DNA from: Candidatus Latescibacterota bacterium
GTDB lineage: Bacteria; Latescibacterota; UBA2968; UBA8231
Direction of reading: 5' to 3'
NCBI GenBank assembly: GCA_965197905.1
Contig: CBDAOB010000004.1
Location: 1,152,001-1,216,000 of the forward strand
Length of the DNA stretch: 64,000 nucleotides
The position numbers and the translations under genes are program-made. Numbering within the stretch: the stretch's first letter is position 1; each line of letters starts with the position of its first letter. The notes under the pieces are model-generated. The model was not told the DNA's origin and made no database searches. It worked only from the letters and a program-made list of their open reading frames with translations. This document shows positions 1 through 64,000 of this stretch, piece after piece.

Positions 1-99
1 GTGCTGCGTCAGACGACACTGGCCGACCTGACGCACGGTCCGTCTCAAAAAGAAACAGTTTACTCACCCGGCATGATCGCTATCTCCGATGTTACTTGA
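1..99 (+). CDS. 3' end of a gene entering from the left, possibly an Rrf2-family regulator
   Basis: Frame 1 reads VLRQTTLADLTHGPSQKETVYSPGMIAISDVT* and is followed by a terminator. The 'VLxxTTLADL' tail resembles the C-terminal helix of Rrf2/IscR proteins, but only 32 residues are visible. Confidence 0.4.
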   Translation: MLRQTTLADLTHGPSQKETVYSPGMIAISDVT

Positions 100-124
100 G
101 CATACCAAAATTTGAGCCACTGCG

Positions 125-154
125 CCCTCGGCTTTCTAGCCGAGGGTTTTTTTT
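125..154 (+). terminator. Intrinsic terminator
   Basis: Perfect 9-bp stem CCCTCGGCT/AGCCGAGGG with a 4-nt loop, followed by T8. Confidence 0.9.
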
Positions 155-259
155 GGTGGATGATGCCAGCGCAATTCACATTGGTCACACAAGGTCGGAA
201 CGACACTCTTGCGCCAATAGATTGAAATTGAAATCACTATAGTTGCATAGCATTTCAGC

Positions 260-288
260 TTGCCAGAAAAAATGAGTTTCGTTATTTT
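260..288 (+). promoter_or_regulatory. Candidate sigma70 promoter for the histone-like gene
   Basis: TTGCCA-N17-TATTTT in an AT-rich intergenic region about 80 nt upstream of the ATG at 367. Confidence 0.4.
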
Positions 289-366
289 TGCAACTAAATG
301 TAACGTATTGTTTTGCAGTTCGATGCAAAAGAATATGACCCACTAGCCAACCGAGGGAGGAGCTTA

Positions 367-630
367 ATGGCTAAGGCGAAACGTAAGAAGGCAGCGCCGA
401 AGAAGAAGAAAGCGGCTGCCAAGAAGAAGGCAGCTCCAAAGCGGAAGAAGGCGGCTGCCAAGAGGAAGAAAGCAGCGCCGAAGAGGAAGAAAGCAGCGGC
501 AAAGAAGAAAAAAGCTGCTCCGAAGCGGAAGAAGGCGGCTGCCAAGAAGAAGAAGGCAGCGCCGAAGAGGAAGAAAGCAGCGGCAAAGAAGAAAAAAGCT
601 GCTCCTAGGAGGAAAGCAAGAAGGAGATAA
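367..630 (+). CDS. Histone H1-like Lys/Ala/Pro-rich basic DNA-binding protein (87 aa)
   Basis: SD GAGGGAGG precedes ATG 367. The protein has 11 K(R/K)KK-AA(P/A) units, 50 of 87 residues are Lys/Arg and none is acidic. It has its own terminator. Confidence 0.85.
   Translation: MAKAKRKKAAPKKKKAAAKKKAAPKRKKAAAKRKKAAPKRKKAAAKKKKAAPKRKKAAAKKKKAAPKRKKAAAKKKKAAPRRKARRR
379..609 (+). repeat. Coding tandem repeat, 21-nt unit with 84-nt higher-order duplication
   Basis: A 50-nt block at 472-521 is exactly repeated at 556-605 (84-nt offset). Confidence 0.85.
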
Positions 631-637
631 ACCCTTT

Positions 638-2629
638 TCAGATTTTCGAAGCGGCGTCGGTCCCTGGATCGACGCCGCTTTTTTTTGTCAGGTCTCGAAG
701 AGCCTTTTCCCTCAGCGCTAGGTATTTGGCAGGGGAGTACTCGGGAAGCTGAGATTCCCGAAGATCGAACCCGAACGCGCGTTTGCTCAGCACGATAATC
801 GGGGGAGCCTGCACGCGTTTGAAATAGCTTACCCGCAGCAACCGCTCAACCTGCTCCAGGTCTTCGATCCAACTCCGGACCGTCGGAAAATAGCTTCGGA
901 AAGCAGCTGGATCGTTCCAGCCTATGTTCTCAAGCAAACGACCGTCCACGAACCAAGTAAGAAAGTCCATGGGGTGTTTCCGATATTCGATCATTTGACG
1001 GAGAACCGCATCGTGATAACCGTATTTGATAGGGTCTCCTAGACCTTGGGTCACATCCTGCTGTTCGGAAAGCTCGGCGCTGGGAACCGTGGTGCCGTCT
1101 AGAAGATTTTGGGGAATGAGATCGGACTTGAATACCTCCCTGTTTAGGAATCGAGCCAGCTCGAGCACCTGCACCTTGTACAGGTCAGCTATCGGGGCAA
1201 TGGCCCCGTTGACATCGCCGTACAGGGTGGCATACCCGAGCGCGGTTTCGGTCTTGTTGCCGTTGTTGGTATAGACCAATCCGAACTTGGCTGCAAGACC
1301 GGAAAGAATGTCTGCCCCTCGAATTCGGGCTTGAACATTCTCATCAACCAGCCGAGTATATTCTCCGGCTTCGCCACGAAATTGTGCTTCCAGAATCGCC
1401 TCGGACAGGTGGTCGTAGAGCTTCTGTATCGAAAACTCGAGCATCTCAACGCCGAGGTCAGAGCAGAGCTGGCGGGCGTTATTCCGGGTAATGGATGAGT
1501 TGAAACGGCTGGGCATGTTTACCGCCAGTACACGTTCCTTCCCGAACGCCCCGACCAGCAAGGCGGCAACGGTACTCGAATCCACTCCGCCGCTCACCCC
1601 CACCAGGTATTTTCCGTCGTTGCCGCGAAGTTGATCCAGATGGCGCAGCCCTGTGAGTATGCCATCGTAAATCGCCTCTATCTCGCTCTGGGCGGGTGGC
1701 GCCGCCGCGTTGCGGGAGACCCATACCATCTCCTCCCGCCATGGCCGGGCTCGGCATGCGACACTGCCGTCGCCCGAATACACGGTCGTATCACCGTCGA
1801 ATACGATCACGTTCTTACCGTTGTTCTGTGCGCCCACCTGATTTACGTAAAATAATGGAATGGGTGATCGTTTGAGCATCTCGGAGACGACCCGATTCCG
1901 CTTGTCATTCTTTTTCCACGTCCAGGGAGATGCCGAGAGATTGAACAGGGCGTCGGCTCCCCTTGCATGGTACATCTTGAGAGTATCGAGCATTTGGCAG
2001 TCGGCACGGTAATCCTGGCACCAGATATCCTCGCATAGCTGGACCCCGAACGAAAAAGTCTCCCCGTTTTTCCGTACGATCTCGAACGGCACCATCCATT
2101 CGTCGAGCGAACAACCCCGTTCGGCCGACAATTTCCGCAGAGAGTAGAAATGCCGGTCATCGTCGAAGAACCGATAGTTGGGATGCAGGGTCTTGGGTTG
2201 TACACCGGGCGCGAACTCCTTCGGACCTCTCCCAAGAAATTTCATGTTGCTGCAGACCCATACAGCGTTGTATTTCCGGATACGTCCGTCTTCACCGATC
2301 TGAGCTGCGTCCGTGACGACATTGCCGAACAGCACCGTTACCCCTTCACTGGCGCTGCGAACTTCGTCGCTGTACGCGACAAAGTCTTCGACAACGGCAT
2401 CCACCTCCCACAGATCACCGAGAATGTAACCCGAGATGCACAGTTCCGAGAACACGATGATCTCGGCCCCCCCATCGCGAGCCCGCTCAATGTAGCTCCG
2501 CATCTTGGCGACGTTGAGGTCCGGTCGTGCGGGCAGAACTTCCATCTGCACCAGGACGATCTCCGGTAGATCCTCGATTATCACGATCGGCTCTTCTCTC
2601 GGCGTACGTTCGGCAAGGAAACAACACAT
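638..2629 (-). CDS. nadE: Glutamine-dependent NAD+ synthetase
   Basis: N-terminal nitrilase-like domain with the E/K/C triad (FSELC, QPKT, LCED). C-terminal synthetase domain with VSGGVDS, ENVQARIR, NKTE, GYATLYGD and FKRxQAPP. The true start may be the GTG near 2584. Confidence 0.93.
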   Translation of the reverse strand: MCCFLAERTPREEPIVIIEDLPEIVLVQMEVLPARPDLNVAKMRSYIERARDGGAEIIVFSELCISGYILGDLWEVDAVVEDFVAYSDEVRSASEGVTVLFGNVVTDAAQIGEDGRIRKYNAVWVCSNMKFLGRGPKEFAPGVQPKTLHPNYRFFDDDRHFYSLRKLSAERGCSLDEWMVPFEIVRKNGETFSFGVQLCEDIWCQDYRADCQMLDTLKMYHARGADALFNLSASPWTWKKNDKRNRVVSEMLKRSPIPLFYVNQVGAQNNGKNVIVFDGDTTVYSGDGSVACRARPWREEMVWVSRNAAAPPAQSEIEAIYDGILTGLRHLDQLRGNDGKYLVGVSGGVDSSTVAALLVGAFGKERVLAVNMPSRFNSSITRNNARQLCSDLGVEMLEFSIQKLYDHLSEAILEAQFRGEAGEYTRLVDENVQARIRGADILSGLAAKFGLVYTNNGNKTETALGYATLYGDVNGAIAPIADLYKVQVLELARFLNREVFKSDLIPQNLLDGTTVPSAELSEQQDVTQGLGDPIKYGYHDAVLRQMIEYRKHPMDFLTWFVDGRLLENIGWNDPAAFRSYFPTVRSWIEDLEQVERLLRVSYFKRVQAPPIIVLSKRAFGFDLRESQLPEYSPAKYLALREKALRDLTKKSGVDPGTDAASKI
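649..686 (+). terminator. Intrinsic terminator of the histone-like gene, overlapping the 3' end of convergent nadE
   Basis: AAGCGGCGTCG...CGACGCCGCTT stem followed by a T run ending at 686. Confidence 0.85.
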
Positions 2630-2786
2630 TCATCTGTTTGGTTCCACAGATTGCGCTAAAATATAGGCAAATAGGATCAAGGTGCGGCGCCCGCCCGGTG
2701 GAGCCGGGCGCGGAGTGGTGTTATGTTAAAAGCTCGAATCCGGACAAAAATTCGCCTCACAACCCTTAATCATTCGAGGAAGACTC

Positions 2787-3377
2787 ATGAAACGGCACTT
2801 CGTTTTGCTGTGTTTCGCAGGACTCTTGATTCATCCAGATTGGGTGACAGCCGAGCTGAAGTTGGGTTACATAGACTCGGAATTGCTGAAGAAGAACCTG
2901 CCCGAATTCAAACAGGCCCAGCGCCAAATGGACGGTCTGCGAGAGCAGTACGAGCGCGAAATGGGCGATCGTCAGAGTAGGCTCATTAAGATGCAGGAAG
3001 ACTTCCGCAAGCAAGAGCTACTCATGAGCGAAGCCAGGAAAACAGAATTGCAGGCGGAGTTCGAACAGCAGATGATGCAGTTGGAGGAATTCAGGGTTAC
3101 AAAGTTTGGACCCGAGGGGGAGCTGGTTCAAAAGAACTTCGAGCTCTCGGCACCCATATTTGAATGGGTCAACGAAATCCTTCAGGAGGTTGGAAGAGAG
3201 GGCACCTACGATTTCATCTTCGATGTTGGCCGGAACAGTGGGATCGTCTATGCCGCGGAGGGTAAATACGACCTGACGGATATCGTATTGGAACGTCTCG
3301 AGGTCGCGCGGGAGAAAAAGCGGGAGGCAGGTGAAAAACAGGGCGAGACGGAGGACGAACCGGAAACACAGGAGTAG
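2787..3377 (+). CDS. skp: OmpH/Skp periplasmic chaperone
   Basis: Signal peptide, KLGYIDS start, long coiled coil and YDFIFD motif. Confidence 0.88.
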   Translation: MKRHFVLLCFAGLLIHPDWVTAELKLGYIDSELLKKNLPEFKQAQRQMDGLREQYEREMGDRQSRLIKMQEDFRKQELLMSEARKTELQAEFEQQMMQLEEFRVTKFGPEGELVQKNFELSAPIFEWVNEILQEVGREGTYDFIFDVGRNSGIVYAAEGKYDLTDIVLERLEVAREKKREAGEKQGETEDEPETQE

Positions 3378-3387
3378 GAGCTGCGTA

Positions 3388-4153
3388 TCAGAGAACCTTT
3401 GCTATCTCTTCCAACAACCTCTTCTCGAAATCGGCAGTTTTGCTCACGAAACTTGAAACCGCAAGAGCCCTGAGCTGAACAACCGTGTCGGATTTGATCT
3501 CACCGGAGAGCACCACAATCGGGGTATCCAACTGCAGGTTGCGGCGCAGCAGGCGAATGGCCCTGTTCCCCTCTAAAGTCTGGTAGATTCAGATCCATCA
3601 GGATAAGATCGAACCGGTTGGATTTCAACACGTCGATGGCCGCCTTGATCAGGCCGGCCACTTCCACCCGGTAACCTTCCTTTTCTAGAAGATTCTTTAC
3701 CATTGCCTGAATCATCTGGGAATCGTCGACGACCAGAACGGAGGTTTTTTTCAGGGGTTCCGGCGCAGCTTGGGACGGATCCTGCTCTCCGCCGAGAGCT
3801 ATTTCGATCGTCATCTGGAGCTCCCGTTGCTTAAAGGGTTTCAGCACGTAGCCGCTGGGTCGCGTCAACTTGGCGCGCTGGAAGTTGTAGTCGTCTGTGT
3901 GGCTGGTTACGTAGATAATCGGTACATCTGATCTCTGCCGAATCTGTTCCGCGGCCTCGACACCGTCGAGGCTGCCCGAGAGGTGGATGTCCATCAGCAC
4001 CAGATCGGGGTTTAGCTCGAGCACTTTTTCGACCGCTTCTTCACCCGTGGTAGCGACGCTTGCAGTAGCATGCCCCATCTCCTCAACGGTCAGATGCAAC
4101 AGGCTCGACACATCTGGCTCATCATCGACAATTAGGATTTGTTTCTGCGCCAT
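3388..4153 (-). CDS. Response regulator with two receiver domains (1-nt frameshift at about 3561-3571)
   Basis: Contains ILIVDDE/DLVLMD/YVLKP and a second VLVVDD/DLILMD. Removing one G restores AIRLLRRNLQLDTPIVVLSG...FVSK...KVL*, ending at 3388. Confidence 0.85.
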
Positions 4154-4221
4154 ATATGAACCTCTGAATACTGCTTGCTCGATTCAAATAAATATATCGA
4201 ATTGGCTGTAACCCTCAAGGA

Positions 4222-7200
4222 TTAGTCGCCCTTCAGCGCAGATATAAGGGGGGATCGAAGCCCGGTCAGCGTCGCCGCAAAAACGGCAATGGTCCCGGTC
4301 GCGAAAACCGCCGCCAAAGTGGCCCAAATGGACCCCCACGGGACCTGCGCCGCCCGATATGCTGCATGCGGCGCCACCGCGATCGCGGCCGCGACGAGGC
4401 CACAGGCGATACCAGCCGCCAGCAGAAATGTGCATTCGCTAAAGAGCACAACGGTCAAACTGCGCCCGTTGTATCCGCACGCCCGCAACACCGCCAGCTC
4501 CGCCCTTCTTTCGACAATGTTGCGCCACAACACGACTCCCAGGCCGATCGTTCCAAGCAGTAGACCGAGGCCGCCCAGCAGCTGAAAGGTTCCCAGGTAG
4601 GTATTCTCCACCTCGCGGTATCGGGCCAGTCGATCGCCCGTGGCGGTGATGTCGAGTCCGTACTCGGACAGTGTATTCTCCAGAATCGCCGAGATCTGCC
4701 GGTCACGTTTCCCGGCAGTGTGCAGCAGAAAGTAGCTGTGACCATGGAAACCGGGGAAGTTACGCGTGAACTGCTCGTCCGAGATCAATAGTTCGCTCTG
4801 AAATAGCGAACCTTTCATAAGGCCGATGATGCGCAGCGTGATCCGCTCACCAGAGCGATTCTTCACCTCAATCTCATCCCCGAGACCTAGGTGCAGAATC
4901 CACTGAGCCGAATTGTAATCGGCGAAGGCTGGAATGACGTCGGAGATCTCCTCGTCCAGGAGCACCCACGGGTTTCCCCCTGTGAATCCGGGCGGAAGCG
5001 CCTGAAACGAGAACCCCCCGCGCTGCACAAGGCGGTTCGGAACCCCCAGAATGCGAGGTCGTTGGGGTCGGTAGAGGTTGAGGCAGCTGATATCTTCGCC
5101 GGGCAAACTTCGCAACGACAAGACGGTGGTCCCTTCGAGATGTTCTTCGTCAGCCGGGTTGAAGCCGAGCTCGTAACGCCCCAGCGCCGAATCCAGGTCT
5201 CGCAACAGCGGCACATCCGATTCGGCTACGAGAGTGAATCCGCCGGCTCCACCGTCGACTCTTTGCAACTCATTTAAGGATGGATGAGTGACTCGATTGG
5301 CCCCTACGGCTACCAGAATGAAACTGGCCGCACTGACCAGGGCGATGCAAAGCAGGGCACGACCCGGTCGACTGCGGTTGTTGCGCAAGCCCATTTGGAT
5401 CAACGAAACCCATCCTCGGTTGACTAATGCTCCCGAGCCAACTCCACGTTGCCACCACGCGCTCAACCCGGCCAAAGCCGCCACGAGGACGAGCAGGCCG
5501 GTCGCATAAAACATGCCGGCGCTCTTCGCCCCGTCCATGGCGGTCCCCAGGACCGCGGTTGCAAATCCGGTCCCAAGAGTCATCATTGACAGAAGAAGGG
5601 CTTTCTTTGGGGTTCTCGATCTTGAGGCCGTGGTTGTGATCCCGCGCAACAGGGATGTTACGGGCATGGTCTCCAGGCGCTTCACTGCCACCACCACGGT
5701 CAATACCGCCAGCAAAACGGAGATCGCGAGCCCGCTCGCCATGGTCGATGGCACCAGATGGACCGTGAGATACGTCGTGCCTACAGCAGCGACCCACCAG
5801 GTCCGAAGACCCTCGAGCATCAACCAGGCATACGCGACGGCCATCCCCAGCCCGACGAGACCCCCTGCCAGCGCCAAGTACCCCCCCTCCAGAGCGAAAC
5901 GGCGACTCACAGCACTGCTCGAAAAACCGACCGACCTAAGGTATCCCACCTCGGGAGCTCTTTTTTCTAAGCCCAACCCAAACAACAGCACTGCCAGCAG
6001 CATCGCCGACACGATCAAGAAGATGCTGAACCCGATGAAGAGACCGCTGAAATCGGTCGCGCCGGATGCCGCCTCGAGTCCCTGCTCTCTCAATGGCTGG
6101 AAAACCAGGCCAGCTTCCCCTCCATCGAGCCGGGACAGCAGCGCCTTTTCGAAGCGTTGGAGCGTAACTTCCCGCGCTGCTTCGTCCATCGGTCCGACCC
6201 AGATCGAGGTGAGGTCACCGAATCGACTGCGCCAGAGATTCTGCCCGGTTGCGCTGGCGACAAACGCTTTGGGCGTAGCTTGGAAGGCATCCCAGTATTC
6301 TTCGTCGACTGGACGAATCGATGTAAGGTCCATGGGGAACGGCGCCTCCCACGAAGCCATATTGTCATGTTCGCTCAGTCCCGGAAATGGGGGTGTCAGA
6401 AACCTGCGAGCGGCGAGCTCCCGGTGCGCAACAATCCCGCCAAGGGTGAACTCTTTAGTGACGGTAATCAGCTGGTCCCCTGGACCGGGAATGAAGTAGC
6501 TCACCGAAATCGGCTCCCCCGGCTCGACGCCAAGATCGTTCGCCGCCCACGAATTCAACAGAATCTCGTCTGCGGCCAGGCCGGATACAGTGGAGCCGTC
6601 CTCCAGATACAGGGATTGGAAACCGGACTCCGGCACGGGTGGGTCCACGGCCGTAATCGTGGAGTACGGAACGACACGGCCTTGCCCCTCTATGGTTACT
6701 GCGAGATAGGTCAATATTGGCAGTGCGGGAACGCCGATTTCGGCGGCCGCCTCGCGCGCTGCCGCCGCCAGCTTGGCCGGAATCATAAATTGCCGACTCT
6801 CCACCACAAAAAAACCTTCCTTGGGCGACAGCCCCAAGCCGAGATCCTGCAACAGCAAAACCTCATCCAACCCCTTCTGCAGAACAGTGATGGAATCCGC
6901 GACTTCACCCTCAGGGGCCGATGCCAAAAGCGCGTTGACCTCCGCCATACGATCAACCGTTTTCTGCAGATCACCGAGACGCACGAAAGCGTTGTAAGGT
7001 TGGGACTGCTGGGCGAACAAACTGAAGCGACCGATATCTCGATCGGGCACAACCCCGACCAGGACGACACGCAACAGCCGGGTGTGCGCTGCGCGCGAAC
7101 CAAACACGAACTCCGGCGCCACATCGAAGTTCCCTCCCACCGCCAGCAGGATGACATCCCCTAGATCCACGCGTAGTTGCTGCTGAAGAGCGGCATTGAT

Positions 7201-7617
7201 CACAAGGGGCGGAAACGGATTTTGGGACAGGATGCCGTTCGAGTCGTCGAATAGCTTGAGCAGCCCATGACCGCTGCCGGGAAAGAGCCTGGCGAAGTTC
7301 GAGTCGACGCCGCACATCTGAATCTTCGTAGCTCGCAGTCCCGTCTCGGGCACAGAGGCGCTGCCGCGCAGCAGAATGGCGGAAACGACGCGAAAATTCG
7401 TTCGGTTCGTAAGATCGGCGGCGATGGTGGTACGGAAGAAACGATCGGCGACGATGCCATGATCGATGGAGCCCAGTCGCTCGAGTGCAAGATCTCGCAA
7501 ACTGCCGCGGACCGAGTCCCCGACGATCAGCGCCCCGGTCAATACGGCAGTAGTGATTGCAAATCCCAGCACCACGGCCATATGAAGAGGCCAGAAATAC
7601 CTCAGGCTTCGGAGCAA
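4222..7617 (-). CDS. Large fused MacB/FtsX-type ABC transporter permease (1131 aa)
   Basis: Two FtsX-like TM bundles (KRAPEVGYLRSVGF; ERRAELAVLRACG) with large periplasmic domains. Overlaps the ATPase gene. Confidence 0.88.
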   Translation of the reverse strand: MLRSLRYFWPLHMAVVLGFAITTAVLTGALIVGDSVRGSLRDLALERLGSIDHGIVADRFFRTTIAADLTNRTNFRVVSAILLRGSASVPETGLRATKIQMCGVDSNFARLFPGSGHGLLKLFDDSNGILSQNPFPPLVINAALQQQLRVDLGDVILLAVGGNFDVAPEFVFGSRAAHTRLLRVVLVGVVPDRDIGRFSLFAQQSQPYNAFVRLGDLQKTVDRMAEVNALLASAPEGEVADSITVLQKGLDEVLLLQDLGLGLSPKEGFFVVESRQFMIPAKLAAAAREAAAEIGVPALPILTYLAVTIEGQGRVVPYSTITAVDPPVPESGFQSLYLEDGSTVSGLAADEILLNSWAANDLGVEPGEPISVSYFIPGPGDQLITVTKEFTLGGIVAHRELAARRFLTPPFPGLSEHDNMASWEAPFPMDLTSIRPVDEEYWDAFQATPKAFVASATGQNLWRSRFGDLTSIWVGPMDEAAREVTLQRFEKALLSRLDGGEAGLVFQPLREQGLEAASGATDFSGLFIGFSIFLIVSAMLLAVLLFGLGLEKRAPEVGYLRSVGFSSSAVSRRFALEGGYLALAGGLVGLGMAVAYAWLMLEGLRTWWVAAVGTTYLTVHLVPSTMASGLAISVLLAVLTVVVAVKRLETMPVTSLLRGITTTASRSRTPKKALLLSMMTLGTGFATAVLGTAMDGAKSAGMFYATGLLVLVAALAGLSAWWQRGVGSGALVNRGWVSLIQMGLRNNRSRPGRALLCIALVSAASFILVAVGANRVTHPSLNELQRVDGGAGGFTLVAESDVPLLRDLDSALGRYELGFNPADEEHLEGTTVLSLRSLPGEDISCLNLYRPQRPRILGVPNRLVQRGGFSFQALPPGFTGGNPWVLLDEEISDVIPAFADYNSAQWILHLGLGDEIEVKNRSGERITLRIIGLMKGSLFQSELLISDEQFTRNFPGFHGHSYFLLHTAGKRDRQISAILENTLSEYGLDITATGDRLARYREVENTYLGTFQLLGGLGLLLGTIGLGVVLWRNIVERRAELAVLRACGYNGRSLTVVLFSECTFLLAAGIACGLVAAAIAVAPHAAYRAAQVPWGSIWATLAAVFATGTIAVFAATLTGLRSPLISALKGD

Positions 7618-8276
7618 ACCCCACTCACCAGATCAGCGCGACGCTCGCAGCGAACGGCCAGCTCGGCACTGTGGGTAACAATGATAAGAATCGAAGGTCG
7701 GTCGGAGTGAAGCTCGAAAAGGAGCGCGATGACGGCCGCAGCAGCTTCGCGATCCAGATTACCTGTGGGTTCGTCGCACAGCAGAACCGACGGCTCGTTG
7801 ATCAACGCGCGGGCGACCGCGGCGCGCTGGCATTCACCCCCGGACATCTCGCCGGGTCGATGATCGAGGCGGTGGCCCAACTCGACGCGATCCAACAGAG
7901 ACTTTGCCCGTTTCAGAGCGTCCCTGCCACTACTGCGGTACGGCCAGGTGGGGACGAGCACGTTCTCGAGAAGCGAGTACTGAGGCAGCAGGTGATGGGC
8001 CTGGAAAACGAAACCGATGTGTTGGTTTCGGAAACGGGCTAAGTCCACCTCGCTGAGATTGCCCGGGGCGGTGCCATCGATGGTCACCGTACCGGAGGAA
8101 GGAGCGTCCAACGTTCCCAACAAGTGAAGGAGAGTGCTTTTGCCGGATCCAGATGGTCCGCTGATGGCCAACGATTCGCCCTGGCGCACGGATAGGTTTA
8201 CACCACGGAGTACCTCTACGTCGCCGAAGCGTTTGCAAAGATCTCGAGCCTCCACTATTCCCGTTTTTTCAGTCAC
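7602..8276 (-). CDS. ABC transporter ATP-binding protein (LolD/MacB-like)
   Basis: Walker A GPSGSGKS, MSGGECQR, LLCDEPTGNLD and VTH. Start placed at GTG 8276, overlapping the thioesterase stop. Confidence 0.92.
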   Translation of the reverse strand: MTEKTGIVEARDLCKRFGDVEVLRGVNLSVRQGESLAISGPSGSGKSTLLHLLGTLDAPSSGTVTIDGTAPGNLSEVDLARFRNQHIGFVFQAHHLLPQYSLLENVLVPTWPYRSSGRDALKRAKSLLDRVELGHRLDHRPGEMSGGECQRAAVARALINEPSVLLCDEPTGNLDREAAAAVIALLFELHSDRPSILIIVTHSAELAVRCERRADLVSGVCSEA

Positions 8277-8691
8277 CAGTCGCCACCTCAATCTTGTCGG
8301 CGATGAATTTGGGTATCGCGACGGACTCCAGGCTGCTGTCTGCATGGCATATGCAGCACGCCACCACGATGTGCCCCCGAGCGATGTGGGTTGCATCACA
8401 GGTGATGTTGAAAGCGTAAGCTATAGACTTTTCGCTGCGTCGCTCAACGGTCAGCTCAATCTCCAGCTCATCCTCGAAACGAGCGGGGTTGAGATATTCG
8501 CAGTCGGCGGTCAAGCGGGGGAAACCGAGCTGCTTGCCCTCCCATTCCAAGGCAACGCTCAGCCCGAGAGATCGGAGAAAATCGTGTTCAGTGGCCTCCA
8601 TGAATGCAAAAAATCGCGAGAAGTGCACGATGCCTGCCATGTCGGTGTCCGCAAACTCGACCGTTCTTCTAGTTCTGTGCTGTGATGCCAT
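8269..8691 (-). CDS. Acyl-CoA thioesterase (4HBT/YbgC hot-dog family)
   Basis: RTVEFADTDMAGIVHF and YLNPARFEDEL motifs; 140 aa. Confidence 0.9.
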   Translation of the reverse strand: MASQHRTRRTVEFADTDMAGIVHFSRFFAFMEATEHDFLRSLGLSVALEWEGKQLGFPRLTADCEYLNPARFEDELEIELTVERRSEKSIAYAFNITCDATHIARGHIVVACCICHADSSLESVAIPKFIADKIEVATGD

Positions 8692-8758
8692 GATATCTAC
8701 TCGCGGACCGAGCCGACAATGAGCTTGCCCGATGAAGCTGCCGAGGCGGTCGGATGCA

Positions 8759-9235
8759 TCAGGAGCCAGGTTTGAAATAGGTCACTAGAAACCCGCCGAG
8801 GGCGGCCAGCGCAATGCCCAGCATGAACGGCCAGCGCACGACGGCAAGACCTCCCGCTGGTGGATGCAGGGCCGTCGCCACCACCGCGTTGACGATAGGA
8901 GCGCCGGCGAAGACGATGGACATCACCACCGTTGGAGTCCCCTTGGCGCCAAACGCCAGCAGCACACCCAACGCCCCGATGGCACCGACAAATCCGGCCA
9001 CCGTCGACCAGCCCGCACCGCGCGCCGGGAAATTCCAGGAAGCGCCATTGACGACGAGCACGATGAGCGACCCGATAACGGCGGTGATGAGGTAGGCCAC
9101 GCCGACAAACAGATACGCCTTGTACCTGCCGTTTATGGGATCGGCCATAGCACCCTGCCCAATGTGGAGAAAAACCCCGTAAAGACCCCAGGACAAAACC
9201 GTGATGAGAGCAAAGATCAACCAACTCATGTTCAC
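8759..9235 (-). CDS. Small multi-pass membrane protein, EamA/DMT-like
   Basis: 158 aa with about five hydrophobic helices and a 'LSWGLYG' start typical of single EamA domains. ATGA overlap with the upstream gene. Confidence 0.7.
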   Translation of the reverse strand: MNMSWLIFALITVLSWGLYGVFLHIGQGAMADPINGRYKAYLFVGVAYLITAVIGSLIVLVVNGASWNFPARGAGWSTVAGFVGAIGALGVLLAFGAKGTPTVVMSIVFAGAPIVNAVVATALHPPAGGLAVVRWPFMLGIALAALGGFLVTYFKPGS

Positions 9236-10521
9236 TCCTTTGCAGCGTATCGTTTATAGACGGCCAGCGTGTTGCGAGCCATCGTGGTGTCGTCGAATCT
9301 TTCTCGCACCGCCTGCTGGCCCGAGCTGCCGAATTCGATTCTGCGTGCCGGATCTTCCGCGAGTTGCCCCAGCGCTTCACCGATAGCAACCGCGGAGTTC
9401 GGGTCTACCAGCACCCCACCACCGGTGGCTGCTATCAGCTCCGGAAACGCGCCATGCCGCGGTTCTACCACTGGGATCCCGGCGGCCAGCGACTCCAATA
9501 CGAATAGACCCTTAGGGTCGGCATAGGTGGTGGGCACCGATAGAACATCAAGTCGCTGCAGAAACGCAATCTTTTCCTCCCGCGTAACCTCTCCTTTGTA
9601 GATGACCCTGCCCTCGAGGCCGCGTTCCCGAACCTGGCGCATCAGGTCCTGGAAATAAACTCGGTCCGCGCTGCCGAGATATCCAGCGATCCTCAGGGTC
9701 AAATTCTCTTTTCCGAGACGATCACTCAGCTGAAAGAACGCCTCGATGAGGAGGTGCAGCCCCTTCTCCGGGCAGATGCGGGCCAGATAACCGATGTTGA
9801 AAGGTCCTTCCTCGTGGACCGGATCACTGTACCCGTTAAGAGCAATGCCCAGGTGAACTACGTCGACCCTCTCGGGTGGCACTCCGAGTAACGTGGCCAT
9901 ATAGTCGGAGTAATAGGCACAGGGCGCAACGAATCCATCCGCATCTGCGGCCCGTTGACGCAAAAGGCGCAATACTTGCGACTTGTAGGGTTCGATGAGA
10001 CCGTCGACGAACAGGTCCTCGCCCTGCAGAGCACAGAGCACCGGCACTCCCAGCTGTCGTTTGAGCTCGAGGGCGAATCCGAGGAATAAGGAGTTGGGCA
10101 GCTGCACCAGGTCGGGCTTGAAAACGCGAGCCAGCCAGTCGACCAGCTTGGCCAATTCCTTGCGTTGGCGACCTTGCTCCCCCTCCAGCACCGACAGCGT
10201 GAGTGCGCCCAGATCAGCGGCACTGGTAGAGGCGCTGAACCTGGATAGGCTGTTGAGCAATAGCGGGCGATCGAGCAAGCGGTCGATCGCCGCAGGCGTA
10301 TGGCGAAAGAGCGCCAATTTCTGTTGTAGATATACGTTTATGCCTCCGAAGAACACGCGGTCGATGCTGACATCCTCCTCGTCGGTCCGCAGCGGGGTAT
10401 ACGTGGGTACCAGAACGAGGTCAATCCCCAGCCTCTGGAGTGCAGCAGCGAGGGTATTGTCGTGAATGCAGCTGCCGCAATACATGCCGGCCGCTCCGGC
10501 GGCTATGCAGGCGACCTTCAT
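9232..10521 (-). CDS. Glycosyltransferase family 4 (GT-B) with an N-terminal YCGSC motif
   Basis: GYLARICPEKG and DPKGLFVLESLAAGIPVV motifs. Start ATG 10521 overlaps the symporter stop (ATGA). Confidence 0.9.
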   Translation of the reverse strand: MKVACIAAGAAGMYCGSCIHDNTLAAALQRLGIDLVLVPTYTPLRTDEEDVSIDRVFFGGINVYLQQKLALFRHTPAAIDRLLDRPLLLNSLSRFSASTSAADLGALTLSVLEGEQGRQRKELAKLVDWLARVFKPDLVQLPNSLFLGFALELKRQLGVPVLCALQGEDLFVDGLIEPYKSQVLRLLRQRAADADGFVAPCAYYSDYMATLLGVPPERVDVVHLGIALNGYSDPVHEEGPFNIGYLARICPEKGLHLLIEAFFQLSDRLGKENLTLRIAGYLGSADRVYFQDLMRQVRERGLEGRVIYKGEVTREEKIAFLQRLDVLSVPTTYADPKGLFVLESLAAGIPVVEPRHGAFPELIAATGGGVLVDPNSAVAIGEALGQLAEDPARRIEFGSSGQQAVRERFDDTTMARNTLAVYKRYAAKE

Positions 10522-11987
10522 CTTCGGTCCAGGTCGAAGAATCTCGCGATCTGTGCGGCTTCGGGGGGTCGGGTGAGCAGCGATCCAATGACCATGCTCG
10601 CCGTTGAAACCAGAAACATCGCCGCTACGGGCATCACCCCCGTCCCTGCCACGGTGTAGTCCGGGATCTGGCGGCTCGCCAAGAAGAAATAGATCCACAT
10701 CACCACTACGCTCGCGACACTGGCCGCGACCCCGTATTTGGTGCTGCGTTTCCAAAAGAGGGCGGCGACCACAATCGGAAACAGGGCGGCAAATCCGGTA
10801 AATGACCAGATCGCCATCTTGAAGATGCTGCGATCCACGACGAGCGACAGAACGTAGGTCAGGGCAAGAATGGCGATCACGAACAGTCGACCACTGCGTA
10901 CCTGCTGCCGTTCGCCCATGCTGTCGTGAAAACCGTAATGGCGTACAATGTCCTGGGTGAACATGGTCCCCAGGGAAAGCACCTGGGAGTCAAGCGAAGA
11001 CATGATGGCGGCGAACACGCCGGCGGCCAGCAAACCGGCGAGAATTCCAGGGGCGTACTGATCGATCATCCGGATCAGGATGCTGTTGGCGGCCGGCCCT
11101 TCCAAACCGGGAAAATCGACCGAGCCCAAGATTCCCAACAGCACGCTGGGTATCCAGACGATGGCGATGCACAGAGGATAGCAGATCAGCGGCCAGCGAA
11201 AGGTGCGAGCGCTTTTCGCTGTCAGGCAATGCATGAACATGTGGGGAAACATGCCCACCGACAGCGGCACGAAGGTGTAGGATAACATCTCGATGGGAGA
11301 GACACGAGCACCGCGAACAAGCAGCTCAGGTTGCTGCCCCGCTACCCTCGACAGAGCATGTTGCAACCCACCCATCCGGTCGACAATTACAAAGAAGGCC
11401 ACGGCGCCCAGTACCATGAATACCATGGTCTGAAACGCGTTGGCCCAGGCAGTGCCACGGAGTCCTCCCGAACAGACGTAGACCAGAACCACGACGCAGA
11501 CGAGCAACCCCCCTAACCATTGAGGAATCTCGCCCCCGGTAATCTGGTGCATGGTGATACCCCCTCCCATCACGCCGATCAAGAGATACGGTATGACCAA
11601 TGCCACCAAAACGACAAAGAGCAATAGACCCAGAAGATCAGATCCCCACCGCTGACGAAAATATTCTACCTGGGTCAAAAACCCGAATCGTTTCCCCAAC
11701 GACCACAGACGGGTTCCAACGAAAAAAAACACCGCCGGAATGATCAGCGCCGAGGAAGAGGCCATAAGGGCGAAGACACCGATGCCAACGTGGTAAGCTT
11801 GTGCCGACGCGCCAAGAATGGCAAAGGCAGTCATGTTGGTGCCAAAAAGCGACATCAACAGGAGAAAGGGACCGATGGTGCGGCTGGCCACAAAATAATC
11901 TTCGCCGGTGCCACGGAAGAGTCGGTGGCTCAGCCCGCCGATGACGATAACCAGGCCCAGATAGACGAGAATGACCGTTGTCGTCAG
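10518..11987 (-). CDS. Sodium:solute symporter (SSS family)
   Basis: EDYFVASR, GGLRGTAW and AAIMSSLDS motifs with about 13 TM helices. The start appears to be CTG 11987, after GGAGGA. Confidence 0.9.
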   Translation of the reverse strand: MTTTVILVYLGLVIVIGGLSHRLFRGTGEDYFVASRTIGPFLLLMSLFGTNMTAFAILGASAQAYHVGIGVFALMASSSALIIPAVFFFVGTRLWSLGKRFGFLTQVEYFRQRWGSDLLGLLLFVVLVALVIPYLLIGVMGGGITMHQITGGEIPQWLGGLLVCVVVLVYVCSGGLRGTAWANAFQTMVFMVLGAVAFFVIVDRMGGLQHALSRVAGQQPELLVRGARVSPIEMLSYTFVPLSVGMFPHMFMHCLTAKSARTFRWPLICYPLCIAIVWIPSVLLGILGSVDFPGLEGPAANSILIRMIDQYAPGILAGLLAAGVFAAIMSSLDSQVLSLGTMFTQDIVRHYGFHDSMGERQQVRSGRLFVIAILALTYVLSLVVDRSIFKMAIWSFTGFAALFPIVVAALFWKRSTKYGVAASVASVVVMWIYFFLASRQIPDYTVAGTGVMPVAAMFLVSTASMVIGSLLTRPPEAAQIARFFDLDRR

Positions 11988-12205
11988 GGTCGGTCCTCCC
12001 CCGCGTCGACCTCTTCCGGCCAGGCATGACCTACCAAAAGCCACATTATCAAGGCAGCTGCGACACAGAAACCGACATGGTAGAGCAGGCCGATGGGAAG
12101 CGCGAACAGGATCCGATCGTCATGCCAGAACCACAAATCGTTGTGAAGCAGATAGAGAAGGAACAGAAGCAGGTACAACAGCGGGCGAACCCGAATATTC
12201 GTCAC
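11984..12205 (-). CDS. Small 2-TM symporter-associated protein (DUF3311-like)
   Basis: LHNDLWFW...LPIGLLYH...WP, 73 aa, immediately upstream of the SSS gene. GTGA overlap with the upstream stop. Confidence 0.8.
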   Translation of the reverse strand: MTNIRVRPLLYLLLFLLYLLHNDLWFWHDDRILFALPIGLLYHVGFCVAAALIMWLLVGHAWPEEVDAGEDRP

Positions 12206-13449
12206 GAGACCAATTCCGCACCGCACATCTCGCGCAGCGGTCCGAACACGATGGGCACCGATTCGCTGAAGACGTTGCCGCTGAGGATGTCGACGATGCC
12301 CTGCTTGCAATGAGGGTATCGCTGTAGAAAGCTGGAAAAGCTGAAATCCTTCGTGTAAAAGGCCTGTACCAGATTACGCACCGCCCCCATCGCGCTCTCG
12401 ACATTGTCGGCGAAGGCGCCCAGACGCGATGCGGACAGATCGTCCTGGTCGAACGCTTCGCCGATGGCGTCGGCCGCCCACTCTCCTGTTTTCAAAGCCA
12501 GGAATACTCCGGAGGAATAGATCGGATCCAGAAAACCATAGGCATCTCCCACCAGCAGCCAACCTTCTCCAGCCAATCGTCGGGCACGGTAGGAAAAGTC
12601 CTGGGTGACGCGGACCGGAAAGAGTTGCTCCGCTCCTTGCAGCCGATTCAACAGAGGGCGGCAACGAGACAGCTCGTCGTCAAAGATCTGCTGGGCGTTT
12701 TCGCTACGGTTTTGCAGCAGATAATCCAAGGAGCCGACGACACCGATGCTGGTGCAATCGTTCGCCAGCGGAATCGACCAGAACCATGAATCCTTGTTTT
12801 CGGTGAGCAGCACGAGAGTCGCACCTTCGTCGATGCCTGGATCGCGCGTGGCGCCGCGAACGTGGGTGAAAATCGAGGCTTTCTTGAGTTCGGGATCGAC
12901 CATCTTCAGAGCGAGTTTACGCGCCAGCAAAGCGCTTTGCCCGCTGGCGTCGGCGACGATGCGCGAGCGCAAGTTACACACACGGCCATCGGGCAATCTC
13001 ACCTCTGCACCTTCGGCTCGATCGCCGTCGAAGAGCACCCTCTGCACGGCAGCCCCGCGCACGACTTCAACGCCGATATCGGCGGCATTATCCAGGAGCA
13101 TCTGGTCAAACTCACTGCGCAACACCTGCCAGGTGACGGAACTCTCGTGGGGATCGTTCTCGGAAAAGTAGAACGGAGCCGATGCCTTGCCGCTGTGACT
13201 GTAGAACTGGACGCTGTGTTTTCGGGGAAAATGACTCGCTCCCAAACGCTCGAGCACACCAAGTCGCTGAAAGGTCCAGTAGGTAGCCGGCATCAGGGAT
13301 TCGCCGATCTTGAAGGTCGGTTCGGAAGCCCGCTCAAACAGCAGAACCCGGTACCCCGACTTCGCAACCAGAGCCGCCACTGTGCTTCCCGCCGGCCCGC
13401 CCCCGATGACAATTAGATCGGATAAAGTATCTGCCGTGAGGTTTGTCAT
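12202..13449 (-). CDS. Flavin-dependent halogenase-type FAD oxidoreductase
   Basis: GGGPAG, IGESL, a Lys in FPRKHSV, WFWSIP (WxWxIP) and GDAYGFLDPIYSSG. Confidence 0.85.
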   Translation of the reverse strand: MTNLTADTLSDLIVIGGGPAGSTVAALVAKSGYRVLLFERASEPTFKIGESLMPATYWTFQRLGVLERLGASHFPRKHSVQFYSHSGKASAPFYFSENDPHESSVTWQVLRSEFDQMLLDNAADIGVEVVRGAAVQRVLFDGDRAEGAEVRLPDGRVCNLRSRIVADASGQSALLARKLALKMVDPELKKASIFTHVRGATRDPGIDEGATLVLLTENKDSWFWSIPLANDCTSIGVVGSLDYLLQNRSENAQQIFDDELSRCRPLLNRLQGAEQLFPVRVTQDFSYRARRLAGEGWLLVGDAYGFLDPIYSSGVFLALKTGEWAADAIGEAFDQDDLSASRLGAFADNVESAMGAVRNLVQAFYTKDFSFSSFLQRYPHCKQGIVDILSGNVFSESVPIVFGPLREMCGAELVS

Positions 13450-14747
13450 GAGTGCTCGGTGACGCGGTGGTCGGTCACCCGTCGCGATTTCAGCTCGAAA
13501 CGAGGCAGCGAACCCGGCGATACGGCGGTGACCTGCATGCGCAGGCCAAGCTTCAGCTGCAGGGCGTTGGAAATAGCTGACTCAATCTGACGCGGCGGCT
13601 CGCCGGCCGCCTCGATCTGGATTCGAACCTCGTCCATGCTGCCGCGACGATAAACGTCCACTGCAAACTCGGTTATTGCCTCAAATTCACGAACGACATT
13701 TTCGATCGCGCTGGGGAAGAAGACGAGTCCGCGAACGATGAGCGAATCGTCCAAACGTCCCATGACACCGCCCTCCGTACGACGCAGGCTACGGCCACAG
13801 CCGCATGCTCGGGATGATGCCAGCTTGATGCGGTCTCCAGTGCGGTAGCGCAACACGGGGCTCCCGGTGCGACCGAGATTGGTGATCACCAGTTCCCCAT
13901 CGTCGGTATCGTCGCCTGTGTCCGGGTCGATGACCTCGATCACAAACTCGTTTTCATTCAGGTGCAGTCCATCTTGGACATCGCACTCGTATCCCCAGGC
14001 CCCCACCTCGGTGGCGCCAGCATGATCGAAACAGCGGGCACCCCAGGCCTCTTCGATGCGACGTTTCGTAGCAGGAAGGCTGGCCCCCGGCTCTCCAGCG
14101 TGTATGGTGGTGCTCACGGCCGACGCTCGCAGGTCCAGCCCGTTTGCGACCGCCACCTCCGCCAGGTGCAGTGCGTAGGTCGGCGTGCAGACGAGTACAG
14201 TTGCGCCGTTGTCGATTATGGAATGCAACCGTTGTTCGGTAGACATGCCGCCGCCGGAGATGGCGAGACAGCCGATCGCCCGGGCACCCTCCAAAGCGCT
14301 CCAGAATCCGATGAATGGACCGAAAGAAAACGCGAAAAACACCCGATCCTCCGAGCCGACGCCAGCCGACCGGTAGACCGAGGACCAGCATTCCGCCCAC
14401 CAGGACCAGCTCTCCTCCGTGTCCAACCAGCGCAGTGGCTGACCCATGGTCCCTGAGGTTTGGTGAATCCGAATGTAGTCTTCGACGGAATACGTCAGGT
14501 TCGTACCGTAGGGTGGATGGCCCTGCTGGTCGACACTGAGCTCCTCGCGGGTGGTGAAAGGGAGACGGCGATAGGCAGCCAGGTCTACGAGGTCGTCGGC
14601 GCTGCGGATTCCGGCATTACTCAGCCTGGGGCCATAGAACTCGTTGCTTTCGAGAAGCGCAGCCGCCAGCATGCGCAAGCGCTGCAACTGTTGACGTTCC
14701 CGCTGGTCAACGGAGAGCGTATCACCCGGTGGAACTACAGCGCCCAT
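13446..14747 (-). CDS. Phenylacetate-CoA ligase (PaaK)-like acyl-CoA ligase
   Basis: LPFTTREEL, HQTSGTMG, CTPTYALHL, AGEPG, DHAGATE, LRYRTGD and GRLDD motifs. Confidence 0.9.
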   Translation of the reverse strand: MGAVVPPGDTLSVDQRERQQLQRLRMLAAALLESNEFYGPRLSNAGIRSADDLVDLAAYRRLPFTTREELSVDQQGHPPYGTNLTYSVEDYIRIHQTSGTMGQPLRWLDTEESWSWWAECWSSVYRSAGVGSEDRVFFAFSFGPFIGFWSALEGARAIGCLAISGGGMSTEQRLHSIIDNGATVLVCTPTYALHLAEVAVANGLDLRASAVSTTIHAGEPGASLPATKRRIEEAWGARCFDHAGATEVGAWGYECDVQDGLHLNENEFVIEVIDPDTGDDTDDGELVITNLGRTGSPVLRYRTGDRIKLASSRACGCGRSLRRTEGGVMGRLDDSLIVRGLVFFPSAIENVVREFEAITEFAVDVYRRGSMDEVRIQIEAAGEPPRQIESAISNALQLKLGLRMQVTAVSPGSLPRFELKSRRVTDHRVTEHS

Positions 14748-16834
14748 TCCAACTCGAACCCCAGAGTCGCGGGAGGTGCCGGTATGACGGAAGTATTGCC
14801 GAAACCCCGCGTTTCGAAGTCGCGGTCGGTAAGATTCTTCAGATACATCCGGGCGCCTGCGTGGCGCAGGTTGAGGCGCAACGCCAGGTCGAATATCAAC
14901 CCGTCGCGCATCTCGAAATCGTTGTCGGCCGCAATGAATTGCGTTCCCGCGTATCGGGCGCCGAGACTCACCTCCGCATGACGCCCGAGGTTTCGCGTCG
15001 TCCACAGATTGAGCATGTGCTCCGGCGCGAACGGAGCGGTATTCCCCGACCGGTCGAAGGTTTGGAACTGAACTCCGGTTGCGGTGAGGACCTGGGCGGT
15101 TTCACGAAATTCGGTCAACTCGGCGGAGGTGTAGGCATAGGTCACGAAGCCGTGCCAACCGGGCGTTATCTGTGCCGACAGATCGAGCTCCAAACCTCGG
15201 GAACGTTGATCTCCGGTTTCCCGCAAAACCCCACGGTCGTCCGGTATCGCCAGGTTCGACTTTTTCAACTGATAGAGGGCGAACGTGCCGGTGATACGAC
15301 CATCGAAGGCGTTCAACTTCGAACCTACCTCCATCTGAGCGCTCTCCTCCGCCTTGCGCTTGCCCACCACCTGACTGGAAGGCGGCGCAAACCCGAGACC
15401 GACATTGGTATAGATGGACCAATCGTTGGACAGTCGGTAGACGGCGCCGATCATAGGACTTAGACGCCGGTAGTCCCGATCCGTGTCGGTGTCGTCGTCG
15501 CGGTAGTCAAGATAATCGAAGCGGCTGCCCAGAAAGAGCTCGTAACGCTCATCCACACTGACATTGTGGACCAGATAGGGAGCTATGGTGAGAGTGCGGG
15601 CATCAGCAGACGAGAATTGACCTGGAATTATCGCCCACGGCTTCGAGGCGGTTTCCAACGGATTGAACAGGTCGATGCTGGGAAGGGCTGCGACATCCAA
15701 CGCAAACTCGTCCGTCCATCGACCTACCTCGAAACCAGCCATGGTTTGGTGCTTCAAGCCGAATCCGGAAAAACTGATCGCCGTTTCCAGCTGGTTGCCC
15801 ACCAACCGCTGACGGTCGTCGAGAATCAAAAGCGTGCGGAACAGGTCTAGGGAACCGCTGGCATTGGGAAAGGCGCCATTAAAAAGAGTCCCTCTGGAAG
15901 GCCAGTCCAGATCAGTGTAATACAGCTTGTTGCGCAGCGTCAGATGATCGGTTATCCGATTGACGTATTCGACTCGGGCCCTGTAGGTGTCCTGGCTGGA
16001 GCCGTCGAACGGTGATTGGTAGGACCGCCGGCGGGGCACGTCGGCGATTTCGGAACCGACGATGGGGAGCCCGGAGTCACTGGCGTAATCACTGCGAAAG
16101 TACTCCAGATCGACGTATAGATTCGCGGTTTCGCTGAGACGCCATGAGAGCACCGGATTCACGCCGAAGGCGGAATTCTCCTTGTCCTGACGGTAATTGT
16201 CCGAATCCTGCCACAACAGATTGCCACGAATGGCGACACCGGCAGGTTGGCTTGCCCATCCCAGATCGAGCTTCCCGCGGAACGATGATGGAAAGCGACC
16301 CGCAGCGGCGTTGATGACGGCGAATCGGCCGAACAACGGCCGTTTGCGCACCAGATTGACCGCCCCCGACAGCGGATTACTGCCGTAGACAAACGCCCCC
16401 GGGCCTTTGAGGACCTCCACCCGTTCGAGGTTGTAGGTGTTGTAGAAGCTCACCTCCGGTTCCTGCACCCCATCGGTAAGCACGAGCCCGCTCGACAGTG
16501 AATCGAACCCGCGGATGACAAAGAAATCGTGGGTGCCGAACCCTGTTTGAACATTGACACCACTGATGTTTTTCAAGGCGTCGCCCAGGACCACGGCGTT
16601 CTGACGTCTAAGCTGGACATCCGTAACGACACCCACACTGAGAGGAGTGCGCTGCAATGGTAGAGGGATCTTGGTCGCTACAGAGCTTGTGGTGGGCAGC
16701 TCGAGACGGCTATCGGTGACGACGATCTCCTCCAAGGTATATGAGAGGGAGTCTGGTGGGTTCGCCCACCCGTCGGTTGCTGTCAAACCCTGGAAAGAGA
16801 TCGCACTTGCGAGGAAAATCAGGATCGGTGTCAA
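14735..16834 (-). CDS. TonB-dependent outer-membrane receptor
   Basis: Signal peptide, TonB box EEIVVT, plug motifs IRGF and ERVEVLKGP..YG, and C-terminal barrel KNLTD...ELEWAL. TTG start after GGAGG. Confidence 0.93.
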   Translation of the reverse strand: MTPILIFLASAISFQGLTATDGWANPPDSLSYTLEEIVVTDSRLELPTTSSVATKIPLPLQRTPLSVGVVTDVQLRRQNAVVLGDALKNISGVNVQTGFGTHDFFVIRGFDSLSSGLVLTDGVQEPEVSFYNTYNLERVEVLKGPGAFVYGSNPLSGAVNLVRKRPLFGRFAVINAAAGRFPSSFRGKLDLGWASQPAGVAIRGNLLWQDSDNYRQDKENSAFGVNPVLSWRLSETANLYVDLEYFRSDYASDSGLPIVGSEIADVPRRRSYQSPFDGSSQDTYRARVEYVNRITDHLTLRNKLYYTDLDWPSRGTLFNGAFPNASGSLDLFRTLLILDDRQRLVGNQLETAISFSGFGLKHQTMAGFEVGRWTDEFALDVAALPSIDLFNPLETASKPWAIIPGQFSSADARTLTIAPYLVHNVSVDERYELFLGSRFDYLDYRDDDTDTDRDYRRLSPMIGAVYRLSNDWSIYTNVGLGFAPPSSQVVGKRKAEESAQMEVGSKLNAFDGRITGTFALYQLKKSNLAIPDDRGVLRETGDQRSRGLELDLSAQITPGWHGFVTYAYTSAELTEFRETAQVLTATGVQFQTFDRSGNTAPFAPEHMLNLWTTRNLGRHAEVSLGARYAGTQFIAADNDFEMRDGLIFDLALRLNLRHAGARMYLKNLTDRDFETRGFGNTSVIPAPPATLGFELEWAL

Positions 16835-17168
16835 TTGTCCTCCAGCTGTTCGCCACTCTCAGCAAGCTGAGCTTTGGCAGTTTCGTACAGGTCCTGTGGC
16901 AGCGGGCCGGCCTCGACCGCGCGAAGGTTGCTGCACAAATGATCCAGGTCTCCGGTACCGACAATGCTTGTGTGACAACCCGGATGGGAAAGCGCATAGC
17001 GCAACATGAACTCGTGGCGTTTCATGTCACCGGCCACGGTGGACAGGCCGGACCTTTCGGCGCGTCTGTCTTGCCGATTTGGATCCATGAGCTCTGGGAG
17101 CGCCGTCCCGTACCGAGATGGGTCTCCTGGAGCCCGGTCCGACCCAACCTTCGGAGTGGAAGCGACAT
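16831..17168 (-). pseudogene. Aldo/keto reductase remnant with a large internal deletion
   Basis: The AKR N-terminus MSLPLRRLGRTGLQETHLG is joined out of frame to the AKR C-terminus EFMLRYALSHP..IVGT..HL..NL..GPLP. Only 338 nt remain. Confidence 0.8.
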
Positions 17169-17289
17169 CGTTCCGGCCTTCGTTTTGGTGGCGTCGGGAG
17201 TAGATAAACCTACACATATAAAAAATAATCCGCCGAAGCAGGACAACTCCGGCATTAGTCCCTATTATTTCTGGGGGAGAGACAACGAA

Positions 17290-18735
17290 ATGCCAGATGA
17301 AAAAATGAACAGATATTTCGACGATTGGCGAAAGCGGGAGGAGATCGCCGAATCGATGATTCCGATCATTGGCGGCCTATATCGCGACCATGGTGTGGTC
17401 ACGACTTTGTACGGCCGGTCGCTTATCAACAAGTCGACTATCGATATCCTCAAGGCGCATCGCTTCACCCGGAAGATCCTCTCGGCGGAGCTCTCCATCC
17501 TCTCAACCCGGTCAGTTCTTGAGGCGATCTGCAAGCTGGAGCTGGCACCGGCTCGAATCGACATCGGAAAATTGACCGCGAATTTCGTGAAAAACGGAAA
17601 TGGCGCCGATGTCGACGCCTTCGTGAAGCGGGAACTGGCGGTCATAAAAACACTGGATACCGTAGGCGATCGACCGCAGGACGTCGTGCTCTTCGGATTC
17701 GGTCGCGTCGGCCGCATGATTGCCCGGATTCTGATTGAACGCAGTGGCGGCGGCGACAAATGGCGGTTGCGCGCCATTGTCGTACAGAAGCGCAAGAATG
17801 ATAGCGTGCTCAAACGCGCCAGCCTGCTGCGGCGCGATTCGGTTCACGGCCAGTTTAACGGGACAATCACCGTCGACGAAGAGGAACAGGCGATCGTCGC
17901 CAATGGTAACATGATTCGCGTGTTATATGCGGATGGTCCCGAAAGCGTCGACTACACGAAGTATGGAATTTCCGAGGCGATCGTTGTTGACAACAGCGGC
18001 GCGTGGCGTGACCGCAAAGGGCTCGGGAGGCATTTCTTGTGCGACGGTGTGGCCAAGGTCGTTCTCACAGCTCCCGGCAAGGGCGACGTGCCCAACATCG
18101 TTTACGGCGTCAACAACAACTGCATCAACGATGAAGAGAACATCATCTCCGCGGGCAGCTGCACAACCAACGCCATCGTTCCGGTGTTGAAAGCGATCCA
18201 CGATCGCTTCGGCATCGAAAGTGGCCATATCGAGACCTGCCACTCCTATACCAACGACCAGAACCTCAACGACAATTTCCATCATTTCAGTCGTAGGGGA
18301 AGGGCGGCCCCCTTGAACATGGTCATTACCGAAACGGGAGCGGCGGAAGCGGTGGGCAAGGTGTTGCCCGACTTGGATGGCAGACTCACGGCGAACGCCA
18401 TCAGGGTGCCTACCCCGAACGTATCCCTGGCGATCCTGAGCCTCAACTTGAACAGCACGGTCTCGGTTGATCAGGTAAATGGTTACTTACGCGACATCTC
18501 GCTCGAGTCACCCCTGCAGGGGCAGATCGACTTCGTTAGCTCACCGGAAGTGGTGTCCACCGATTTTATAGGCAATATGAAGGCCGGCGTCGTCGACTCA
18601 CTGGCCACCATCGTTCAGGGCAGACGCTGCAACATCTACGTTTGGTACGACAACGAGTTCGGCTACAGCGTCCAGGTGGTGCGAATCCTTCAACATGTGG
18701 CGAACCTGGAGCTACCCTCTTTCCCCCGGGTTTAG
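17290..18735 (+). CDS. gap: Glyceraldehyde-3-phosphate dehydrogenase, long form with N-terminal extension (481 aa)
   Basis: GFGRVGR, DSVHG, SAGSCTTN catalytic Cys, HSYTNDQ, RVPT and WYDNEFGY. ATG 17290 follows GGGGGAG. Confidence 0.93.
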   Translation: MPDEKMNRYFDDWRKREEIAESMIPIIGGLYRDHGVVTTLYGRSLINKSTIDILKAHRFTRKILSAELSILSTRSVLEAICKLELAPARIDIGKLTANFVKNGNGADVDAFVKRELAVIKTLDTVGDRPQDVVLFGFGRVGRMIARILIERSGGGDKWRLRAIVVQKRKNDSVLKRASLLRRDSVHGQFNGTITVDEEEQAIVANGNMIRVLYADGPESVDYTKYGISEAIVVDNSGAWRDRKGLGRHFLCDGVAKVVLTAPGKGDVPNIVYGVNNNCINDEENIISAGSCTTNAIVPVLKAIHDRFGIESGHIETCHSYTNDQNLNDNFHHFSRRGRAAPLNMVITETGAAEAVGKVLPDLDGRLTANAIRVPTPNVSLAILSLNLNSTVSVDQVNGYLRDISLESPLQGQIDFVSSPEVVSTDFIGNMKAGVVDSLATIVQGRRCNIYVWYDNEFGYSVQVVRILQHVANLELPSFPRV

Positions 18736-18746
18736 CCCCCAGTTGC

Positions 18747-19259
18747 TCAGTCGGCCGAGCGTTTGTTCAACGCCCCATTCCGAACCATGGGCAGGTTGGA
18801 TAGTTCGGTGAAGAGATACCGGTTTTGTCCGAGCTGTATACCGGTCTCTCCGAAAATCAGGTCCACGGTATAGATCCTGCTGCCATTGCTCACCAGGCTC
18901 ATCTCCCGGTAGTCGAAGTATTCACCGTCGGTGAGCTCAAACACGTAGGTGCAGCTGCGGCCCGTACACGCTTCCTTCCAGTACATTCCCTGCGCCCAGA
19001 ACAGAGTGTTTTGAGCGTCGGGTAGCCGCGATCCCGGATGTGCGGTTAGAATCTCGGTGCGCACGGTGAGGTTGCCGTTCTGAAATGTCCAGAACCGAAC
19101 CTGCTCGGCGTCTATGGGTTCGTACTCCATCGAGGGGAGCTGGGTATCTTGGTATTGGAATAGGACCTGACCATCCAACCTTTCCTGGTCGGTGGAGCCT
19201 GTGGGGTTTTGTCCGCATGCAAACAGCGCAGCAACGAGAAGATATTTGACATTTCGCAT
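18747..19259 (-). CDS. Hypothetical lipoprotein (170 aa)
   Basis: AGGAGG SD and MRNVKYLLVAALFA-C lipobox. No recognisable domain. Confidence 0.7.
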   Translation of the reverse strand: MRNVKYLLVAALFACGQNPTGSTDQERLDGQVLFQYQDTQLPSMEYEPIDAEQVRFWTFQNGNLTVRTEILTAHPGSRLPDAQNTLFWAQGMYWKEACTGRSCTYVFELTDGEYFDYREMSLVSNGSRIYTVDLIFGETGIQLGQNRYLFTELSNLPMVRNGALNKRSAD

Positions 19260-19378
19260 TTTGTGCCTCCTTTCGCCACAGGGGCGTTGTGACGCTTGAC
19301 AAGCCGGAACGACCATGGATCGGTTCCGCGAGGTCGTTCGACACCGATACAAGTCAAGGAGCCCCGTTCCAGGTAGCA

Positions 19379-19408
19379 ACAAAAAACCGGCCCGAATAAG
19401 GGCCGGTT
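19379..19408 (-). terminator. Intrinsic terminator (minus strand)
   Basis: Perfect AACCGGCCC/GGGCCGGTT stem with a 6-nt loop. The adjacent A run on + is a U tract on -. Confidence 0.85.
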
Positions 19409-19682
19409 GGAAGTATCGCGCACGAATTGCGGGGTAGGGCTACAATTGTGCTCTATGGACCTCTCGATTGATCGGGATGAATCTGCTGCGATTCGACCAG
19501 CCTTCAATCATAGATCTGATTCCCCTCCTACAGGTGCAGTCCTTGCGTGGCGAACGATGGTTGCCGCTTGCTTCCGTTCCCGGCAACGCTTGATACCGCT
19601 TAGTAGTATATATCGACACGTTCTGACAATCCCTTTAGTCGCCCATATCCCCGGTTGCTGGAGCCGGATCCCGCGACCAGTC

Positions 19683-20951
19683 CTAAAGCGTCAGGTTGAG
19701 GCAAACGATTTCCTCCTCGTTGCGGAGGAACAAACGACCGGCTGCCAGGGCTGGCATCGTCCAGCAACGGCCCTCAAGTATCTGGGCGGTGCTCTTCTCA
19801 CGGTAGGATTCGGGTGTCGCTTCCACCAACCCTAGGTTTCCCTGCTCGCCCAGGACGATGAGATGCCCCGCCGCCAGCAGGAGTGTTCCTTTGCCGAAAC
19901 CGCGCTTCTTCCAGCGCTCGGATCCCGTACGGGCATCCAAACATTTGAGGATGGCGTTGTCGAAACCGTAGAGGTAATCACCCTGTACTACCGATGAGCC
20001 AAAGTGATTCTTCATCATCCGCGTTTTCCAGATCTCCCGCGCGGTAAGATTCGAGCCCGCCGCATCGACCTGGATCACACTCGCCCCGGTGTCGTAGCCG
20101 GATGAAATGAAGATCCTGTTGGGGGGAATGAAAACCGGGGTCGCGGCGTTTACGTCGTAGCTCGTCTCCCATGGAAAGCTCCATAACGTGGCACCATCTG
20201 AGGGATCGAGGGCAATCAGCCCAGGCGAGGTGAAAAAGATCACCTGTCGGCGACCGGCGAGGTCAATGGCTATGGGCGAGGAGTAACTCGGTTTTCCGGC
20301 AGCCGCGGTCCAGGCGATCTTGCCACTGTCTCGCCGAAATGCGGCGATGGTCGCGTCCTGCTCAACCTCGGAAAAGACATCCAGTACCGAGGTCTTGGGA
20401 CTGCCACCGGTTTCGACCAAAACCAGATCGCCTTCGACCAACGGCGACGAGCAAAACCCCCATCTCGGGGGCTCTCCACCGAACATCTTCATTAGATCGT
20501 GCTCCCACACCACCTTACCATCGTCGGCGCCGACGGCATACAGCTTCCCACGCGCTCCAAGCGCATAGACCTGTTTCCCGTCTATCGTTGGCGTGGCCCT
20601 GGGGCCATTGCCTCCTTGGTGGTCCAGGAAGATGTCATCCATTCTAAGGCGCCACACCTGGCGACCATCGGCGGCATCGAGACAGAGCAGGTACTCGGCA
20701 TGGTCGCGAGACACCATGGTGTAAAGGCGGTTACCTTCGACGGCGATGCCGGAAAACCCTCCACCACCGGCAACCCGCCACTCTACCTTGGGTCCGGCAG
20801 CGGGCCAAGTTTGTGGCAGCTCGGACACCACCGAAACACCGTCTCGATGGGGCCCTCGCCACTGTGGCCAGCCGGGCGCATCCGCGCCTGCGTCGGCGGT
20901 GCAGACGGCCGCCATGATACAAAGGGTCATGAATCTGCTGTGTGGTGTCAT
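19683..20951 (-). CDS. Secreted PQQ-like (BamB-like) beta-propeller protein
   Basis: Signal peptide, WPQWRGP N-terminal motif and repeated xDxxxGxxxW blades. Confidence 0.88.
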   Translation of the reverse strand: MTPHSRFMTLCIMAAVCTADAGADAPGWPQWRGPHRDGVSVVSELPQTWPAAGPKVEWRVAGGGGFSGIAVEGNRLYTMVSRDHAEYLLCLDAADGRQVWRLRMDDIFLDHQGGNGPRATPTIDGKQVYALGARGKLYAVGADDGKVVWEHDLMKMFGGEPPRWGFCSSPLVEGDLVLVETGGSPKTSVLDVFSEVEQDATIAAFRRDSGKIAWTAAAGKPSYSSPIAIDLAGRRQVIFFTSPGLIALDPSDGATLWSFPWETSYDVNAATPVFIPPNRIFISSGYDTGASVIQVDAAGSNLTAREIWKTRMMKNHFGSSVVQGDYLYGFDNAILKCLDARTGSERWKKRGFGKGTLLLAAGHLIVLGEQGNLGLVEATPESYREKSTAQILEGRCWTMPALAAGRLFLRNEEEIVCLNLTL

Positions 20952-21006
20952 GGTATGGTTTCCTCTCGCGGCGTACCCAGGGTCACATTCGCGAGGAATC
21001 AGGATG

Positions 21007-22350
21007 TCAGGTGTAACGGGCGTTGCGATATTTGAGATCGTAGAACTCTGGAAGAAGCTGATCCACCTGGAGCAGCCCTTTTCGAGTTAGCTCGATCAGG
21101 TCGCGGTTGAAATCCAACAGCTGTTCCCGCTCGAGGTCCTGCAGCACCGGCAAGAAACGGGTGACGATATCGACGCCGAACTTTTCTTGAAAGTAGGATG
21201 GACTCAGCCGGCCCACCTTCAGTTGCAGGATGAATTCCCTTGTCAATCGTTCGGCGGCGTCGGTGACGAAACCCCGTGCCAAGGGCAGACGACCCTCCTG
21301 CAGCGCCTTCAGGTAGGGGTCCCACTCGGCCAGATTCTGAAAGTGGACGCCGCCCACGTGAGAAAAGGAAGCCACCCCGGTTCCGAGCATGTCGCTGCTT
21401 TGCCATACCGCGTCCCGGTAGACGAATTCGCCGTTCCCTCCGGCCCTGGTCATGGTGTAGGCACTGGATGCTTCGAATCCGGCTTCTTCAAACTGTTCCA
21501 TGGCGTACGCGTGCCAGGCGCGCTTGGTTTCCCAGTTCGCGAAATCGAGGTCGGACCCCTGGGCGAGCTCTTTGGAGTAGACGGTGTTGTGCGGGAGCTC
21601 CATCTGGTAGATGGTTACGCTGTCCGGCTCGAGAGCAATGGTCCGGCTCACCGTCTCCTTCCAGCTGTCCCACGATTCGCCTACCATGCCCGCGATGAGG
21701 TCGACGTTTAGCTGTTCGAACTCGAGCTCCCGAATCCAGGGCATGACCTGGTAGATCTCAGGCGAACGATGGGCGCGGCCGTTGTTGGCGAGAATCTCGT
21801 CGTTCAGATTCTCAATGCCCAGACTGAGGCGTGTAACCCCGATTTCTTTGATCGCTTCCAATTTTGCCTGGGTGAGCGTCCCTGGCTCGCATTCGAAAGC
21901 CACCTCCCGAGCACCCTCCCAGGAGATGCACTGTTGCGCGCGGGTAACAAACTGCCGCAGGTGGCGAGCACTGATGTAGGATGGCGTGCCGCCCCCAAAG
22001 TAGATGAAGGTGAGATCCCGGCCCTGCACGGCGGGAAGCTCGGCGTAGATCTCCAGCTCCAGTATCAACCCGTCGAGGTATTGTTGGATGTCGGAGCTGT
22101 TTTTGTCGGTGTACACGCGGAAATAACAGAACCTGCACCGCTTGCGACAGAATGGGATGTGGATATAGAGCCCCACGGGGGTTTCCGAATCGGCAGGCGA
22201 GCTGTTGAGGACGTCGTAGGCATGGCCAACCTCTTCCTCCTTCCAGAACGAGTATGGCGGATAGTTGGAGACGAATACGCTCCCTATCTCGGTCTGGGCC
22301 CGCGCTTTGCGCGTCGTTGCGGGATCTGGATTGGTGGTTGGGCTATTCAA
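21007..22350 (-). CDS. HemN-like radical SAM protein (not canonical HemN or HemW)
   Basis: LYIHIPFCRKRCRFC, YFGGGTPS, RLSLG, NVDLIAG and a HemN_C-like tail LTRKG. Confidence 0.9.
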   Translation of the reverse strand: MNSPTTNPDPATTRKARAQTEIGSVFVSNYPPYSFWKEEEVGHAYDVLNSSPADSETPVGLYIHIPFCRKRCRFCYFRVYTDKNSSDIQQYLDGLILELEIYAELPAVQGRDLTFIYFGGGTPSYISARHLRQFVTRAQQCISWEGAREVAFECEPGTLTQAKLEAIKEIGVTRLSLGIENLNDEILANNGRAHRSPEIYQVMPWIRELEFEQLNVDLIAGMVGESWDSWKETVSRTIALEPDSVTIYQMELPHNTVYSKELAQGSDLDFANWETKRAWHAYAMEQFEEAGFEASSAYTMTRAGGNGEFVYRDAVWQSSDMLGTGVASFSHVGGVHFQNLAEWDPYLKALQEGRLPLARGFVTDAAERLTREFILQLKVGRLSPSYFQEKFGVDIVTRFLPVLQDLEREQLLDFNRDLIELTRKGLLQVDQLLPEFYDLKYRNARYT

Positions 22351-23455
22351 CGGGTTGCTCTCCGAAGCAGTACAGGTATCCGTTTTCGGCGCCGATTACA
22401 AGCCGGTCCCCTGCCATGGATGGGGAGGCGATGATGGCCGAACCAGCAGCAAAACGCCAACGCTCCTCTCCGGAAGATAGGTCGAGACCGAAAAGGGTGC
22501 CGCCAGTCGTTCCGAAATAGACCCGCCCGGAAGCAACCACCGGCGAAGAGTCGACCTTCGAACCCGCGGCGAAGCTCCACAGCAGTTCTCCTGTTTTCGG
22601 GTGCAGCGCACGTACGAATTTGTCACGTCCGGCAACGACGATGTGCTCGCGTAGCACCGCGGCCGAAGCGTAGAACGGAAACCGGTGGTCAATTTCCCGA
22701 TATCTCCAGGCTACTTCACCTGATTCCAGATCGAGAGCAACAAACTCGTCACCAAAAGTCCCTAGGTAGGCGAACCTCCTCTGTACCGCGGGACTCGCCG
22801 CAGTGTAGGAACCCAAGGTGATCTGGTCCAGCTCGCGGCCCGTCTGGGTGTCTAGTACGCGCAATAAGCCGTCGCAGCCGGCGACCAGCACGCTACCGTC
22901 GACGACGGGACAGGAGGCGTGAACGTACCCCTCGGTCTCGAACCTCCAGATCTCCTCTCCGGTATCTCGGTTTATGCAGTAGAGCCGTTGGTCGTAAGAC
23001 CCGAAGAACAGTCGCTCGCCGCTGGCGACGGCAGAGGAAACGATAGCGTCCTCCGCGGCAAAGGTCCACCGCGGCGCTCCGTTGGCAAGGTTCAGACTAT
23101 GAAACCTGCCAGCCTCGTCGCCGAAGAAGATCCCTCCATCATATACCAGCGGCGAGGATTTGATGGCTGCACGGGCCGCGTATTCCCATTTGAGCTCTCC
23201 CGAATACAGGTCGACGGCGTAGAGTGTGCTGTCCATCGATCCCACGTAGGCGACTCGGCCCAGAATGGCCGCCGTGGATTCGATTGGAGCTCGGGTCGGG
23301 AAGGTCCAGAGAAGCTGCGGCGTTGTCGGCAGGTTGGCGGCGCTGACGCCCGACATCTGCGGGTCACCGCGAAAGCTGGGCCAGCTATCGCGCGCGAGGC
23401 AAGGCGACACCAAGACCAGTTGCCAGACGCAGAAGCTGAGAAACCACGCACCCAT
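22343..23455 (-). CDS. Secreted PQQ-like beta-propeller protein (370 aa)
   Basis: Signal peptide, WPSFRGD and eight very regular SSP...G..W blades. TGATG overlap with the ADH stop. Confidence 0.88.
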   Translation of the reverse strand: MGAWFLSFCVWQLVLVSPCLARDSWPSFRGDPQMSGVSAANLPTTPQLLWTFPTRAPIESTAAILGRVAYVGSMDSTLYAVDLYSGELKWEYAARAAIKSSPLVYDGGIFFGDEAGRFHSLNLANGAPRWTFAAEDAIVSSAVASGERLFFGSYDQRLYCINRDTGEEIWRFETEGYVHASCPVVDGSVLVAGCDGLLRVLDTQTGRELDQITLGSYTAASPAVQRRFAYLGTFGDEFVALDLESGEVAWRYREIDHRFPFYASAAVLREHIVVAGRDKFVRALHPKTGELLWSFAAGSKVDSSPVVASGRVYFGTTGGTLFGLDLSSGEERWRFAAGSAIIASPSMAGDRLVIGAENGYLYCFGEQPVE

Positions 23456-24570
23456 CAGAATGCGGCCCGGTATAGCTCGAGAAGGTCGGACAGCGCCAAC
23501 GGCCGCGGATTGAAACGGGCGGTCCATTGCTCGGCGGCATCGGCGGCGAGGTCGGGGAGGACTTCCTCCGGCACCGGAATTTCCCGCAACTGCTGGGGCA
23601 ATCCCGCCGTGGAACGAACAACCGCCAGACGCTCGATCATCTCGTCGGCGCCACCTCCCAACACTGCGTATTCCCGAAACATCTCCGCGTCGTTGTGGCG
23701 TATGACGTGAGTCAACATCAAGCCGACCGCCGCGCCGTGAGATATATTGAAGCGGGCCGACAGCGGATTGGCGCAGGCGTGGGCCGCACCAAGCATGGAG
23801 TGTTCGATGGCAACGCCTGCAAAATGGGCCCCCGTCAACATCGCCTCCCACGGTTTGCTATCCTCGGTTCCGGCAAGCACCGTCTCGTAGTTCCTCTCGA
23901 GCAGGCGCCATGCCTCCGCTGCGAACATCTGCGACACAGGGTTGCGCCGCGTGCAAACATAGCTCTCCGCGGCGTGCGCCATGGCATCCAATCCGGTAGC
24001 AGCCACGACTTCGCGAGGGGCGCTGGGCGCCAGATGGGGGTCGAGAATGACCGCGACAAATTTCACCTTGCTATCGCCGCACGCCATCTTGCGATGTGAC
24101 TCGTCCTGGGCGATTACCGCGAACGATTGGGCTTCGCTGCCGGTGCCGGCGGTTGTTGGAATCCCGATCGCCGGCAACATCGGCTTGGTCGCACGGTTTA
24201 CACCCCAGTAATCCTCCATGCTACCGCCGTTGGTATAGATGAAGTTGATCCCCTTGGCGCAGTCCATGGCGCTGCCGCCACCTAGGCCGACGATGAGGTC
24301 GATGCTCCCACATTGATGTGCGAAATCGGCCCCGACCCGGACGTTGCTCGCCGTGGGGTTCTCGTCCACCTGATCGAAGATGTGGCATTCGTCGACTGAC
24401 CCCATGAGCAGGTCAAACGCCTTGGTAGTTAAGCCGCAGCGGGTGATCCCTGGGTCGGAGACCAGCAGAATCTGCCGAGCTCCAAACTTTTCCGGCATAG
24501 CGCCGAGGTCGTCCAGTCGCCCGGCGCCGACCAGCACCTCGGGACTGCACTGGAACTCAAACGAGGGCAT
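23455..24570 (-). CDS. Iron-containing alcohol dehydrogenase
   Basis: GLGGGSAMD, IPTTAGTGSE, DAMAHA, AHACA and SHG metal ligands. Confidence 0.93.
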   Translation of the reverse strand: MPSFEFQCSPEVLVGAGRLDDLGAMPEKFGARQILLVSDPGITRCGLTTKAFDLLMGSVDECHIFDQVDENPTASNVRVGADFAHQCGSIDLIVGLGGGSAMDCAKGINFIYTNGGSMEDYWGVNRATKPMLPAIGIPTTAGTGSEAQSFAVIAQDESHRKMACGDSKVKFVAVILDPHLAPSAPREVVAATGLDAMAHAAESYVCTRRNPVSQMFAAEAWRLLERNYETVLAGTEDSKPWEAMLTGAHFAGVAIEHSMLGAAHACANPLSARFNISHGAAVGLMLTHVIRHNDAEMFREYAVLGGGADEMIERLAVVRSTAGLPQQLREIPVPEEVLPDLAADAAEQWTARFNPRPLALSDLLELYRAAF

Positions 24571-26008
24571 CTTGCAGCGGCCCGGAGCTCCTGATCTGCA
24601 GCGCTCGTTGCTGATACAGCAATTCGAAGAGATTGCCCTCGTGGGGCTGATCCCACTCAATCCGATTGGTCCTAATCGGCCCGATATTGAGACGGTCGAT
24701 GGCAGGCGTCGTGAGCAATTCGGCGACGAAATCTCGTTGATCCGACAGAGCCGTCACCACCAGGCTTGGTCCGATCATGTTCAACAACTCTGCCTGTGGT
24801 GCCTGAACCACGCTGACGAACGGGAAGAGGAATTCGGTGTTGGCCAGCGGGTGTGAGCCGTCTTCGCACCATACAACCGTTGGCAGCAAGAAGCTGCAGC
24901 CATCCACGATGGTGAGACGCGGACCTTTGCGATACCGTGCGGTCAGGTCTTCCGCACCCGGAATTGTCAGCTGCGACTCGATCAACTGGTCGATGCCTCG
25001 CGCGACGTCCGGGTTGCTGAAGGCGGCGATCCGGGCGCGATCGTCGGTGAGACTGCGGGCTTCGATCTTCGCCAGCCGGCGCGCCAGTTCCTCGGCGAGC
25101 TCGCGTCCTTGCGACGTGGTCCACACACCGGAGGCATTGATGCAGGAGCGACCGCCGTTGTCGACCACCGAATGTTCGATGAGATCCAGGTATTCGGACC
25201 ACTGCGGTGCCGTGTCGGCGGCAAAGAGAATCTTGCTACGTCCGGGACCATGAATTTGAACCCCGGGTTCGGTGCACCACGGATCGACGGTGGCTCCACC
25301 TCCGAACAAGAGGGAGCGTCCACATTGCAGCAGAATCTCCGCCGCTCCGCTGTGATCCGTTGGATAGAAGCTGAACGCCGGTGCTGGACAGCCGGCAGCC
25401 ATAAACGCCTGGGCTACCCGAAACGGCGTCCAGGGCTCCTCCGCGCCCGGTTTTAGAACCACCGGGACCTTGAGCGCAATGGAAGGCAACCACAGGGAGT
25501 GAACCCCGGGGGAATTGCTCGGCAGGACGCAACCGAGAGCCTGGGTCTGGCACAGATAGCTGAGGTTGCGACCGTCCGGATTTGTGCCGGCCGTGCCGTC
25601 GAGCACGGTCATATCCAACCCGCGGGTCAAACCGTCCAGGACCTTCTCCATCGACGTCAGGACTGTGGAGATCTTCTCCATGTTGGAGCGACAAAGGACT
25701 CGAGGTAGACCGGTGCTTGCCGAGGTCTGGGCAACATAGTCGTTCGGCGTTTGCACCGAGTTCCCCAGCGGCAACTCCCCTTCCATGAACAGCTTCGCGG
25801 CCCGGTAGCAGAGCTCCATCAACGCGGCCGTACCCATCTCGGCTAGCTGCTGTTTGTGATGGGCAGCAGCCGCAAGATCGAGCGCGATCAATCCTCGATT
25901 GGCCACGCTGACCTCGGCCAGCGGCTCTCCCGATCGAATATCCCGCACGATGCTTTTCTTCAGGCTTGCGTACGGCGTGCCGGCGCGCAGGATCGGTAGG
26001 TGCAGCAT
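24557..26008 (-). CDS. Aldehyde dehydrogenase-fold protein, GriD/EhpG-like putative acyl reductase
   Basis: LPSNSP, LKP, catalytic Cys in NGGRSCINAS and EFLFPF. HGPGRSK stands in place of ELGGK. TGATG-coupled to the upstream gene. Confidence 0.82.
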   Translation of the reverse strand: MLHLPILRAGTPYASLKKSIVRDIRSGEPLAEVSVANRGLIALDLAAAAHHKQQLAEMGTAALMELCYRAAKLFMEGELPLGNSVQTPNDYVAQTSASTGLPRVLCRSNMEKISTVLTSMEKVLDGLTRGLDMTVLDGTAGTNPDGRNLSYLCQTQALGCVLPSNSPGVHSLWLPSIALKVPVVLKPGAEEPWTPFRVAQAFMAAGCPAPAFSFYPTDHSGAAEILLQCGRSLLFGGGATVDPWCTEPGVQIHGPGRSKILFAADTAPQWSEYLDLIEHSVVDNGGRSCINASGVWTTSQGRELAEELARRLAKIEARSLTDDRARIAAFSNPDVARGIDQLIESQLTIPGAEDLTARYRKGPRLTIVDGCSFLLPTVVWCEDGSHPLANTEFLFPFVSVVQAPQAELLNMIGPSLVVTALSDQRDFVAELLTTPAIDRLNIGPIRTNRIEWDQPHEGNLFELLYQQRALQIRSSGPLQDALV

Positions 26009-27126
26009 CAGTAGACTCCCACCACCACCGACTGCTGCAGCTCGGAAAGCAACCGCAGGTTGCAGACCCCGTCCCACGGATACTGGACGGTCGGTTCCGC
26101 GCGTTCGGCCTCGTCCCGCTCCAGAAAACGGGGCATGAAGAACTCCTTCGTCAAGGTGGTCAGCATGACCCGACCTGTTCCCCCGTACGGTACCACCTCA
26201 TTCGGTGACTTGGGATCCACCAGCTCGATTACCGCCCGAGGCTGCGGCGGGTAGTAGGTGATCGCGTAGTCGTCTTCCGGATCGAACGGCTTGAAACAGG
26301 CCAATCCCATCAGGGTGTTGCCGTAGGTCGGGACGAAATCGATCCCAGGTACCAGCTCCTCGCGGGCAAATCGATGGAACTGGGCATCCATCTCGGTGCC
26401 GCCGCAGAAAATCCCAGTGATCCCCGCTTTGGCCAGGGAGATCTTCGAGGCCAGTGCTTCCAGCAGTTTTGGGGTGGTGAACAGACAGCGGACGTTATCG
26501 TGAGCCCGCAGTACCGTAAGTGCCTGGTGTACAACGTGATCCTTGTACTCTTCCAGGTCGCGGTGTTTGCCTTGGGACACCATTCGGTTTACCCAGCGGG
26601 GATCCAGGTCGACCATGAAACAGATGCCACCGCGCAGCTGCGCCAGGTGTTCCACTGCCAGACGCAGGCGGCGCGGGCCGCTGGGACCGAGCATCAACCA
26701 GTCGCCGCCAGGAGGGAACCCCTCCGCCGATAGTGACTCGCTGAATTGCTCGTAATCGATCTGGAAATCCCGGACATTGATGCGGTACTTGGGCGTGCCC
26801 GTGGACCCACCGGTTTCGAACACGTACACCGGGTCGTCTTTGTACGCCTTGGGGACCCAACGCCGCACCGGCCCGCCGCGCAGCCACTCATCCTGGAAAT
26901 GGCCCAGCTTGCTCAGGTCGCCGTAAGCCCCGATTTCGGTGAGCGGATCGAAGCCGAGCTCTTCCTTCCGCTGCAGCCAGAAGTCGCAACCGGTCTCGGC
27001 ACTGAAATGCCAGCGTACGATCTCGCGGACATGAGCGTTGAGTTGCTCGCCGGCGGCGTTGACGGCACTGTCCGTGGGTCTTTCAGAATCTACCATGTTC
27101 AAGAGAGTATTGGGGTGTTCGCTCAA
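26008..27126 (-). CDS. EhpF/GriC-like short adenylating enzyme (atypical ANL family)
   Basis: WHFSAETGCDFWL, ETGGSTGTPK P-loop, DLDPRWV, GGTE, YGNT, ERD and C-terminal VGVY, the motif series I recall for EhpF/GriC. About 370 aa. Confidence 0.8.
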   Translation of the reverse strand: MSEHPNTLLNMVDSERPTDSAVNAAGEQLNAHVREIVRWHFSAETGCDFWLQRKEELGFDPLTEIGAYGDLSKLGHFQDEWLRGGPVRRWVPKAYKDDPVYVFETGGSTGTPKYRINVRDFQIDYEQFSESLSAEGFPPGGDWLMLGPSGPRRLRLAVEHLAQLRGGICFMVDLDPRWVNRMVSQGKHRDLEEYKDHVVHQALTVLRAHDNVRCLFTTPKLLEALASKISLAKAGITGIFCGGTEMDAQFHRFAREELVPGIDFVPTYGNTLMGLACFKPFDPEDDYAITYYPPQPRAVIELVDPKSPNEVVPYGGTGRVMLTTLTKEFFMPRFLERDEAERAEPTVQYPWDGVCNLRLLSELQQSVVVGVY

Positions 27127-27142
27127 ATCGCGTAGACCGCGA

Positions 27143-28576
27143 TCACTCGCCGGCTATCGCGAACAAGGTGTTGCGGCTGGCAATGTACAAGACCCCGTTT
27201 TTGGCGACGGGTGTGGTGTAGATGGAGCTTCCCATGTTGACTTCGTAAAGCAGCTCCTTCTTCTTGCCGGCGCGGAATACAGCCACGTCCCCGTCTTCGT
27301 CTCCGACGTAGAGCTTGCCGTCGGCCACCAGCACCGAACCCCATATAGCCGCAAAGGTGTCGTAGGTCCAGTACTTCTCGCCGGTGGCGGCGTCTATGCA
27401 GTAGACGAATCCGGTGAGATCGGCGGTGTAGAGCAGTCCATCGCTGACGGCCACGGTCGACATAGTGCGATTGTATTCGTGGCCACCCAGATGCCAAACC
27501 GGCCCGCTCGAAGTAATATCTCCGCTGCCTCGTGCATCGATCGCCCACAGATGTCCGATCCCTTCGCCATGTTCGGGATCCTGTCCAACCCCGACATAAA
27601 CGATGTTGTCGTGAATCACCGGTGTGGAAATGATATTGTTCCGCGTCCCTCGTCCTCCCAACTCCCACCGGCTATCCTTCGGATTGCAGTCGAATTTCCA
27701 GATCAGCTTGCCGGTTTCCGGCTCAAAAGAGTAGATCCATCCGTCCCCGCCGGGAAAGACGACCTGTCCCTTGCCGTCGATCTCCGCGTAGGCCGGATTG
27801 GACCACTGGCCATGGAGAATGCCTTCCCCGGGGTCGGCGTTCTCCCACACCAGTTCGCCAGTATGTTTGTTGACCGCGATGAAGCTGGGCGCAAACGGGG
27901 AGGGAACATGCACGTGTCCCTCATCCACGCCGTTGCTGGTGACGACGAAGATCAGATCGCCGGCGCCGATGGGCGAACAGGTGGCGAGGTTGTGGGGAAA
28001 TACATCCAGCTCGGCGATCATGTCCAGCTTCCAGATCAGATCGGCATCACTGGCCGTAGTGTCCGTCTCATTCTGAATCGCACCATCGTTTTCACCGTCG
28101 AGGAATCCCTCTGTGTCCGCGCTGACGATTTCACATCGGTTGGAGATGTAATAGAGCCGGTCCCCCTCGATATACGGGGTTGAGCAGATTCCCTGCTGGG
28201 GCCAGTCGTTGACCCTGCCAGCGGGTAGTTTGGTGTGACTCGCCTGCCACAGAAAGGCACCGTCGGTTTCGTTGAAGGCGATCAGCACGCCGCGATCTCC
28301 CGTGTCCTTCGGAATACGCAGGGCTCCGTTGTTGGTGCCGACGAAAACCTTGCCGCCGATGATCAGCGGCCCGGCATACGTCTGGGAACCGAGCTCCGCC
28401 TTCCATTTGATGTTCTTACCTGTTTTGGTATCCCACGTTGCCGGCAGGTCCTTCGCCTCTACGACCATGTTTCGACCCGGGGTAAAACCCCACATGGCGG
28501 TTTCGGCGGGCTCGGCTTGCAGCATGCCGGTCATAAAGGTCACGGCGATCAGAGCAGCAAAACGCATCATCTTCAT
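27143..28576 (-). CDS. Secreted PQQ-like beta-propeller protein (477 aa)
   Basis: Signal peptide MKMMRFAALIAV...AE, NIKWKAELGSQ and G..W blades. ATGA overlap. Confidence 0.85.
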   Translation of the reverse strand: MKMMRFAALIAVTFMTGMLQAEPAETAMWGFTPGRNMVVEAKDLPATWDTKTGKNIKWKAELGSQTYAGPLIIGGKVFVGTNNGALRIPKDTGDRGVLIAFNETDGAFLWQASHTKLPAGRVNDWPQQGICSTPYIEGDRLYYISNRCEIVSADTEGFLDGENDGAIQNETDTTASDADLIWKLDMIAELDVFPHNLATCSPIGAGDLIFVVTSNGVDEGHVHVPSPFAPSFIAVNKHTGELVWENADPGEGILHGQWSNPAYAEIDGKGQVVFPGGDGWIYSFEPETGKLIWKFDCNPKDSRWELGGRGTRNNIISTPVIHDNIVYVGVGQDPEHGEGIGHLWAIDARGSGDITSSGPVWHLGGHEYNRTMSTVAVSDGLLYTADLTGFVYCIDAATGEKYWTYDTFAAIWGSVLVADGKLYVGDEDGDVAVFRAGKKKELLYEVNMGSSIYTTPVAKNGVLYIASRNTLFAIAGE

Positions 28577-30774
28577 TGAGATTCGTTCTCCCACACCCTC
28601 AGGTTGTCGTACTGAATGTCTGCCGCGGAATAGCCATAGATCCCCGGACTTCCCGATCGATTCGGCAACGGGTCCTCCGCGGTCATCGTCCAGGATGCCG
28701 GCTCGGGATCGCCCCTGGGCCAGACCTTTCCCTTCACCAGAGCACGGCTGTCTTCCACGTCGACGCGCATCTTGACGGTGTACCAGACGTTGGGGTCCCA
28801 ACTGAAGTCGATCGTTTTCGCCATGCGCAGATCTGAAGCCCACGAGCGAATCTGGAGACGCTGATGGTTGCCCATCATATCCAGCGTGTAACGCTGATTG
28901 ATGAGCCCCATATCGGGTCGTCGTCGTTTGTTCTTGGTACCCAAAAGGTCAGCCTGGATCGTGTATCCACTCATGGTGGAGGCGCCCAGGTAGACGTTGG
29001 AGCGATGTAACCCCCGTGGCGATGGAGGTTTTACCAGGACGCGGTTGCCATCTTGAGTCGCAACCTTGAACTTGCTGCTGGCAGCCACCCAATAGGGCGG
29101 ATTCTTCCCCACTTCCACGGTCTCGAAATCCTCGGTCCAGGGTAAGTCCGGAAACGCGCGAACGCGGGCGCTCGCCTCCAGACCTTCGTAGGTCGCCTTT
29201 ACCGCACCCGCCTGGCCTCCCGCTTTGCCGTCGAGTTTGAGTCGGCCTTTGTCGTTCTGTGATCCAGCTATGTTTTCGAGACTCCATGCTGCTGGCACGC
29301 TACCCAGAGGATTGCCGGTGGCATCGAAGGCGCGGGCCTCGAAGGTCACCTTCTGTCCCGGGCGGGTTAGCAGCTCCGTGGGCGTCGCCTGCAGATGGGT
29401 AGCGGCCCCGACCACGGGTGGCGGTTGCGCCGCTCCCATTTTCTTCGTGGAAGCAGTCGACTTGCCATCGCCGAGGCAGTAAAGTCCTTCCTCGGTGCTG
29501 AAATAGATCCGTCCGCGGTCAACGGCCGGCGAGCCGTAGATCTCGGCCGGTCGGTCTTCTTCGCCTACCAAAACCCTATCCGCGTCTAGTTTGGTCGCCG
29601 CTGCAGTGCTGACGTCGACGATATGGAATCCCCCATTGACCTCCGTCGCAAAGATCTTTCCGTCGGCCCACACCGGCGAGCCCTTACCTACGGTGCCGAG
29701 GCTGTACTGCCATCGCGAGGCCCCCGTTGCCGCATCGAGACAATGCAGGTTGGCCGAGTTGTCCACCACGAATAGATCACCCCCGTGTACCACTGGCGAA
29801 GTGTAACCGACGGCGCAGCCGTCGTAGCGCCAGACCTCATGTGTAGCGGTGACGTCCCCGGTTCCCGTGCCGTCGATGCAGACGACTCGGCCCATCTCCG
29901 TACTGTCCAGATTCTCCTCGCTGTGAGCAGCATAGACCAGATTGCCCTCCACCACCACCGACGAATTGATACCCCGCTGGCTGAGCTTGAACCCCCAAAC
30001 CTTTTCGCCGGTAAGCGCTTTCATGGCATAGATGCCGCCGTCGGCGTTTCCGGCAATGAGCAACTCCTGACCATTGATATTGGCTAACACCGGCACCGAG
30101 TAGGTAGTGTCGAGAGGTCGACCGCCCGGTGTAGAGATCCACACAACGTCGCCTGTCCTCTTGTCAAAGGCGAAATAACGATGACGCGGGACGGTGTGCG
30201 CACCCCAGCTGACATTGAGGAAGCTTATGATTACGAGATTGTCCACCACCACCGGAGTATGGACGCGGCCGCCGTATCCGGAGATGCGACCGTACTCCTC
30301 GGTCAGCGAGCGCGACCATACGATGCCACCGTCGCGGTCGAAGCAGAAGAACAGCCCCTGTACCCCGTGGGCGTAGATGTAGCCGGTTTCCGGATCGCCC
30401 GCCGGGCTCGCCCAACCGACCCTGTTAAAGGGAATCGTGGTGTGAAACAGGTTGAAACGGTGTTCCCAGATCAGTTCACCAGTCTCGGCATCGAAACCGG
30501 CGACGCGTTCCTGTTCGGTGATGTCTCGTCCGACCCGTCCCATGACATAAACCCGCCCATCCAAAACAACAGGGGTGGAACGCCCCGTAAAATCGGCCCG
30601 CCAGAGCAGATTCTTGCCTTCCGGGGACCACTCTGAGATGAGCCCGGTATCCTGGCCGACGCCATTTTGGGACGGTCCACGCCAGCTGGGCCAATCTCCG
30701 CCAGCCGAAGTGACCAGGAAAACGCAGAGAAAGGGGACGGTTCTTAGTACCCTTCCGTACGATGACTGAATCAT
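28573..30774 (-). CDS. Secreted PQQ-like beta-propeller protein with C-terminal Ig-like and lectin/DUF1080-like domains (733 aa)
   Basis: Signal peptide, DWPSWRGP and propeller blades to about residue 440, followed by beta-rich domains ending GIYG...YDNLRVW. Confidence 0.85.
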   Translation of the reverse strand: MIQSSYGRVLRTVPFLCVFLVTSAGGDWPSWRGPSQNGVGQDTGLISEWSPEGKNLLWRADFTGRSTPVVLDGRVYVMGRVGRDITEQERVAGFDAETGELIWEHRFNLFHTTIPFNRVGWASPAGDPETGYIYAHGVQGLFFCFDRDGGIVWSRSLTEEYGRISGYGGRVHTPVVVDNLVIISFLNVSWGAHTVPRHRYFAFDKRTGDVVWISTPGGRPLDTTYSVPVLANINGQELLIAGNADGGIYAMKALTGEKVWGFKLSQRGINSSVVVEGNLVYAAHSEENLDSTEMGRVVCIDGTGTGDVTATHEVWRYDGCAVGYTSPVVHGGDLFVVDNSANLHCLDAATGASRWQYSLGTVGKGSPVWADGKIFATEVNGGFHIVDVSTAAATKLDADRVLVGEEDRPAEIYGSPAVDRGRIYFSTEEGLYCLGDGKSTASTKKMGAAQPPPVVGAATHLQATPTELLTRPGQKVTFEARAFDATGNPLGSVPAAWSLENIAGSQNDKGRLKLDGKAGGQAGAVKATYEGLEASARVRAFPDLPWTEDFETVEVGKNPPYWVAASSKFKVATQDGNRVLVKPPSPRGLHRSNVYLGASTMSGYTIQADLLGTKNKRRRPDMGLINQRYTLDMMGNHQRLQIRSWASDLRMAKTIDFSWDPNVWYTVKMRVDVEDSRALVKGKVWPRGDPEPASWTMTAEDPLPNRSGSPGIYGYSAADIQYDNLRVWENESQ

Positions 30775-30815
30775 TCGCCACAGTCCTTGCAAACTCGCCA
30801 AGTGTGTATGGTTAG

Positions 30816-30844
30816 AGTGTACAGGATGATACACCTCGCATCAA
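30816..30844 (-). promoter_or_regulatory. Candidate sigma70 promoter of the upper cluster operon, with an overlapping palindrome
   Basis: Minus strand TTGATG-N17-TACACT, about 40 nt before ATG 30774. A GTGTA-N8-TACAC inverted repeat lies at 30817-30834. Confidence 0.6.
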
Positions 30845-30901
30845 CTCGCGGGGCCTAAATCTGGTTGTGGGCGAGGTAGTGTAGGAAGCCGGGCGTCGAC
30901 G

Positions 30902-31777
30902 TCAGCCTTTGAATTGAAACGGCTCGACCCCTCGAACCCCGGGCCGGGTGACAAACAGGCCGCCGGCGTGGGGTTCGCGGTCCCAATCGGCGGCGGTCAT
31001 GCCGGAGCTGGCGCAGGTGATGTAGAGGCTGTCGAGCTCCTGTCCAGCGAACGCACAAGCGGTCACCTTCGACACTGGCAGATCGATCTGCTGCATGACG
31101 CGCCCAGCCTGCGGATCCCAACGGCACACTCTGGAACCGCCGTAGTGAGCGATCCAGAGCATGTCCTCGGCGTCGATAACCATGCCGTCGGGCATACCGG
31201 TCTCTTGCGGAATCTCGAACAGGATCCTCTCGTTGTGGACGTCACCCGTGTCCATATCGAACTCGTACACCCGCACATCGAACCTGGGAGAATCGATGTA
31301 ATACATCGTTCGATGATCTAGACTCCAGCAGATTCCATTGGAGATGCTTATATCGGAAAACACCTTGTGGACGCTGAGGTCGGTATCCATTCGGTACAAC
31401 CCGCCTGCTCCAGGTACGGGGGTGATAGCCATGGTGCCAGCCCAGAATCGTCCAGCCGGATCGCATTTTCCTTCGTTGAACCGGTTTTCGGGTAGATCTG
31501 CTTCGGGGTCGGCGATCGGCTCAAAGGTTCTGGATTCCAGATCGTACGCGGCGAATCCATGGTGCATCGCCAGCATCAATCCACCGGAGGCGCGCTGGAC
31601 CACCGTTCCCACCGGTTGCCCGACATCGTGTTCCACATCGGCGCCGGTTGCAGGATCGTAGACATGCAACGTGTTGCCCATGATGTCGACCCAGTAGAGC
31701 ACCTTGTTCTCACCATCCCAGATGGGACCTTCGCCGACCACCGCGTGGGCGTCAACCACGAGCTCTACCTCGTTCAC
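30902..31777 (-). CDS. SMP-30/gluconolactonase family protein
   Basis: GEGPIWD, RFNEGKCDPAGRFWAGTM, SNGICWS, PDGM and AGGLF. GTG start after AGGAG. Confidence 0.93.
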   Translation of the reverse strand: MNEVELVVDAHAVVGEGPIWDGENKVLYWVDIMGNTLHVYDPATGADVEHDVGQPVGTVVQRASGGLMLAMHHGFAAYDLESRTFEPIADPEADLPENRFNEGKCDPAGRFWAGTMAITPVPGAGGLYRMDTDLSVHKVFSDISISNGICWSLDHRTMYYIDSPRFDVRVYEFDMDTGDVHNERILFEIPQETGMPDGMVIDAEDMLWIAHYGGSRVCRWDPQAGRVMQQIDLPVSKVTACAFAGQELDSLYITCASSGMTAADWDREPHAGGLFVTRPGVRGVEPFQFKG

Positions 31778-31830
31778 GGTTGGTTCTCCTTGTTTGATTC
31801 GTGTTGCAGAGCGAGTCCGCTCCCGCGTCA

Positions 31831-34701
31831 TCACTGAACGGTGCGACCGTAGGACGGGAATCCTACGTAGCTTCGAATGACGAATGCCATCCGATCGAAT
31901 TCGCTGTTCCGCAGCAGCGGCTCGTCGAACTTCAGGTGATCCTTATAGATGCCCATGATCGTGTTGAGCTCGTAGCCGAAATAGGAAGAGACGTTGACCA
32001 GGTTGAGAAAACTGGTATACCGCTTCAAGCTGTTCCGTTTCTCGGTCTCGTCCTGCAGGCGGTACGGCAGCGGACCAAACCCCTGCACGCCCGCCTGCAA
32101 GCGGGTTCGCCGCATGAGGGGGAGCTCTGCCCGGACGATAGGTACCAGGCGATACTCGGAGTTGAGGTGTCGATCGAAGGTGCGGTCGGTCTCGCGCAGG
32201 AGCAGGAACTTGAACTGGGGGGTCAGGGTCAATGGCCCAAAGAATCGTTTATACTCCACACTGCTGACCACGGTCCAGAGATTGAGCAATCGCTTGGGTT
32301 CGGCGAAGCCCGAGGCAAAGTGATCGCCTCGCTGCCAATTCAGACGCAACCGCAACTGCTGCGCCACCTTTAGCGAATATCCCAGCCTCGCCTCGATCTC
32401 CAGATACGACTCGTTGACGTAGCTGTTCTTGTACTTGAGCGGGTCCTGCCGCGCTTCGCTGATGTTGGTGCGTCTGCCGTAGCCCGAGAGCCTGCTGCGC
32501 TGGGGCGGATCCACGACCGAGAGGTAGAGATCGGGCACGTCGTCGCGCACCCGCTGCGTGTTGTTCTCGAAATACAGCTTTCGCAGCACGCCGAGCCCGT
32601 CCCGGCGGTAGCCCAGAATGGCGTAATTGGCCATGTTGCGCCGGTGCCCGGCAATCTGACGGGCGGCATAGCGACCTGCCGCCAGGGTCCAGTGTTTGGT
32701 CAGCTCCAGCTGACCAAACAGATGATACCCTCCTTGATCGTAGTCATACGGATAGTCCTCCTTCCAGTCGTCTTCCCGCAGGTCCGGCTCGTCGTTGTGG
32801 TTGCGATCCAGACCGTAGGTAAACTCGTTCGGCTCCACGTCGAACATGAGGAACGGCTCTTCGAAATCGGGTATGCCGTCGAAGTCCCGATCGACGTCCG
32901 GAATCCCGTTCTGGTCCTGATCCTGATTCGGAAACACCCCATCCAGATCGTACCCCACCAGCAGTATGTCGGGCCAGATGTCCGCTTCATCGTTGTCTTC
33001 CACCAGCTTCCATTTCCACAGGCGATACTGGTAGGGAGTGGTTTGCAAGCTCGGGTCTTTGTACTGGCGCATCTCGGAAACGTATTCGGGATTGATTGCG
33101 AAGTACTCTCCCCCTATGAGTCCGCCATCGAACCAATGAGTGCCGTTGACGAAATAGGCGGCTCCGCGTTCGGCGAACCTGGGCGCTTTGTCGAACGCCG
33201 GCTCTCGATTCTCGTGCGTGGGGAAACGAAAGTGACGCGCGGTGCGGGCGTACTCGGCGTTGATTTCCAGGCCGGGAAGACGGAAGCTCACGTCGGCGCC
33301 GTAGGAGAAGTGCGCCGTCTGCTCCCCCACCTTGAACCGCACGGTCTGGATATTGGTACCATCGCGCACGTTGCCCCGGGCCCGCTTTGCATCGCGGAAA
33401 AAGGTGGCCCAGTAACGACTGGCGTAGGCGCGGGCCTTCGGGGCAACCTCGGAGATGGTGGTTACGGCGACGTGAAAATCATCCGCTACCAACGCTTCCA
33501 CCGCCGCCGTTTGGACGGAAGGTTCGCCCGCGACCTCATAGAGGTAAACGAGCCTCGAGTCGCCGTCAGCGTGCAGCACCTGGTCCGAGGGCTCGACGGT
33601 GAAGGTCCGCAGCAATCCCTTGAGGTTGGTGAAACCGCTCACGTCGATGCCGCGCTCGTGGTCGATACGATAGAGATAGTCGGCAAAGAGCGGCATTTCG
33701 TCCTCGCCGTAAAACTGCCCGCTGACCCGCGCGTACGGGGTAGGTCGAAAGCTGTTGTCGAACAGGACGCGGCCCACCTGGGTCGGATCCGTACCCCTGT
33801 GTCGGATCACGATCGGCTCGATGTCGGGACGCGGCTCGCCGTCCAGAAAGAGGGTTACCTTTTGGATGGTTGCGCCCCCGCGGCCGTCTTCTGGTGAATC
33901 GTCTTTGAACTGGACCACGATCCAGTCCACCAGCGGTTGGAAGGAACGCAGCCGTCCGTGGATGCCGTTGCCGGGCCGGGTGCTCTGGAACTGATGCAGG
34001 TTGATCCAGCTCAACCCTAGTTGCAGAACTCCGAGCTGGGTTTGCAGGCGGTTGGCCAACATGAACGTAGAATTCTCGACCGGTATTCCGTGCACATGCT
34101 CGGCCCTCGCCGCGTGGGCCGTGGCCTGTATCCGCGGTGAGGCGAAATCGAGGCGAAAGCCACGAGAGTAGGTCCGCGACAGGATGAGCGGCGTAAAACG
34201 CAGCGCCCCGGTAAGCCCGATAATACCACTGTACCCCCAGTCACCGGAGTAATCGCTGCCAGTCACCTGGCAAGTAGTGCAGGGCCAGTCGATGAGGCTG
34301 CCGCACTGCTCTCCACGACGGCCGTCGCAGGTTTGACCCGGCATGCGGATCTCGCGCCAGGAGTACCAGTGATAGCCGACGATCTGTTCGTGTCCTAGGG
34401 AGCCGTAAAATGTCCGCGGAGCGTCTTCGTACGGATGGGTGTGGTTCGGATAGTTCTCGTACGTGTCGAAGGCGTAGTTGCGATACCCCGGCTGCGTTCG
34501 TTTGAGGAAATAACTCTGGGGTTCGGTCTCGGTTAAAGTCAGAGTGGGCGCGGCGCCGGCCGCGCCTGCGGAAACCAGCAGGCACAGTGCCAGGAACCGC
34601 AGCGCTGAGTTAATCTGAAACCGCAGGGCCGGGAAATTCTTGAACCTGTTTCGGCCAGCATCGATCGTCCCCAGTATCGTCGTCGGCCAGGTATCACTCA
34701 T
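31831..34701 (-). CDS. Large hypothetical exported/outer-membrane protein with DxDxNG-type repeats
   Basis: About 955-aa ORF with a signal-like hydrophobic stretch (LRFLALCLLVSAGAAGA), DQDQNGIPD/DRDFDGIPD/DRNHNDEPD repeats and a beta-strand-like C-terminal third. Start uncertain. Confidence 0.7.
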   Translation of the reverse strand: MSDTWPTTILGTIDAGRNRFKNFPALRFQINSALRFLALCLLVSAGAAGAAPTLTLTETEPQSYFLKRTQPGYRNYAFDTYENYPNHTHPYEDAPRTFYGSLGHEQIVGYHWYSWREIRMPGQTCDGRRGEQCGSLIDWPCTTCQVTGSDYSGDWGYSGIIGLTGALRFTPLILSRTYSRGFRLDFASPRIQATAHAARAEHVHGIPVENSTFMLANRLQTQLGVLQLGLSWINLHQFQSTRPGNGIHGRLRSFQPLVDWIVVQFKDDSPEDGRGGATIQKVTLFLDGEPRPDIEPIVIRHRGTDPTQVGRVLFDNSFRPTPYARVSGQFYGEDEMPLFADYLYRIDHERGIDVSGFTNLKGLLRTFTVEPSDQVLHADGDSRLVYLYEVAGEPSVQTAAVEALVADDFHVAVTTISEVAPKARAYASRYWATFFRDAKRARGNVRDGTNIQTVRFKVGEQTAHFSYGADVSFRLPGLEINAEYARTARHFRFPTHENREPAFDKAPRFAERGAAYFVNGTHWFDGGLIGGEYFAINPEYVSEMRQYKDPSLQTTPYQYRLWKWKLVEDNDEADIWPDILLVGYDLDGVFPNQDQDQNGIPDVDRDFDGIPDFEEPFLMFDVEPNEFTYGLDRNHNDEPDLREDDWKEDYPYDYDQGGYHLFGQLELTKHWTLAAGRYAARQIAGHRRNMANYAILGYRRDGLGVLRKLYFENNTQRVRDDVPDLYLSVVDPPQRSRLSGYGRRTNISEARQDPLKYKNSYVNESYLEIEARLGYSLKVAQQLRLRLNWQRGDHFASGFAEPKRLLNLWTVVSSVEYKRFFGPLTLTPQFKFLLLRETDRTFDRHLNSEYRLVPIVRAELPLMRRTRLQAGVQGFGPLPYRLQDETEKRNSLKRYTSFLNLVNVSSYFGYELNTIMGIYKDHLKFDEPLLRNSEFDRMAFVIRSYVGFPSYGRTVQ

Positions 34702-36644
34702 GGCGGCGGCCAACCATTTCGTGATCGTCGAACAGATCGTAGGCTACCGATCCTTGGCTCTGCGCCGGCGGCGAAACCTCAAAGATGTGGCAGAAGGTCG
34801 GCACCACATCGGTGGCATGGACATACCCCAACAAGCCCGTTGGCCGCTCGTACCCTTTCTTGAGACCCGGTCCGGCAAGCATCAACGTACCGAAACTGGA
34901 CGAGATCTCACTCTGGGTCGGTATGAATCCTCCGTGGTGTGCTCCAAACACTCGCGGCGCTCCCGCGGCGGCGCCGCCGACAATCCCTTTCCACTGGCCG
35001 TAATATCCGCTGACATACCCATGTTCCCAGGCAAAGATCACATCCCCGCACTGATCCCCCCATTGACCCAGGATGTAGGCGTCGCGTCGCGGCAGAGCAA
35101 TGGCAATCGGCGTGCGGCCGACCTCTTCATCGACCCAGGTGCGCAGGGCCAGCAGCAGGTCCCGCTCGATCCGCTCGAAATCCTCGCTTCCCGGCTGGGC
35201 GTTGATGAATATGTCGAAACCTTTGTCGTCCCTCAAGTAAGCTTTCGTTGTCTCCCAATCGATATCCTCTTCCAGAACCCGGTCCTCCTCCACGGCCGAC
35301 CCGCCGCCTTCTTTGACTACCGTGAATCCGCTATCGCAGAGAAACTTGCGGATGTTCGCCACGCGCACATCGGGGGAACATCCGTGATCGGCGAGGACGC
35401 CGACGCAGGTCTGGTCGTCCGCCGCTTTCCAGATGCGGCCCAATACGCGGTCCCCCACCTGGTAAGCCCGGCGGAAATAGTCGACGAAGGGCGCGGCGCA
35501 ATCCGCGTCGTAGGCCGGACAGACCGGGTCCACGTCCCCCAGGTGAACGTGGTTCAGATAGTCGTAGAGGTGCCAGTGGCAGATGAAAAATGCGCATCCC
35601 CTTTCGTGCAGCATGTAGTTCGCGACGTCGGCGAACCAGAGGCCCTGGTACTCACACTCCTCCAGGGCGGTGTCGAAGTCGGTCATGCCGTCGGTGTAGG
35701 GTGACATGGAGGCGTGCTCCTGGTAGGGTCCGAACCGTTCGAGGAGCTGGCCGGCTAGATCTTCGGGCAGGGTGTAACCATCGACATAGGTGACCTGCAA
35801 GCGGTATAGCTTGAGGTTCGCGCCGTCAGCTGTCAGTTCCATCAGTTTGAAACGTACCGAAGCACGTTGTTTGCCACCGTCGATCTGGAACTCTTCGACC
35901 GCCCACTCGCTCCATTCTCCGGCTTCAACGTAGGTCATGGCGGTACCGCCGTCTTGCCGGCGACAGATCAGCAACCGGTCGTACCCCCGGCCGGCGGTGT
36001 CCACAGCCAACAGATGGAAGGTGGTGACATCGTCGCCAATGCGGGCGTGTATTTGGATACTGCTGGTCAGCGGCGGTGAATGGCTGTCGGGCAATCCGCT
36101 CCAACCCTCGGCCGGGCAAAGGGGCGGGATCGACTCGACGGCGTACTGGGTCCCGGCGTACGGCCGTGCCGTCGTGATCCATTTCGATGGGGGTTTCCTG
36201 TGCTTCCGCGGTGGTGTAGGACTGACAGGCGGCGATTTCGTACTCCGTGCTGGCATAACCTGGATGGCCGTAGCCGTCTACCACAAACCCGGATTTGACG
36301 CCGGAGGGATCGGCTGCGGGATAATGCACCGCCACACTCTTGAGCCCTTCCCTTTCGAATGCGTTCCAAATCCGCTCGGCGCTGAGGGCACGGCCGTCGA
36401 AGCTGCTGATACGCTCCCCGGAGGTCAGCTGCACCCGCCATCGGGTTGCGCCGTGGGTGCCGGTGTGGGCCCCGGTGGAGAGGGTCGCCCAGTTTGTGGG
36501 TGTCCACACGGGAAGGGAAGGAAAGGTCTGGTTGACCGTGCCCTCCCGGATCATGCGCTCGAAATTGGGCAGGCATCCCTCGGCAGCAAACCTTTTTACC
36601 ATCGGAGTGATGAGTCCGTCCATACCGTAGGCACAGATCTTCAT
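34694..36644 (-). pseudogene. Alkaline phosphatase superfamily type I phosphodiesterase/nucleotide pyrophosphatase, split by a 1-nt frameshift at about 36153
   Basis: The N-half has GMDG and WTPTNWATLSTG..HG; the C-half has DYLNH, ADHG, AHHGG and DVVPT. Removing one G joins ...AVRR to TQYAVESIP. May be a sequencing error. Confidence 0.82.
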
Positions 36645-36674
36645 GGAAATATTTCGTCCTTTTCTTGTTGCCTA

Positions 36675-37535
36675 TTATTCGTCCAGTAGAACCCGAAGCT
36701 CGGGCGTCAAGCTGGAACGAAGCGATTCGGGAAAGTGGTCACGGTAGCCGGTCCTGCGGATCAACTCCTTCAGACGCGCGGCGGATGGGTGATAGAATGA
36801 CGTGAAATAGACGTAGCGAGGTTGCTTCGTCTTGTTGGGAGAAGCCGAGTGATAACAGAGGGGATTGAAAACCATCAAATCCCCATCGTTGCCGCAGATT
36901 TCGACGCCATCGCCGTCTTCGATGTCGGTGACCGTAGCCGTGTTGCTTGCGATCGGCTTTCGTCCGACTTCACGCTCGGCGCAGTCGCTAAGTTCGAGAG
37001 ACCGCTCGTGCGAGCCCGGTACGATCAAAACAGCTGCACCTCCAGCATCGACGGTACTGCAGTAGTGCAGCATCTGGTAGTAGACCCGCCGCGGCTTTGC
37101 CTGGAAGTCCGCGCGACAGAAGGCGGCGTCGATGTGCCAACTTAGCGACTGATAAGGGGGCGGCGAGGGATCGGTGCGCACGAAAACCTGCTCGCGCATC
37201 CGCAGGTCCCGGGAACCGATCAAGGTCGAGGCCAGTTCGAGGGTTGTGCGGTTGCTCGCCAGGCGAGCCATGATCGCCCCCGGAATGGGATGCCGCAGGT
37301 CGTGTCTGACGGTGCGTCGATCGGAGGTCTCAACAGGGCCGTCGATGAGTGCGCGAATCGCGGCTGTGGTTTCGCGGTCGAGATAGTCGGAGAAAACGGT
37401 ATACCCCTGATTCTCTAGCTCCTTCAACCGGGCATCGAGATGCGGCAATTCGGATAGCAGGTTTTTCCCCATGATCAATCCGGCGGCATGGTTGATGGGA
37501 TCTCGCCAAAGAGTATGACGAGACTGTGGGCTCAA
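36675..37535 (-). CDS. Phytanoyl-CoA dioxygenase (PhyH) family protein
   Basis: QGYTV, WHID (HxD), VPGSH and GDLMVF..CYHSASPN..R. The start may be the downstream MGKN. Confidence 0.88.
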   Translation of the reverse strand: MSPQSRHTLWRDPINHAAGLIMGKNLLSELPHLDARLKELENQGYTVFSDYLDRETTAAIRALIDGPVETSDRRTVRHDLRHPIPGAIMARLASNRTTLELASTLIGSRDLRMREQVFVRTDPSPPPYQSLSWHIDAAFCRADFQAKPRRVYYQMLHYCSTVDAGGAAVLIVPGSHERSLELSDCAEREVGRKPIASNTATVTDIEDGDGVEICGNDGDLMVFNPLCYHSASPNKTKQPRYVYFTSFYHPSAARLKELIRRTGYRDHFPESLRSSLTPELRVLLDE

Positions 37536-37815
37536 CGAAAGTGTTCCACGGGCGAGGTGTCATGGTGAAATCCGCCTTTCGGCCGGTTTCCGACCGTCGC
37601 GACTGCTCTTGCGAGCCAGGATAAACTGTTGAAGCTGAGAAACTAAGAGTTCGTCTGAGGGGTTTCTCTCTGCCGACGCTTCGCGCATATTCAGGGGTAT
37701 TTGATGCTCTTCGGGCTATTCATCAAATTCGAGCATGATTGTCGCGGCTAGCGGACCCGATCCGTCGCTACGACAAACATACTCGGCCGGCACAACAAAG
37801 AGGAGGGCGTAGTCG

Positions 37816-37971
37816 ATGTTTGCGAAAATACTGGGTGTTGCGGTGTTGGTGGTCGCAGCCCTTATCGCTCTGAGTATCGCCGGTTTCATTCTATCCATTA
37901 TCTGGAAAATTGGCATGATCGTGCTGGTCATTGGCGTCGGATATTTCGGATGGAAGCTGCTCAAGGATTGA
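37816..37971 (+). CDS. Small membrane protein (51 aa), absent from the ORF track
   Basis: Strong SD GAGGAGG; reads MFAKILGVAVLVVAALIALSIAGFILSIIWKIGMIVLVIGVGYFGWKLLKD*. Confidence 0.75.
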   Translation: MFAKILGVAVLVVAALIALSIAGFILSIIWKIGMIVLVIGVGYFGWKLLKD

Positions 37972-38011
37972 CCCAGAGGGCCCATCAAACAGCGAAAATG
38001 AGGATCGTGAC

Positions 38012-39283
38012 ATGACCAAGAGAAACGGAAAGAAACTGGCCCGCGGAGTGGCAGTGGTCGGCGCCGGCATGTCGGCGTTCGGCATGTTCAAAGACAAAGA
38101 CTCCAAGGATCTCTTTGCCGATGCCTATCGCGAGATGCTCGCCTCGGTGGACAAAGGGGTGGATCCGAACGAGATCGACGCTCTCTATCTGGGCAACTTC
38201 ACCAACGATTTTTTCGTGCACCAGGCCCATTGGGGACCGATCATCTCCGATCTTATCGGTTTGATTCCGAAGCCAGTAACCAGAATCGAAGGGGCCTGTG
38301 CCTCCAGCTCGCTCGCACTGCGCGAAGGTGTGCTCAGTATTGCCTCGGGTATCTACGACATGGTGCTTGTAGGCGGTCTCGAGGAGATGTCTAAGCTCTC
38401 CACCGAGCAGGTAGCGGAGGGTCTGGCACTCGCGGGCACCCCGTACGAGGGCGCCGCGGGATTTACCTTCCCCGGTATTTTTGGTGCCATCGCGACAGCG
38501 TACTTCGCCCAGTATGGAGCCAATCGCGAGCACTTGATGAACGTAACCATCAAAAGCCACGACAACGCCCGGAAGAATCCGAAAGCGCAGTTCAACCGAT
38601 CCATCACAGAAATGATGGAAGCGAAAGCGGAAAGAGCGAAACAGAGAGGAAAACCGATTCCTTCCTGGAGCGACGACAAGGAGTTTCTCCGCGATCCGGT
38701 GGCCAACCCGATGGTGGCGTGGCCCATACATCTTTTTGACTGCTGCCCCATTAGCGACGGGGCCAGTTGCATGCTGCTCGTCGCCGAAGATCTGGCAAAG
38801 CAGTTTACCGACACTCCGATCCACGTCGCCGGCATCGGTCAAGGCAGCGGCCGTGGACTCCACGCCGCCGAGACGCTCACCTCCTTCGGAGCGACTCAAC
38901 ACGCGGCACAGGAAGCCTACCACATGGCAGGCGTGACCGCCGACGACATCCAGTTTGCCGAGGTGCATGATTGTTTTTCCATGGCAGAGATTCTCCACAT
39001 GGAAGATCTCGGATTCTGTGGACCGGGCGAGGGGTACAAGGCGGTGGAAGACGGTTCGTCCAAGCTGGAAGGGCCGAAACCGATCAACACCTCAGGGGGG
39101 CTCAAATGCAAGGGACACCCCGTCGGTGCCACCGGAATCGCGCAGATGTTCGAGGTCTGGACGCAGTTGCGGGGCGAGGCGGGCGAGCGGCAGATCCCCA
39201 ATGACAACCTGCATCTGGGTCTCGCTCACAATCTTGGGGGCACCGGGGGCACGAGCTCGGTAACCGTGCTCGAAAGGAGATAA
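38012..39283 (+). CDS. Thiolase (archaeal/SCP2-type acetyl-CoA C-acyltransferase)
   Basis: EGACASS, CCPISDGA, EVHDCF, GHPVGATG and HNLGG motifs. Confidence 0.92.
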   Translation: MTKRNGKKLARGVAVVGAGMSAFGMFKDKDSKDLFADAYREMLASVDKGVDPNEIDALYLGNFTNDFFVHQAHWGPIISDLIGLIPKPVTRIEGACASSSLALREGVLSIASGIYDMVLVGGLEEMSKLSTEQVAEGLALAGTPYEGAAGFTFPGIFGAIATAYFAQYGANREHLMNVTIKSHDNARKNPKAQFNRSITEMMEAKAERAKQRGKPIPSWSDDKEFLRDPVANPMVAWPIHLFDCCPISDGASCMLLVAEDLAKQFTDTPIHVAGIGQGSGRGLHAAETLTSFGATQHAAQEAYHMAGVTADDIQFAEVHDCFSMAEILHMEDLGFCGPGEGYKAVEDGSSKLEGPKPINTSGGLKCKGHPVGATGIAQMFEVWTQLRGEAGERQIPNDNLHLGLAHNLGGTGGTSSVTVLERR

Positions 39284-39292
39284 GCCGTCACC

Positions 39293-39712
39293 GTGGAAAC
39301 CCGGCCGTTCAGCGATATCTCCTACCGGAAGTTTCTAGAGGAAGAACGCCTGATGGGATCGAAGTGCGAATCGTGCGGCCGGGTCTACGCGCCGCCGCGG
39401 CCGATCTGCATCCACTGCCACAGCTCGCAGATGCAGTGGATCCCACTCAGCGGAAACGGCACCTTGGCCGCCTTTACCTGCATCGCCATCGGTCCACCCT
39501 CCATGGCGGCGTTGGGGTACGGCCGCGACAATCCGTACTGCTCCGGTGTGGTCGCTTTGGAGGAAGGCGGGCGGGTCGATGCCCGCATTGAAGGCGTCGA
39601 CGCGAGAAACCCGGAGTCCATTCTGGTGGGATTGCCTTTGAAGGTGAAGTTTCTGCGCAACGGTGAGAACGACGGTGTCATTCTAGCGTTCGAGCCGCGA
39701 GAGAACGGTTAA
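39293..39712 (+). CDS. DUF35 Zn-ribbon/OB-fold acyl-CoA-binding protein
   Basis: CESC...PPR..CIHC zinc ribbon followed by an OB fold; adjacent to the thiolase. Confidence 0.9.
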   Translation: METRPFSDISYRKFLEEERLMGSKCESCGRVYAPPRPICIHCHSSQMQWIPLSGNGTLAAFTCIAIGPPSMAALGYGRDNPYCSGVVALEEGGRVDARIEGVDARNPESILVGLPLKVKFLRNGENDGVILAFEPRENG

Positions 39713-39754
39713 CGAACAACCCTTCGGTTTGTGCGGCGGACCCAACCCGCCGGT

Positions 39755-41101
39755 TCATCTGTCGTTTGAGCCAACAACCTCTTCCACAAGTTTGGCCACC
39801 GATTCCTTGATCTGGACCTCAATGCCCGGGCGGGGTGCAAGCCGGTTGCGGTAGACCAATCCCGCTGACTTGGCGGAGGCAAAGCTGGATGCTTCGTAAC
39901 CCCCCTTTGGCCCCATCTCCAGATCCCTGTCCGTCGGGATGTACGCCTCGCAGCCGTTGGTGTAGGCGCAGGACACGGTGTGTCGGAAGGGGGACTCTCG
40001 ATCGAACCACAAGCCGTATTCGCAGAAGAGCTCGTGGGGCGCAGTTAATAGACACCAGTCGTAGCCAAGAACGATCATATTGATTTCAAGAGGTATGCGG
40101 GGCGGCCGGTTTGCATCGATCATGACCTGAAGCTCGCGCAGACAATGGATGCGATCCTCGAGAATCCAGTGACGTTCCGGATCGCCGGCGGATTTCTGCT
40201 GCCTCGTCGTGGCACGTTCTAGAGCCTGACCGCACTCCGCTGCCGTTGGCAGATCCTCGCAGGCAAGCCAGACAGTGGTGGTGCCAAGCCTGCAGGTGGT
40301 TTCCTGCAGTGGAACGCTCTGCTCGAGAGCGTCCACAGTAGCCGCGCCCAGTCGATTGCCGGCTTCCTTCGCCGCCTCATGACCTGCCCGAAGTGGATGA
40401 CCGTTGATGTCGCCGCCACAACCCTGCACAAACACAGGCACGACATCAGCGCCGAGGGCTGCGCGAATACGAGCGACGGCCGCTCCTGGGAAATCCGCAC
40501 AGATAAGCGAGCTGGTGGCATGTACGATCACCGGGTGCGCGGCGTGACTGAAAAGAACGGCTACGGGACATTCGTTCTCGTCGTACGCTGCCAGGACGTC
40601 GACCCAGGGAATCTGTGGACCCTCGCGATTGGGAGCCATGATCACTCCCTCATCCGTATTCAGCCGACGGTTGACACCGACCTGCACCGGCGCACGCCCA
40701 ACCCGCAGCTGAACGGGGACCATCTTGTCCGCCGCTGCCTGAGATAGCTCGGGCAATGCCGCGCGCAGGTGATCCCGCCAACCGACCTCCTCGCTAAGGT
40801 GTTGTTGCCAGCCGCCAATACTCCACGGCATGGAAAAGGGCGCCGAGTGATTGTGGCTGCAGTTCAGCAGCACCGTTTCGATACCCGTAGCTCCCCGGAT
40901 CGCGCCGCGCAGCTCGTCGCTGAACTCGATGCTCAAACCCACCAGATCCATACCGACCACAACCCAGGGCTGACTGCCGTCGTCGGCCACCAGGGCGCGG
41001 GCGTAGAGAGGTTCATGAACGCCCGTGCTGGGGCCCATGCGGCCAAGAAGCCAACCGCCAACCGGAGGTGTTATGTCGGTCTCGCTCGCGCCTATCCGCA
41101 T
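39755..41101 (-). CDS. Neutral/alkaline ceramidase-like N-terminal domain protein
   Basis: DITPP, LYARAL, SHNHSAP, NRR, AAHP, ADFPG, QGCGGDIN and YIPT..GGYE motifs. Confidence 0.85.
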   Translation of the reverse strand: MRIGASETDITPPVGGWLLGRMGPSTGVHEPLYARALVADDGSQPWVVVGMDLVGLSIEFSDELRGAIRGATGIETVLLNCSHNHSAPFSMPWSIGGWQQHLSEEVGWRDHLRAALPELSQAAADKMVPVQLRVGRAPVQVGVNRRLNTDEGVIMAPNREGPQIPWVDVLAAYDENECPVAVLFSHAAHPVIVHATSSLICADFPGAAVARIRAALGADVVPVFVQGCGGDINGHPLRAGHEAAKEAGNRLGAATVDALEQSVPLQETTCRLGTTTVWLACEDLPTAAECGQALERATTRQQKSAGDPERHWILEDRIHCLRELQVMIDANRPPRIPLEINMIVLGYDWCLLTAPHELFCEYGLWFDRESPFRHTVSCAYTNGCEAYIPTDRDLEMGPKGGYEASSFASAKSAGLVYRNRLAPRPGIEVQIKESVAKLVEEVVGSNDR

Positions 41102-41117
41102 GCCCGCCCTCGCGTAG

Positions 41118-41974
41118 TCAGCCGCCAATCAACTGCGATAGATATGCCCCTTCTTCGGCGATCTTCCGGTCGTCTTCTCCGGGACCAAACTCTTCCAGCG
41201 AAATGTACCCCGTGTATCCCACATCCTTGAGATCCTGGATGATCTGGGGATGTCGGCTATACCTTCTCGAACGTCGCAAAAGTTCCATGTCCACTGCATC
41301 TTGCCGGTTTCGTCACGCTCGGTTTGAGCCGGTATAGCGTTTCCGATATGGCAGTGGGCAAGGTAGGGGCCGAGGAGCTCGAGCCCCATTCGGGTGTCTT
41401 CGATGCCCACCTTAATCATGTTAGGAACATCGAAGATGGCGCCGATGTGAGCGGGGTTCAGGTCTCTCAACAGCTCCAGGGTACGAGAGCATGAGACGGC
41501 GATGGTGCCGGCGTGAATCTCGTAGATGATCTTGACCCCGTATTCGCGCGCCGTTTCGACGAGGCTGGCAAACCCTGCACGAGCGTTCAAGAATTGCGGT
41601 TGATACGACAAGGTGCGGTCGTGGCGCTGCGCCCCGACCCGGATCAGCGGCGGATGGTGCGGATCGATGGCCAACGCGCCTCTGAATATCTTCTCGACCG
41701 TTTCCATGTCTTGGTAGGTGAAGTTGGGTGCTAGCGCGGCGACCGCGATGCCGCTGCGCTGGGAGGCTTCGCGGATTTTCGGGGCTTTGTCGACGACATT
41801 GTCGGGGCTGACGTCGGTGAGGTGGCGACCCCATGGCGACGGATCCGCGTTGGGATCGTCGGGGTTGTAGCGACACCGGAGCTCGACGCCGTCGTAGCCG
41901 TGCTCTGCCAGTTTGTCGAAGGTTTGGTCCAGGTCCCAACGCGGGAGCATGACCGAAGTAACGGAGAGTTTCAT
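41118..41974 (-). CDS. Xylose isomerase-like TIM-barrel sugar phosphate isomerase/epimerase (1-nt frameshift at about 41247)
   Basis: GYDGVELR, YEIH, DVPN and HCHIGN. Adding one C restores PQIIQDLKDVGYTGYISLEEF...GG*. Confidence 0.85.
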
Positions 41975-42231
41975 GATTCTTCCTTGTGCGGACGTCGTTT
42001 GAATTGCACCTGCGAGATCTACTAACAAACAACGACTTCTCATCAATATCAAAGGCTGTGGCGTCGGATGCCGCTACGGCAAGCTCGCGACTCAGTCTTT
42101 CGCACAGGAATCGCCCGAGTGGCAGCGAGAGTACGGTTTCCCCACCTTTGAGGAAACACCGGTTGCCCTGCCCTAGGAGCCGGCGCCTCACCTCACAGCC
42201 TGAGCCGAAAACTCTTACCAGTGGTAAGCCC

Positions 42232-43158
42232 GTGAAACTGTCTGCGAGGAAGATTGCGGGAAAGATGCGTTCGCTGGTGTGGGACCGCATCGAGAAGGCG
42301 CACGATCTACGCGTTTCCGCGGATATTTGCACGGATTCGCTTAAGACGGTCTGTCTCACTCTGGGACCCTACCGAAATCTCACCACCCTTACCGCCTCCG
42401 TGCTGTTCCTTCATCCGCGCTGTCAGGTTCTCAACTACGCGGGCGGGCGCGTATTCGGCGACGAGCGCATCGACTTCCTCGCCGAATATAGTGACGAGCG
42501 ATTTCAGACGTTTGTGCGCTACGCCCTGCATGCATGCACGACGGGCCGGCGCGGCAGCCACGGCGGATCGATCAAACACTCCCATGCAGTCGTCGAACGA
42601 TCCGATATGGCCGAGGCGGTCGCGGGAATGGCGCCCAAGGAGCAGGTGACGTGCCTGCTGTGGAAAGAGTCGTTGCGCACCAGCAACCACATCCGACATT
42701 GCGGCGTCGACCTTGCGGATGTGCTGGCGAAAAACGAGGCCCTGCGTTTCCTGATGCCTGTACGCCATCCCTTGGACTGCGCGGTGTCCAACATCCGCAA
42801 AGGCCACGTTCGTCATTTCGACGGCCTGACTGCCGGCGCCGACACGGAAACGACGGTGGCCGCCATCCTCGATGAGTTCGTGTGGTTTCGAAACCTGCAG
42901 AAACGGCATAGCGAACGCTTTTTCCACTACGTTGCACACGACGAACCGCGCCAGGTGCTCGCAAGGCTGGCAACTTTCCTGCAGTTGGAGGCGGAACAGG
43001 AGTGGCTCGAGGTCGGCACCGAGGCTTTCCAGGTGTCCTCCCAGTACGATCACTCGACAGATCTTGTAGGTCACTACCGCAGGTTAGTTGAGGAGAAGTT
43101 CGGTAGCGATCCTAAGTTTGCTCAGGATCTCCTGGGTTTCGTAACCGAGGAATCGTAG
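42232..43158 (+). CDS. Sulfotransferase-like P-loop protein
   Basis: LGPYRNLTTL (5'-PAPS-binding-like), LLWKE and VRHPLDCAVS (3'-PB-like). Start uncertain. Confidence 0.6.
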   Translation: MKLSARKIAGKMRSLVWDRIEKAHDLRVSADICTDSLKTVCLTLGPYRNLTTLTASVLFLHPRCQVLNYAGGRVFGDERIDFLAEYSDERFQTFVRYALHACTTGRRGSHGGSIKHSHAVVERSDMAEAVAGMAPKEQVTCLLWKESLRTSNHIRHCGVDLADVLAKNEALRFLMPVRHPLDCAVSNIRKGHVRHFDGLTAGADTETTVAAILDEFVWFRNLQKRHSERFFHYVAHDEPRQVLARLATFLQLEAEQEWLEVGTEAFQVSSQYDHSTDLVGHYRRLVEEKFGSDPKFAQDLLGFVTEES

Positions 43159-43360
43159 ACGCGAAGCCACTCAATCACCGTAGCGACTCGCCTCGATGAG
43201 CCTGGTTGCCGTCTTGACCGAAGCCCATATCGCAATTAGGTTCGGCCGCTTCTCAGCATCTCAATCACGAGTACGGCTATCGATTCCGCGGCGTCCAGAA
43301 GGGCTGGAAAGGTTTGATGGAGTGCACCTGGGAGCCGCCGGGCGTAGAAGAGGTAAGATC

Positions 43361-44164
43361 ATGACCCATACCCTCGGTCTTCGTTACTCCGGCCTTTGTT
43401 CCGGAGGCCGGCTGCAACGGGGCGACACGGAGATTCGCAGTTTGCCTTTGGATGTGGTGGCGGCCACCGGCGTCACCGGTCTCGAGCTGGTTCTGCCACC
43501 GGAGGCTACCGCCGAGGAAGTACTGAATCTGATCGAACCTCACGGCCTGTCTGTAACCAGCCTCGAAACGAAGACCGAGCTCGACGACGACCGCATCGGT
43601 GACACCCTGAAGGTCGCGGCAACAAAAGCGGCCCTGGCCCGAGCGTTAGGAGCGAGCTACCTGTTTACCAGTGTCCACGGTGGCCAACTCCCAAGGCAAA
43701 CCGTCTACGATCGTTTGCGTCAAGTGGGCGACGTCGTCGGAACCCACGAGATCTACCTTGCCATGGAGACCCACCCCGATCTGTGCCAGAATGCGGCTAA
43801 CATGCTCGAAACCATCACTGGCGTCCGCCACCCGTATGTGGGCATCAACTTCGACACCGCCAATGTCTACTACTACAATCGGGAGATGAACGGTCTTGCT
43901 GATCTTGAGCAGGTGGTTCAGCACGTGCGCGGTGTCCATTTCAAAGAAACCAACGGGGGCCTCAAAGACGGCCATTTCCCCGTTTTCGGAACGGGCATCG
44001 TCGACTTCGCCGGAGCGGAAGCTGTCCTGGAAGAGGCTGGATATACGGGGCCGTATGTTATGGAGCTGGAAGGTTCGGTCTTCGACTACACCAAACACGA
44101 CCAGCTGGAAGCTCAGGTTCGGTCCTGCGTCGATCACATCCGCGCGGTGTGCACTATCGTCTAG
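43361..44164 (+). CDS. Sugar phosphate isomerase/epimerase (AP endonuclease 2 TIM barrel)
   Basis: METHP, NFDTAN, VHFKE, GTGIVDF and YTGPYVMELE motifs. Confidence 0.9.
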   Translation: MTHTLGLRYSGLCSGGRLQRGDTEIRSLPLDVVAATGVTGLELVLPPEATAEEVLNLIEPHGLSVTSLETKTELDDDRIGDTLKVAATKAALARALGASYLFTSVHGGQLPRQTVYDRLRQVGDVVGTHEIYLAMETHPDLCQNAANMLETITGVRHPYVGINFDTANVYYYNREMNGLADLEQVVQHVRGVHFKETNGGLKDGHFPVFGTGIVDFAGAEAVLEEAGYTGPYVMELEGSVFDYTKHDQLEAQVRSCVDHIRAVCTIV

Positions 44165-44174
44165 AGCCCCCTGT

Positions 44175-44918
44175 ATGGATCTCACGTTCGAAGAGATTGA
44201 ACGCTACCATGATGAAGGCTACCTGGTTTTCCCGGGCCTTTTTGGCGGCGAAAAACTGGCTTACTTCAAACAGGTCCTCGATCAACTGGTTGCCCGCGCC
44301 GGATCGATGGAAACATCGCAGGGCGGTTTCAATCTGCAGCCAGACGTGGAGGGCCAACCGATTCCCGGGCGTTTGTGCAAAATCCAGGGCGTTTGCGTGG
44401 TCGAGCCCCGGCTCCTGGATCTAGCGTGTGCTGGTGAGATCGTCGATCGCGTCGCCGGTCTCATCGGACCCCGCCTGCACATGTTCGGGTCGAAGTTCTT
44501 TCCGATGTTGCCTCTCGATGGAACATCGACAGGTTGGCATCAGGACAACCATTATTTCGGAACCAACTCCGACCAGATCGTAAGTTGTGGCATCTACCTC
44601 GAAGAGACCGACCGTGGCAACGGCTGTTTACAGCTCGTACCGGGCAGTCACCGAACCAGAGATCTCCTTGAGCACAACGCGGGACAGGCCACCTATGCGC
44701 ACGGCGCGTGGGCACAGGTGGACGAATCGACAGCGATTCACCTTGAATGTCCGGCCGGTACGGTCGTTCTGTTTTCGGCGAACACCCTGCACGGAGCTGC
44801 AACCAACAGCAGCAACCGATCCCGGTATAGCACGGCGTGGCACTATCTACCCGCCGACCTGAATCTCAAAAGATTTCCGTTTGGCGAGTACGAGGACCGA
44901 CATCTGATTCGACCCTAG
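44175..44918 (+). CDS. Phytanoyl-CoA dioxygenase (PhyH) family protein
   Basis: GWHQD, NGCLQLVPGSH and LHGAATN..R motifs. Confidence 0.92.
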   Translation: MDLTFEEIERYHDEGYLVFPGLFGGEKLAYFKQVLDQLVARAGSMETSQGGFNLQPDVEGQPIPGRLCKIQGVCVVEPRLLDLACAGEIVDRVAGLIGPRLHMFGSKFFPMLPLDGTSTGWHQDNHYFGTNSDQIVSCGIYLEETDRGNGCLQLVPGSHRTRDLLEHNAGQATYAHGAWAQVDESTAIHLECPAGTVVLFSANTLHGAATNSSNRSRYSTAWHYLPADLNLKRFPFGEYEDRHLIRP

Positions 44919-44992
44919 CGAAATTACCGTGTTGCCAGTGCGCGGCACGCGTTCAATTCTGGCCGCGAGATTCGCTGGACCATTGGAGGACT

Positions 44993-45658
44993 ATGCTCAC
45001 AGAAGAGAAACGCGAACAACTGTTGCAGCTATCGACGCCGCTCGCCGTCGATGCCATGGATCGACTCGGCTTGCCTGAAGCCGTCCTAGATCCCGCCATC
45101 CGCCCGGTCGAACCCAACACGCGAATGGCCGGAACGGCGATCACGGTACTGTTTGAGTCCCAGCCCGATCGGTCACGGGCCAATCTTGCGCGCTACTCCG
45201 AAGCGTTGGAGAACTCCTCCGGTCTCTTCTGCCCTATTATCACCCTGCAGGTGCCCCCGGAACATCACCATCGCGGGGTCTTCGGAGAGGGAGCGGCCAC
45301 CACAGCCCGGCAGAACGGGTTCGTCGGCGCCCTGGTGGATGGTGCGGTACGGGATACCCCTGACCTGCAGCGGATGCAGTACCCCGTATTCAGTCGGGCC
45401 GTGTCGCCCGGTTATATCGTGGGGAAGGTAGAGGCCGTCAGCCGGGATGAGCCGGTGCGTATCGGAGGCGTTCTGGTCGATCCCGGAGATGTCGTTTTCG
45501 GAGACAACGATGGTGTAGTGGTGATCCCATCGGACAAGCTGGATGATGTTCTCGACCGACCTCGGGCTATTCGAGCGTGGGAGGACGAGGTCCACCAATG
45601 GATGAAGCAGGGGTATTCAATCGATGATGCGATTGCGCGCACGGGCGAGATGCCCTGA
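44993..45658 (+). CDS. RraA/HMG-aldolase family protein
   Basis: DAMD, VFGE, DGAVRD and PGDVVFGDNDGVVVIP motifs. Confidence 0.9.
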   Translation: MLTEEKREQLLQLSTPLAVDAMDRLGLPEAVLDPAIRPVEPNTRMAGTAITVLFESQPDRSRANLARYSEALENSSGLFCPIITLQVPPEHHHRGVFGEGAATTARQNGFVGALVDGAVRDTPDLQRMQYPVFSRAVSPGYIVGKVEAVSRDEPVRIGGVLVDPGDVVFGDNDGVVVIPSDKLDDVLDRPRAIRAWEDEVHQWMKQGYSIDDAIARTGEMP

Positions 45659-45693
45659 TTCGACCGAGTCGAATTCTCAGCTGGAGAAGCTAA

Positions 45694-46806
45694 ATGACTG
45701 CGAATTACCGCGCCGGCGTGATCGGCAGAACAAATCGTGGCAACTACGGACATGCGCTGGACACCGTGTACGCAGCTTCACCTGATGTCGATTGCGTCAC
45801 CGTGGCAGATGATGACGATGTAGGATTGCAAGCAGCGGGGGAACGGCTCGGCGTAACGGCTTTGTACGCCGACTATCGCGAGATGCTTGAGAAACAAGAG
45901 CTCGACATCGTCAGCGTAGCGCCACGCTGGGTCGATTGTCACCACGAGATGGTAATCGCCTGCGCCGAGGCCGGCGTAAAGGCGATCTTCTGCGAAAAGC
46001 CTATGGCCAAAACCCTGGCGGAAGCGGACGCGATGCTGGAGGCGTGCCAGCGCAACAACGTCAAGGTGGCAGTGGCCCATCGCAGGGCCTGTGCGCACGA
46101 GCAATACGGCAAGGAGCTGGTGGAGCGCGGTGAGATCGGTCAGGTCCTATCGATCAAGTCACACGGCAAATGCGATCAGCGGGTCGGCGCGATGGACTTG
46201 GCGGTTCTGGGGACCCATATGCTGGACAGCATGCGTTTTTTCGCCGGCGCCGACGTCGACTGGGCGTACGGCCATGTAACCAGGGACGGCAAAGAGGTGA
46301 CGGCAGGAGATATCTACGAAGAGCAGGAAGGGATCGGCCATACCGCCGGCAACAGGGTGTGGGCGTATTACGCCTTCAAGAACGGTGTTACCGGAAGTTT
46401 CGAATCGTATGGGGGCGACAACCCGGGTGGGCGCTGGTTCGGATTCGAGGTCCACGGCAGGGAAGGCATCATCGCCCTCCGGAACTCGCCCAAGACGGAG
46501 ATGTACGTCTACCCCCACGCCTTCTGGGTCCCGGGAGAGGACGATCCGAAGTGGAAACGGATCAATCTTCGAGAATGGGACCAGTTAGAGAATCAAACCC
46601 ACCAGAGCAACCTGATGATTCTGGAAGAGCTGGTGCAGGCGATCGAAACGGATGGCGAGGTGACGAGATGCTGTAGCGGGTCCGACGCCCGCGCCGCGCT
46701 GGAGATGATCATGGCGGTGCACGAATCCCAACGGCTCAAGACGCGGGTAGATTTTCCGCTGGTCAACCGCGAAAATCCCTACGATCTGCTGATGGCTGCG
46801 GAGTGA
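45694..46806 (+). CDS. Gfo/Idh/MocA family oxidoreductase
   Basis: YADYREML, FCEKP and GTHMLD motifs. Confidence 0.92.
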   Translation: MTANYRAGVIGRTNRGNYGHALDTVYAASPDVDCVTVADDDDVGLQAAGERLGVTALYADYREMLEKQELDIVSVAPRWVDCHHEMVIACAEAGVKAIFCEKPMAKTLAEADAMLEACQRNNVKVAVAHRRACAHEQYGKELVERGEIGQVLSIKSHGKCDQRVGAMDLAVLGTHMLDSMRFFAGADVDWAYGHVTRDGKEVTAGDIYEEQEGIGHTAGNRVWAYYAFKNGVTGSFESYGGDNPGGRWFGFEVHGREGIIALRNSPKTEMYVYPHAFWVPGEDDPKWKRINLREWDQLENQTHQSNLMILEELVQAIETDGEVTRCCSGSDARAALEMIMAVHESQRLKTRVDFPLVNRENPYDLLMAAE

Positions 46807-46847
46807 GACTGGGGCGGGAAAGGCGTCCGCCTAATCCTCGCCTCCTC

Positions 46848-47276
46848 TCAGGTGACGAACTCCAGGCCGTCGTCCGCCAGGCGGCGATAATAACACCCCA
46901 CCCGCGCTTCGCCGTTGTTGTCTTTGGTATGACAGGCTCCGGCACGCCGCCGGCGCACCAGGTACAGCAGCGAGTTCTGCTCGCAGTTGACCCGGACCTC
47001 CTCCAGGTCGAGGAAGTCTCCAGATGTTGCCCCTTTGGTCCAAAGCTCGTTGCGGGAGGTACTCCAGAAGGTGGCCACGTTTTTTTGGACGGTGTACTCC
47101 AGCGCTTGCCGGTTGGCGTACGCCACCAGCAGCACCTCTTTGGTCGTCACGTCCTGAACAGCAACGGGCAGTAATTCCTGGCCGCAGGAAACCACCTGTT
47201 GCAATTTCTCGAAGTCGAGGAGAAGCTTCTCCCCTTCCTCAAGATCCTGGCTATCCACTGTCGATCGGTCGCTCAT
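46848..47276 (-). CDS. hisI: Phosphoribosyl-AMP cyclohydrolase
   Basis: FWSTSRNELWTKGATSG, NCEQNSLL and ACHT..CYYR motifs. Confidence 0.92.
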   Translation of the reverse strand: MSDRSTVDSQDLEEGEKLLLDFEKLQQVVSCGQELLPVAVQDVTTKEVLLVAYANRQALEYTVQKNVATFWSTSRNELWTKGATSGDFLDLEEVRVNCEQNSLLYLVRRRRAGACHTKDNNGEARVGCYYRRLADDGLEFVT

Positions 47277-47279
47277 CCA

Positions 47280-48662
47280 CTATTCCTGAGTCGCCCATGC
47301 GGCCTCTTTGACTACCTCGGACAGGGTCGGGTGGGCGTGCACCGATCGGGCCAGGTCTTCGGCACTGGAAGCAAACTCGATCGCCACAGCTCCCTCGGCG
47401 ATCAGGTGCGATGCCTGAGGGCCGACGATATGCATGCCCAGCAGGCGATCGGTGCTGGCGTCACTGATAATCTTCACGTGACCCTCGATCATGTCCATAC
47501 AGTGGGCGCGGGCATTCGCCCGAAAAAGGTGCTTCCCCGACTTGTACTCTGTTCCAGTCGCCATGGCCGCTTCCTCGGTCAACCCGACGGAAGCGAGCTC
47601 TGGATGGGTATAGACGACACTCGGAATGGCATTGTAGTTCACGTGACCCGCTTTCCCCGCCATTCTTTCCACCGCCGCCACCGCTTCCTCCTCCGCCTTG
47701 TGGGCGAGCATGGGACCCGGGATCAGATCGCCGATGGCGAAGACCCCTTCGACGCTGGTCTGATAATCTTCATTCACCTGCACAAAACCTTTCTCGTCGG
47801 TTTCAACCCCCACTTCCTCCAATCCCAACCCAGCCGAGAACGGCCGTCGTCCCACAGCGACCAACACGCAGTCGCATTCCTCTGCGACTTCACCCTCCTC
47901 TCCAGCGACAGTCAGGCTCACCTTGCCGTCCTGCACCTCCGCGTGGTGAGCGCTGCTTTTTAGGCGGAATTCGAGACCCTGCCGTTTCAAAAGCCGTTGC
48001 AGCAATGTGCCCATCTCGCGGTCGGTACCGGGGAGAATGTGGTCCAAGAACTCCACCACCAATACCTGTGCCCCGAGCCGGCTCCACACTGAGCCCAGCT
48101 CGAGGCCGATGGCGCCCGCCCCTACCACGACCAAACGTTCGGGAACCGACGCGAAGGACAACGCCTCGGTAGAGCTTAACACATGCTCGCCGTCGAAGGG
48201 CAGGTCCGGCAGTTCGATCGGGATGCTGCCGGTGGCCAAGAGAATACGCGCGCAGGATAGCGTCCGCGTGCCTTGCTCCGTGGTCACCTCCACCTGGCCC
48301 ACCCCGGAAATGCGCGCCGAGCCGGAAACAAAATCCACGCCAGTCTGACCGAACAACCCACCGATCCCCTTGGTCATGGTCTCGACGATGGTTTCCTTGC
48401 GGCCCATCATCGCCCCCAGATCCAGATCGACGGCGCCGGCATGTATGCCGTGGTGATCAACCCCCGATTTCAGCTGGTGATACAGCTCGCTGGATTCTAG
48501 CAGCGCCTTGCTGGGAATGCATCCGACGTTCAAGCAGGTGCCGCCGAGGAATTCCTTGTCGACGCAAGCGACCCGCATACCCAGCTTCGCCCCGCGGGCC
48601 GCTGCCACGTAACCACCGGGCCCGGCTCCCACCACTACTATATCGTAGACGTCGGAAGCCAT
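47280..48662 (-). CDS. lpdA: Dihydrolipoamide dehydrogenase (E3)
   Basis: GAGPGGY, GGTCLNVGCIPSK, GPMLAHKA and HAHPTLSE motifs. Confidence 0.96.
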   Translation of the reverse strand: MASDVYDIVVVGAGPGGYVAAARGAKLGMRVACVDKEFLGGTCLNVGCIPSKALLESSELYHQLKSGVDHHGIHAGAVDLDLGAMMGRKETIVETMTKGIGGLFGQTGVDFVSGSARISGVGQVEVTTEQGTRTLSCARILLATGSIPIELPDLPFDGEHVLSSTEALSFASVPERLVVVGAGAIGLELGSVWSRLGAQVLVVEFLDHILPGTDREMGTLLQRLLKRQGLEFRLKSSAHHAEVQDGKVSLTVAGEEGEVAEECDCVLVAVGRRPFSAGLGLEEVGVETDEKGFVQVNEDYQTSVEGVFAIGDLIPGPMLAHKAEEEAVAAVERMAGKAGHVNYNAIPSVVYTHPELASVGLTEEAAMATGTEYKSGKHLFRANARAHCMDMIEGHVKIISDASTDRLLGMHIVGPQASHLIAEGAVAIEFASSAEDLARSVHAHPTLSEVVKEAAWATQE

Positions 48663-49975
48663 CAGATCTCCAGCATCATGCGGCTGGGATCCTCCAGGAG
48701 CTCCTTCAAGCGCACGAGGAAACTCACCGACTGCTGACCATCCACGAGCCGGTGATCGTAGGACAAGGCCACGTACATCATCGGCCGCACCTCGACCTGG
48801 CCATCTACCGCCACAGGTCGCTGTTGAATGGTGTGCATGCCCAGAATGCCGCACTGAGGTGCGTTGAGAATGGGGGTTGAAAGCAGCGATCCGAAGATGC
48901 CGCCGTTGGTGATCGTGAAGGTGCCGCCGCTGAGCTCGCTGATGCCCAGCTTGTTGTCTCGGGCGGCAGCTGCCAAACGTTTGATCTCGCTCTCGATGGA
49001 AGCCATCTGCAACTGGTCGGCGTTGCGCAGCACCGGAACCACCAGTCCCCGCTCGGTGCTCACCGCAATCCCCAGGTGAACGAAGTCGTGATAAACGATG
49101 TCAGTTTCTTCGATGCTGGCGTTCACTTCGGGAAACGCCTTCAAAGCCTGCACTGCCGCCCGCGAAAAGAACGACATGAGACCCAAATTTACGCCGTGCA
49201 CGGCAGCGAACCGCTCTTTGTGTCGGGCGCGAACGGCCATGACCTGCGTCATGTCCACCTCGTTGAAGGTGGTCAGCATAGCGGAGTTATGTTGCGCGGC
49301 AACCAAGTGCTCGGCGATCCGCTGGCGGATCTTGGTCATCGGCACGCGGCGGGTACCGTCGCCATCGACAACCGCTTGCGGAGACGGCGGCGCGGAAACC
49401 GCAGACGGGGGCGGTGTGGCCGCTGGTTTTTCGGCAACGTCTGCAGTTTTTAGGTAATTCAGCACGTCCTCTTTGGTCAGGCGACCGTCGCGGCCAGTTC
49501 CTTGGATGGCGAGCGGGTCGAGGTCGTTCTCTTCCACCATCCGTCGCACAGCAGGGCTCAGGTCGTCGATAGACGCCGCATCGCGGCCGGAGTCCGAGGC
49601 AGATTTCCCGTCATCGGCGACCGCGGCTGGAGCAGGAGTAGTATTGGCAGCTGCTGGGGCGGGTTGGGGTTCTGCCTTTGCGGTGGCGACCGGCGCGGCC
49701 GCGTTTGAATCCTTGTCCGTCGGAGCCGAAACAGGTTCAGCTCCTTCGTCTATACGGGCAACTATAGCGCCGACTTCAAGGGTGTCGTCAACCGCACTCA
49801 CCGGATGCAACACCCCCGCCACCGGCGACGGCAGGTCGACATTGGCTTTGTCCGTTTCCAACACACACAGCGCTTCGTCTCGCTGTACGTATTCCCCCTC
49901 GGATTTCAGCCACTCTAACAGAATCACCTCGCTGATCGATTCCCCCATCTCGGGAATCGCCACATCTACACTCAT
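48662..49975 (-). CDS. sucB: 2-oxoglutarate dehydrogenase E2 (dihydrolipoamide succinyltransferase)
   Basis: Lipoyl ETDKAN, E3-binding [12 protein letters not shown] and DHRLVDG. Confidence 0.95.
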
Positions 49976-49978
49976 GGT

Positions 49979-52792
49979 TTACTCCTTGCCCTGGGCCTGA
50001 CGCCAGCGCTCGCGTTTCACGTCTTCCAGAATCACTTCCTTGGATTCCAGCCGAAGAGCCTGTTCCACGATATCCGCTTGTTCCCGTTGATGCGCCGAGG
50101 ATACGCCGACGGCCGGACTGGCCGCCTCATCACGGCCCACATAAGAGAGCTTTACGCCGTTGGGGAGAATCTCCTCCAATAGCGTTCGCACAAAATACCA
50201 GGCACCCATGTTCTCGGCTTCCTCCTGTACCCACAGCAGCTCGCGCAGGTTGGGATAACTCTTTATTACCGAGCTCAGCTTTTCCTGGGGAAACGGATAC
50301 AATTGCTCAAGTCGTGTAACGGCTATTCTACTGTTCTGTTCTCCCTTGTGATCCTCGATGATGTCGTAATAAATCTTGCCGGTGCAGAGCACCAGGCGGT
50401 AGACGTTGTCGAGGTCAGTGACATTTGAGTCTTCGATCACACACTGAAAACCGCCCTCCAAGAACTCGCCGATGTCGGAGGTACAGAGCTTGTTCCTCAG
50501 CAGGCTCTTGGGTGTCATCAGGATGAGCGGCTTGCGAAAGTTCCGGTGCATTTGGCGTCGCAAGACGTGAAAGAGCTGCGCCGGTGAGGTTGGGTAGCAC
50601 ACTTGCATGTTGTTCTTGGCGCACAGCTGCAGGAATCGTTCCAACCTGGCGCTGGAGTGCTCCGGGCCCATGCCCTCGTACCCGTGAGGCAACAACAGAA
50701 CCAAGCCGTTCATCCGGTGCCATTTCGCTTCGGCTCCACTGACGTACTGATCGATGACCAGCTGGGCCCCGTTGACGAAATCGCCAAACTGGGCTTCCCA
50801 CATAATCAGCCGGCGCGGATCGGCTGAGCTGATCCCGTACTCGAATCCGACGACGGCCAATTCCGACAACATCGTATTCAGAACCTCGAAGCGACCCTGG
50901 GTCTCCGCCAGATGGGACAGCGGCACGTACTTTTTCCCGGTCTCGACGTCGTGCCAAACCGAGTGCCGGTGGGCGAAAGTGCCCCGTTGGCTGTCCTGGC
51001 CGGCAAGGCGCACTGGAATGCGCTCCATAAGCAAAGATCCTAGAGCCAGCATCTCGCCGCATCCCCAGTCGACTGGAATCTTTCCTTCAACCATCTCCCT
51101 CCGCGTCGCCATGATCCGTTTGAGGGTACGGTGAAGATTGAATCCCTCGGGAACTTCAGTTGCTCCTACCGCTATGTGCTCGGCTGTGGATCGACTTATC
51201 GCCGTCTCGATGTCCCAGTCTTCGCCAGCCCAACTCAAACCCTGCCACGCGCCGCCGAAGACGTTGGTCCGGGGTTTCACCTTGAGGCGTTGAGCTTTTT
51301 CCTGACAACGTTCCAGTGTGGTGCGCACTTCGTTGCGCATGGCATCGACGCCGTCCGGGGTGATCTTGCCTTCGTCCAGCAGCTGCTGGCTGTAGATTTG
51401 ACACACGGTCGGCTGTTTGGCCACCTGTTGGTACATCACCGGTTGGGTCAGGGTCGGATCGTCGGCTTCATTGTGGCCATAGCGCCGATAGCACCACAGG
51501 TCAATCAATACATCCTCTTTGAAACACTGGCGAAACTCCATCGCCAGACGTGCCACGTGCACTACCGCCTCGGGATCGTCGGCGTTGACGTGGAAAACCG
51601 GTGCCTGTATCTGCCGCGCAACGTCCGTGGGATAGCGGGTGAATCGGCTTTCGGCCGGAGTGGCGGTGTAACCGAGCTGGTTGTTGAAGATGACGTGGAT
51701 CGTTCCGCCGTTCGTATAACCTTCCAGTTGCGACAGGTTCAGGGTTTCGGCGACGATGCCCTGACCGGTAAAAGCAGCGTCACCGTGGATCTGGATTGGA
51801 ATTACCCGGCTGCGCTCTTCGTCGTGCAGATAGTCCTGCTTGGCCTGCACCATGCCTTCGATCAGCGGATTTACCAGCTCCAGGTGGCTCGGGTTGGGGC
51901 TGAGGGACAGGTGAACCCGGTGCCCGTTCTTGCTCACGTGGTCGTAGGAATACCCTTGATGGTATTTGACATCCCCCTCATCCTCGGCCCCTTCTCCATG
52001 CACCGCACCCTCAAACTCGCTCAGCATCACTTCGTACGGCTTGTGAAGAATGTGGGCGAGCACGTTCAAGCGGCCGCGGTGCGCCATGCCGAGAACCATC
52101 TCTTCGAGGCCGAGATCGGCCCCGGTCTCTATGAGCGTGTCGAGCAACGGCAGAAGCGCCTCGCCCCCTTCGACCGAAAATCGTTTTTGACCGATGTAGC
52201 GCGTGTGCAGAAACTGCTCGTACTCCTCGGTTTCGATGAGTTGCCAGAGCAGCCGGTGTGATTGGATTTCGCTAAATGAAGAGCGGTTCAGAATCGGCTC
52301 TATCCGCTGGCGTAGCCAGGTAAGATGATCGGTGTCTTCGACGGTCGTGAAATCGACGCCGATGCTTCCGCAATAAGTGGTGCGCAGTTTATCCAGCAGA
52401 TCGCGGAGGGTGCCATCGGTGTTGCCAAGGAAACCGGCGGAGCCAACCCCCTTGTCCAGATCTTCTTCGGTCAGGGTAAACGCCGATAGCTCCAGCAAGG
52501 CATGGTTCGTCTGGCTGTTACCCAACGGATCCAATCGCGAGATCAGATGTCCGTGCTGGCGATAGGCCTCTAGCAGAGCCAGTACCCCTTTGTCCGTTCG
52601 CGGCCGTGAGGATCTGCGTTCGCGCACGGCCTGTTCCGGATCACCCGCTTGATCTGAGCGAAAGTAGCCGAACTCAAACCCCTTAAAGAAAGCCAGCCAT
52701 TCGGCGTCGAGGGCACTAGGATCCTTCTGGAACTGCTCGTAGAGTTGTTCGAGGAGCTCGGTGTTGTTGATGTTGGCATCGACGGAAGGCAC
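49979..52792 (-). CDS. sucA: 2-oxoglutarate dehydrogenase E1
   Basis: GMAHRGRLN, GDVKYH, HGDAAF, WEAQFGDF and GPEHSSAR. GTG start after GGAGG. Confidence 0.96.
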   Translation of the reverse strand: MPSVDANINNTELLEQLYEQFQKDPSALDAEWLAFFKGFEFGYFRSDQAGDPEQAVRERRSSRPRTDKGVLALLEAYRQHGHLISRLDPLGNSQTNHALLELSAFTLTEEDLDKGVGSAGFLGNTDGTLRDLLDKLRTTYCGSIGVDFTTVEDTDHLTWLRQRIEPILNRSSFSEIQSHRLLWQLIETEEYEQFLHTRYIGQKRFSVEGGEALLPLLDTLIETGADLGLEEMVLGMAHRGRLNVLAHILHKPYEVMLSEFEGAVHGEGAEDEGDVKYHQGYSYDHVSKNGHRVHLSLSPNPSHLELVNPLIEGMVQAKQDYLHDEERSRVIPIQIHGDAAFTGQGIVAETLNLSQLEGYTNGGTIHVIFNNQLGYTATPAESRFTRYPTDVARQIQAPVFHVNADDPEAVVHVARLAMEFRQCFKEDVLIDLWCYRRYGHNEADDPTLTQPVMYQQVAKQPTVCQIYSQQLLDEGKITPDGVDAMRNEVRTTLERCQEKAQRLKVKPRTNVFGGAWQGLSWAGEDWDIETAISRSTAEHIAVGATEVPEGFNLHRTLKRIMATRREMVEGKIPVDWGCGEMLALGSLLMERIPVRLAGQDSQRGTFAHRHSVWHDVETGKKYVPLSHLAETQGRFEVLNTMLSELAVVGFEYGISSADPRRLIMWEAQFGDFVNGAQLVIDQYVSGAEAKWHRMNGLVLLLPHGYEGMGPEHSSARLERFLQLCAKNNMQVCYPTSPAQLFHVLRRQMHRNFRKPLILMTPKSLLRNKLCTSDIGEFLEGGFQCVIEDSNVTDLDNVYRLVLCTGKIYYDIIEDHKGEQNSRIAVTRLEQLYPFPQEKLSSVIKSYPNLRELLWVQEEAENMGAWYFVRTLLEEILPNGVKLSYVGRDEAASPAVGVSSAHQREQADIVEQALRLESKEVILEDVKRERWRQAQGKE

Positions 52793-52969
52793 TTCGAAAC
52801 CTCCCCAGAGAAGGGTATAACCTTGTGCAGCACACCCAGTTAATTTTAGAGGTAAAGAAGATACGCACGCGGTAACCAGGGGCCAAATTTTTGCTTCTCT
52901 CGATCCTGTGCATGCGTCGGTTTGCCAGTGGCTTGAGAGCCCGGTTGCCAACCTCTACATTTTTGAGCA

Positions 52970-55900
52970 ATGCTCATCTACAACGGCCTTCCAGCCCTGT
53001 CCGAGTTTCGTCGCCGCACCTTGCTGGCAGCCTGCCGCGCGGAGAGTCCACAGATCCGCGACGTGAAGGCCTCTCACCTCGTCGTGGTTGAGCTGGAACG
53101 GGAGCTGACGGAGGCAGAGCACGGCTTATTGGAGCGCGTGCTTCAGGTCGAGGGCCCGGCGAGCGGGTTGAGTGACACAGATATCTTTATCTCGCCCCGG
53201 CCCGGTACGATCTCCTCCTGGTCGAGCAAAGCCACCGATATTCTCCACAACTGCGGTCTGAAGGCGGTGACCCGTGTCGAGCGGGGCACGACCTACCACT
53301 TCACCGTCGCATCAGAGGGTGCCAAATCCACCCTCGAACCGATCCTGCCTCTCCTGTTCGACCGCATGACCGAAGCCCGCGTTGAGGCGCCAAACCTGCT
53401 GTCGCAGCAGGTGGAACCAAGGCCACTGGCGACCATTCCCTTGATGCAACAAGGCGATGCGGCGCTCGTCCGGGCAAACGTGGAGATGGGGCTCGCGCTG
53501 ACGGAGGAGGAGATCGACTACTTCAGCGGTGCCTTCCGCGACATGGGACGAGACCCGACCGATGTCGAGCTCATGATGTTCTCAGTGGTGAATTCCGAAC
53601 ACTGCCGCCACAAGATCTTCAATGCCCGTTGGGTCATCGAAGGAACAGAGCTCGAGCCCACGCTGTTCGACATGATCCGCTACACCCACGCCCGCCATCC
53701 TCAGGGTTGTGTAAAGGCGTATTCGGACAACGCCGGCATCATCGAAGGATTTCCCGCGCCTGTTTTTCGACCTGATCCAGGAGATCGTTTCGCCTACGGC
53801 TATCGCAAACGCGACACCCACATCGTGCTCAAGGTGGAAACCCACAACCATCCGACGGCGATTTCGCCGTTTCCTGGCGCCTCTACCGGAGTTGGCGGAG
53901 AGATTCGGGATGAAGGCGCCACCGGTATCGGAGGTCAGTCGCAGGCGGGGCTCTGCGCGTTTTTCACCTCTCATCTGCGTCTCCCAGGGTTCGAGCAACC
54001 GTGGGAAGACACCGAAATCGAGCTCCCTGCTCAATTGGCTTCTCCCCTGGCGATCATGACCGAAGGTCCCATCGGCGGCGCCGCGTTTGGCAACGAGTTC
54101 GGCCGGCCCAACATCTGTGGCGTCTTTCGCACCTTTGAAGAGATGGTGGATCGCCGCTACCGCGGTTATCACAAGCCGATCATGGTAGCAGGAGGGGTTG
54201 GCCTCATCGATGCCGAACACGTAGAGAAGAAACCACTTGCCGCGGGCGATCTTGTCATCCAGATCGGCGGGCCGGCAATGCTCATCGGTTTGGGGGGCGG
54301 CGCGGCCTCCAGCATGGACACCGGAACCAATGTGGAAGACCTGGACTTCGCGTCGGTGCAGCGAGACAACCCGGAAATGGAGCGCAGGTGCCAGGAACTG
54401 TTGAATCGCTGCATCGCTCTCGGAGCGGAGAATCCGATTCTCAGCATCCACGATGTGGGTGCCGGCGGGCTCTCCAACGCCTGCCCCGAGCTCGTGGCGG
54501 ATACCGGCGCCCAGTTCCAGTTGAGAAAGATCCAGAATGCCGACCCGGGGATGAGCCCTATGGAGCTGTGGTGCAACGAAGCCCAGGAGCGCTATGTCCT
54601 GGTCATCGGTCGTGGTGACGGCGACCGCTTCGAGGAGCTGGCCGCGAGGGAGCGCTGCCCGTTTGCGGTAATCGGCGAGATCAGCGGCGACGGCAAACTC
54701 AACCTGGAAGATTCGCAGTTCGAAAGCCGGCCTATCGACGACCTCGAGCTCGATGTCATCCTGGGCAAACCGCCGCGCCTGGTGCGCGATGTCGCGCGCC
54801 GTCACCAAGAATTGATTCCGTTGAAGCGTCCCACCGGCAACCTGGTGGAGACCGTCGATCGTGTGCTTCGCTTTCCGGCGGTGGCTTCCAAATCCTTTCT
54901 CATAACCATCGCCGACCGCACCGTGACCGGACTCATCGCCCGGGATCAGATGGTCGGACGCCATCAGGTTCCCGTCGCCGATGTGGCCGTCACCGCCACC
55001 TCCTTCAAGACCTACACCGGTTCTGCCATGGCGATGGGAGAACGTACGCCGGTGGCCTTGATCGACGCTCCGGCATCCGGTCGTCTGGCGATCGCGGAAG
55101 CAATCACCAACATCGCCGCCGCGTGCATCGGGCCGCTCGGCAACATCAAGCTCTCAGCCAACTGGATGTGCGCTTGCGGCGAAGACGGTGAGGATGCGCT
55201 GCTATACGACACGGTGCGCGCCGTGGGATTGGAGTTCTGTCCCGATCTCGGTGTTGCCATTCCCGTCGGCAAGGACAGCCTATCCATGCGCACCGTTTGG
55301 CAGGACGGCCGCGGCCAAAACCACGAGATGTCTGCCCCTTTGAGCCTTGTCATCTCGGCGTTTGCGCCGGTTCAAGATATTCGCCAGACCCTGACACCGG
55401 CGCTGACGGCCGTGGACGATACCCGCCTGATAGGGGTGGATCTTGGCCACGGCCGGAATCGTCTGGGGGGCTCCGTGTATGCCCAGGTCCACAACCAGCT
55501 TGGCGACGAATGTCCCGACGTAGATCCGGCGGAGCTTAGGCGACTCTACGACGCCGTGCAGGAGCTGATGGCCGCGGATTGTCTGGTGGCGTATCACGAC
55601 CGGTCCGATGGGGGCATCTTCGTCACCCTCGCCGAGATGGCGTTCGCGGGTGGATGTGGGGTGGAGGTGGACCTTGCCGCGCTCGGATCAGACGGGGATG
55701 CGGCCTTATTCGCGGAGGAAGTCGGCGTCGTCCTGCAAGTTCACAGCCGCGATCTTCCGGCCGTGATGGCCGTATTCGAGCACCATGGCCTGGCCGCTGT
55801 GACCCATGATCTCGGGCGCCCCACTGCCGCAGCGAGGATTCGGATTAGCTGCGATGGAGAGCAGCTGGTGGACGCGCCGACGAGATCGCTGCAGCAAACC

Positions 55901-56830
55901 TGGTCGGAGCTCAGCTACCGGATGCAGTCGCTGCGGGACAACCCCGACTGCGCGCTTCAGGAGTTCGAATCCCTCGCCGACGTCGAGGATACAGGCATGA
56001 ACTTCGAGGTCGGATTCCAGATCAGCGACAACGTCGTGTCGGCTAGATCCGCTCGACCACGGATCGCCGTTCTGCGCGAACAGGGGGTCAACGGTCAGGT
56101 AGAAATGGCTGCAGCCTTCGACGCCGCCGGTTTCGAGGCGATAGACGTCACCATGACCGACCTGCTTACGGGTCGGACCGCACTCGAAAGCTTTCAGGGA
56201 TTGGTGGCCTGCGGTGGTTTCAGCTACGGCGACGTGCTAGGCGCGGGGGCCGGGTGGGCGCGCACCATTCTGTTCAACGACAACCTCCGGGCGCAGTTCG
56301 AAACCTTCTTCAGGAACCCGCACACCTTTGGTCTGGGGGTCTGCAACGGGTGCCAGATGCTGTCCCACCTGAAGGAGTTGATTCCGGGCTCCGACTCGTG
56401 GCCGCGTTTTCTGCGCAACCGCTCCGAGCAGTTTGAAGCACGCTACGTCACCGTGGAGGTCGTGGACAGCCCTTCGATATTGCTTGGAAACATGGCGGGC
56501 ACGCGACTGGGGATTCCCTGCGCCCACGGAGAGGGGCGAGCCGAGTTTGCCGATCCCGAGGCACGGCGGGGAACCGAAGCCGCCGGTTTGATCGCGCTGC
56601 GTTACGTCGACAACCGAGGTGCTCCTACCGAGCGCTACCCGTTTAATCCGAACGGGTCTCCACGGGGCGTTGCGGCGCTCAGCTCTACCGATGGTCGGGT
56701 GACGATCATGATGCCCCATCCGGAGCGAGTCTTCCGCAACGTGCAGCTTTCCTGGCGCCCCGCCGATTGGTCGGGTGAATTCAGCCCCTGGCTGCAACTG
56801 TTCCAAAATGCCCGCCGCTTTGTCACCTGA
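52970..56830 (+). CDS. purL: Phosphoribosylformylglycinamidine synthase, large single-chain form
   Basis: [23 protein letters not shown] and GKDSLSM, plus a fused glutaminase ([14 protein letters not shown]); 1286 aa. Confidence 0.97.
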
Positions 56831-56862
56831 TCGTCGGCCCCATCCCCGGACTGCGGCATAGA

Positions 56863-58206
56863 TCAGCCACCGCGGCAGAAGCGGCAGACAATGTCGTAGA
56901 TGATATGCGTCGCGAAGAGAAGGTTGTCCACCGAGGTTCGTTCATCGTGTCCGTGGACCAGTCTCATCTCCTCGAGCCCGGGTTGCTGTCGGTACGGCAT
57001 AAATCCGTAGACCTGCGTCTCCGGTCTGCGTGGGCAGATATGTTTGGCGTCGCTCCCACCCGCCATTAGGGACGGAACCACGGGCGCCGCGGGATCATGC
57101 TGGGCCATCACGTCCACCACGGCTTGGAACAGCTGCGACTTCGAACTTGCCTCCAGCGGCGGGCTGTACTGATCGATCTCGATCTCCACCTCGTCGCCGA
57201 TGTAGGGGCGCAACTCCGCCACAAAGCTCTCCATCGTCTGACCCGGTGCCAGGCGACCGTCCACCCATGCAGTGGCTGTTGCCGGAATGACATTGATCTT
57301 GCTCCCCGCCTGAAGCATGGTAACCGAAGCGGTATTGCGCAGCAGCGCGCTTAGCTCCGCTTTGAACTCGGTGGGCAGTGTCAGCTGGTCAAACGCGGCG
57401 GCGCTGCGTTGAGGATCGGCTAGATCGCGCAGATGGGTTGCCAAGGTTGCCTGTTGTCCTTCAGCGATCTCATCCAGGTAGTGGGTCATGGTAGGCGAAG
57501 GGTGAAGGGGTAGAACCACCTCCTGCAGCCGACCTATCGCCTTGCACAGATTTACCACAGCATTCTTGTTGTGCGGGATCGACCCATGCCCCGGCTCACC
57601 CCGCGCGTGCACTCGCATGCGACAGATCCCCTTCTGACCCGTCTGGCAGGTATAGAACCGGCGGCCGCCCAGGCGCAGGTCGCTGCCACCTCCCTCGGTC
57701 AAAATGAACCTGGCATCGATCAGCTTGGGACGGTTGTCCAGCAGCCAACCCGGTCCGTGCTCCCCCTTGCCCGCCTCTTCGTCAGCCGTGGCCGCATACA
57801 GAACGTCCCGATTTAGCGCGATCCCCTCGCGCTTGAGCAACAACATCACCATAAGCTCAGCAGCCACCATGTTCTTCATGTCCAGGGCCCCGCGTCCCCA
57901 GATGAATCCATCGTGAAGTTCCCCGCCGAACGGAGGAAACGTCCATTTGTCCGGTTCGCAGGCGACCACGTCCAGATGCCCCAACAACAGAAGCGGAGGT
58001 TCGTCACCGCCACGCAATCGCGTGGTTACATTGCCTCGGCCAGGTTGTGATTCGGTGATTTCCGTTTCGAATCCTTCCCGGGCCAGCACCCCAGACAGGT
58101 ACTGTGCCGCCTCGGTTTCGTTACCGGGGGGATTGGTCGTATCGATGCGCAGCAGCATCTGCAGGTGGTTCGTTACTTCCGCTCCAACTTCGGTCCAGTC
58201 GATCAT
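56863..58206 (-). CDS. M20/M25/M40 family metallo-hydrolase
   Basis: GHLDVV, GRGALDMK, DEEAG, GHGS and HGHDER motifs. Confidence 0.92.
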   Translation of the reverse strand: MIDWTEVGAEVTNHLQMLLRIDTTNPPGNETEAAQYLSGVLAREGFETEITESQPGRGNVTTRLRGGDEPPLLLLGHLDVVACEPDKWTFPPFGGELHDGFIWGRGALDMKNMVAAELMVMLLLKREGIALNRDVLYAATADEEAGKGEHGPGWLLDNRPKLIDARFILTEGGGSDLRLGGRRFYTCQTGQKGICRMRVHARGEPGHGSIPHNKNAVVNLCKAIGRLQEVVLPLHPSPTMTHYLDEIAEGQQATLATHLRDLADPQRSAAAFDQLTLPTEFKAELSALLRNTASVTMLQAGSKINVIPATATAWVDGRLAPGQTMESFVAELRPYIGDEVEIEIDQYSPPLEASSKSQLFQAVVDVMAQHDPAAPVVPSLMAGGSDAKHICPRRPETQVYGFMPYRQQPGLEEMRLVHGHDERTSVDNLLFATHIIYDIVCRFCRGG

Positions 58207-58877
58207 CGCAGGCCTGCCTCCAGTTTTCCGCCGGCGGCCTGGTGAGCAAGACGGGTAGGTTCGGGAAGTCGGTAGCCGCGGCCGCACGCCAGCAGGTATT
58301 CTACCGCTTCATCCAACGTCACCCGGTGACCGACGGAAACGTACACTGGCTTCACCTTCGTGCGCGTGCGCAACACCGCACCAATCGTTTCCGCCTTGTC
58401 TTTGAGAGGAACCTGGCTGCCTCGCTCCGTTCCCGGCTCATCGTGCTCGCCACAAAGACGCGATTTGGCGCAACCGACCGTAGGCAAATCCAGCAGCAGA
58501 CCCAGATGGGCGGCGATTCCGAGACGCCTTGGGTGAGCGACTCCCTGTCCATCTACCAGGACCAGGTCGGGTTTGCGGCGAACCATTTCGAAGGCACCCA
58601 GCAAACCCGGGCATTCGCGGAACGAGAGTAGACCGGGCACGTAGGGGAATTCGATGGCCCGTTCGTCGACGCGGACCTCGTGCAGTTCAAGCTCGGGATA
58701 GCTCAGGATTACGACCGCGGACATCGCTCTGCCGGCTTTCATGGAGGCATCTACCCCTGCGATCCATTTCACCGGCGATGTTAGCGGCGCCGTGGTCACC
58801 TTGTCCCGGAGCTGTTTCTGCAGCGCCACGGCCTCTTTGGGAGTGAGATTCCAGGGATGTAGGTTCTTTGTTTTCAT
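58203..58877 (-). CDS. nfi: Endonuclease V
   Basis: AGVD, PYVPGLLSFRE, VDGQGVAHPRR and PEPTRLAH motifs. Confidence 0.95.
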   Translation of the reverse strand: MKTKNLHPWNLTPKEAVALQKQLRDKVTTAPLTSPVKWIAGVDASMKAGRAMSAVVILSYPELELHEVRVDERAIEFPYVPGLLSFRECPGLLGAFEMVRRKPDLVLVDGQGVAHPRRLGIAAHLGLLLDLPTVGCAKSRLCGEHDEPGTERGSQVPLKDKAETIGAVLRTRTKVKPVYVSVGHRVTLDEAVEYLLACGRGYRLPEPTRLAHQAAGGKLEAGLR

Positions 58878-58899
58878 GGCGGCATGGAGGTGTCGTTCA

Positions 58900-59643
58900 T
58901 CAACCCCAAAGGCGAATTACGTAGAACGAGATGCCAAAATAGATCAACAACGACAACACGTCGTTCAGAGCTGTGATCAGTGGTCCGGATGCCACCGCCG
59001 GATCCACCCCGATGCGGCGAAAAACCAGCGGAATACTGGCCCCGAGTCCGGCGGCAACCACCACGGCGGCAACCATCGCCAAACCGACGGACTCTCCCAC
59101 CACCGGGCCCCCGATCCAGAAGCGGGCGACCACATAAACCAGCAAACCCAGTACCAGACCCATGGTCAGGGCGATCTGCAATTCCCTCAGCATCCCTTGA
59201 GCTGTCCGAGCGCCAGGCTGCGAACCGTGACCGTGGATGTCTGGATGCCGGAGTTGCCCCCCATGGCCATCACCGCGGGAATGAATAGAATGAGTGCCGT
59301 CCAGTTGGCGAGCGTCTCTTCGAAGGAATCGATGACGGCGGCCGAACCGAGGGCCACCACCAGGCAAACCAGCAACCAGGGGAGCCGCCGGTACACCAGG
59401 GGAAACAGGGAACGTTCTTCCACGGCGGCCGGTCGGATCGCCGCCATCTCGTTGGCGCCACTCTTCCTCATCCAGATGGCGGAAGAGATCGGCCAGATCA
59501 GCCGGGCGCTGACTGTTGAGTATCAGCGCCAGCGTCGAGGTATCATGCGCAGCCAGAAGCTGGTTCACCGTGTTCAGCAGGGCTTGGCGATGGCCTTCCA
59601 GCTGTCCGCCGCCCAGCGCCTCTCGTTCGGAGCGTTCGTTCAC
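58900..59643 (-). pseudogene. mgtE: Degraded magnesium transporter MgtE
   Basis: N-domain start (PADLADLF), TM motifs RRLPWL and MGGNSGIQ in a second frame, then DPAVASGPLITALND in the first frame. The CBS domains are missing; 744 nt remain. Confidence 0.85.
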
Positions 59644-59731
59644 ATCAAACCGCCTTCGCTGTGGGAGTACCTGCCTCAACATGCGCCCGGAGCAGGATTC
59701 CATCCAGTGGAATATTGCTTGTAAAGATCAC

Positions 59732-62700
59732 ATGGAACCGCTATCCTTCGGCCACCCCTTCCGAGCCAGGACATTCCGCCGTTTGGTGCACCAGGAATCA
59801 CCCAGCACCCCATCCGTTCCCGATTATCTGAGCTTTCTGAAACGGCGCGTCCTTGGAGACACGCTGGTTCACGAGCAGACCATTCCGCCGCGTGAAGGCC
59901 GTCTGGTCGAAGGTTCAGATCGGCTTCCCGCCGCGGTGAATCGCATCGTCGATGCGGCGGGCGTGCGCTCACTCTACTGCCACCAAGTCGAAGGCATAGA
60001 AAAGGTTCTGGCCGGCGAAAACGTGGTCATCTCCACGCCTACGGCCAGCGGTAAGACCCTGGTCTACAACGCACCCATCGTCGCTTCCTTGCTCGAAGAT
60101 CCGACCCGGCGGGCGCTCTACATCTTCCCGCTGAAAGCGTTGGTGCAGGACCAATTCGACGAGCTGAAGTCCCTTCTGCGACGACTCGACAGTAAGCTAC
60201 GGGTAGACATCTTCGACGGCGATACCCCCGCCCACGCGCGGCGCAAGATCAAATCTGACCCGCCTCACCTGCTCATCACCACCCCCGATATGCTACACGC
60301 AGGCATGCTCGCTTTTCACGAGCAGTGGGCGGATTTCTTCGAGGCCCTGCGATTCGCGGTCATCGATGAACTGCACACGTATAGCGGCATCTTCGGCTCC
60401 CACATCCTGCATCTGTTCCGGCGGTTCAACCGGGTGTGTCACTCATACGGCAGTCGTCCACTGGTCATCACCAGCTCGGCCACCATCGGAAACCCGACTG
60501 AGCTCGCCTCCAGCCTCTTCAACCGGAGGTTTCACGCCGTGGTGGAGAATGGCGCCCCCAGCGCGCGCCGGCATTTCCTTTTTCTCAACCCCACCGAAAG
60601 CGCAAACACCCTCGCAGCCAGCCTGTTGCGATTGAGCGTCACCCGCGACCTGCGAACCATCGTGTTCACCCGCGCTCGGGTCATCACCGAGCTCATCTAC
60701 CGCTGGGTCACTCAGTCCCGTAATGATCTTCGCGACGTGATAAGCTCCTATCGCGCAGGTTATCTGCCGGAGGAGCGTCGGCAGATCGAAGCCGCGCTTT
60801 TGGACGGCCGCCTCAAGGGTGTCGTCTCCACCTCGGCGCTGGAACTGGGCATCGATATCGGGGGTTTGGATGTGTGCATTCTCGTGGGCTACCCCGGATC
60901 GATCGTCAATAGCTGGCAGCGCGCGGGACGCGTTGGTCGCGCCAGCAACGAATCGTTGATCGTGCTCATCGCGAGTCGAGATGCGCTGGATCAGTTCTTC
61001 ATGCGGCACCCGGAACATTTCTTCGGGCGCTCCTTCGAAGACGCGGTGGTAGACCCCTCCAACAAATATGTCCTGAAGGGCCACCTTGCCTGCGCTGCAC
61101 GCGAGTTGCCGCTAAGCCTCGATGAGGCGGAGTATCAAATACCTGGATGGCGCGGGGCCATCGAGGAAATGGTGGAAGAAGGCGACCTTCTGGAAGGAGC
61201 CGAAGGAAACACCTGGTACGCCGCCCGCAAGCAGCCGCATCGGCTGGTCAACATGCGCGCAGTCGGCGAATCGTGGACCATCTACAAGGCGGGCACCCGG
61301 AGCATTATCGGCACCGTCAGTGGCGGGCAGATCTACTCCGAATGTTACGAAGGGGCCGTCTACCTCCATCGTGGCCGACAGTATCAAATCGGCGACCGCG
61401 ATGCGAAGAAAAGACAGATATACGCCAAGGAGGTGGATGTTCCGTACTACACCCGGGCGCGCTCCAATAAGGAGACGGAGATCCTCCAGGAGCTGAAATC
61501 GAAACCGATGTTTGGTTATCTGGCGAAGATGGGACGTCTCAAGGTCAGCGCGCAGGTGGTCGGGTTCGAGAAGGTGAGAGTGGGCGACCAAGTGATTATC
61601 AGCAGACACGAGCTCGAAGCGCCGGTGGAGCATTTCGAAACCATCGGCTTCTGGATCGAGCTGGATGCGCGCTTCAAGAAGGAGCTGAAGCGCCATGGGT
61701 ACCACCACATGGGCTCCATGCACGCGATCGAACATGCCATGAAGTCGCTGTTTCCGTTCTTCGCGCTAAGTGAACGCACCGACGTGGGGGGGATCTGCTA
61801 TCCGCTGCATCCGCAGCTGCGCCTGGGCGCCATTTTCATCTACGATTTCTATCCCGGCGGTATCGGCTTGGCCGAAAAGGGATTTGCCAAGCTGGACGAG
61901 TTGCTCGAGATGACCCTCGATCTCGTTTCGAGCTGCGACTGCGAGCTCGGATGCCCATCCTGCATCCACTTCCCGTCATGTGGCGCTGGCAACGTTCCGT
62001 TGGACAAAGCGGGAAGCGTGTTTCTGTTGGAGATTCTCTGCGGACGCCGCACCCTCGAGTCGCCCCCATTCCCGGGGGAAGAGCTCGACGAGGGTCCTCC
62101 TATCTTCGCCTCCTGGGATCAGGAAGAAGACGACCTGCCGGCGGTCGAGGATACGGGGCCACACCTGGTTGTCTTCGACCTGGAAACCCAACTGAGCGCC
62201 GCCGAAGTCGGGGGTTGGAACAAAACGTATCTAATGCGCATGTCGGTTGGCATCGTCTGGGACAGTCGTCTGGACGATTTTGTGATCTACCATGAAAAGG
62301 ATGTCGATCGCCTTATCGAACATTTGCAGCGCGCCGATCTGATTGTGGGATTCAACATCGTCGGGTTCGATTACAGCGTATTGCGAGGATACACCAACTT
62401 CGATTTTCGCGAGCTCAACACCCTAGACATTATCAAAGACGTGCATGCCTACCTCAGGTATCGCGTGAGTCTCGACGCCCTGGCGACCGCAACGTTGAAC
62501 AGCCCCAAAAGCGCCGACGGGTTGCAGGCATTGCAATGGTTCAAAGAGGGGCGGATGGATCTCATCGAGAAGTACTGTCGGCAGGACGTGCAGGTGACCC
62601 ACGATCTGTTTCGGTACGGCATCGAACACGGCCACCTCCTTTTCGACCGCAAGGAAGAGGGGCGGATGCGTATCCAGGTCAATTGGAACCTGGAGGAGCT

Positions 62701-62767
62701 GGTAGCAGGTCGGAAGACGCCGGTGAAACCGGCGATGGTGTGGAAAGCCGCCCAGCGAGCAACCTGA
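59732..62767 (+). CDS. DEAH-box helicase with DUF1998 (MrfA/YprA/Hrq1-like) fused to a C-terminal DnaQ/RNase H-like exonuclease (MrfB/YprB-like)
   Basis: TPTASGKT, IDELH, SAT, LELGIDIG, QRAGRVGR and CDC..GCPSC...C, then FDLETQ, GFN..FD and YCRQDV. The start could be GTG near 59786. Confidence 0.9.
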   Translation: MEPLSFGHPFRARTFRRLVHQESPSTPSVPDYLSFLKRRVLGDTLVHEQTIPPREGRLVEGSDRLPAAVNRIVDAAGVRSLYCHQVEGIEKVLAGENVVISTPTASGKTLVYNAPIVASLLEDPTRRALYIFPLKALVQDQFDELKSLLRRLDSKLRVDIFDGDTPAHARRKIKSDPPHLLITTPDMLHAGMLAFHEQWADFFEALRFAVIDELHTYSGIFGSHILHLFRRFNRVCHSYGSRPLVITSSATIGNPTELASSLFNRRFHAVVENGAPSARRHFLFLNPTESANTLAASLLRLSVTRDLRTIVFTRARVITELIYRWVTQSRNDLRDVISSYRAGYLPEERRQIEAALLDGRLKGVVSTSALELGIDIGGLDVCILVGYPGSIVNSWQRAGRVGRASNESLIVLIASRDALDQFFMRHPEHFFGRSFEDAVVDPSNKYVLKGHLACAARELPLSLDEAEYQIPGWRGAIEEMVEEGDLLEGAEGNTWYAARKQPHRLVNMRAVGESWTIYKAGTRSIIGTVSGGQIYSECYEGAVYLHRGRQYQIGDRDAKKRQIYAKEVDVPYYTRARSNKETEILQELKSKPMFGYLAKMGRLKVSAQVVGFEKVRVGDQVIISRHELEAPVEHFETIGFWIELDARFKKELKRHGYHHMGSMHAIEHAMKSLFPFFALSERTDVGGICYPLHPQLRLGAIFIYDFYPGGIGLAEKGFAKLDELLEMTLDLVSSCDCELGCPSCIHFPSCGAGNVPLDKAGSVFLLEILCGRRTLESPPFPGEELDEGPPIFASWDQEEDDLPAVEDTGPHLVVFDLETQLSAAEVGGWNKTYLMRMSVGIVWDSRLDDFVIYHEKDVDRLIEHLQRADLIVGFNIVGFDYSVLRGYTNFDFRELNTLDIIKDVHAYLRYRVSLDALATATLNSPKSADGLQALQWFKEGRMDLIEKYCRQDVQVTHDLFRYGIEHGHLLFDRKEEGRMRIQVNWNLEELVAGRKTPVKPAMVWKAAQRAT

Positions 62768-62780
62768 GCGAATTTTATGT

Positions 62781-62892
62781 GGTGGAGAATCCGTCTGCCC
62801 GATGGGCGGACGATCCAGGGTGTCCCCGAGCGGATTCGAAACGTCCTGTCCGCATGACAGCGGACAGGAGGGGATATCCTGGACCGGCCACC
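62781..62892 (+). ncRNA. Candidate structured RNA or palindromic element of unknown family
   Basis: Three stems fill the intergenic region: 9 bp with one G-U, 14 bp with two G-U, and a nested perfect 10-bp stem. Confidence 0.4.
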
Positions 62893-62903
62893 TCTAGACG
62901 CTC

Positions 62904-63593
62904 ATGACCATCAAGCTAGTATTCTTCGATATGGAAGGCACCCTGTTCCGCAAAGCGGTGCACGACGTACGCGGCAACGTCGCGCCCAGCGCCTGGGGTA
63001 TGCTGGCACAACAGCTGGGTCCTGAAGGGGCACGAGAAGAGTCGGCATCCGTCGACAAGTGGAACGCCGGTCGGTACTCGGGATACGTCGAGTGGATGGA
63101 GGACACCATTCGCATCCACCAGAAGTACGGCGTCACCCGAAAGCTCTTCGATTCGGTGATGGCCGGCATCGACTACCACCCCGGCGTCGATGAGGTGTTC
63201 CAGCAACTTCGGGCTCGCGGAATTCGCACCGCCCTGGTCTCCGGCGGATTCAAGGCGCAAGCGGACCGCGCCCTCATCGATCTCAGGATCGACCACGCCT
63301 TCGCAGCGTGCGAATACTTCTGGGACGAAAATGGAGAGCTTCTGCATTGGAACCTCCTGCCCTGCGACTACGAAGGTAAACTCGATTTCATGCAGTTGAT
63401 CATGAAGGAACACGGTCTGACGGCAAACGATTGCGCTTTTGTAGGCGATGGAAGCAACGATATTCATTTTGCCAAAGCCGTAGATGTCAGTATCGCGTTC
63501 AACGGGGCCGAGGAGCTGCAGGCGGTCTCGTCTCATTCCATCAATCAAAAGCCGGGTGAAGAGGATTTCAGAGCCGTATTGGAGTTCCTTTGA
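62904..63593 (+). CDS. HAD-IB family hydrolase (phosphoserine phosphatase-like)
   Basis: FFDMEGTL, LVSGGF, K and VGDGSND motifs. Confidence 0.88.
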   Translation: MTIKLVFFDMEGTLFRKAVHDVRGNVAPSAWGMLAQQLGPEGAREESASVDKWNAGRYSGYVEWMEDTIRIHQKYGVTRKLFDSVMAGIDYHPGVDEVFQQLRARGIRTALVSGGFKAQADRALIDLRIDHAFAACEYFWDENGELLHWNLLPCDYEGKLDFMQLIMKEHGLTANDCAFVGDGSNDIHFAKAVDVSIAFNGAEELQAVSSHSINQKPGEEDFRAVLEFL

Positions 63594-63635
63594 ACCGTCG
63601 AGGTCGCAGACAACCAACCGAGAAAGGAAACTCCC

Positions 63636-64000
63636 TTGCTCACCGAAACATCTCGATACGCCGACTTTCCCTCCCTTCGCGAACAGTCGTATCTGAATAC
63701 CGCAGCGGAGGGGATCCCACCCAAGGCCGTCGTCGAGGCACTTGCCCAGTACGGCAAGGACAAGATGCTGGGGATGGACGGCCGTCCACTGCACGAGGAA
63801 CAGCGACGGCAGGCGCGGGAGCAGACCGCCACGGCGTTCGGCTTGAGCCCTGAGGAGATTGGCATCTGCTCTTGCACCTCCGAGGCGTTCAACCTGGCGA
63901 ATCTGGCGTTGGGACTGCAAAACGGAGACGAGGTCGTCATCTCCGATCTCGACTTTCCCGCCACAGCGACGCCCTGGCTGCAGCCGAGCTGCCCAGCCAC
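63636..64000 (+). CDS. Class V PLP-dependent aminotransferase (cysteine desulfurase-like), 5' part, runs off the window
   Basis: TTG after AAGGA; reads MLTETSRYADFPSL..YLNTAAEG...TSEAFN...GDEVVISDLDFP. Not in the ORF track because it has no stop. Confidence 0.85.
   Translation, partial: MLTETSRYADFPSLREQSYLNTAAEGIPPKAVVEALAQYGKDKMLGMDGRPLHEEQRRQAREQTATAFGLSPEEIGICSCTSEAFNLANLALGLQNGDEVVISDLDFPATATPWLQPSCPA

Follow-up and report, generated by a model that had tools for sequence, protein, structure and literature searches.

A modular 18-gene system combining a putative two-protein acid reductase, a GT4 glycosyltransferase and an extractor-like ABC machine in Candidatus Latescibacterota

The locus described here raises the question of what a long run of co-oriented activating, modifying and transport genes may produce when it encodes no scaffold synthase, and whether its two blocks belong to the same system at all. 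In the window, the whole stretch of 64,000 nucleotides that was analysed, all 18 genes were verified on the minus strand by Pfam and NCBIfam assignments, ten of them in block A (A10 to A1, 16834 to 4222) and eight in block B (B8 to B1, 30774 to 19683). The families named in the first-pass annotation were thus confirmed, with none of them reaching an NCBIfam equivalog cut-off. The overlapping stop and start codons by which it joined most genes are real for ATGA (B8/B7, A9/A8 and A6/A5), GTGA (A8/A7) and TGATG (B6/B5 and B4/B3); the junctions B5/B4, B3/B2, A10/A9 and A2/A1 overlap by 8-16 nt, and the largest gap within a block is 127 nt. The cluster, with its within-block gaps of at most 127 nt, encodes neither a scaffold synthase nor a carrier protein, and any additional gene family was limited to at most 11 of 90 loci, in agreement with the earlier statement that a PKS/NRPS-type synthase is lacking.

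Blocks A and B are one gene system, common to several little-studied bacterial phyla. They are directly adjacent and syntenic in six of the ten relatives in which 40 kb was examined (G004, G015, G017, G030, G032 and G040). Of 41 related genomes, the same 27 carry B6, B7 and A1 as single copies, and in the other 14 none of the three was found; A9 and A8 were found in 25 of these 27, and B2 in the same 25 genomes plus one fragment in G005. Of the 21 genomes with B6 and A1 on one contig, 17 have them within 25 kb and one at a distance of 55 kb, and G011, G025 and G029 keep both genes in spite of a separation of over 1 Mb. One A1 orthologue each was present in all of the five genomes examined from other phyla or classes. 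The co-localisation of the blocks in other genomes and other phyla, together with the near-identical phyletic profiles, bears out the first-pass proposal of a single system and gives a positive answer to the cross-genome comparison suggested with it. The gene arrangement is far beyond chance, because other families and phyla show the identical gene order.

In this genome the blocks are separated, as they are in the same-genus relative G002. The gap (16835-19682) carries a C-terminal remnant of an aldo/keto reductase, a plus-strand GAPDH gene and a gene for a lipoprotein; the GAPDH and lipoprotein genes lie between the blocks only in G002 among the ten relatives examined. A strong hairpin on the minus strand, a candidate terminator, follows B1 (19385..19408; nine pairs, seven of them GC, and a T-run) and is the top-scoring terminator-like site within 16000-32000. 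Because of this hairpin and the three unrelated genes, co-transcription of A and B would not be expected here.

The make-up of the system became evident from a compact operon of B6, B5, GT4, ABC ATPase and FtsX permease, absent from the first-pass annotation, which unites genes of both blocks in 23 Acidobacteriota loci, the GT4 gene coming directly after B5 and being followed by the ATPase and permease genes. The EamA-like gene is beside it in seven of these loci, and a gene for a CarboxypepD_reg/OMP barrel is upstream in eight. The operon therefore marks uptake, CoA activation, halogenation, Fe-ADH and radical SAM as add-on modules, and the system is modular, with a core in every form that consists of B6, B5, the CxxC-type GT4, the half-size EamA protein and A2/A1. 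A quick B6 tree split the compact and extended forms by a branch with 100% SH-aLRT, except for L105, an extended-type Planctomycetota row that groups with the compact side. Across phylum labels B6 retains an unusually high identity of 62-80%, and the extended clade mixes these labels. Both features fit gene transfer or mislabelled bins, an explanation that is silent on function.

The modular system is best followed from its core pair. B6 (26008..27096; start at ATG 27096 or TTG 27126) is an EhpF/GriC-type adenylating enzyme of the ANL superfamily with the N-domain only, whose relatives are encoded in at least 575 stretches of species genomes. Its profile aligns full length with EhpF (3L2K/3HGU; E 2e-50), and the P-loop TGG(S/T)TGxPK is present in all 89 B6-type sequences. 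B5 (24557..26008; Pfam Aldedh) is the EhpG/GriD-type reductase partner of the ALDH superfamily, with the Cys of its motif GGRSC(I/V/L)N invariant in 70 of 70 sequences. The end-to-end alignment with EhpF upholds the earlier assignment of a GriC/GriD-like pair. Moreover, the predicted B6-B5 complex scored 0.76 against 0.00 for the best of three controls; 116 of 157 solved complexes attain this mark, as do 2 of 215 mismatched pairs. The model runs had at least 79% of contacts in common with a partner pLDDT of at least 90, and the predicted interface residues map to invariant alignment columns. The modelling thus supports binding of B6 to B5. In the proposed core reaction, B6 would adenylate a carboxylic acid and B5, bound to B6, would reduce the activated acyl group to the aldehyde. 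The substrate may be aromatic or heteroaromatic, as first proposed, by analogy with the substrates of EhpF and GriC, the two characterised relatives; against this, the neighbourhoods of the loci compared show no recurrent gene for the synthesis of such an acid.

The next core gene, A5 (9232..10521; Pfam), encodes a GT4 glycosyltransferase with an N-terminal CxxC motif, M(Y/I/L)CG(S/A)Cxx DN, conserved in 34 of 34 sequences, and would add the sugar. A4 (8759..9229) encodes a half-size EamA-like multi-pass membrane protein of 156 aa. The EamA-like gene of the first annotation is real but does not share the frame of the longest ORF (8697-9389), which was rejected because tblastn of both frames gave 69-96% identity for 8759-9229 and 30-72% for the other. 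A4 is 69-96% identical in all eight relatives that have the region and has AAGGAG 5 nt upstream. Its homologue from Acidobacteriota gives a full-length match to EamA (E 0.0011), and the Atlas neighbours of A4 carry the name 'putative EamA domain-containing protein'.

The ABC machine consists of A2 (7602..8255; start uncertain, 8255 or 8276), a LolD/YbbA-like ATPase with NCBIfam scores of 244 bits for LolD, 198 for YbbA and 145 for DevA, all under their cut-offs, and A1 (4222..7617), a Type VII permease with two FtsX modules, about ten hydrophobic segments and a first periplasmic domain of 500 aa. The model of this domain (pLDDT 84.3) matched LolE with Z 16.0 and rmsd 4.7 over 200 residues and MacB with Z 14.7, and LolCDE and YbbAP were also among its structural matches. 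No adaptor or TolC-like partner for A2/A1 is encoded in the cluster, and the closest structural relatives are extractors, so the proposed re-export of the product from the cell was not borne out. In the proposed scheme, the EamA protein and A2/A1 work in the inner membrane, where they may move an amphiphilic glycoside across this membrane or extract it, for presentation to the exported beta-propellers.

Around this core, the add-on modules would supply and modify the acid. Uptake would proceed via A10 (14735..16834; Pfam), a siderophore-receptor-like TonB-dependent receptor with Plug and barrel (TIGR01783, 214.3 bits against a cut-off of 223.5) whose gene in relatives is flanked by those of B and A, and via the DUF3311/SSS symporter. 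The latter comprises A7 (11984..12205; DUF3311 at 5.1e-07), a small membrane protein, and A6 (10518..12044; SSF at 6.3e-41), a sodium:solute symporter with 13-14 hydrophobic segments that is present in only some relatives.

A8 (12202..13449) is a Trp_halogenase-type flavoenzyme by Pfam and, by its PDB matches (8ZOP at 3.7e-56, PltA, Bmp2/Mpy16, CmlS and CndH), a flavin-dependent halogenase of the phenol/pyrrole type. The halogenase-type flavoenzyme first reported here has kept every halogenase motif: no variation was seen among 15 sequences in GxGxxG, which 14 of them cover, in the Lys that aligns with PltA FPKK, in WxWxIP or in GDAxGFxDP. The cluster encodes no flavin reductase. A9 (13446..14747; start at the ATG at residue 87 of the longest ORF) is a full-length PaaK-family aryl/acyl-CoA ligase (PDB PaaK 4R1L at 7e-51; NCBIfam PaaK 244 and 214 bits, under the cut-offs), with orthologues in 25 of 41 relatives at 54-64% identity and 87% in same-genus G002. 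A3 (8269..8691; Pfam 4HBT_2 and 4HBT) is a YbgC/4HBT-type acyl-CoA thioesterase with TIGR00051 at 66 bits against a cut-off of 68.7 and the motif DTDxAGIVHF in nine of nine sequences. Together, A9 would make the CoA thioester of the acid, A8 would chlorinate or brominate it, and A3 would free the halogenated acid. We know of no precedent for a CoA-thioester substrate of such a halogenase. In four extended loci (L064, L066, L071 and L073) no PaaK-like ligase was detected between the receptor and halogenase genes, so the halogenase does not always need one. Direct formation of esters or amides is also known in the PaaK family, where BagE is an example according to the accessible part of a preprint.

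For the aldehyde from B6/B5, B4 (23455..24570), an iron-containing alcohol dehydrogenase (Pfam Fe-ADH at 8.6e-41 and ADH_Fe_C, under every NCBIfam cut-off), would give the alcohol, the likely glycosyl acceptor. B2 (21007..22350; Radical_SAM and HemN_C) is a HemN-like radical SAM enzyme matching HemN 1OLT at 2e-35 and the methyltransferase NocN at 1e-23, with CxxxCxxC in 31 of 31 sequences. It was rejected as a bona fide HemN, having missed all equivalog cut-offs and lacking a fourth Cys, and may add one radical step, most likely a C-methylation.

All four propellers have signal-peptide-like N-termini, in B8 from the ATG at 30774. B8 (28573..30774; PQQ_2 at 3.6e-33) is an exported PQQ_2 beta-propeller that continues into an Ig-like and a ConA-like lectin domain (C-terminal ~284 aa); this C-terminus was modelled with pLDDT 92.6, and its Foldseek neighbours are lectin domains and CBMs (CBM66, TMt 0.67-0.71), the lectin-like fold being a common one and the best matches having modest TM-scores. 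This model would link the system to a sugar in the periplasm. B7 (27143..28576; Pfam; signal peptide MKMMRF...), also an exported PQQ_2 beta-propeller, is the most conserved of the four, its single-copy orthologues being 66-76% identical in 27 of 41 relatives and 94% in same-genus G002. B3 (22343..23455; PQQ_2) is an exported or membrane-anchored beta-propeller with PF13570 above its cut-off (Beta-prop_ACSF4, 205 bits against 133); its start codon, the ATG found 133 residues into the longest ORF, overlaps the stop of B4, and a hydrophobic N-terminus follows. B1 (19683..20951; Pfam) is an exported PQQ_2 beta-propeller with a signal peptide, and a propeller with B1 as its best match (23-41% identity) was present in 18 of 42 Acidobacteriota loci, in some of them directly after the permease gene. 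The four periplasmic propellers, including the lectin-like one, may bind or process the glycoside.

Taken together, the analysis establishes the gene identities, the unity and modular build of the 18-gene system and its conserved catalytic motifs, with modelling in support of the B6-B5 complex, and from these genes we infer the chemical steps, their order, an aromatic acid and the transfer to the propellers. We give roughly even odds to the full scheme, in which a core of two-protein acid reductase, GT4 and extractor is joined by uptake, halogenation and further add-ons. Most likely it converts a carboxylic acid to a sugar-tagged product that is handed to the exported propellers, and this product is probably halogenated. 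The earlier statement that no characterised pathway has this gene set still holds, although a preprint of 2026 has drawn attention to this type of cluster: its accessible text describes 'Halo_AMP' clusters rich in PQQ-like domains from sponge microbiomes and assigns them no product. As had been suspected, the cluster probably escapes standard BGC rules, since this preprint, the only paper found on such clusters, needed a custom antiSMASH rule according to the same text.

Among known systems, B6/B5 resemble the two-protein carboxylic acid reductases EhpF/EhpG and GriC/GriD. As far as the accessible texts go, ehpF and ehpG are neighbouring AMP-binding and ALDH genes of a phenazine operon (PMC11278526), and GriC forms an acyl-AMP that GriD then reduces (PMC10179220). 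Similarly, the nearest structural relatives of A2/A1 are the extractors LolCDE and YbbAP, of which YbbAP, in the available portion of its report, pulls hydrophobic compounds from the inner membrane and hands them to a periplasmic enzyme (PMC12646458).

The first-pass annotation had claimed 18 co-oriented minus-strand genes in two blocks. This arrangement is borne out, and each family named there was confirmed by Pfam and NCBIfam scans; none of the cluster proteins reached the curated cut-off of an NCBIfam equivalog model in the NCBIfam scan. Block A runs on the minus strand from A1 (4222-7617), a permease with two FtsX modules by Pfam, to A10, a TonB-dependent receptor by Pfam whose gene ends at 16834, and it includes a LolD/YbbA-like ABC ATPase (A2), a YbgC/4HBT thioesterase (A3), a GT4 glycosyltransferase (A5), a sodium:solute symporter (A6) with a DUF3311 protein (A7) ahead of it, a Trp_halogenase-type flavoenzyme (A8) and a PaaK-family ligase (A9). 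Block B, on the same strand, holds four PQQ_2 propellers (B1, B3, B7 and B8), a HemN-like radical SAM enzyme (B2), an Fe-ADH (B4), a short ANL-superfamily protein (B6) and an ALDH-superfamily protein (B5). With start codons refined by ortholog alignments and junction geometry, the overlapping stop and start codons reported earlier were verified as ATGA at B8>B7, A9>A8 and A6>A5, as GTGA at A8>A7 and as TGATG at B6>B5 and B4>B3; four further junctions overlap by 8-16 nt. Signal-peptide-like N-termini are present on the four propellers, the receptor and a lipoprotein inserted between the blocks, and the enzymes have none.

The EamA-like gene (A4) of the first-pass annotation is a real membrane gene, but it lies in another frame than the longest ORF. 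The longest ORF between the GT4 gene (A5) and the thioesterase gene (A3), at 8697-9389 on the minus strand, encodes an arginine-rich product with no hydrophobic segment and no family match in Pfam or NCBIfam, and it was rejected as a gene in favour of 8759-9229 (minus strand), which encodes a 156-aa multi-pass membrane protein with AAGGAG ahead of the start. In tblastn, this frame is 69-96% identical in 8/8 relatives versus 30-72% for the long ORF. Moreover, an acidobacterial A4 homologue matches EamA over its full length (E 0.0011), and Atlas neighbours of A4 are named 'putative EamA domain-containing protein'. Longest-ORF gene calling may mis-annotate this locus in related genomes.

The proposal that the two blocks make up one system was sustained by synteny, by the phyletic profile and by operons in other phyla. 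The orthologue of the PaaK-like ligase (A9) was located in 41 related genomes, and the window proteins were mapped by tblastn onto 40 kb around it in 10 of them. Six relatives carry the order B8-B7-B6-B5-B4-B3-B2-(B1)-(A10)-A9-A8-(A7-A6)-A5-A4-A3-A2-A1 with the two blocks joined directly, no foreign gene intervening, namely G004, G015 and G017 from the same family and G032, G030 and G040 from families f2, f3 and f4, respectively. G002, from the same genus, has the split arrangement of the window, and G011, G019 and G025 have a partial set near A9. In the window, the space between the blocks is occupied by a long-form GAPDH gene (17299-18735, plus strand; NF006139, 752 bits, above cut-off) and a lipobox lipoprotein gene of no family (18747-19262, minus strand). 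An ORF of 128 aa (16831-17217, minus strand) matches an aldo/keto reductase model in its last 46 of 291 positions only (E 0.0014), and its stop overlaps the TTG start of the receptor gene A10; it appears to be what is left of a gene severed when the blocks were parted by rearrangement. The best terminator-like hairpin of the region sits 3' of B1. Among the 10 relatives examined, the inter-block GAPDH and lipoprotein genes are shared with G002 only. Because of this restriction, the aldo/keto remnant and the hairpin, the separation of the blocks in the window looks like a recent insertion or rearrangement.

It is evident from the wider set of 41 genomes that genes of both blocks are kept or missing together. 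The same 27 genomes (14 of 22 genera) carry single copies of B6, B7 and A1, and none of the three was found in the other 14. Orthologues of A9 (E <1e-140) and the halogenase-type gene A8 are present in 25 of those 27, the exceptions being G003 and G012 with completeness of 86 and 84, and the radical SAM gene B2 is found in those 25 genomes plus one fragment in G005. Since these kin genomes are non-independent, the co-occurrence is a description and not a statistic. Of the 21 genomes that have B6 and A1 on a common contig, 17 keep them within 25 kb of each other and G019 at a distance of 55 kb; in G011, G025 and G029 over 1 Mb lies between them, the cluster being split with both halves retained.

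Directly upstream of B8 lies an SMP-30/gluconolactonase (SGL) gene (30902-31834, minus strand), which adjoins the cluster in two of the 10 relatives (G002 and G004) and in G017 lies about 9 kb off on the opposite strand; possibly it is loosely associated with the cluster as an accessory gene. Upstream of SGL, the stretch 31831-36256 (minus strand) encodes two large proteins of no Pfam family, one of 960 aa with a signal peptide and one of 520 aa. The 960-aa protein is 97% identical in G002, above every cluster gene there (71-96%), and G019 has three tandem paralogues of it with 24-28% identity. A further group at 36675-46806, unrelated to the cluster, encodes two PhyH-type dioxygenases, two xylose-isomerase-like TIM-barrel proteins, an RraA-like aldolase and a GFO/IDH/MocA oxidoreductase, and beyond it are genes for 2-oxoglutarate dehydrogenase E1/E2/E3, PurL and an MrfA-type helicase.

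The cluster is widespread: when species-representative genomes were scanned with the B6 alignment, at least 575 stretches proved to encode relatives. By label, the best 80 of these loci comprise 18 from Candidatus Poribacteria, 7 from Latescibacterota, 4 from Gemmatimonadota, 42 from several classes of Acidobacteriota and 1 from Planctomycetota, with 6 unlabelled and 2 oddly labelled. Among these 80, an extended form in the order B8-B7-B6-B5-B4-B3-B2-B1-A10... is found in Latescibacterota, Gemmatimonadota, some Poribacteria, Thermoanaerobaculia and other Acidobacteriota; each locus extends 10 kb from B6 in both directions, mostly too short a reach to take in the distal A genes of this form. 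In 23 acidobacterial loci, B5 is followed directly by the GT4, ATPase and permease genes in a compact operon (Pfam check on loci L093 and L085), which has an EamA-like gene beside it in 7 loci and a CarboxypepD_reg/OMP barrel gene in 8. A B1-like propeller gene is present in 18 of the 42 acidobacterial loci, and B7 and B8 lie ahead of B6 in all 18 Poribacteria-labelled loci and most other extended loci. One A1 orthologue each was found in 5/5 genomes from other phyla or classes; in the Mor1 record (L064) it begins 1.2 kb past the end of the locus, so that the cluster is contiguous there. Thus, the compact and extended architectures join genes of block A and block B in one operon elsewhere, and the gene set is modular, with a core of B6, B5, GT4, the EamA-like gene, A2, A1 and a propeller, and with further modules B8+B7, B4-B3-B2-B1, A10-A9-A8, A7-A6 and A3.

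Eight Poribacteria-labelled loci have no cluster gene downstream of B5 within the locus. In these loci (L029-L044), B5 is followed by a short fragment weakly matching a Vgb_lyase beta-propeller, a sulfatase and an M19 dipeptidase, and two tandem B8-like genes also lie upstream, the cluster being arranged differently in this lineage. A quick B6 tree split the compact and extended forms by a branch of 100% SH-aLRT, except for the extended-type planctomycetal locus L105 on the compact side, and phylum labels are intermingled within the extended clade. B6 proteins labelled as Gemmatimonadota, Latescibacterota and the class of the window are nearest neighbours in it (L038, L043, L053, L058, L059 and G040), which suggests either that the gene has moved across phyla or that metagenomic bins are inconsistently labelled. 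No extra conserved neighbour able to supply a substrate was found among ORFs of at least 110 aa, a minimum at which small genes outside the blocks would escape the screen; the largest recurrent family, in 11 of 90 loci, is a lineage-specific Vgb_lyase-like beta-propeller fragment, and other recurrent neighbours include a sulfatase and WD40 proteins. Fused forms of B6 (16 longer proteins: B6+B5, B6+B5+Fe-ADH, propeller+B6 and B6+SSS) were not used; nearly all are single-member clusters and are probably gene calls reading through overlapping stops.

Part of the core is the GriC/GriD-like pair recognised in the first reading, which is supported by end-to-end homology of B6 to EhpF and by the adjacent ALDH-superfamily protein B5. 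Positions 11-361 of the 361-position B6 profile aligned to residues 12-366 of 366 in EhpF (3L2K/3HGU; E 2e-50), the sole solved protein strongly matched by this profile. Both B6 and EhpF have the ANL N-domain without the C-terminal domain, and the P-loop of B6 is kept in 89/89 sequences. B5 is a distant ALDH-superfamily member (Aldedh) with a Cys invariant in 70/70 sequences. The predicted B6-B5 complex scored an ipSAE of 0.76 versus 0.00 for the best control. Of 157 solved complexes 116 attain this mark, as do 2 of 215 mismatched pairs. The model runs have at least 79% of their contacts in common, with partner pLDDT of at least 90, and the predicted contact residues lie on invariant alignment columns. 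These predictions support the view that B6 binds B5 and that the two would act as one enzyme. To our knowledge, no complex of the EhpF/EhpG-type family has been solved. Bera et al. in 2010 reportedly proposed that EhpF and EhpG convert phenazine-1,6-dicarboxylate to a 6-formyl compound. A reading as LuxE/LuxC fatty aldehyde reductase was rejected, as Pfam at E <=0.001 gives AMP-binding only for B6 and Aldedh only for B5, and the closest solved protein to B6 is EhpF. GriC is described as making an acyl-AMP that GriD reduces to the aldehyde (PMC10179220), and ehpF and ehpG as adjacent AMP-binding and ALDH genes (PMC11278526). The acid substrate may be aromatic, by analogy with just the two characterised relatives.

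From the enzyme families we infer a plausible chemistry of import, tailoring and export. B6 and B5, as a two-protein carboxylic acid reductase, would convert an acid to an aldehyde, which the Fe-ADH, where present, would reduce to an alcohol, and the GT4 would add a sugar. The EamA-like protein and the ABC machine would then move the amphiphilic glycoside across and out of the inner membrane, to be received by the exported propellers, one of which has a lectin-like domain. The version in the window would add uptake by the receptor and symporter, a loop of ligase, halogenase and thioesterase, and a radical SAM step. The GT4 (A5) has an N-terminal CxxC motif in 34/34 orthologues; against the PDB it gave only generic GT4 C-terminal matches, and no specific characterised relative was found in NCBIfam or the PDB. 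The HemN-like B2 keeps CxxxCxxC in 31/31 sequences, and the position of the fourth Cys is F or Y in all 31. The fourth cysteine of CxxxCxxCxC has a role in HemN. B2 obtained the same score on the HemN, ChuW/HutW, STM4012 and HemW models, short of the cut-off each time (HemN, 184 bits versus 325), and its second solved relative is NocN, a radical SAM methyltransferase; the sub-cut-off score and the missing fourth Cys rule out a bona fide HemN coproporphyrinogen III oxidase.

For the export step, A2 and A1 make up a Type VII ABC machine by family and fold. The model of the first periplasmic domain of A1 (pLDDT 84.3) matches LolE with Z 16.0, rmsd 4.7 and 200 residues aligned, and it also matches MacB (Z 14.7), YbbAP (Z 11.0) and LolCDE with bound lipoprotein; the extra half of the domain gave weak double-psi barrel matches (Z 6-7.6). 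Pfam found MacB_PCD in the A1 orthologue of L093. The NCBIfam models gave A2 244 bits on LolD and 145 bits on DevA, and A1 a weak match to DevC. Neither the 18 genes nor the compact operons gave a Pfam match to an adaptor or TolC-type family. A tripartite MacAB-TolC pump was discarded, no adaptor or outer-membrane channel being encoded in the cluster or the compact operons.

These Lol- and Dev-type similarities also argue for an envelope glycolipid, a reading that we consider unlikely. A fatty or lipidic acid would be converted by the reductase pair and the Fe-ADH to a fatty aldehyde or alcohol and by the GT4 to an alkyl glycoside, which the EamA-like protein would flip and the LolCDE-like machine extract and send towards the outer membrane. 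The BamB-like propellers would serve as its carriers or scaffolds, and the process would resemble DevBCA heterocyst glycolipid export. Besides the ATPase and permease matches and the closeness of the A1 periplasmic domain to LolE and to LolC in the lipoprotein complex, the relatives of the GT4 include lipid-glycosylating PimA and GlcN-PG synthase, and the only named relatives of the propellers are BamB and similar proteins. Moreover, BrtI, the bartoloside glycolipid exporter, is a frequent best match in the Halo_AMP clusters reported in a preprint (bioRxiv 10.64898/2026.08.03.742642). On the other hand, B6 matches EhpF and not LuxE, with only the AMP-binding and Aldedh families recovered for the pair, and the add-on enzymes (PaaK family, phenol/pyrrole-type halogenase and 4HBT thioesterase) are of kinds usual in aromatic chemistry. 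In addition, the cluster has no fatty-acid or acyl-carrier genes, and its patchy distribution, not found in 14 of the 41 relatives, is odd for a core envelope lipid.

The receptor suggests another fate of the glycosylated (halo)aryl product, namely that it is released and subsequently retaken via the cluster's own TonB receptor and symporter in a siderophore-like metallophore or signal cycle. On the model for TonB-dependent siderophore receptors A10 reached 214.3 bits, close to but below the cut-off of 223.5, and its best equivalog is the catecholate receptor Fiu. The receptor gene lies inside the operon in relatives, and a receptor-like barrel gene lies beside the compact operon in 8 loci. 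Pyoverdine is secreted by a MacB-type pump following periplasmic maturation. We nevertheless regard this cycle as unlikely, as the cluster encodes no NRPS, NIS synthetase or other chelator-building enzyme and no adaptor/TolC secretion partner. No Fur-box-like site was found in the cluster, the 64 kb having one site of at least 13/19, outside the cluster, versus 1.4 expected from shuffles, with an E. coli-type consensus that may not apply in this phylum. TonB receptors also occur without other metallophore features in the clusters described in the preprint (bioRxiv 10.64898/2026.08.03.742642).

Of the exported propellers, B7 and B8 gave generic propeller repeats only against the PDB, and all four have no more than generic PQQ_2/BamB-like similarity. 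The C-terminal 284 residues of B8 (pLDDT 92.6) form a predicted Ig-like domain and a ConA-like jelly roll, with lectin domains and carbohydrate-binding modules as fold neighbours, among them the galactocerebrosidase lectin domain, Big_2-CBM56 and CBM66 (the last with TMt 0.67-0.71). A PQQ-dependent dehydrogenase was rejected, since all four propellers scored 80 bits or less on TIGR03075 versus a cut-off of 480. A role as recipients of another ligand may be considered: the enzymes would build a small glycosylated (halo)aromatic, and the Type VII ABC machine, as a loading device, would deliver it as prosthetic group to widespread 'empty' PQQ-like propellers in the periplasm, amounting to a new periplasmic cofactor pathway. 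In every case the propellers are linked with the reductase pair, B7 is 66-76% identical across relatives (the same-genus relative excepted), which is more enzyme-like than scaffold-like, and there is a weak propeller match to 'acido-empty-quinoprotein'. PqqC was matched in 0 of the 41 genomes, as well as in none of the control genomes, and the best PqqE-like match in the window's own genome was 147 bits versus a cut-off of 381. In addition, the cofactor maturases QhpG, LodB and GoxB are second-rank relatives of A8. This cofactor supply is very unlikely, however: the PQQ-dehydrogenase cut-offs were missed widely, the match to quinoprotein dehydrogenases extends over about 74 residues only, the propellers gave no evidence of a binding pocket, and for A8 true halogenases outscore QhpG (187 versus 135 bits, NCBIfam). 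If it were true, the pathway would be present in Acidobacteriota, Latescibacterota, Gemmatimonadota, Poribacteria and Planctomycetota.

A8 has as its best solved relatives the phenol/pyrrole-type halogenases 8ZOP, PltA, Bmp2/Mpy16, ChlB4, CmlS and CndH (E 1e-44 to 1e-56). GxGxxG, WxWxIP and lysine motifs define flavin-dependent halogenases. In A8, GxGxxG (GGGPAG), WxWxIP (WFW(S/Y/F)IP), the Lys aligned with PltA FPKK and GDAxGFxDP are invariant in 15/15 orthologues (GxGxxG covered in 14), and these motifs and relatives identify it as a putative flavin-dependent halogenase; no flavin reductase gene was found among the cluster genes by Pfam and NCBIfam. A9 is a full-length PaaK-family ligase, and the thioesterase A3 keeps DTDxAGIVHF in 9/9 sequences. 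A9 was not detected between the TonB receptor and halogenase genes in the extended acidobacterial or unlabelled loci L064, L066, L071 and L073, in which the halogenase directly follows the receptor. A CoA-level substrate for the halogenase is therefore uncertain.

Catabolism or detoxification of an exogenous aromatic, possibly halogenated, acid would employ the same enzymes for uptake, CoA activation, ring modification, reduction, glycosyl tagging and expulsion. Importers are encoded (TonB receptor and SSS symporter), glycosylation followed by efflux is a common detoxification scheme, and the logic of ligase, CoA-level halogen chemistry and 4HBT thioesterase is known in 4-chlorobenzoate dehalogenation. 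This reading has only a slim chance, because ring-cleavage, beta-oxidation and dehalogenase-family genes are missing from the cluster, A8 retains the Lys and WxWxIP of halogenating enzymes, the compact core is without ligase or halogenase, and detoxification would hardly account for four exported propellers being so strictly conserved. Finally, that this genome just happens to have two or more unrelated operons next to each other, as the 2.8 kb between the blocks with unrelated genes and a terminator-like hairpin might suggest, is already contradicted by the identical phyletic profiles, the contiguity in other families and phyla and the compact operon drawn from both blocks, and can be practically dismissed.

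At least 8000 protein clusters match B6 at E <=1e-30, and their public names are only 'hypothetical protein' or 'PaaK-like'. The host phyla are plentiful in soil, sediment and sponges, yet next to nothing is known of their chemistry, and clusters of tailoring enzymes only probably escape standard BGC rules. The system ties cytoplasmic small-molecule tailoring to an envelope extractor and exported propellers, for which we found no characterised precedent. The product, once found, would assign functions to several large 'unknown' families together, would give a role to PQQ-like propellers in bacteria without detected PQQ-synthesis genes (the PqqC control being silent), and could possibly reveal a bacterial source of halogenated compounds.

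With regard to known systems, the cluster brings familiar enzyme families together in a combination that is uncharacterised and widely conserved. The literature on EhpF/GriC-type pairs and on halogenase-PQQ-TonB combinations yielded no characterised pathway of this gene content, and NCBIfam names no protein of the cluster. The nearest description is that of Loureiro et al., who applied a custom antiSMASH rule (Trp_halogenase + AMP-binding) to sponge metagenomes and obtained 840 'Halo_AMP' clusters, with PQQ-like domains 'at high frequency' and with TonB receptor, rSAM, GT, TE and ABC genes (bioRxiv 10.64898/2026.08.03.742642). The same text gives BagE, Bmp2 and BrtI as best matches and origins including Acidobacteriota, Latescibacterota and Poribacteria, none of the clusters being MIBiG-similar or assigned a product (bioRxiv 10.64898/2026.08.03.742642). 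Our cluster resembles these in having a Trp_halogenase-type gene next to an AMP-binding gene and PQQ-like domains. Unlike the present study, the preprint deals with a wide pseudo-class and pursues another of its members, CC A, which has a P450; the reductase pair, the compact core operon and occurrence outside sponges are not described in the available portion of its text.

Like EhpF/EhpG of the Pantoea agglomerans D-alanylgriseoluteic acid phenazine cluster and GriC/GriD of Streptomyces griseus grixazone, B6 and B5 are a short ANL enzyme beside an ALDH-superfamily protein, the likeness of B5 to EhpG being one of superfamily, Cys and gene adjacency. Unlike both, the pair here lies outside a phenazine or 3,4-AHBA pathway, with no gene for such acids nearby, and is coupled to a GT4, the Type VII ABC machine and exported propellers. 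A2 and A1 are similar to YbbAP-TesA of E. coli, a Type VII extractor whose partner is a periplasmic enzyme, and to LolCDE in combining a YbbA/LolD-like ATPase with a single permease of two FtsX modules and MacB-type periplasmic domains, with no adaptor/TolC gene alongside and with exported proteins encoded adjacent. A1 has about 1131 aa, and its first periplasmic domain, of about 500 aa, has some two times the length of the solved LolE and MacB periplasmic domains that it matches (about 200 residues aligned); unlike in YbbAP-TesA its candidate partners are beta-propellers and not a lipase. PltA, Bmp2, Mpy16, CmlS and CndH act on carrier-protein-bound substrates. Unlike in such carrier-dependent systems, the blocks leave no room for a carrier-protein gene (gaps <=127 nt), and the PaaK-like ligase and 4HBT thioesterase flank A8 instead. 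A9, A8 and A3 fit the order of 4-chlorobenzoate dehalogenation, from aryl acid to aryl-CoA, a halogen step on the thioester and 4HBT-fold release, but the middle enzyme would be a halogenating flavoprotein instead of a crotonase-family dehalogenase, and the direction would be the reverse.
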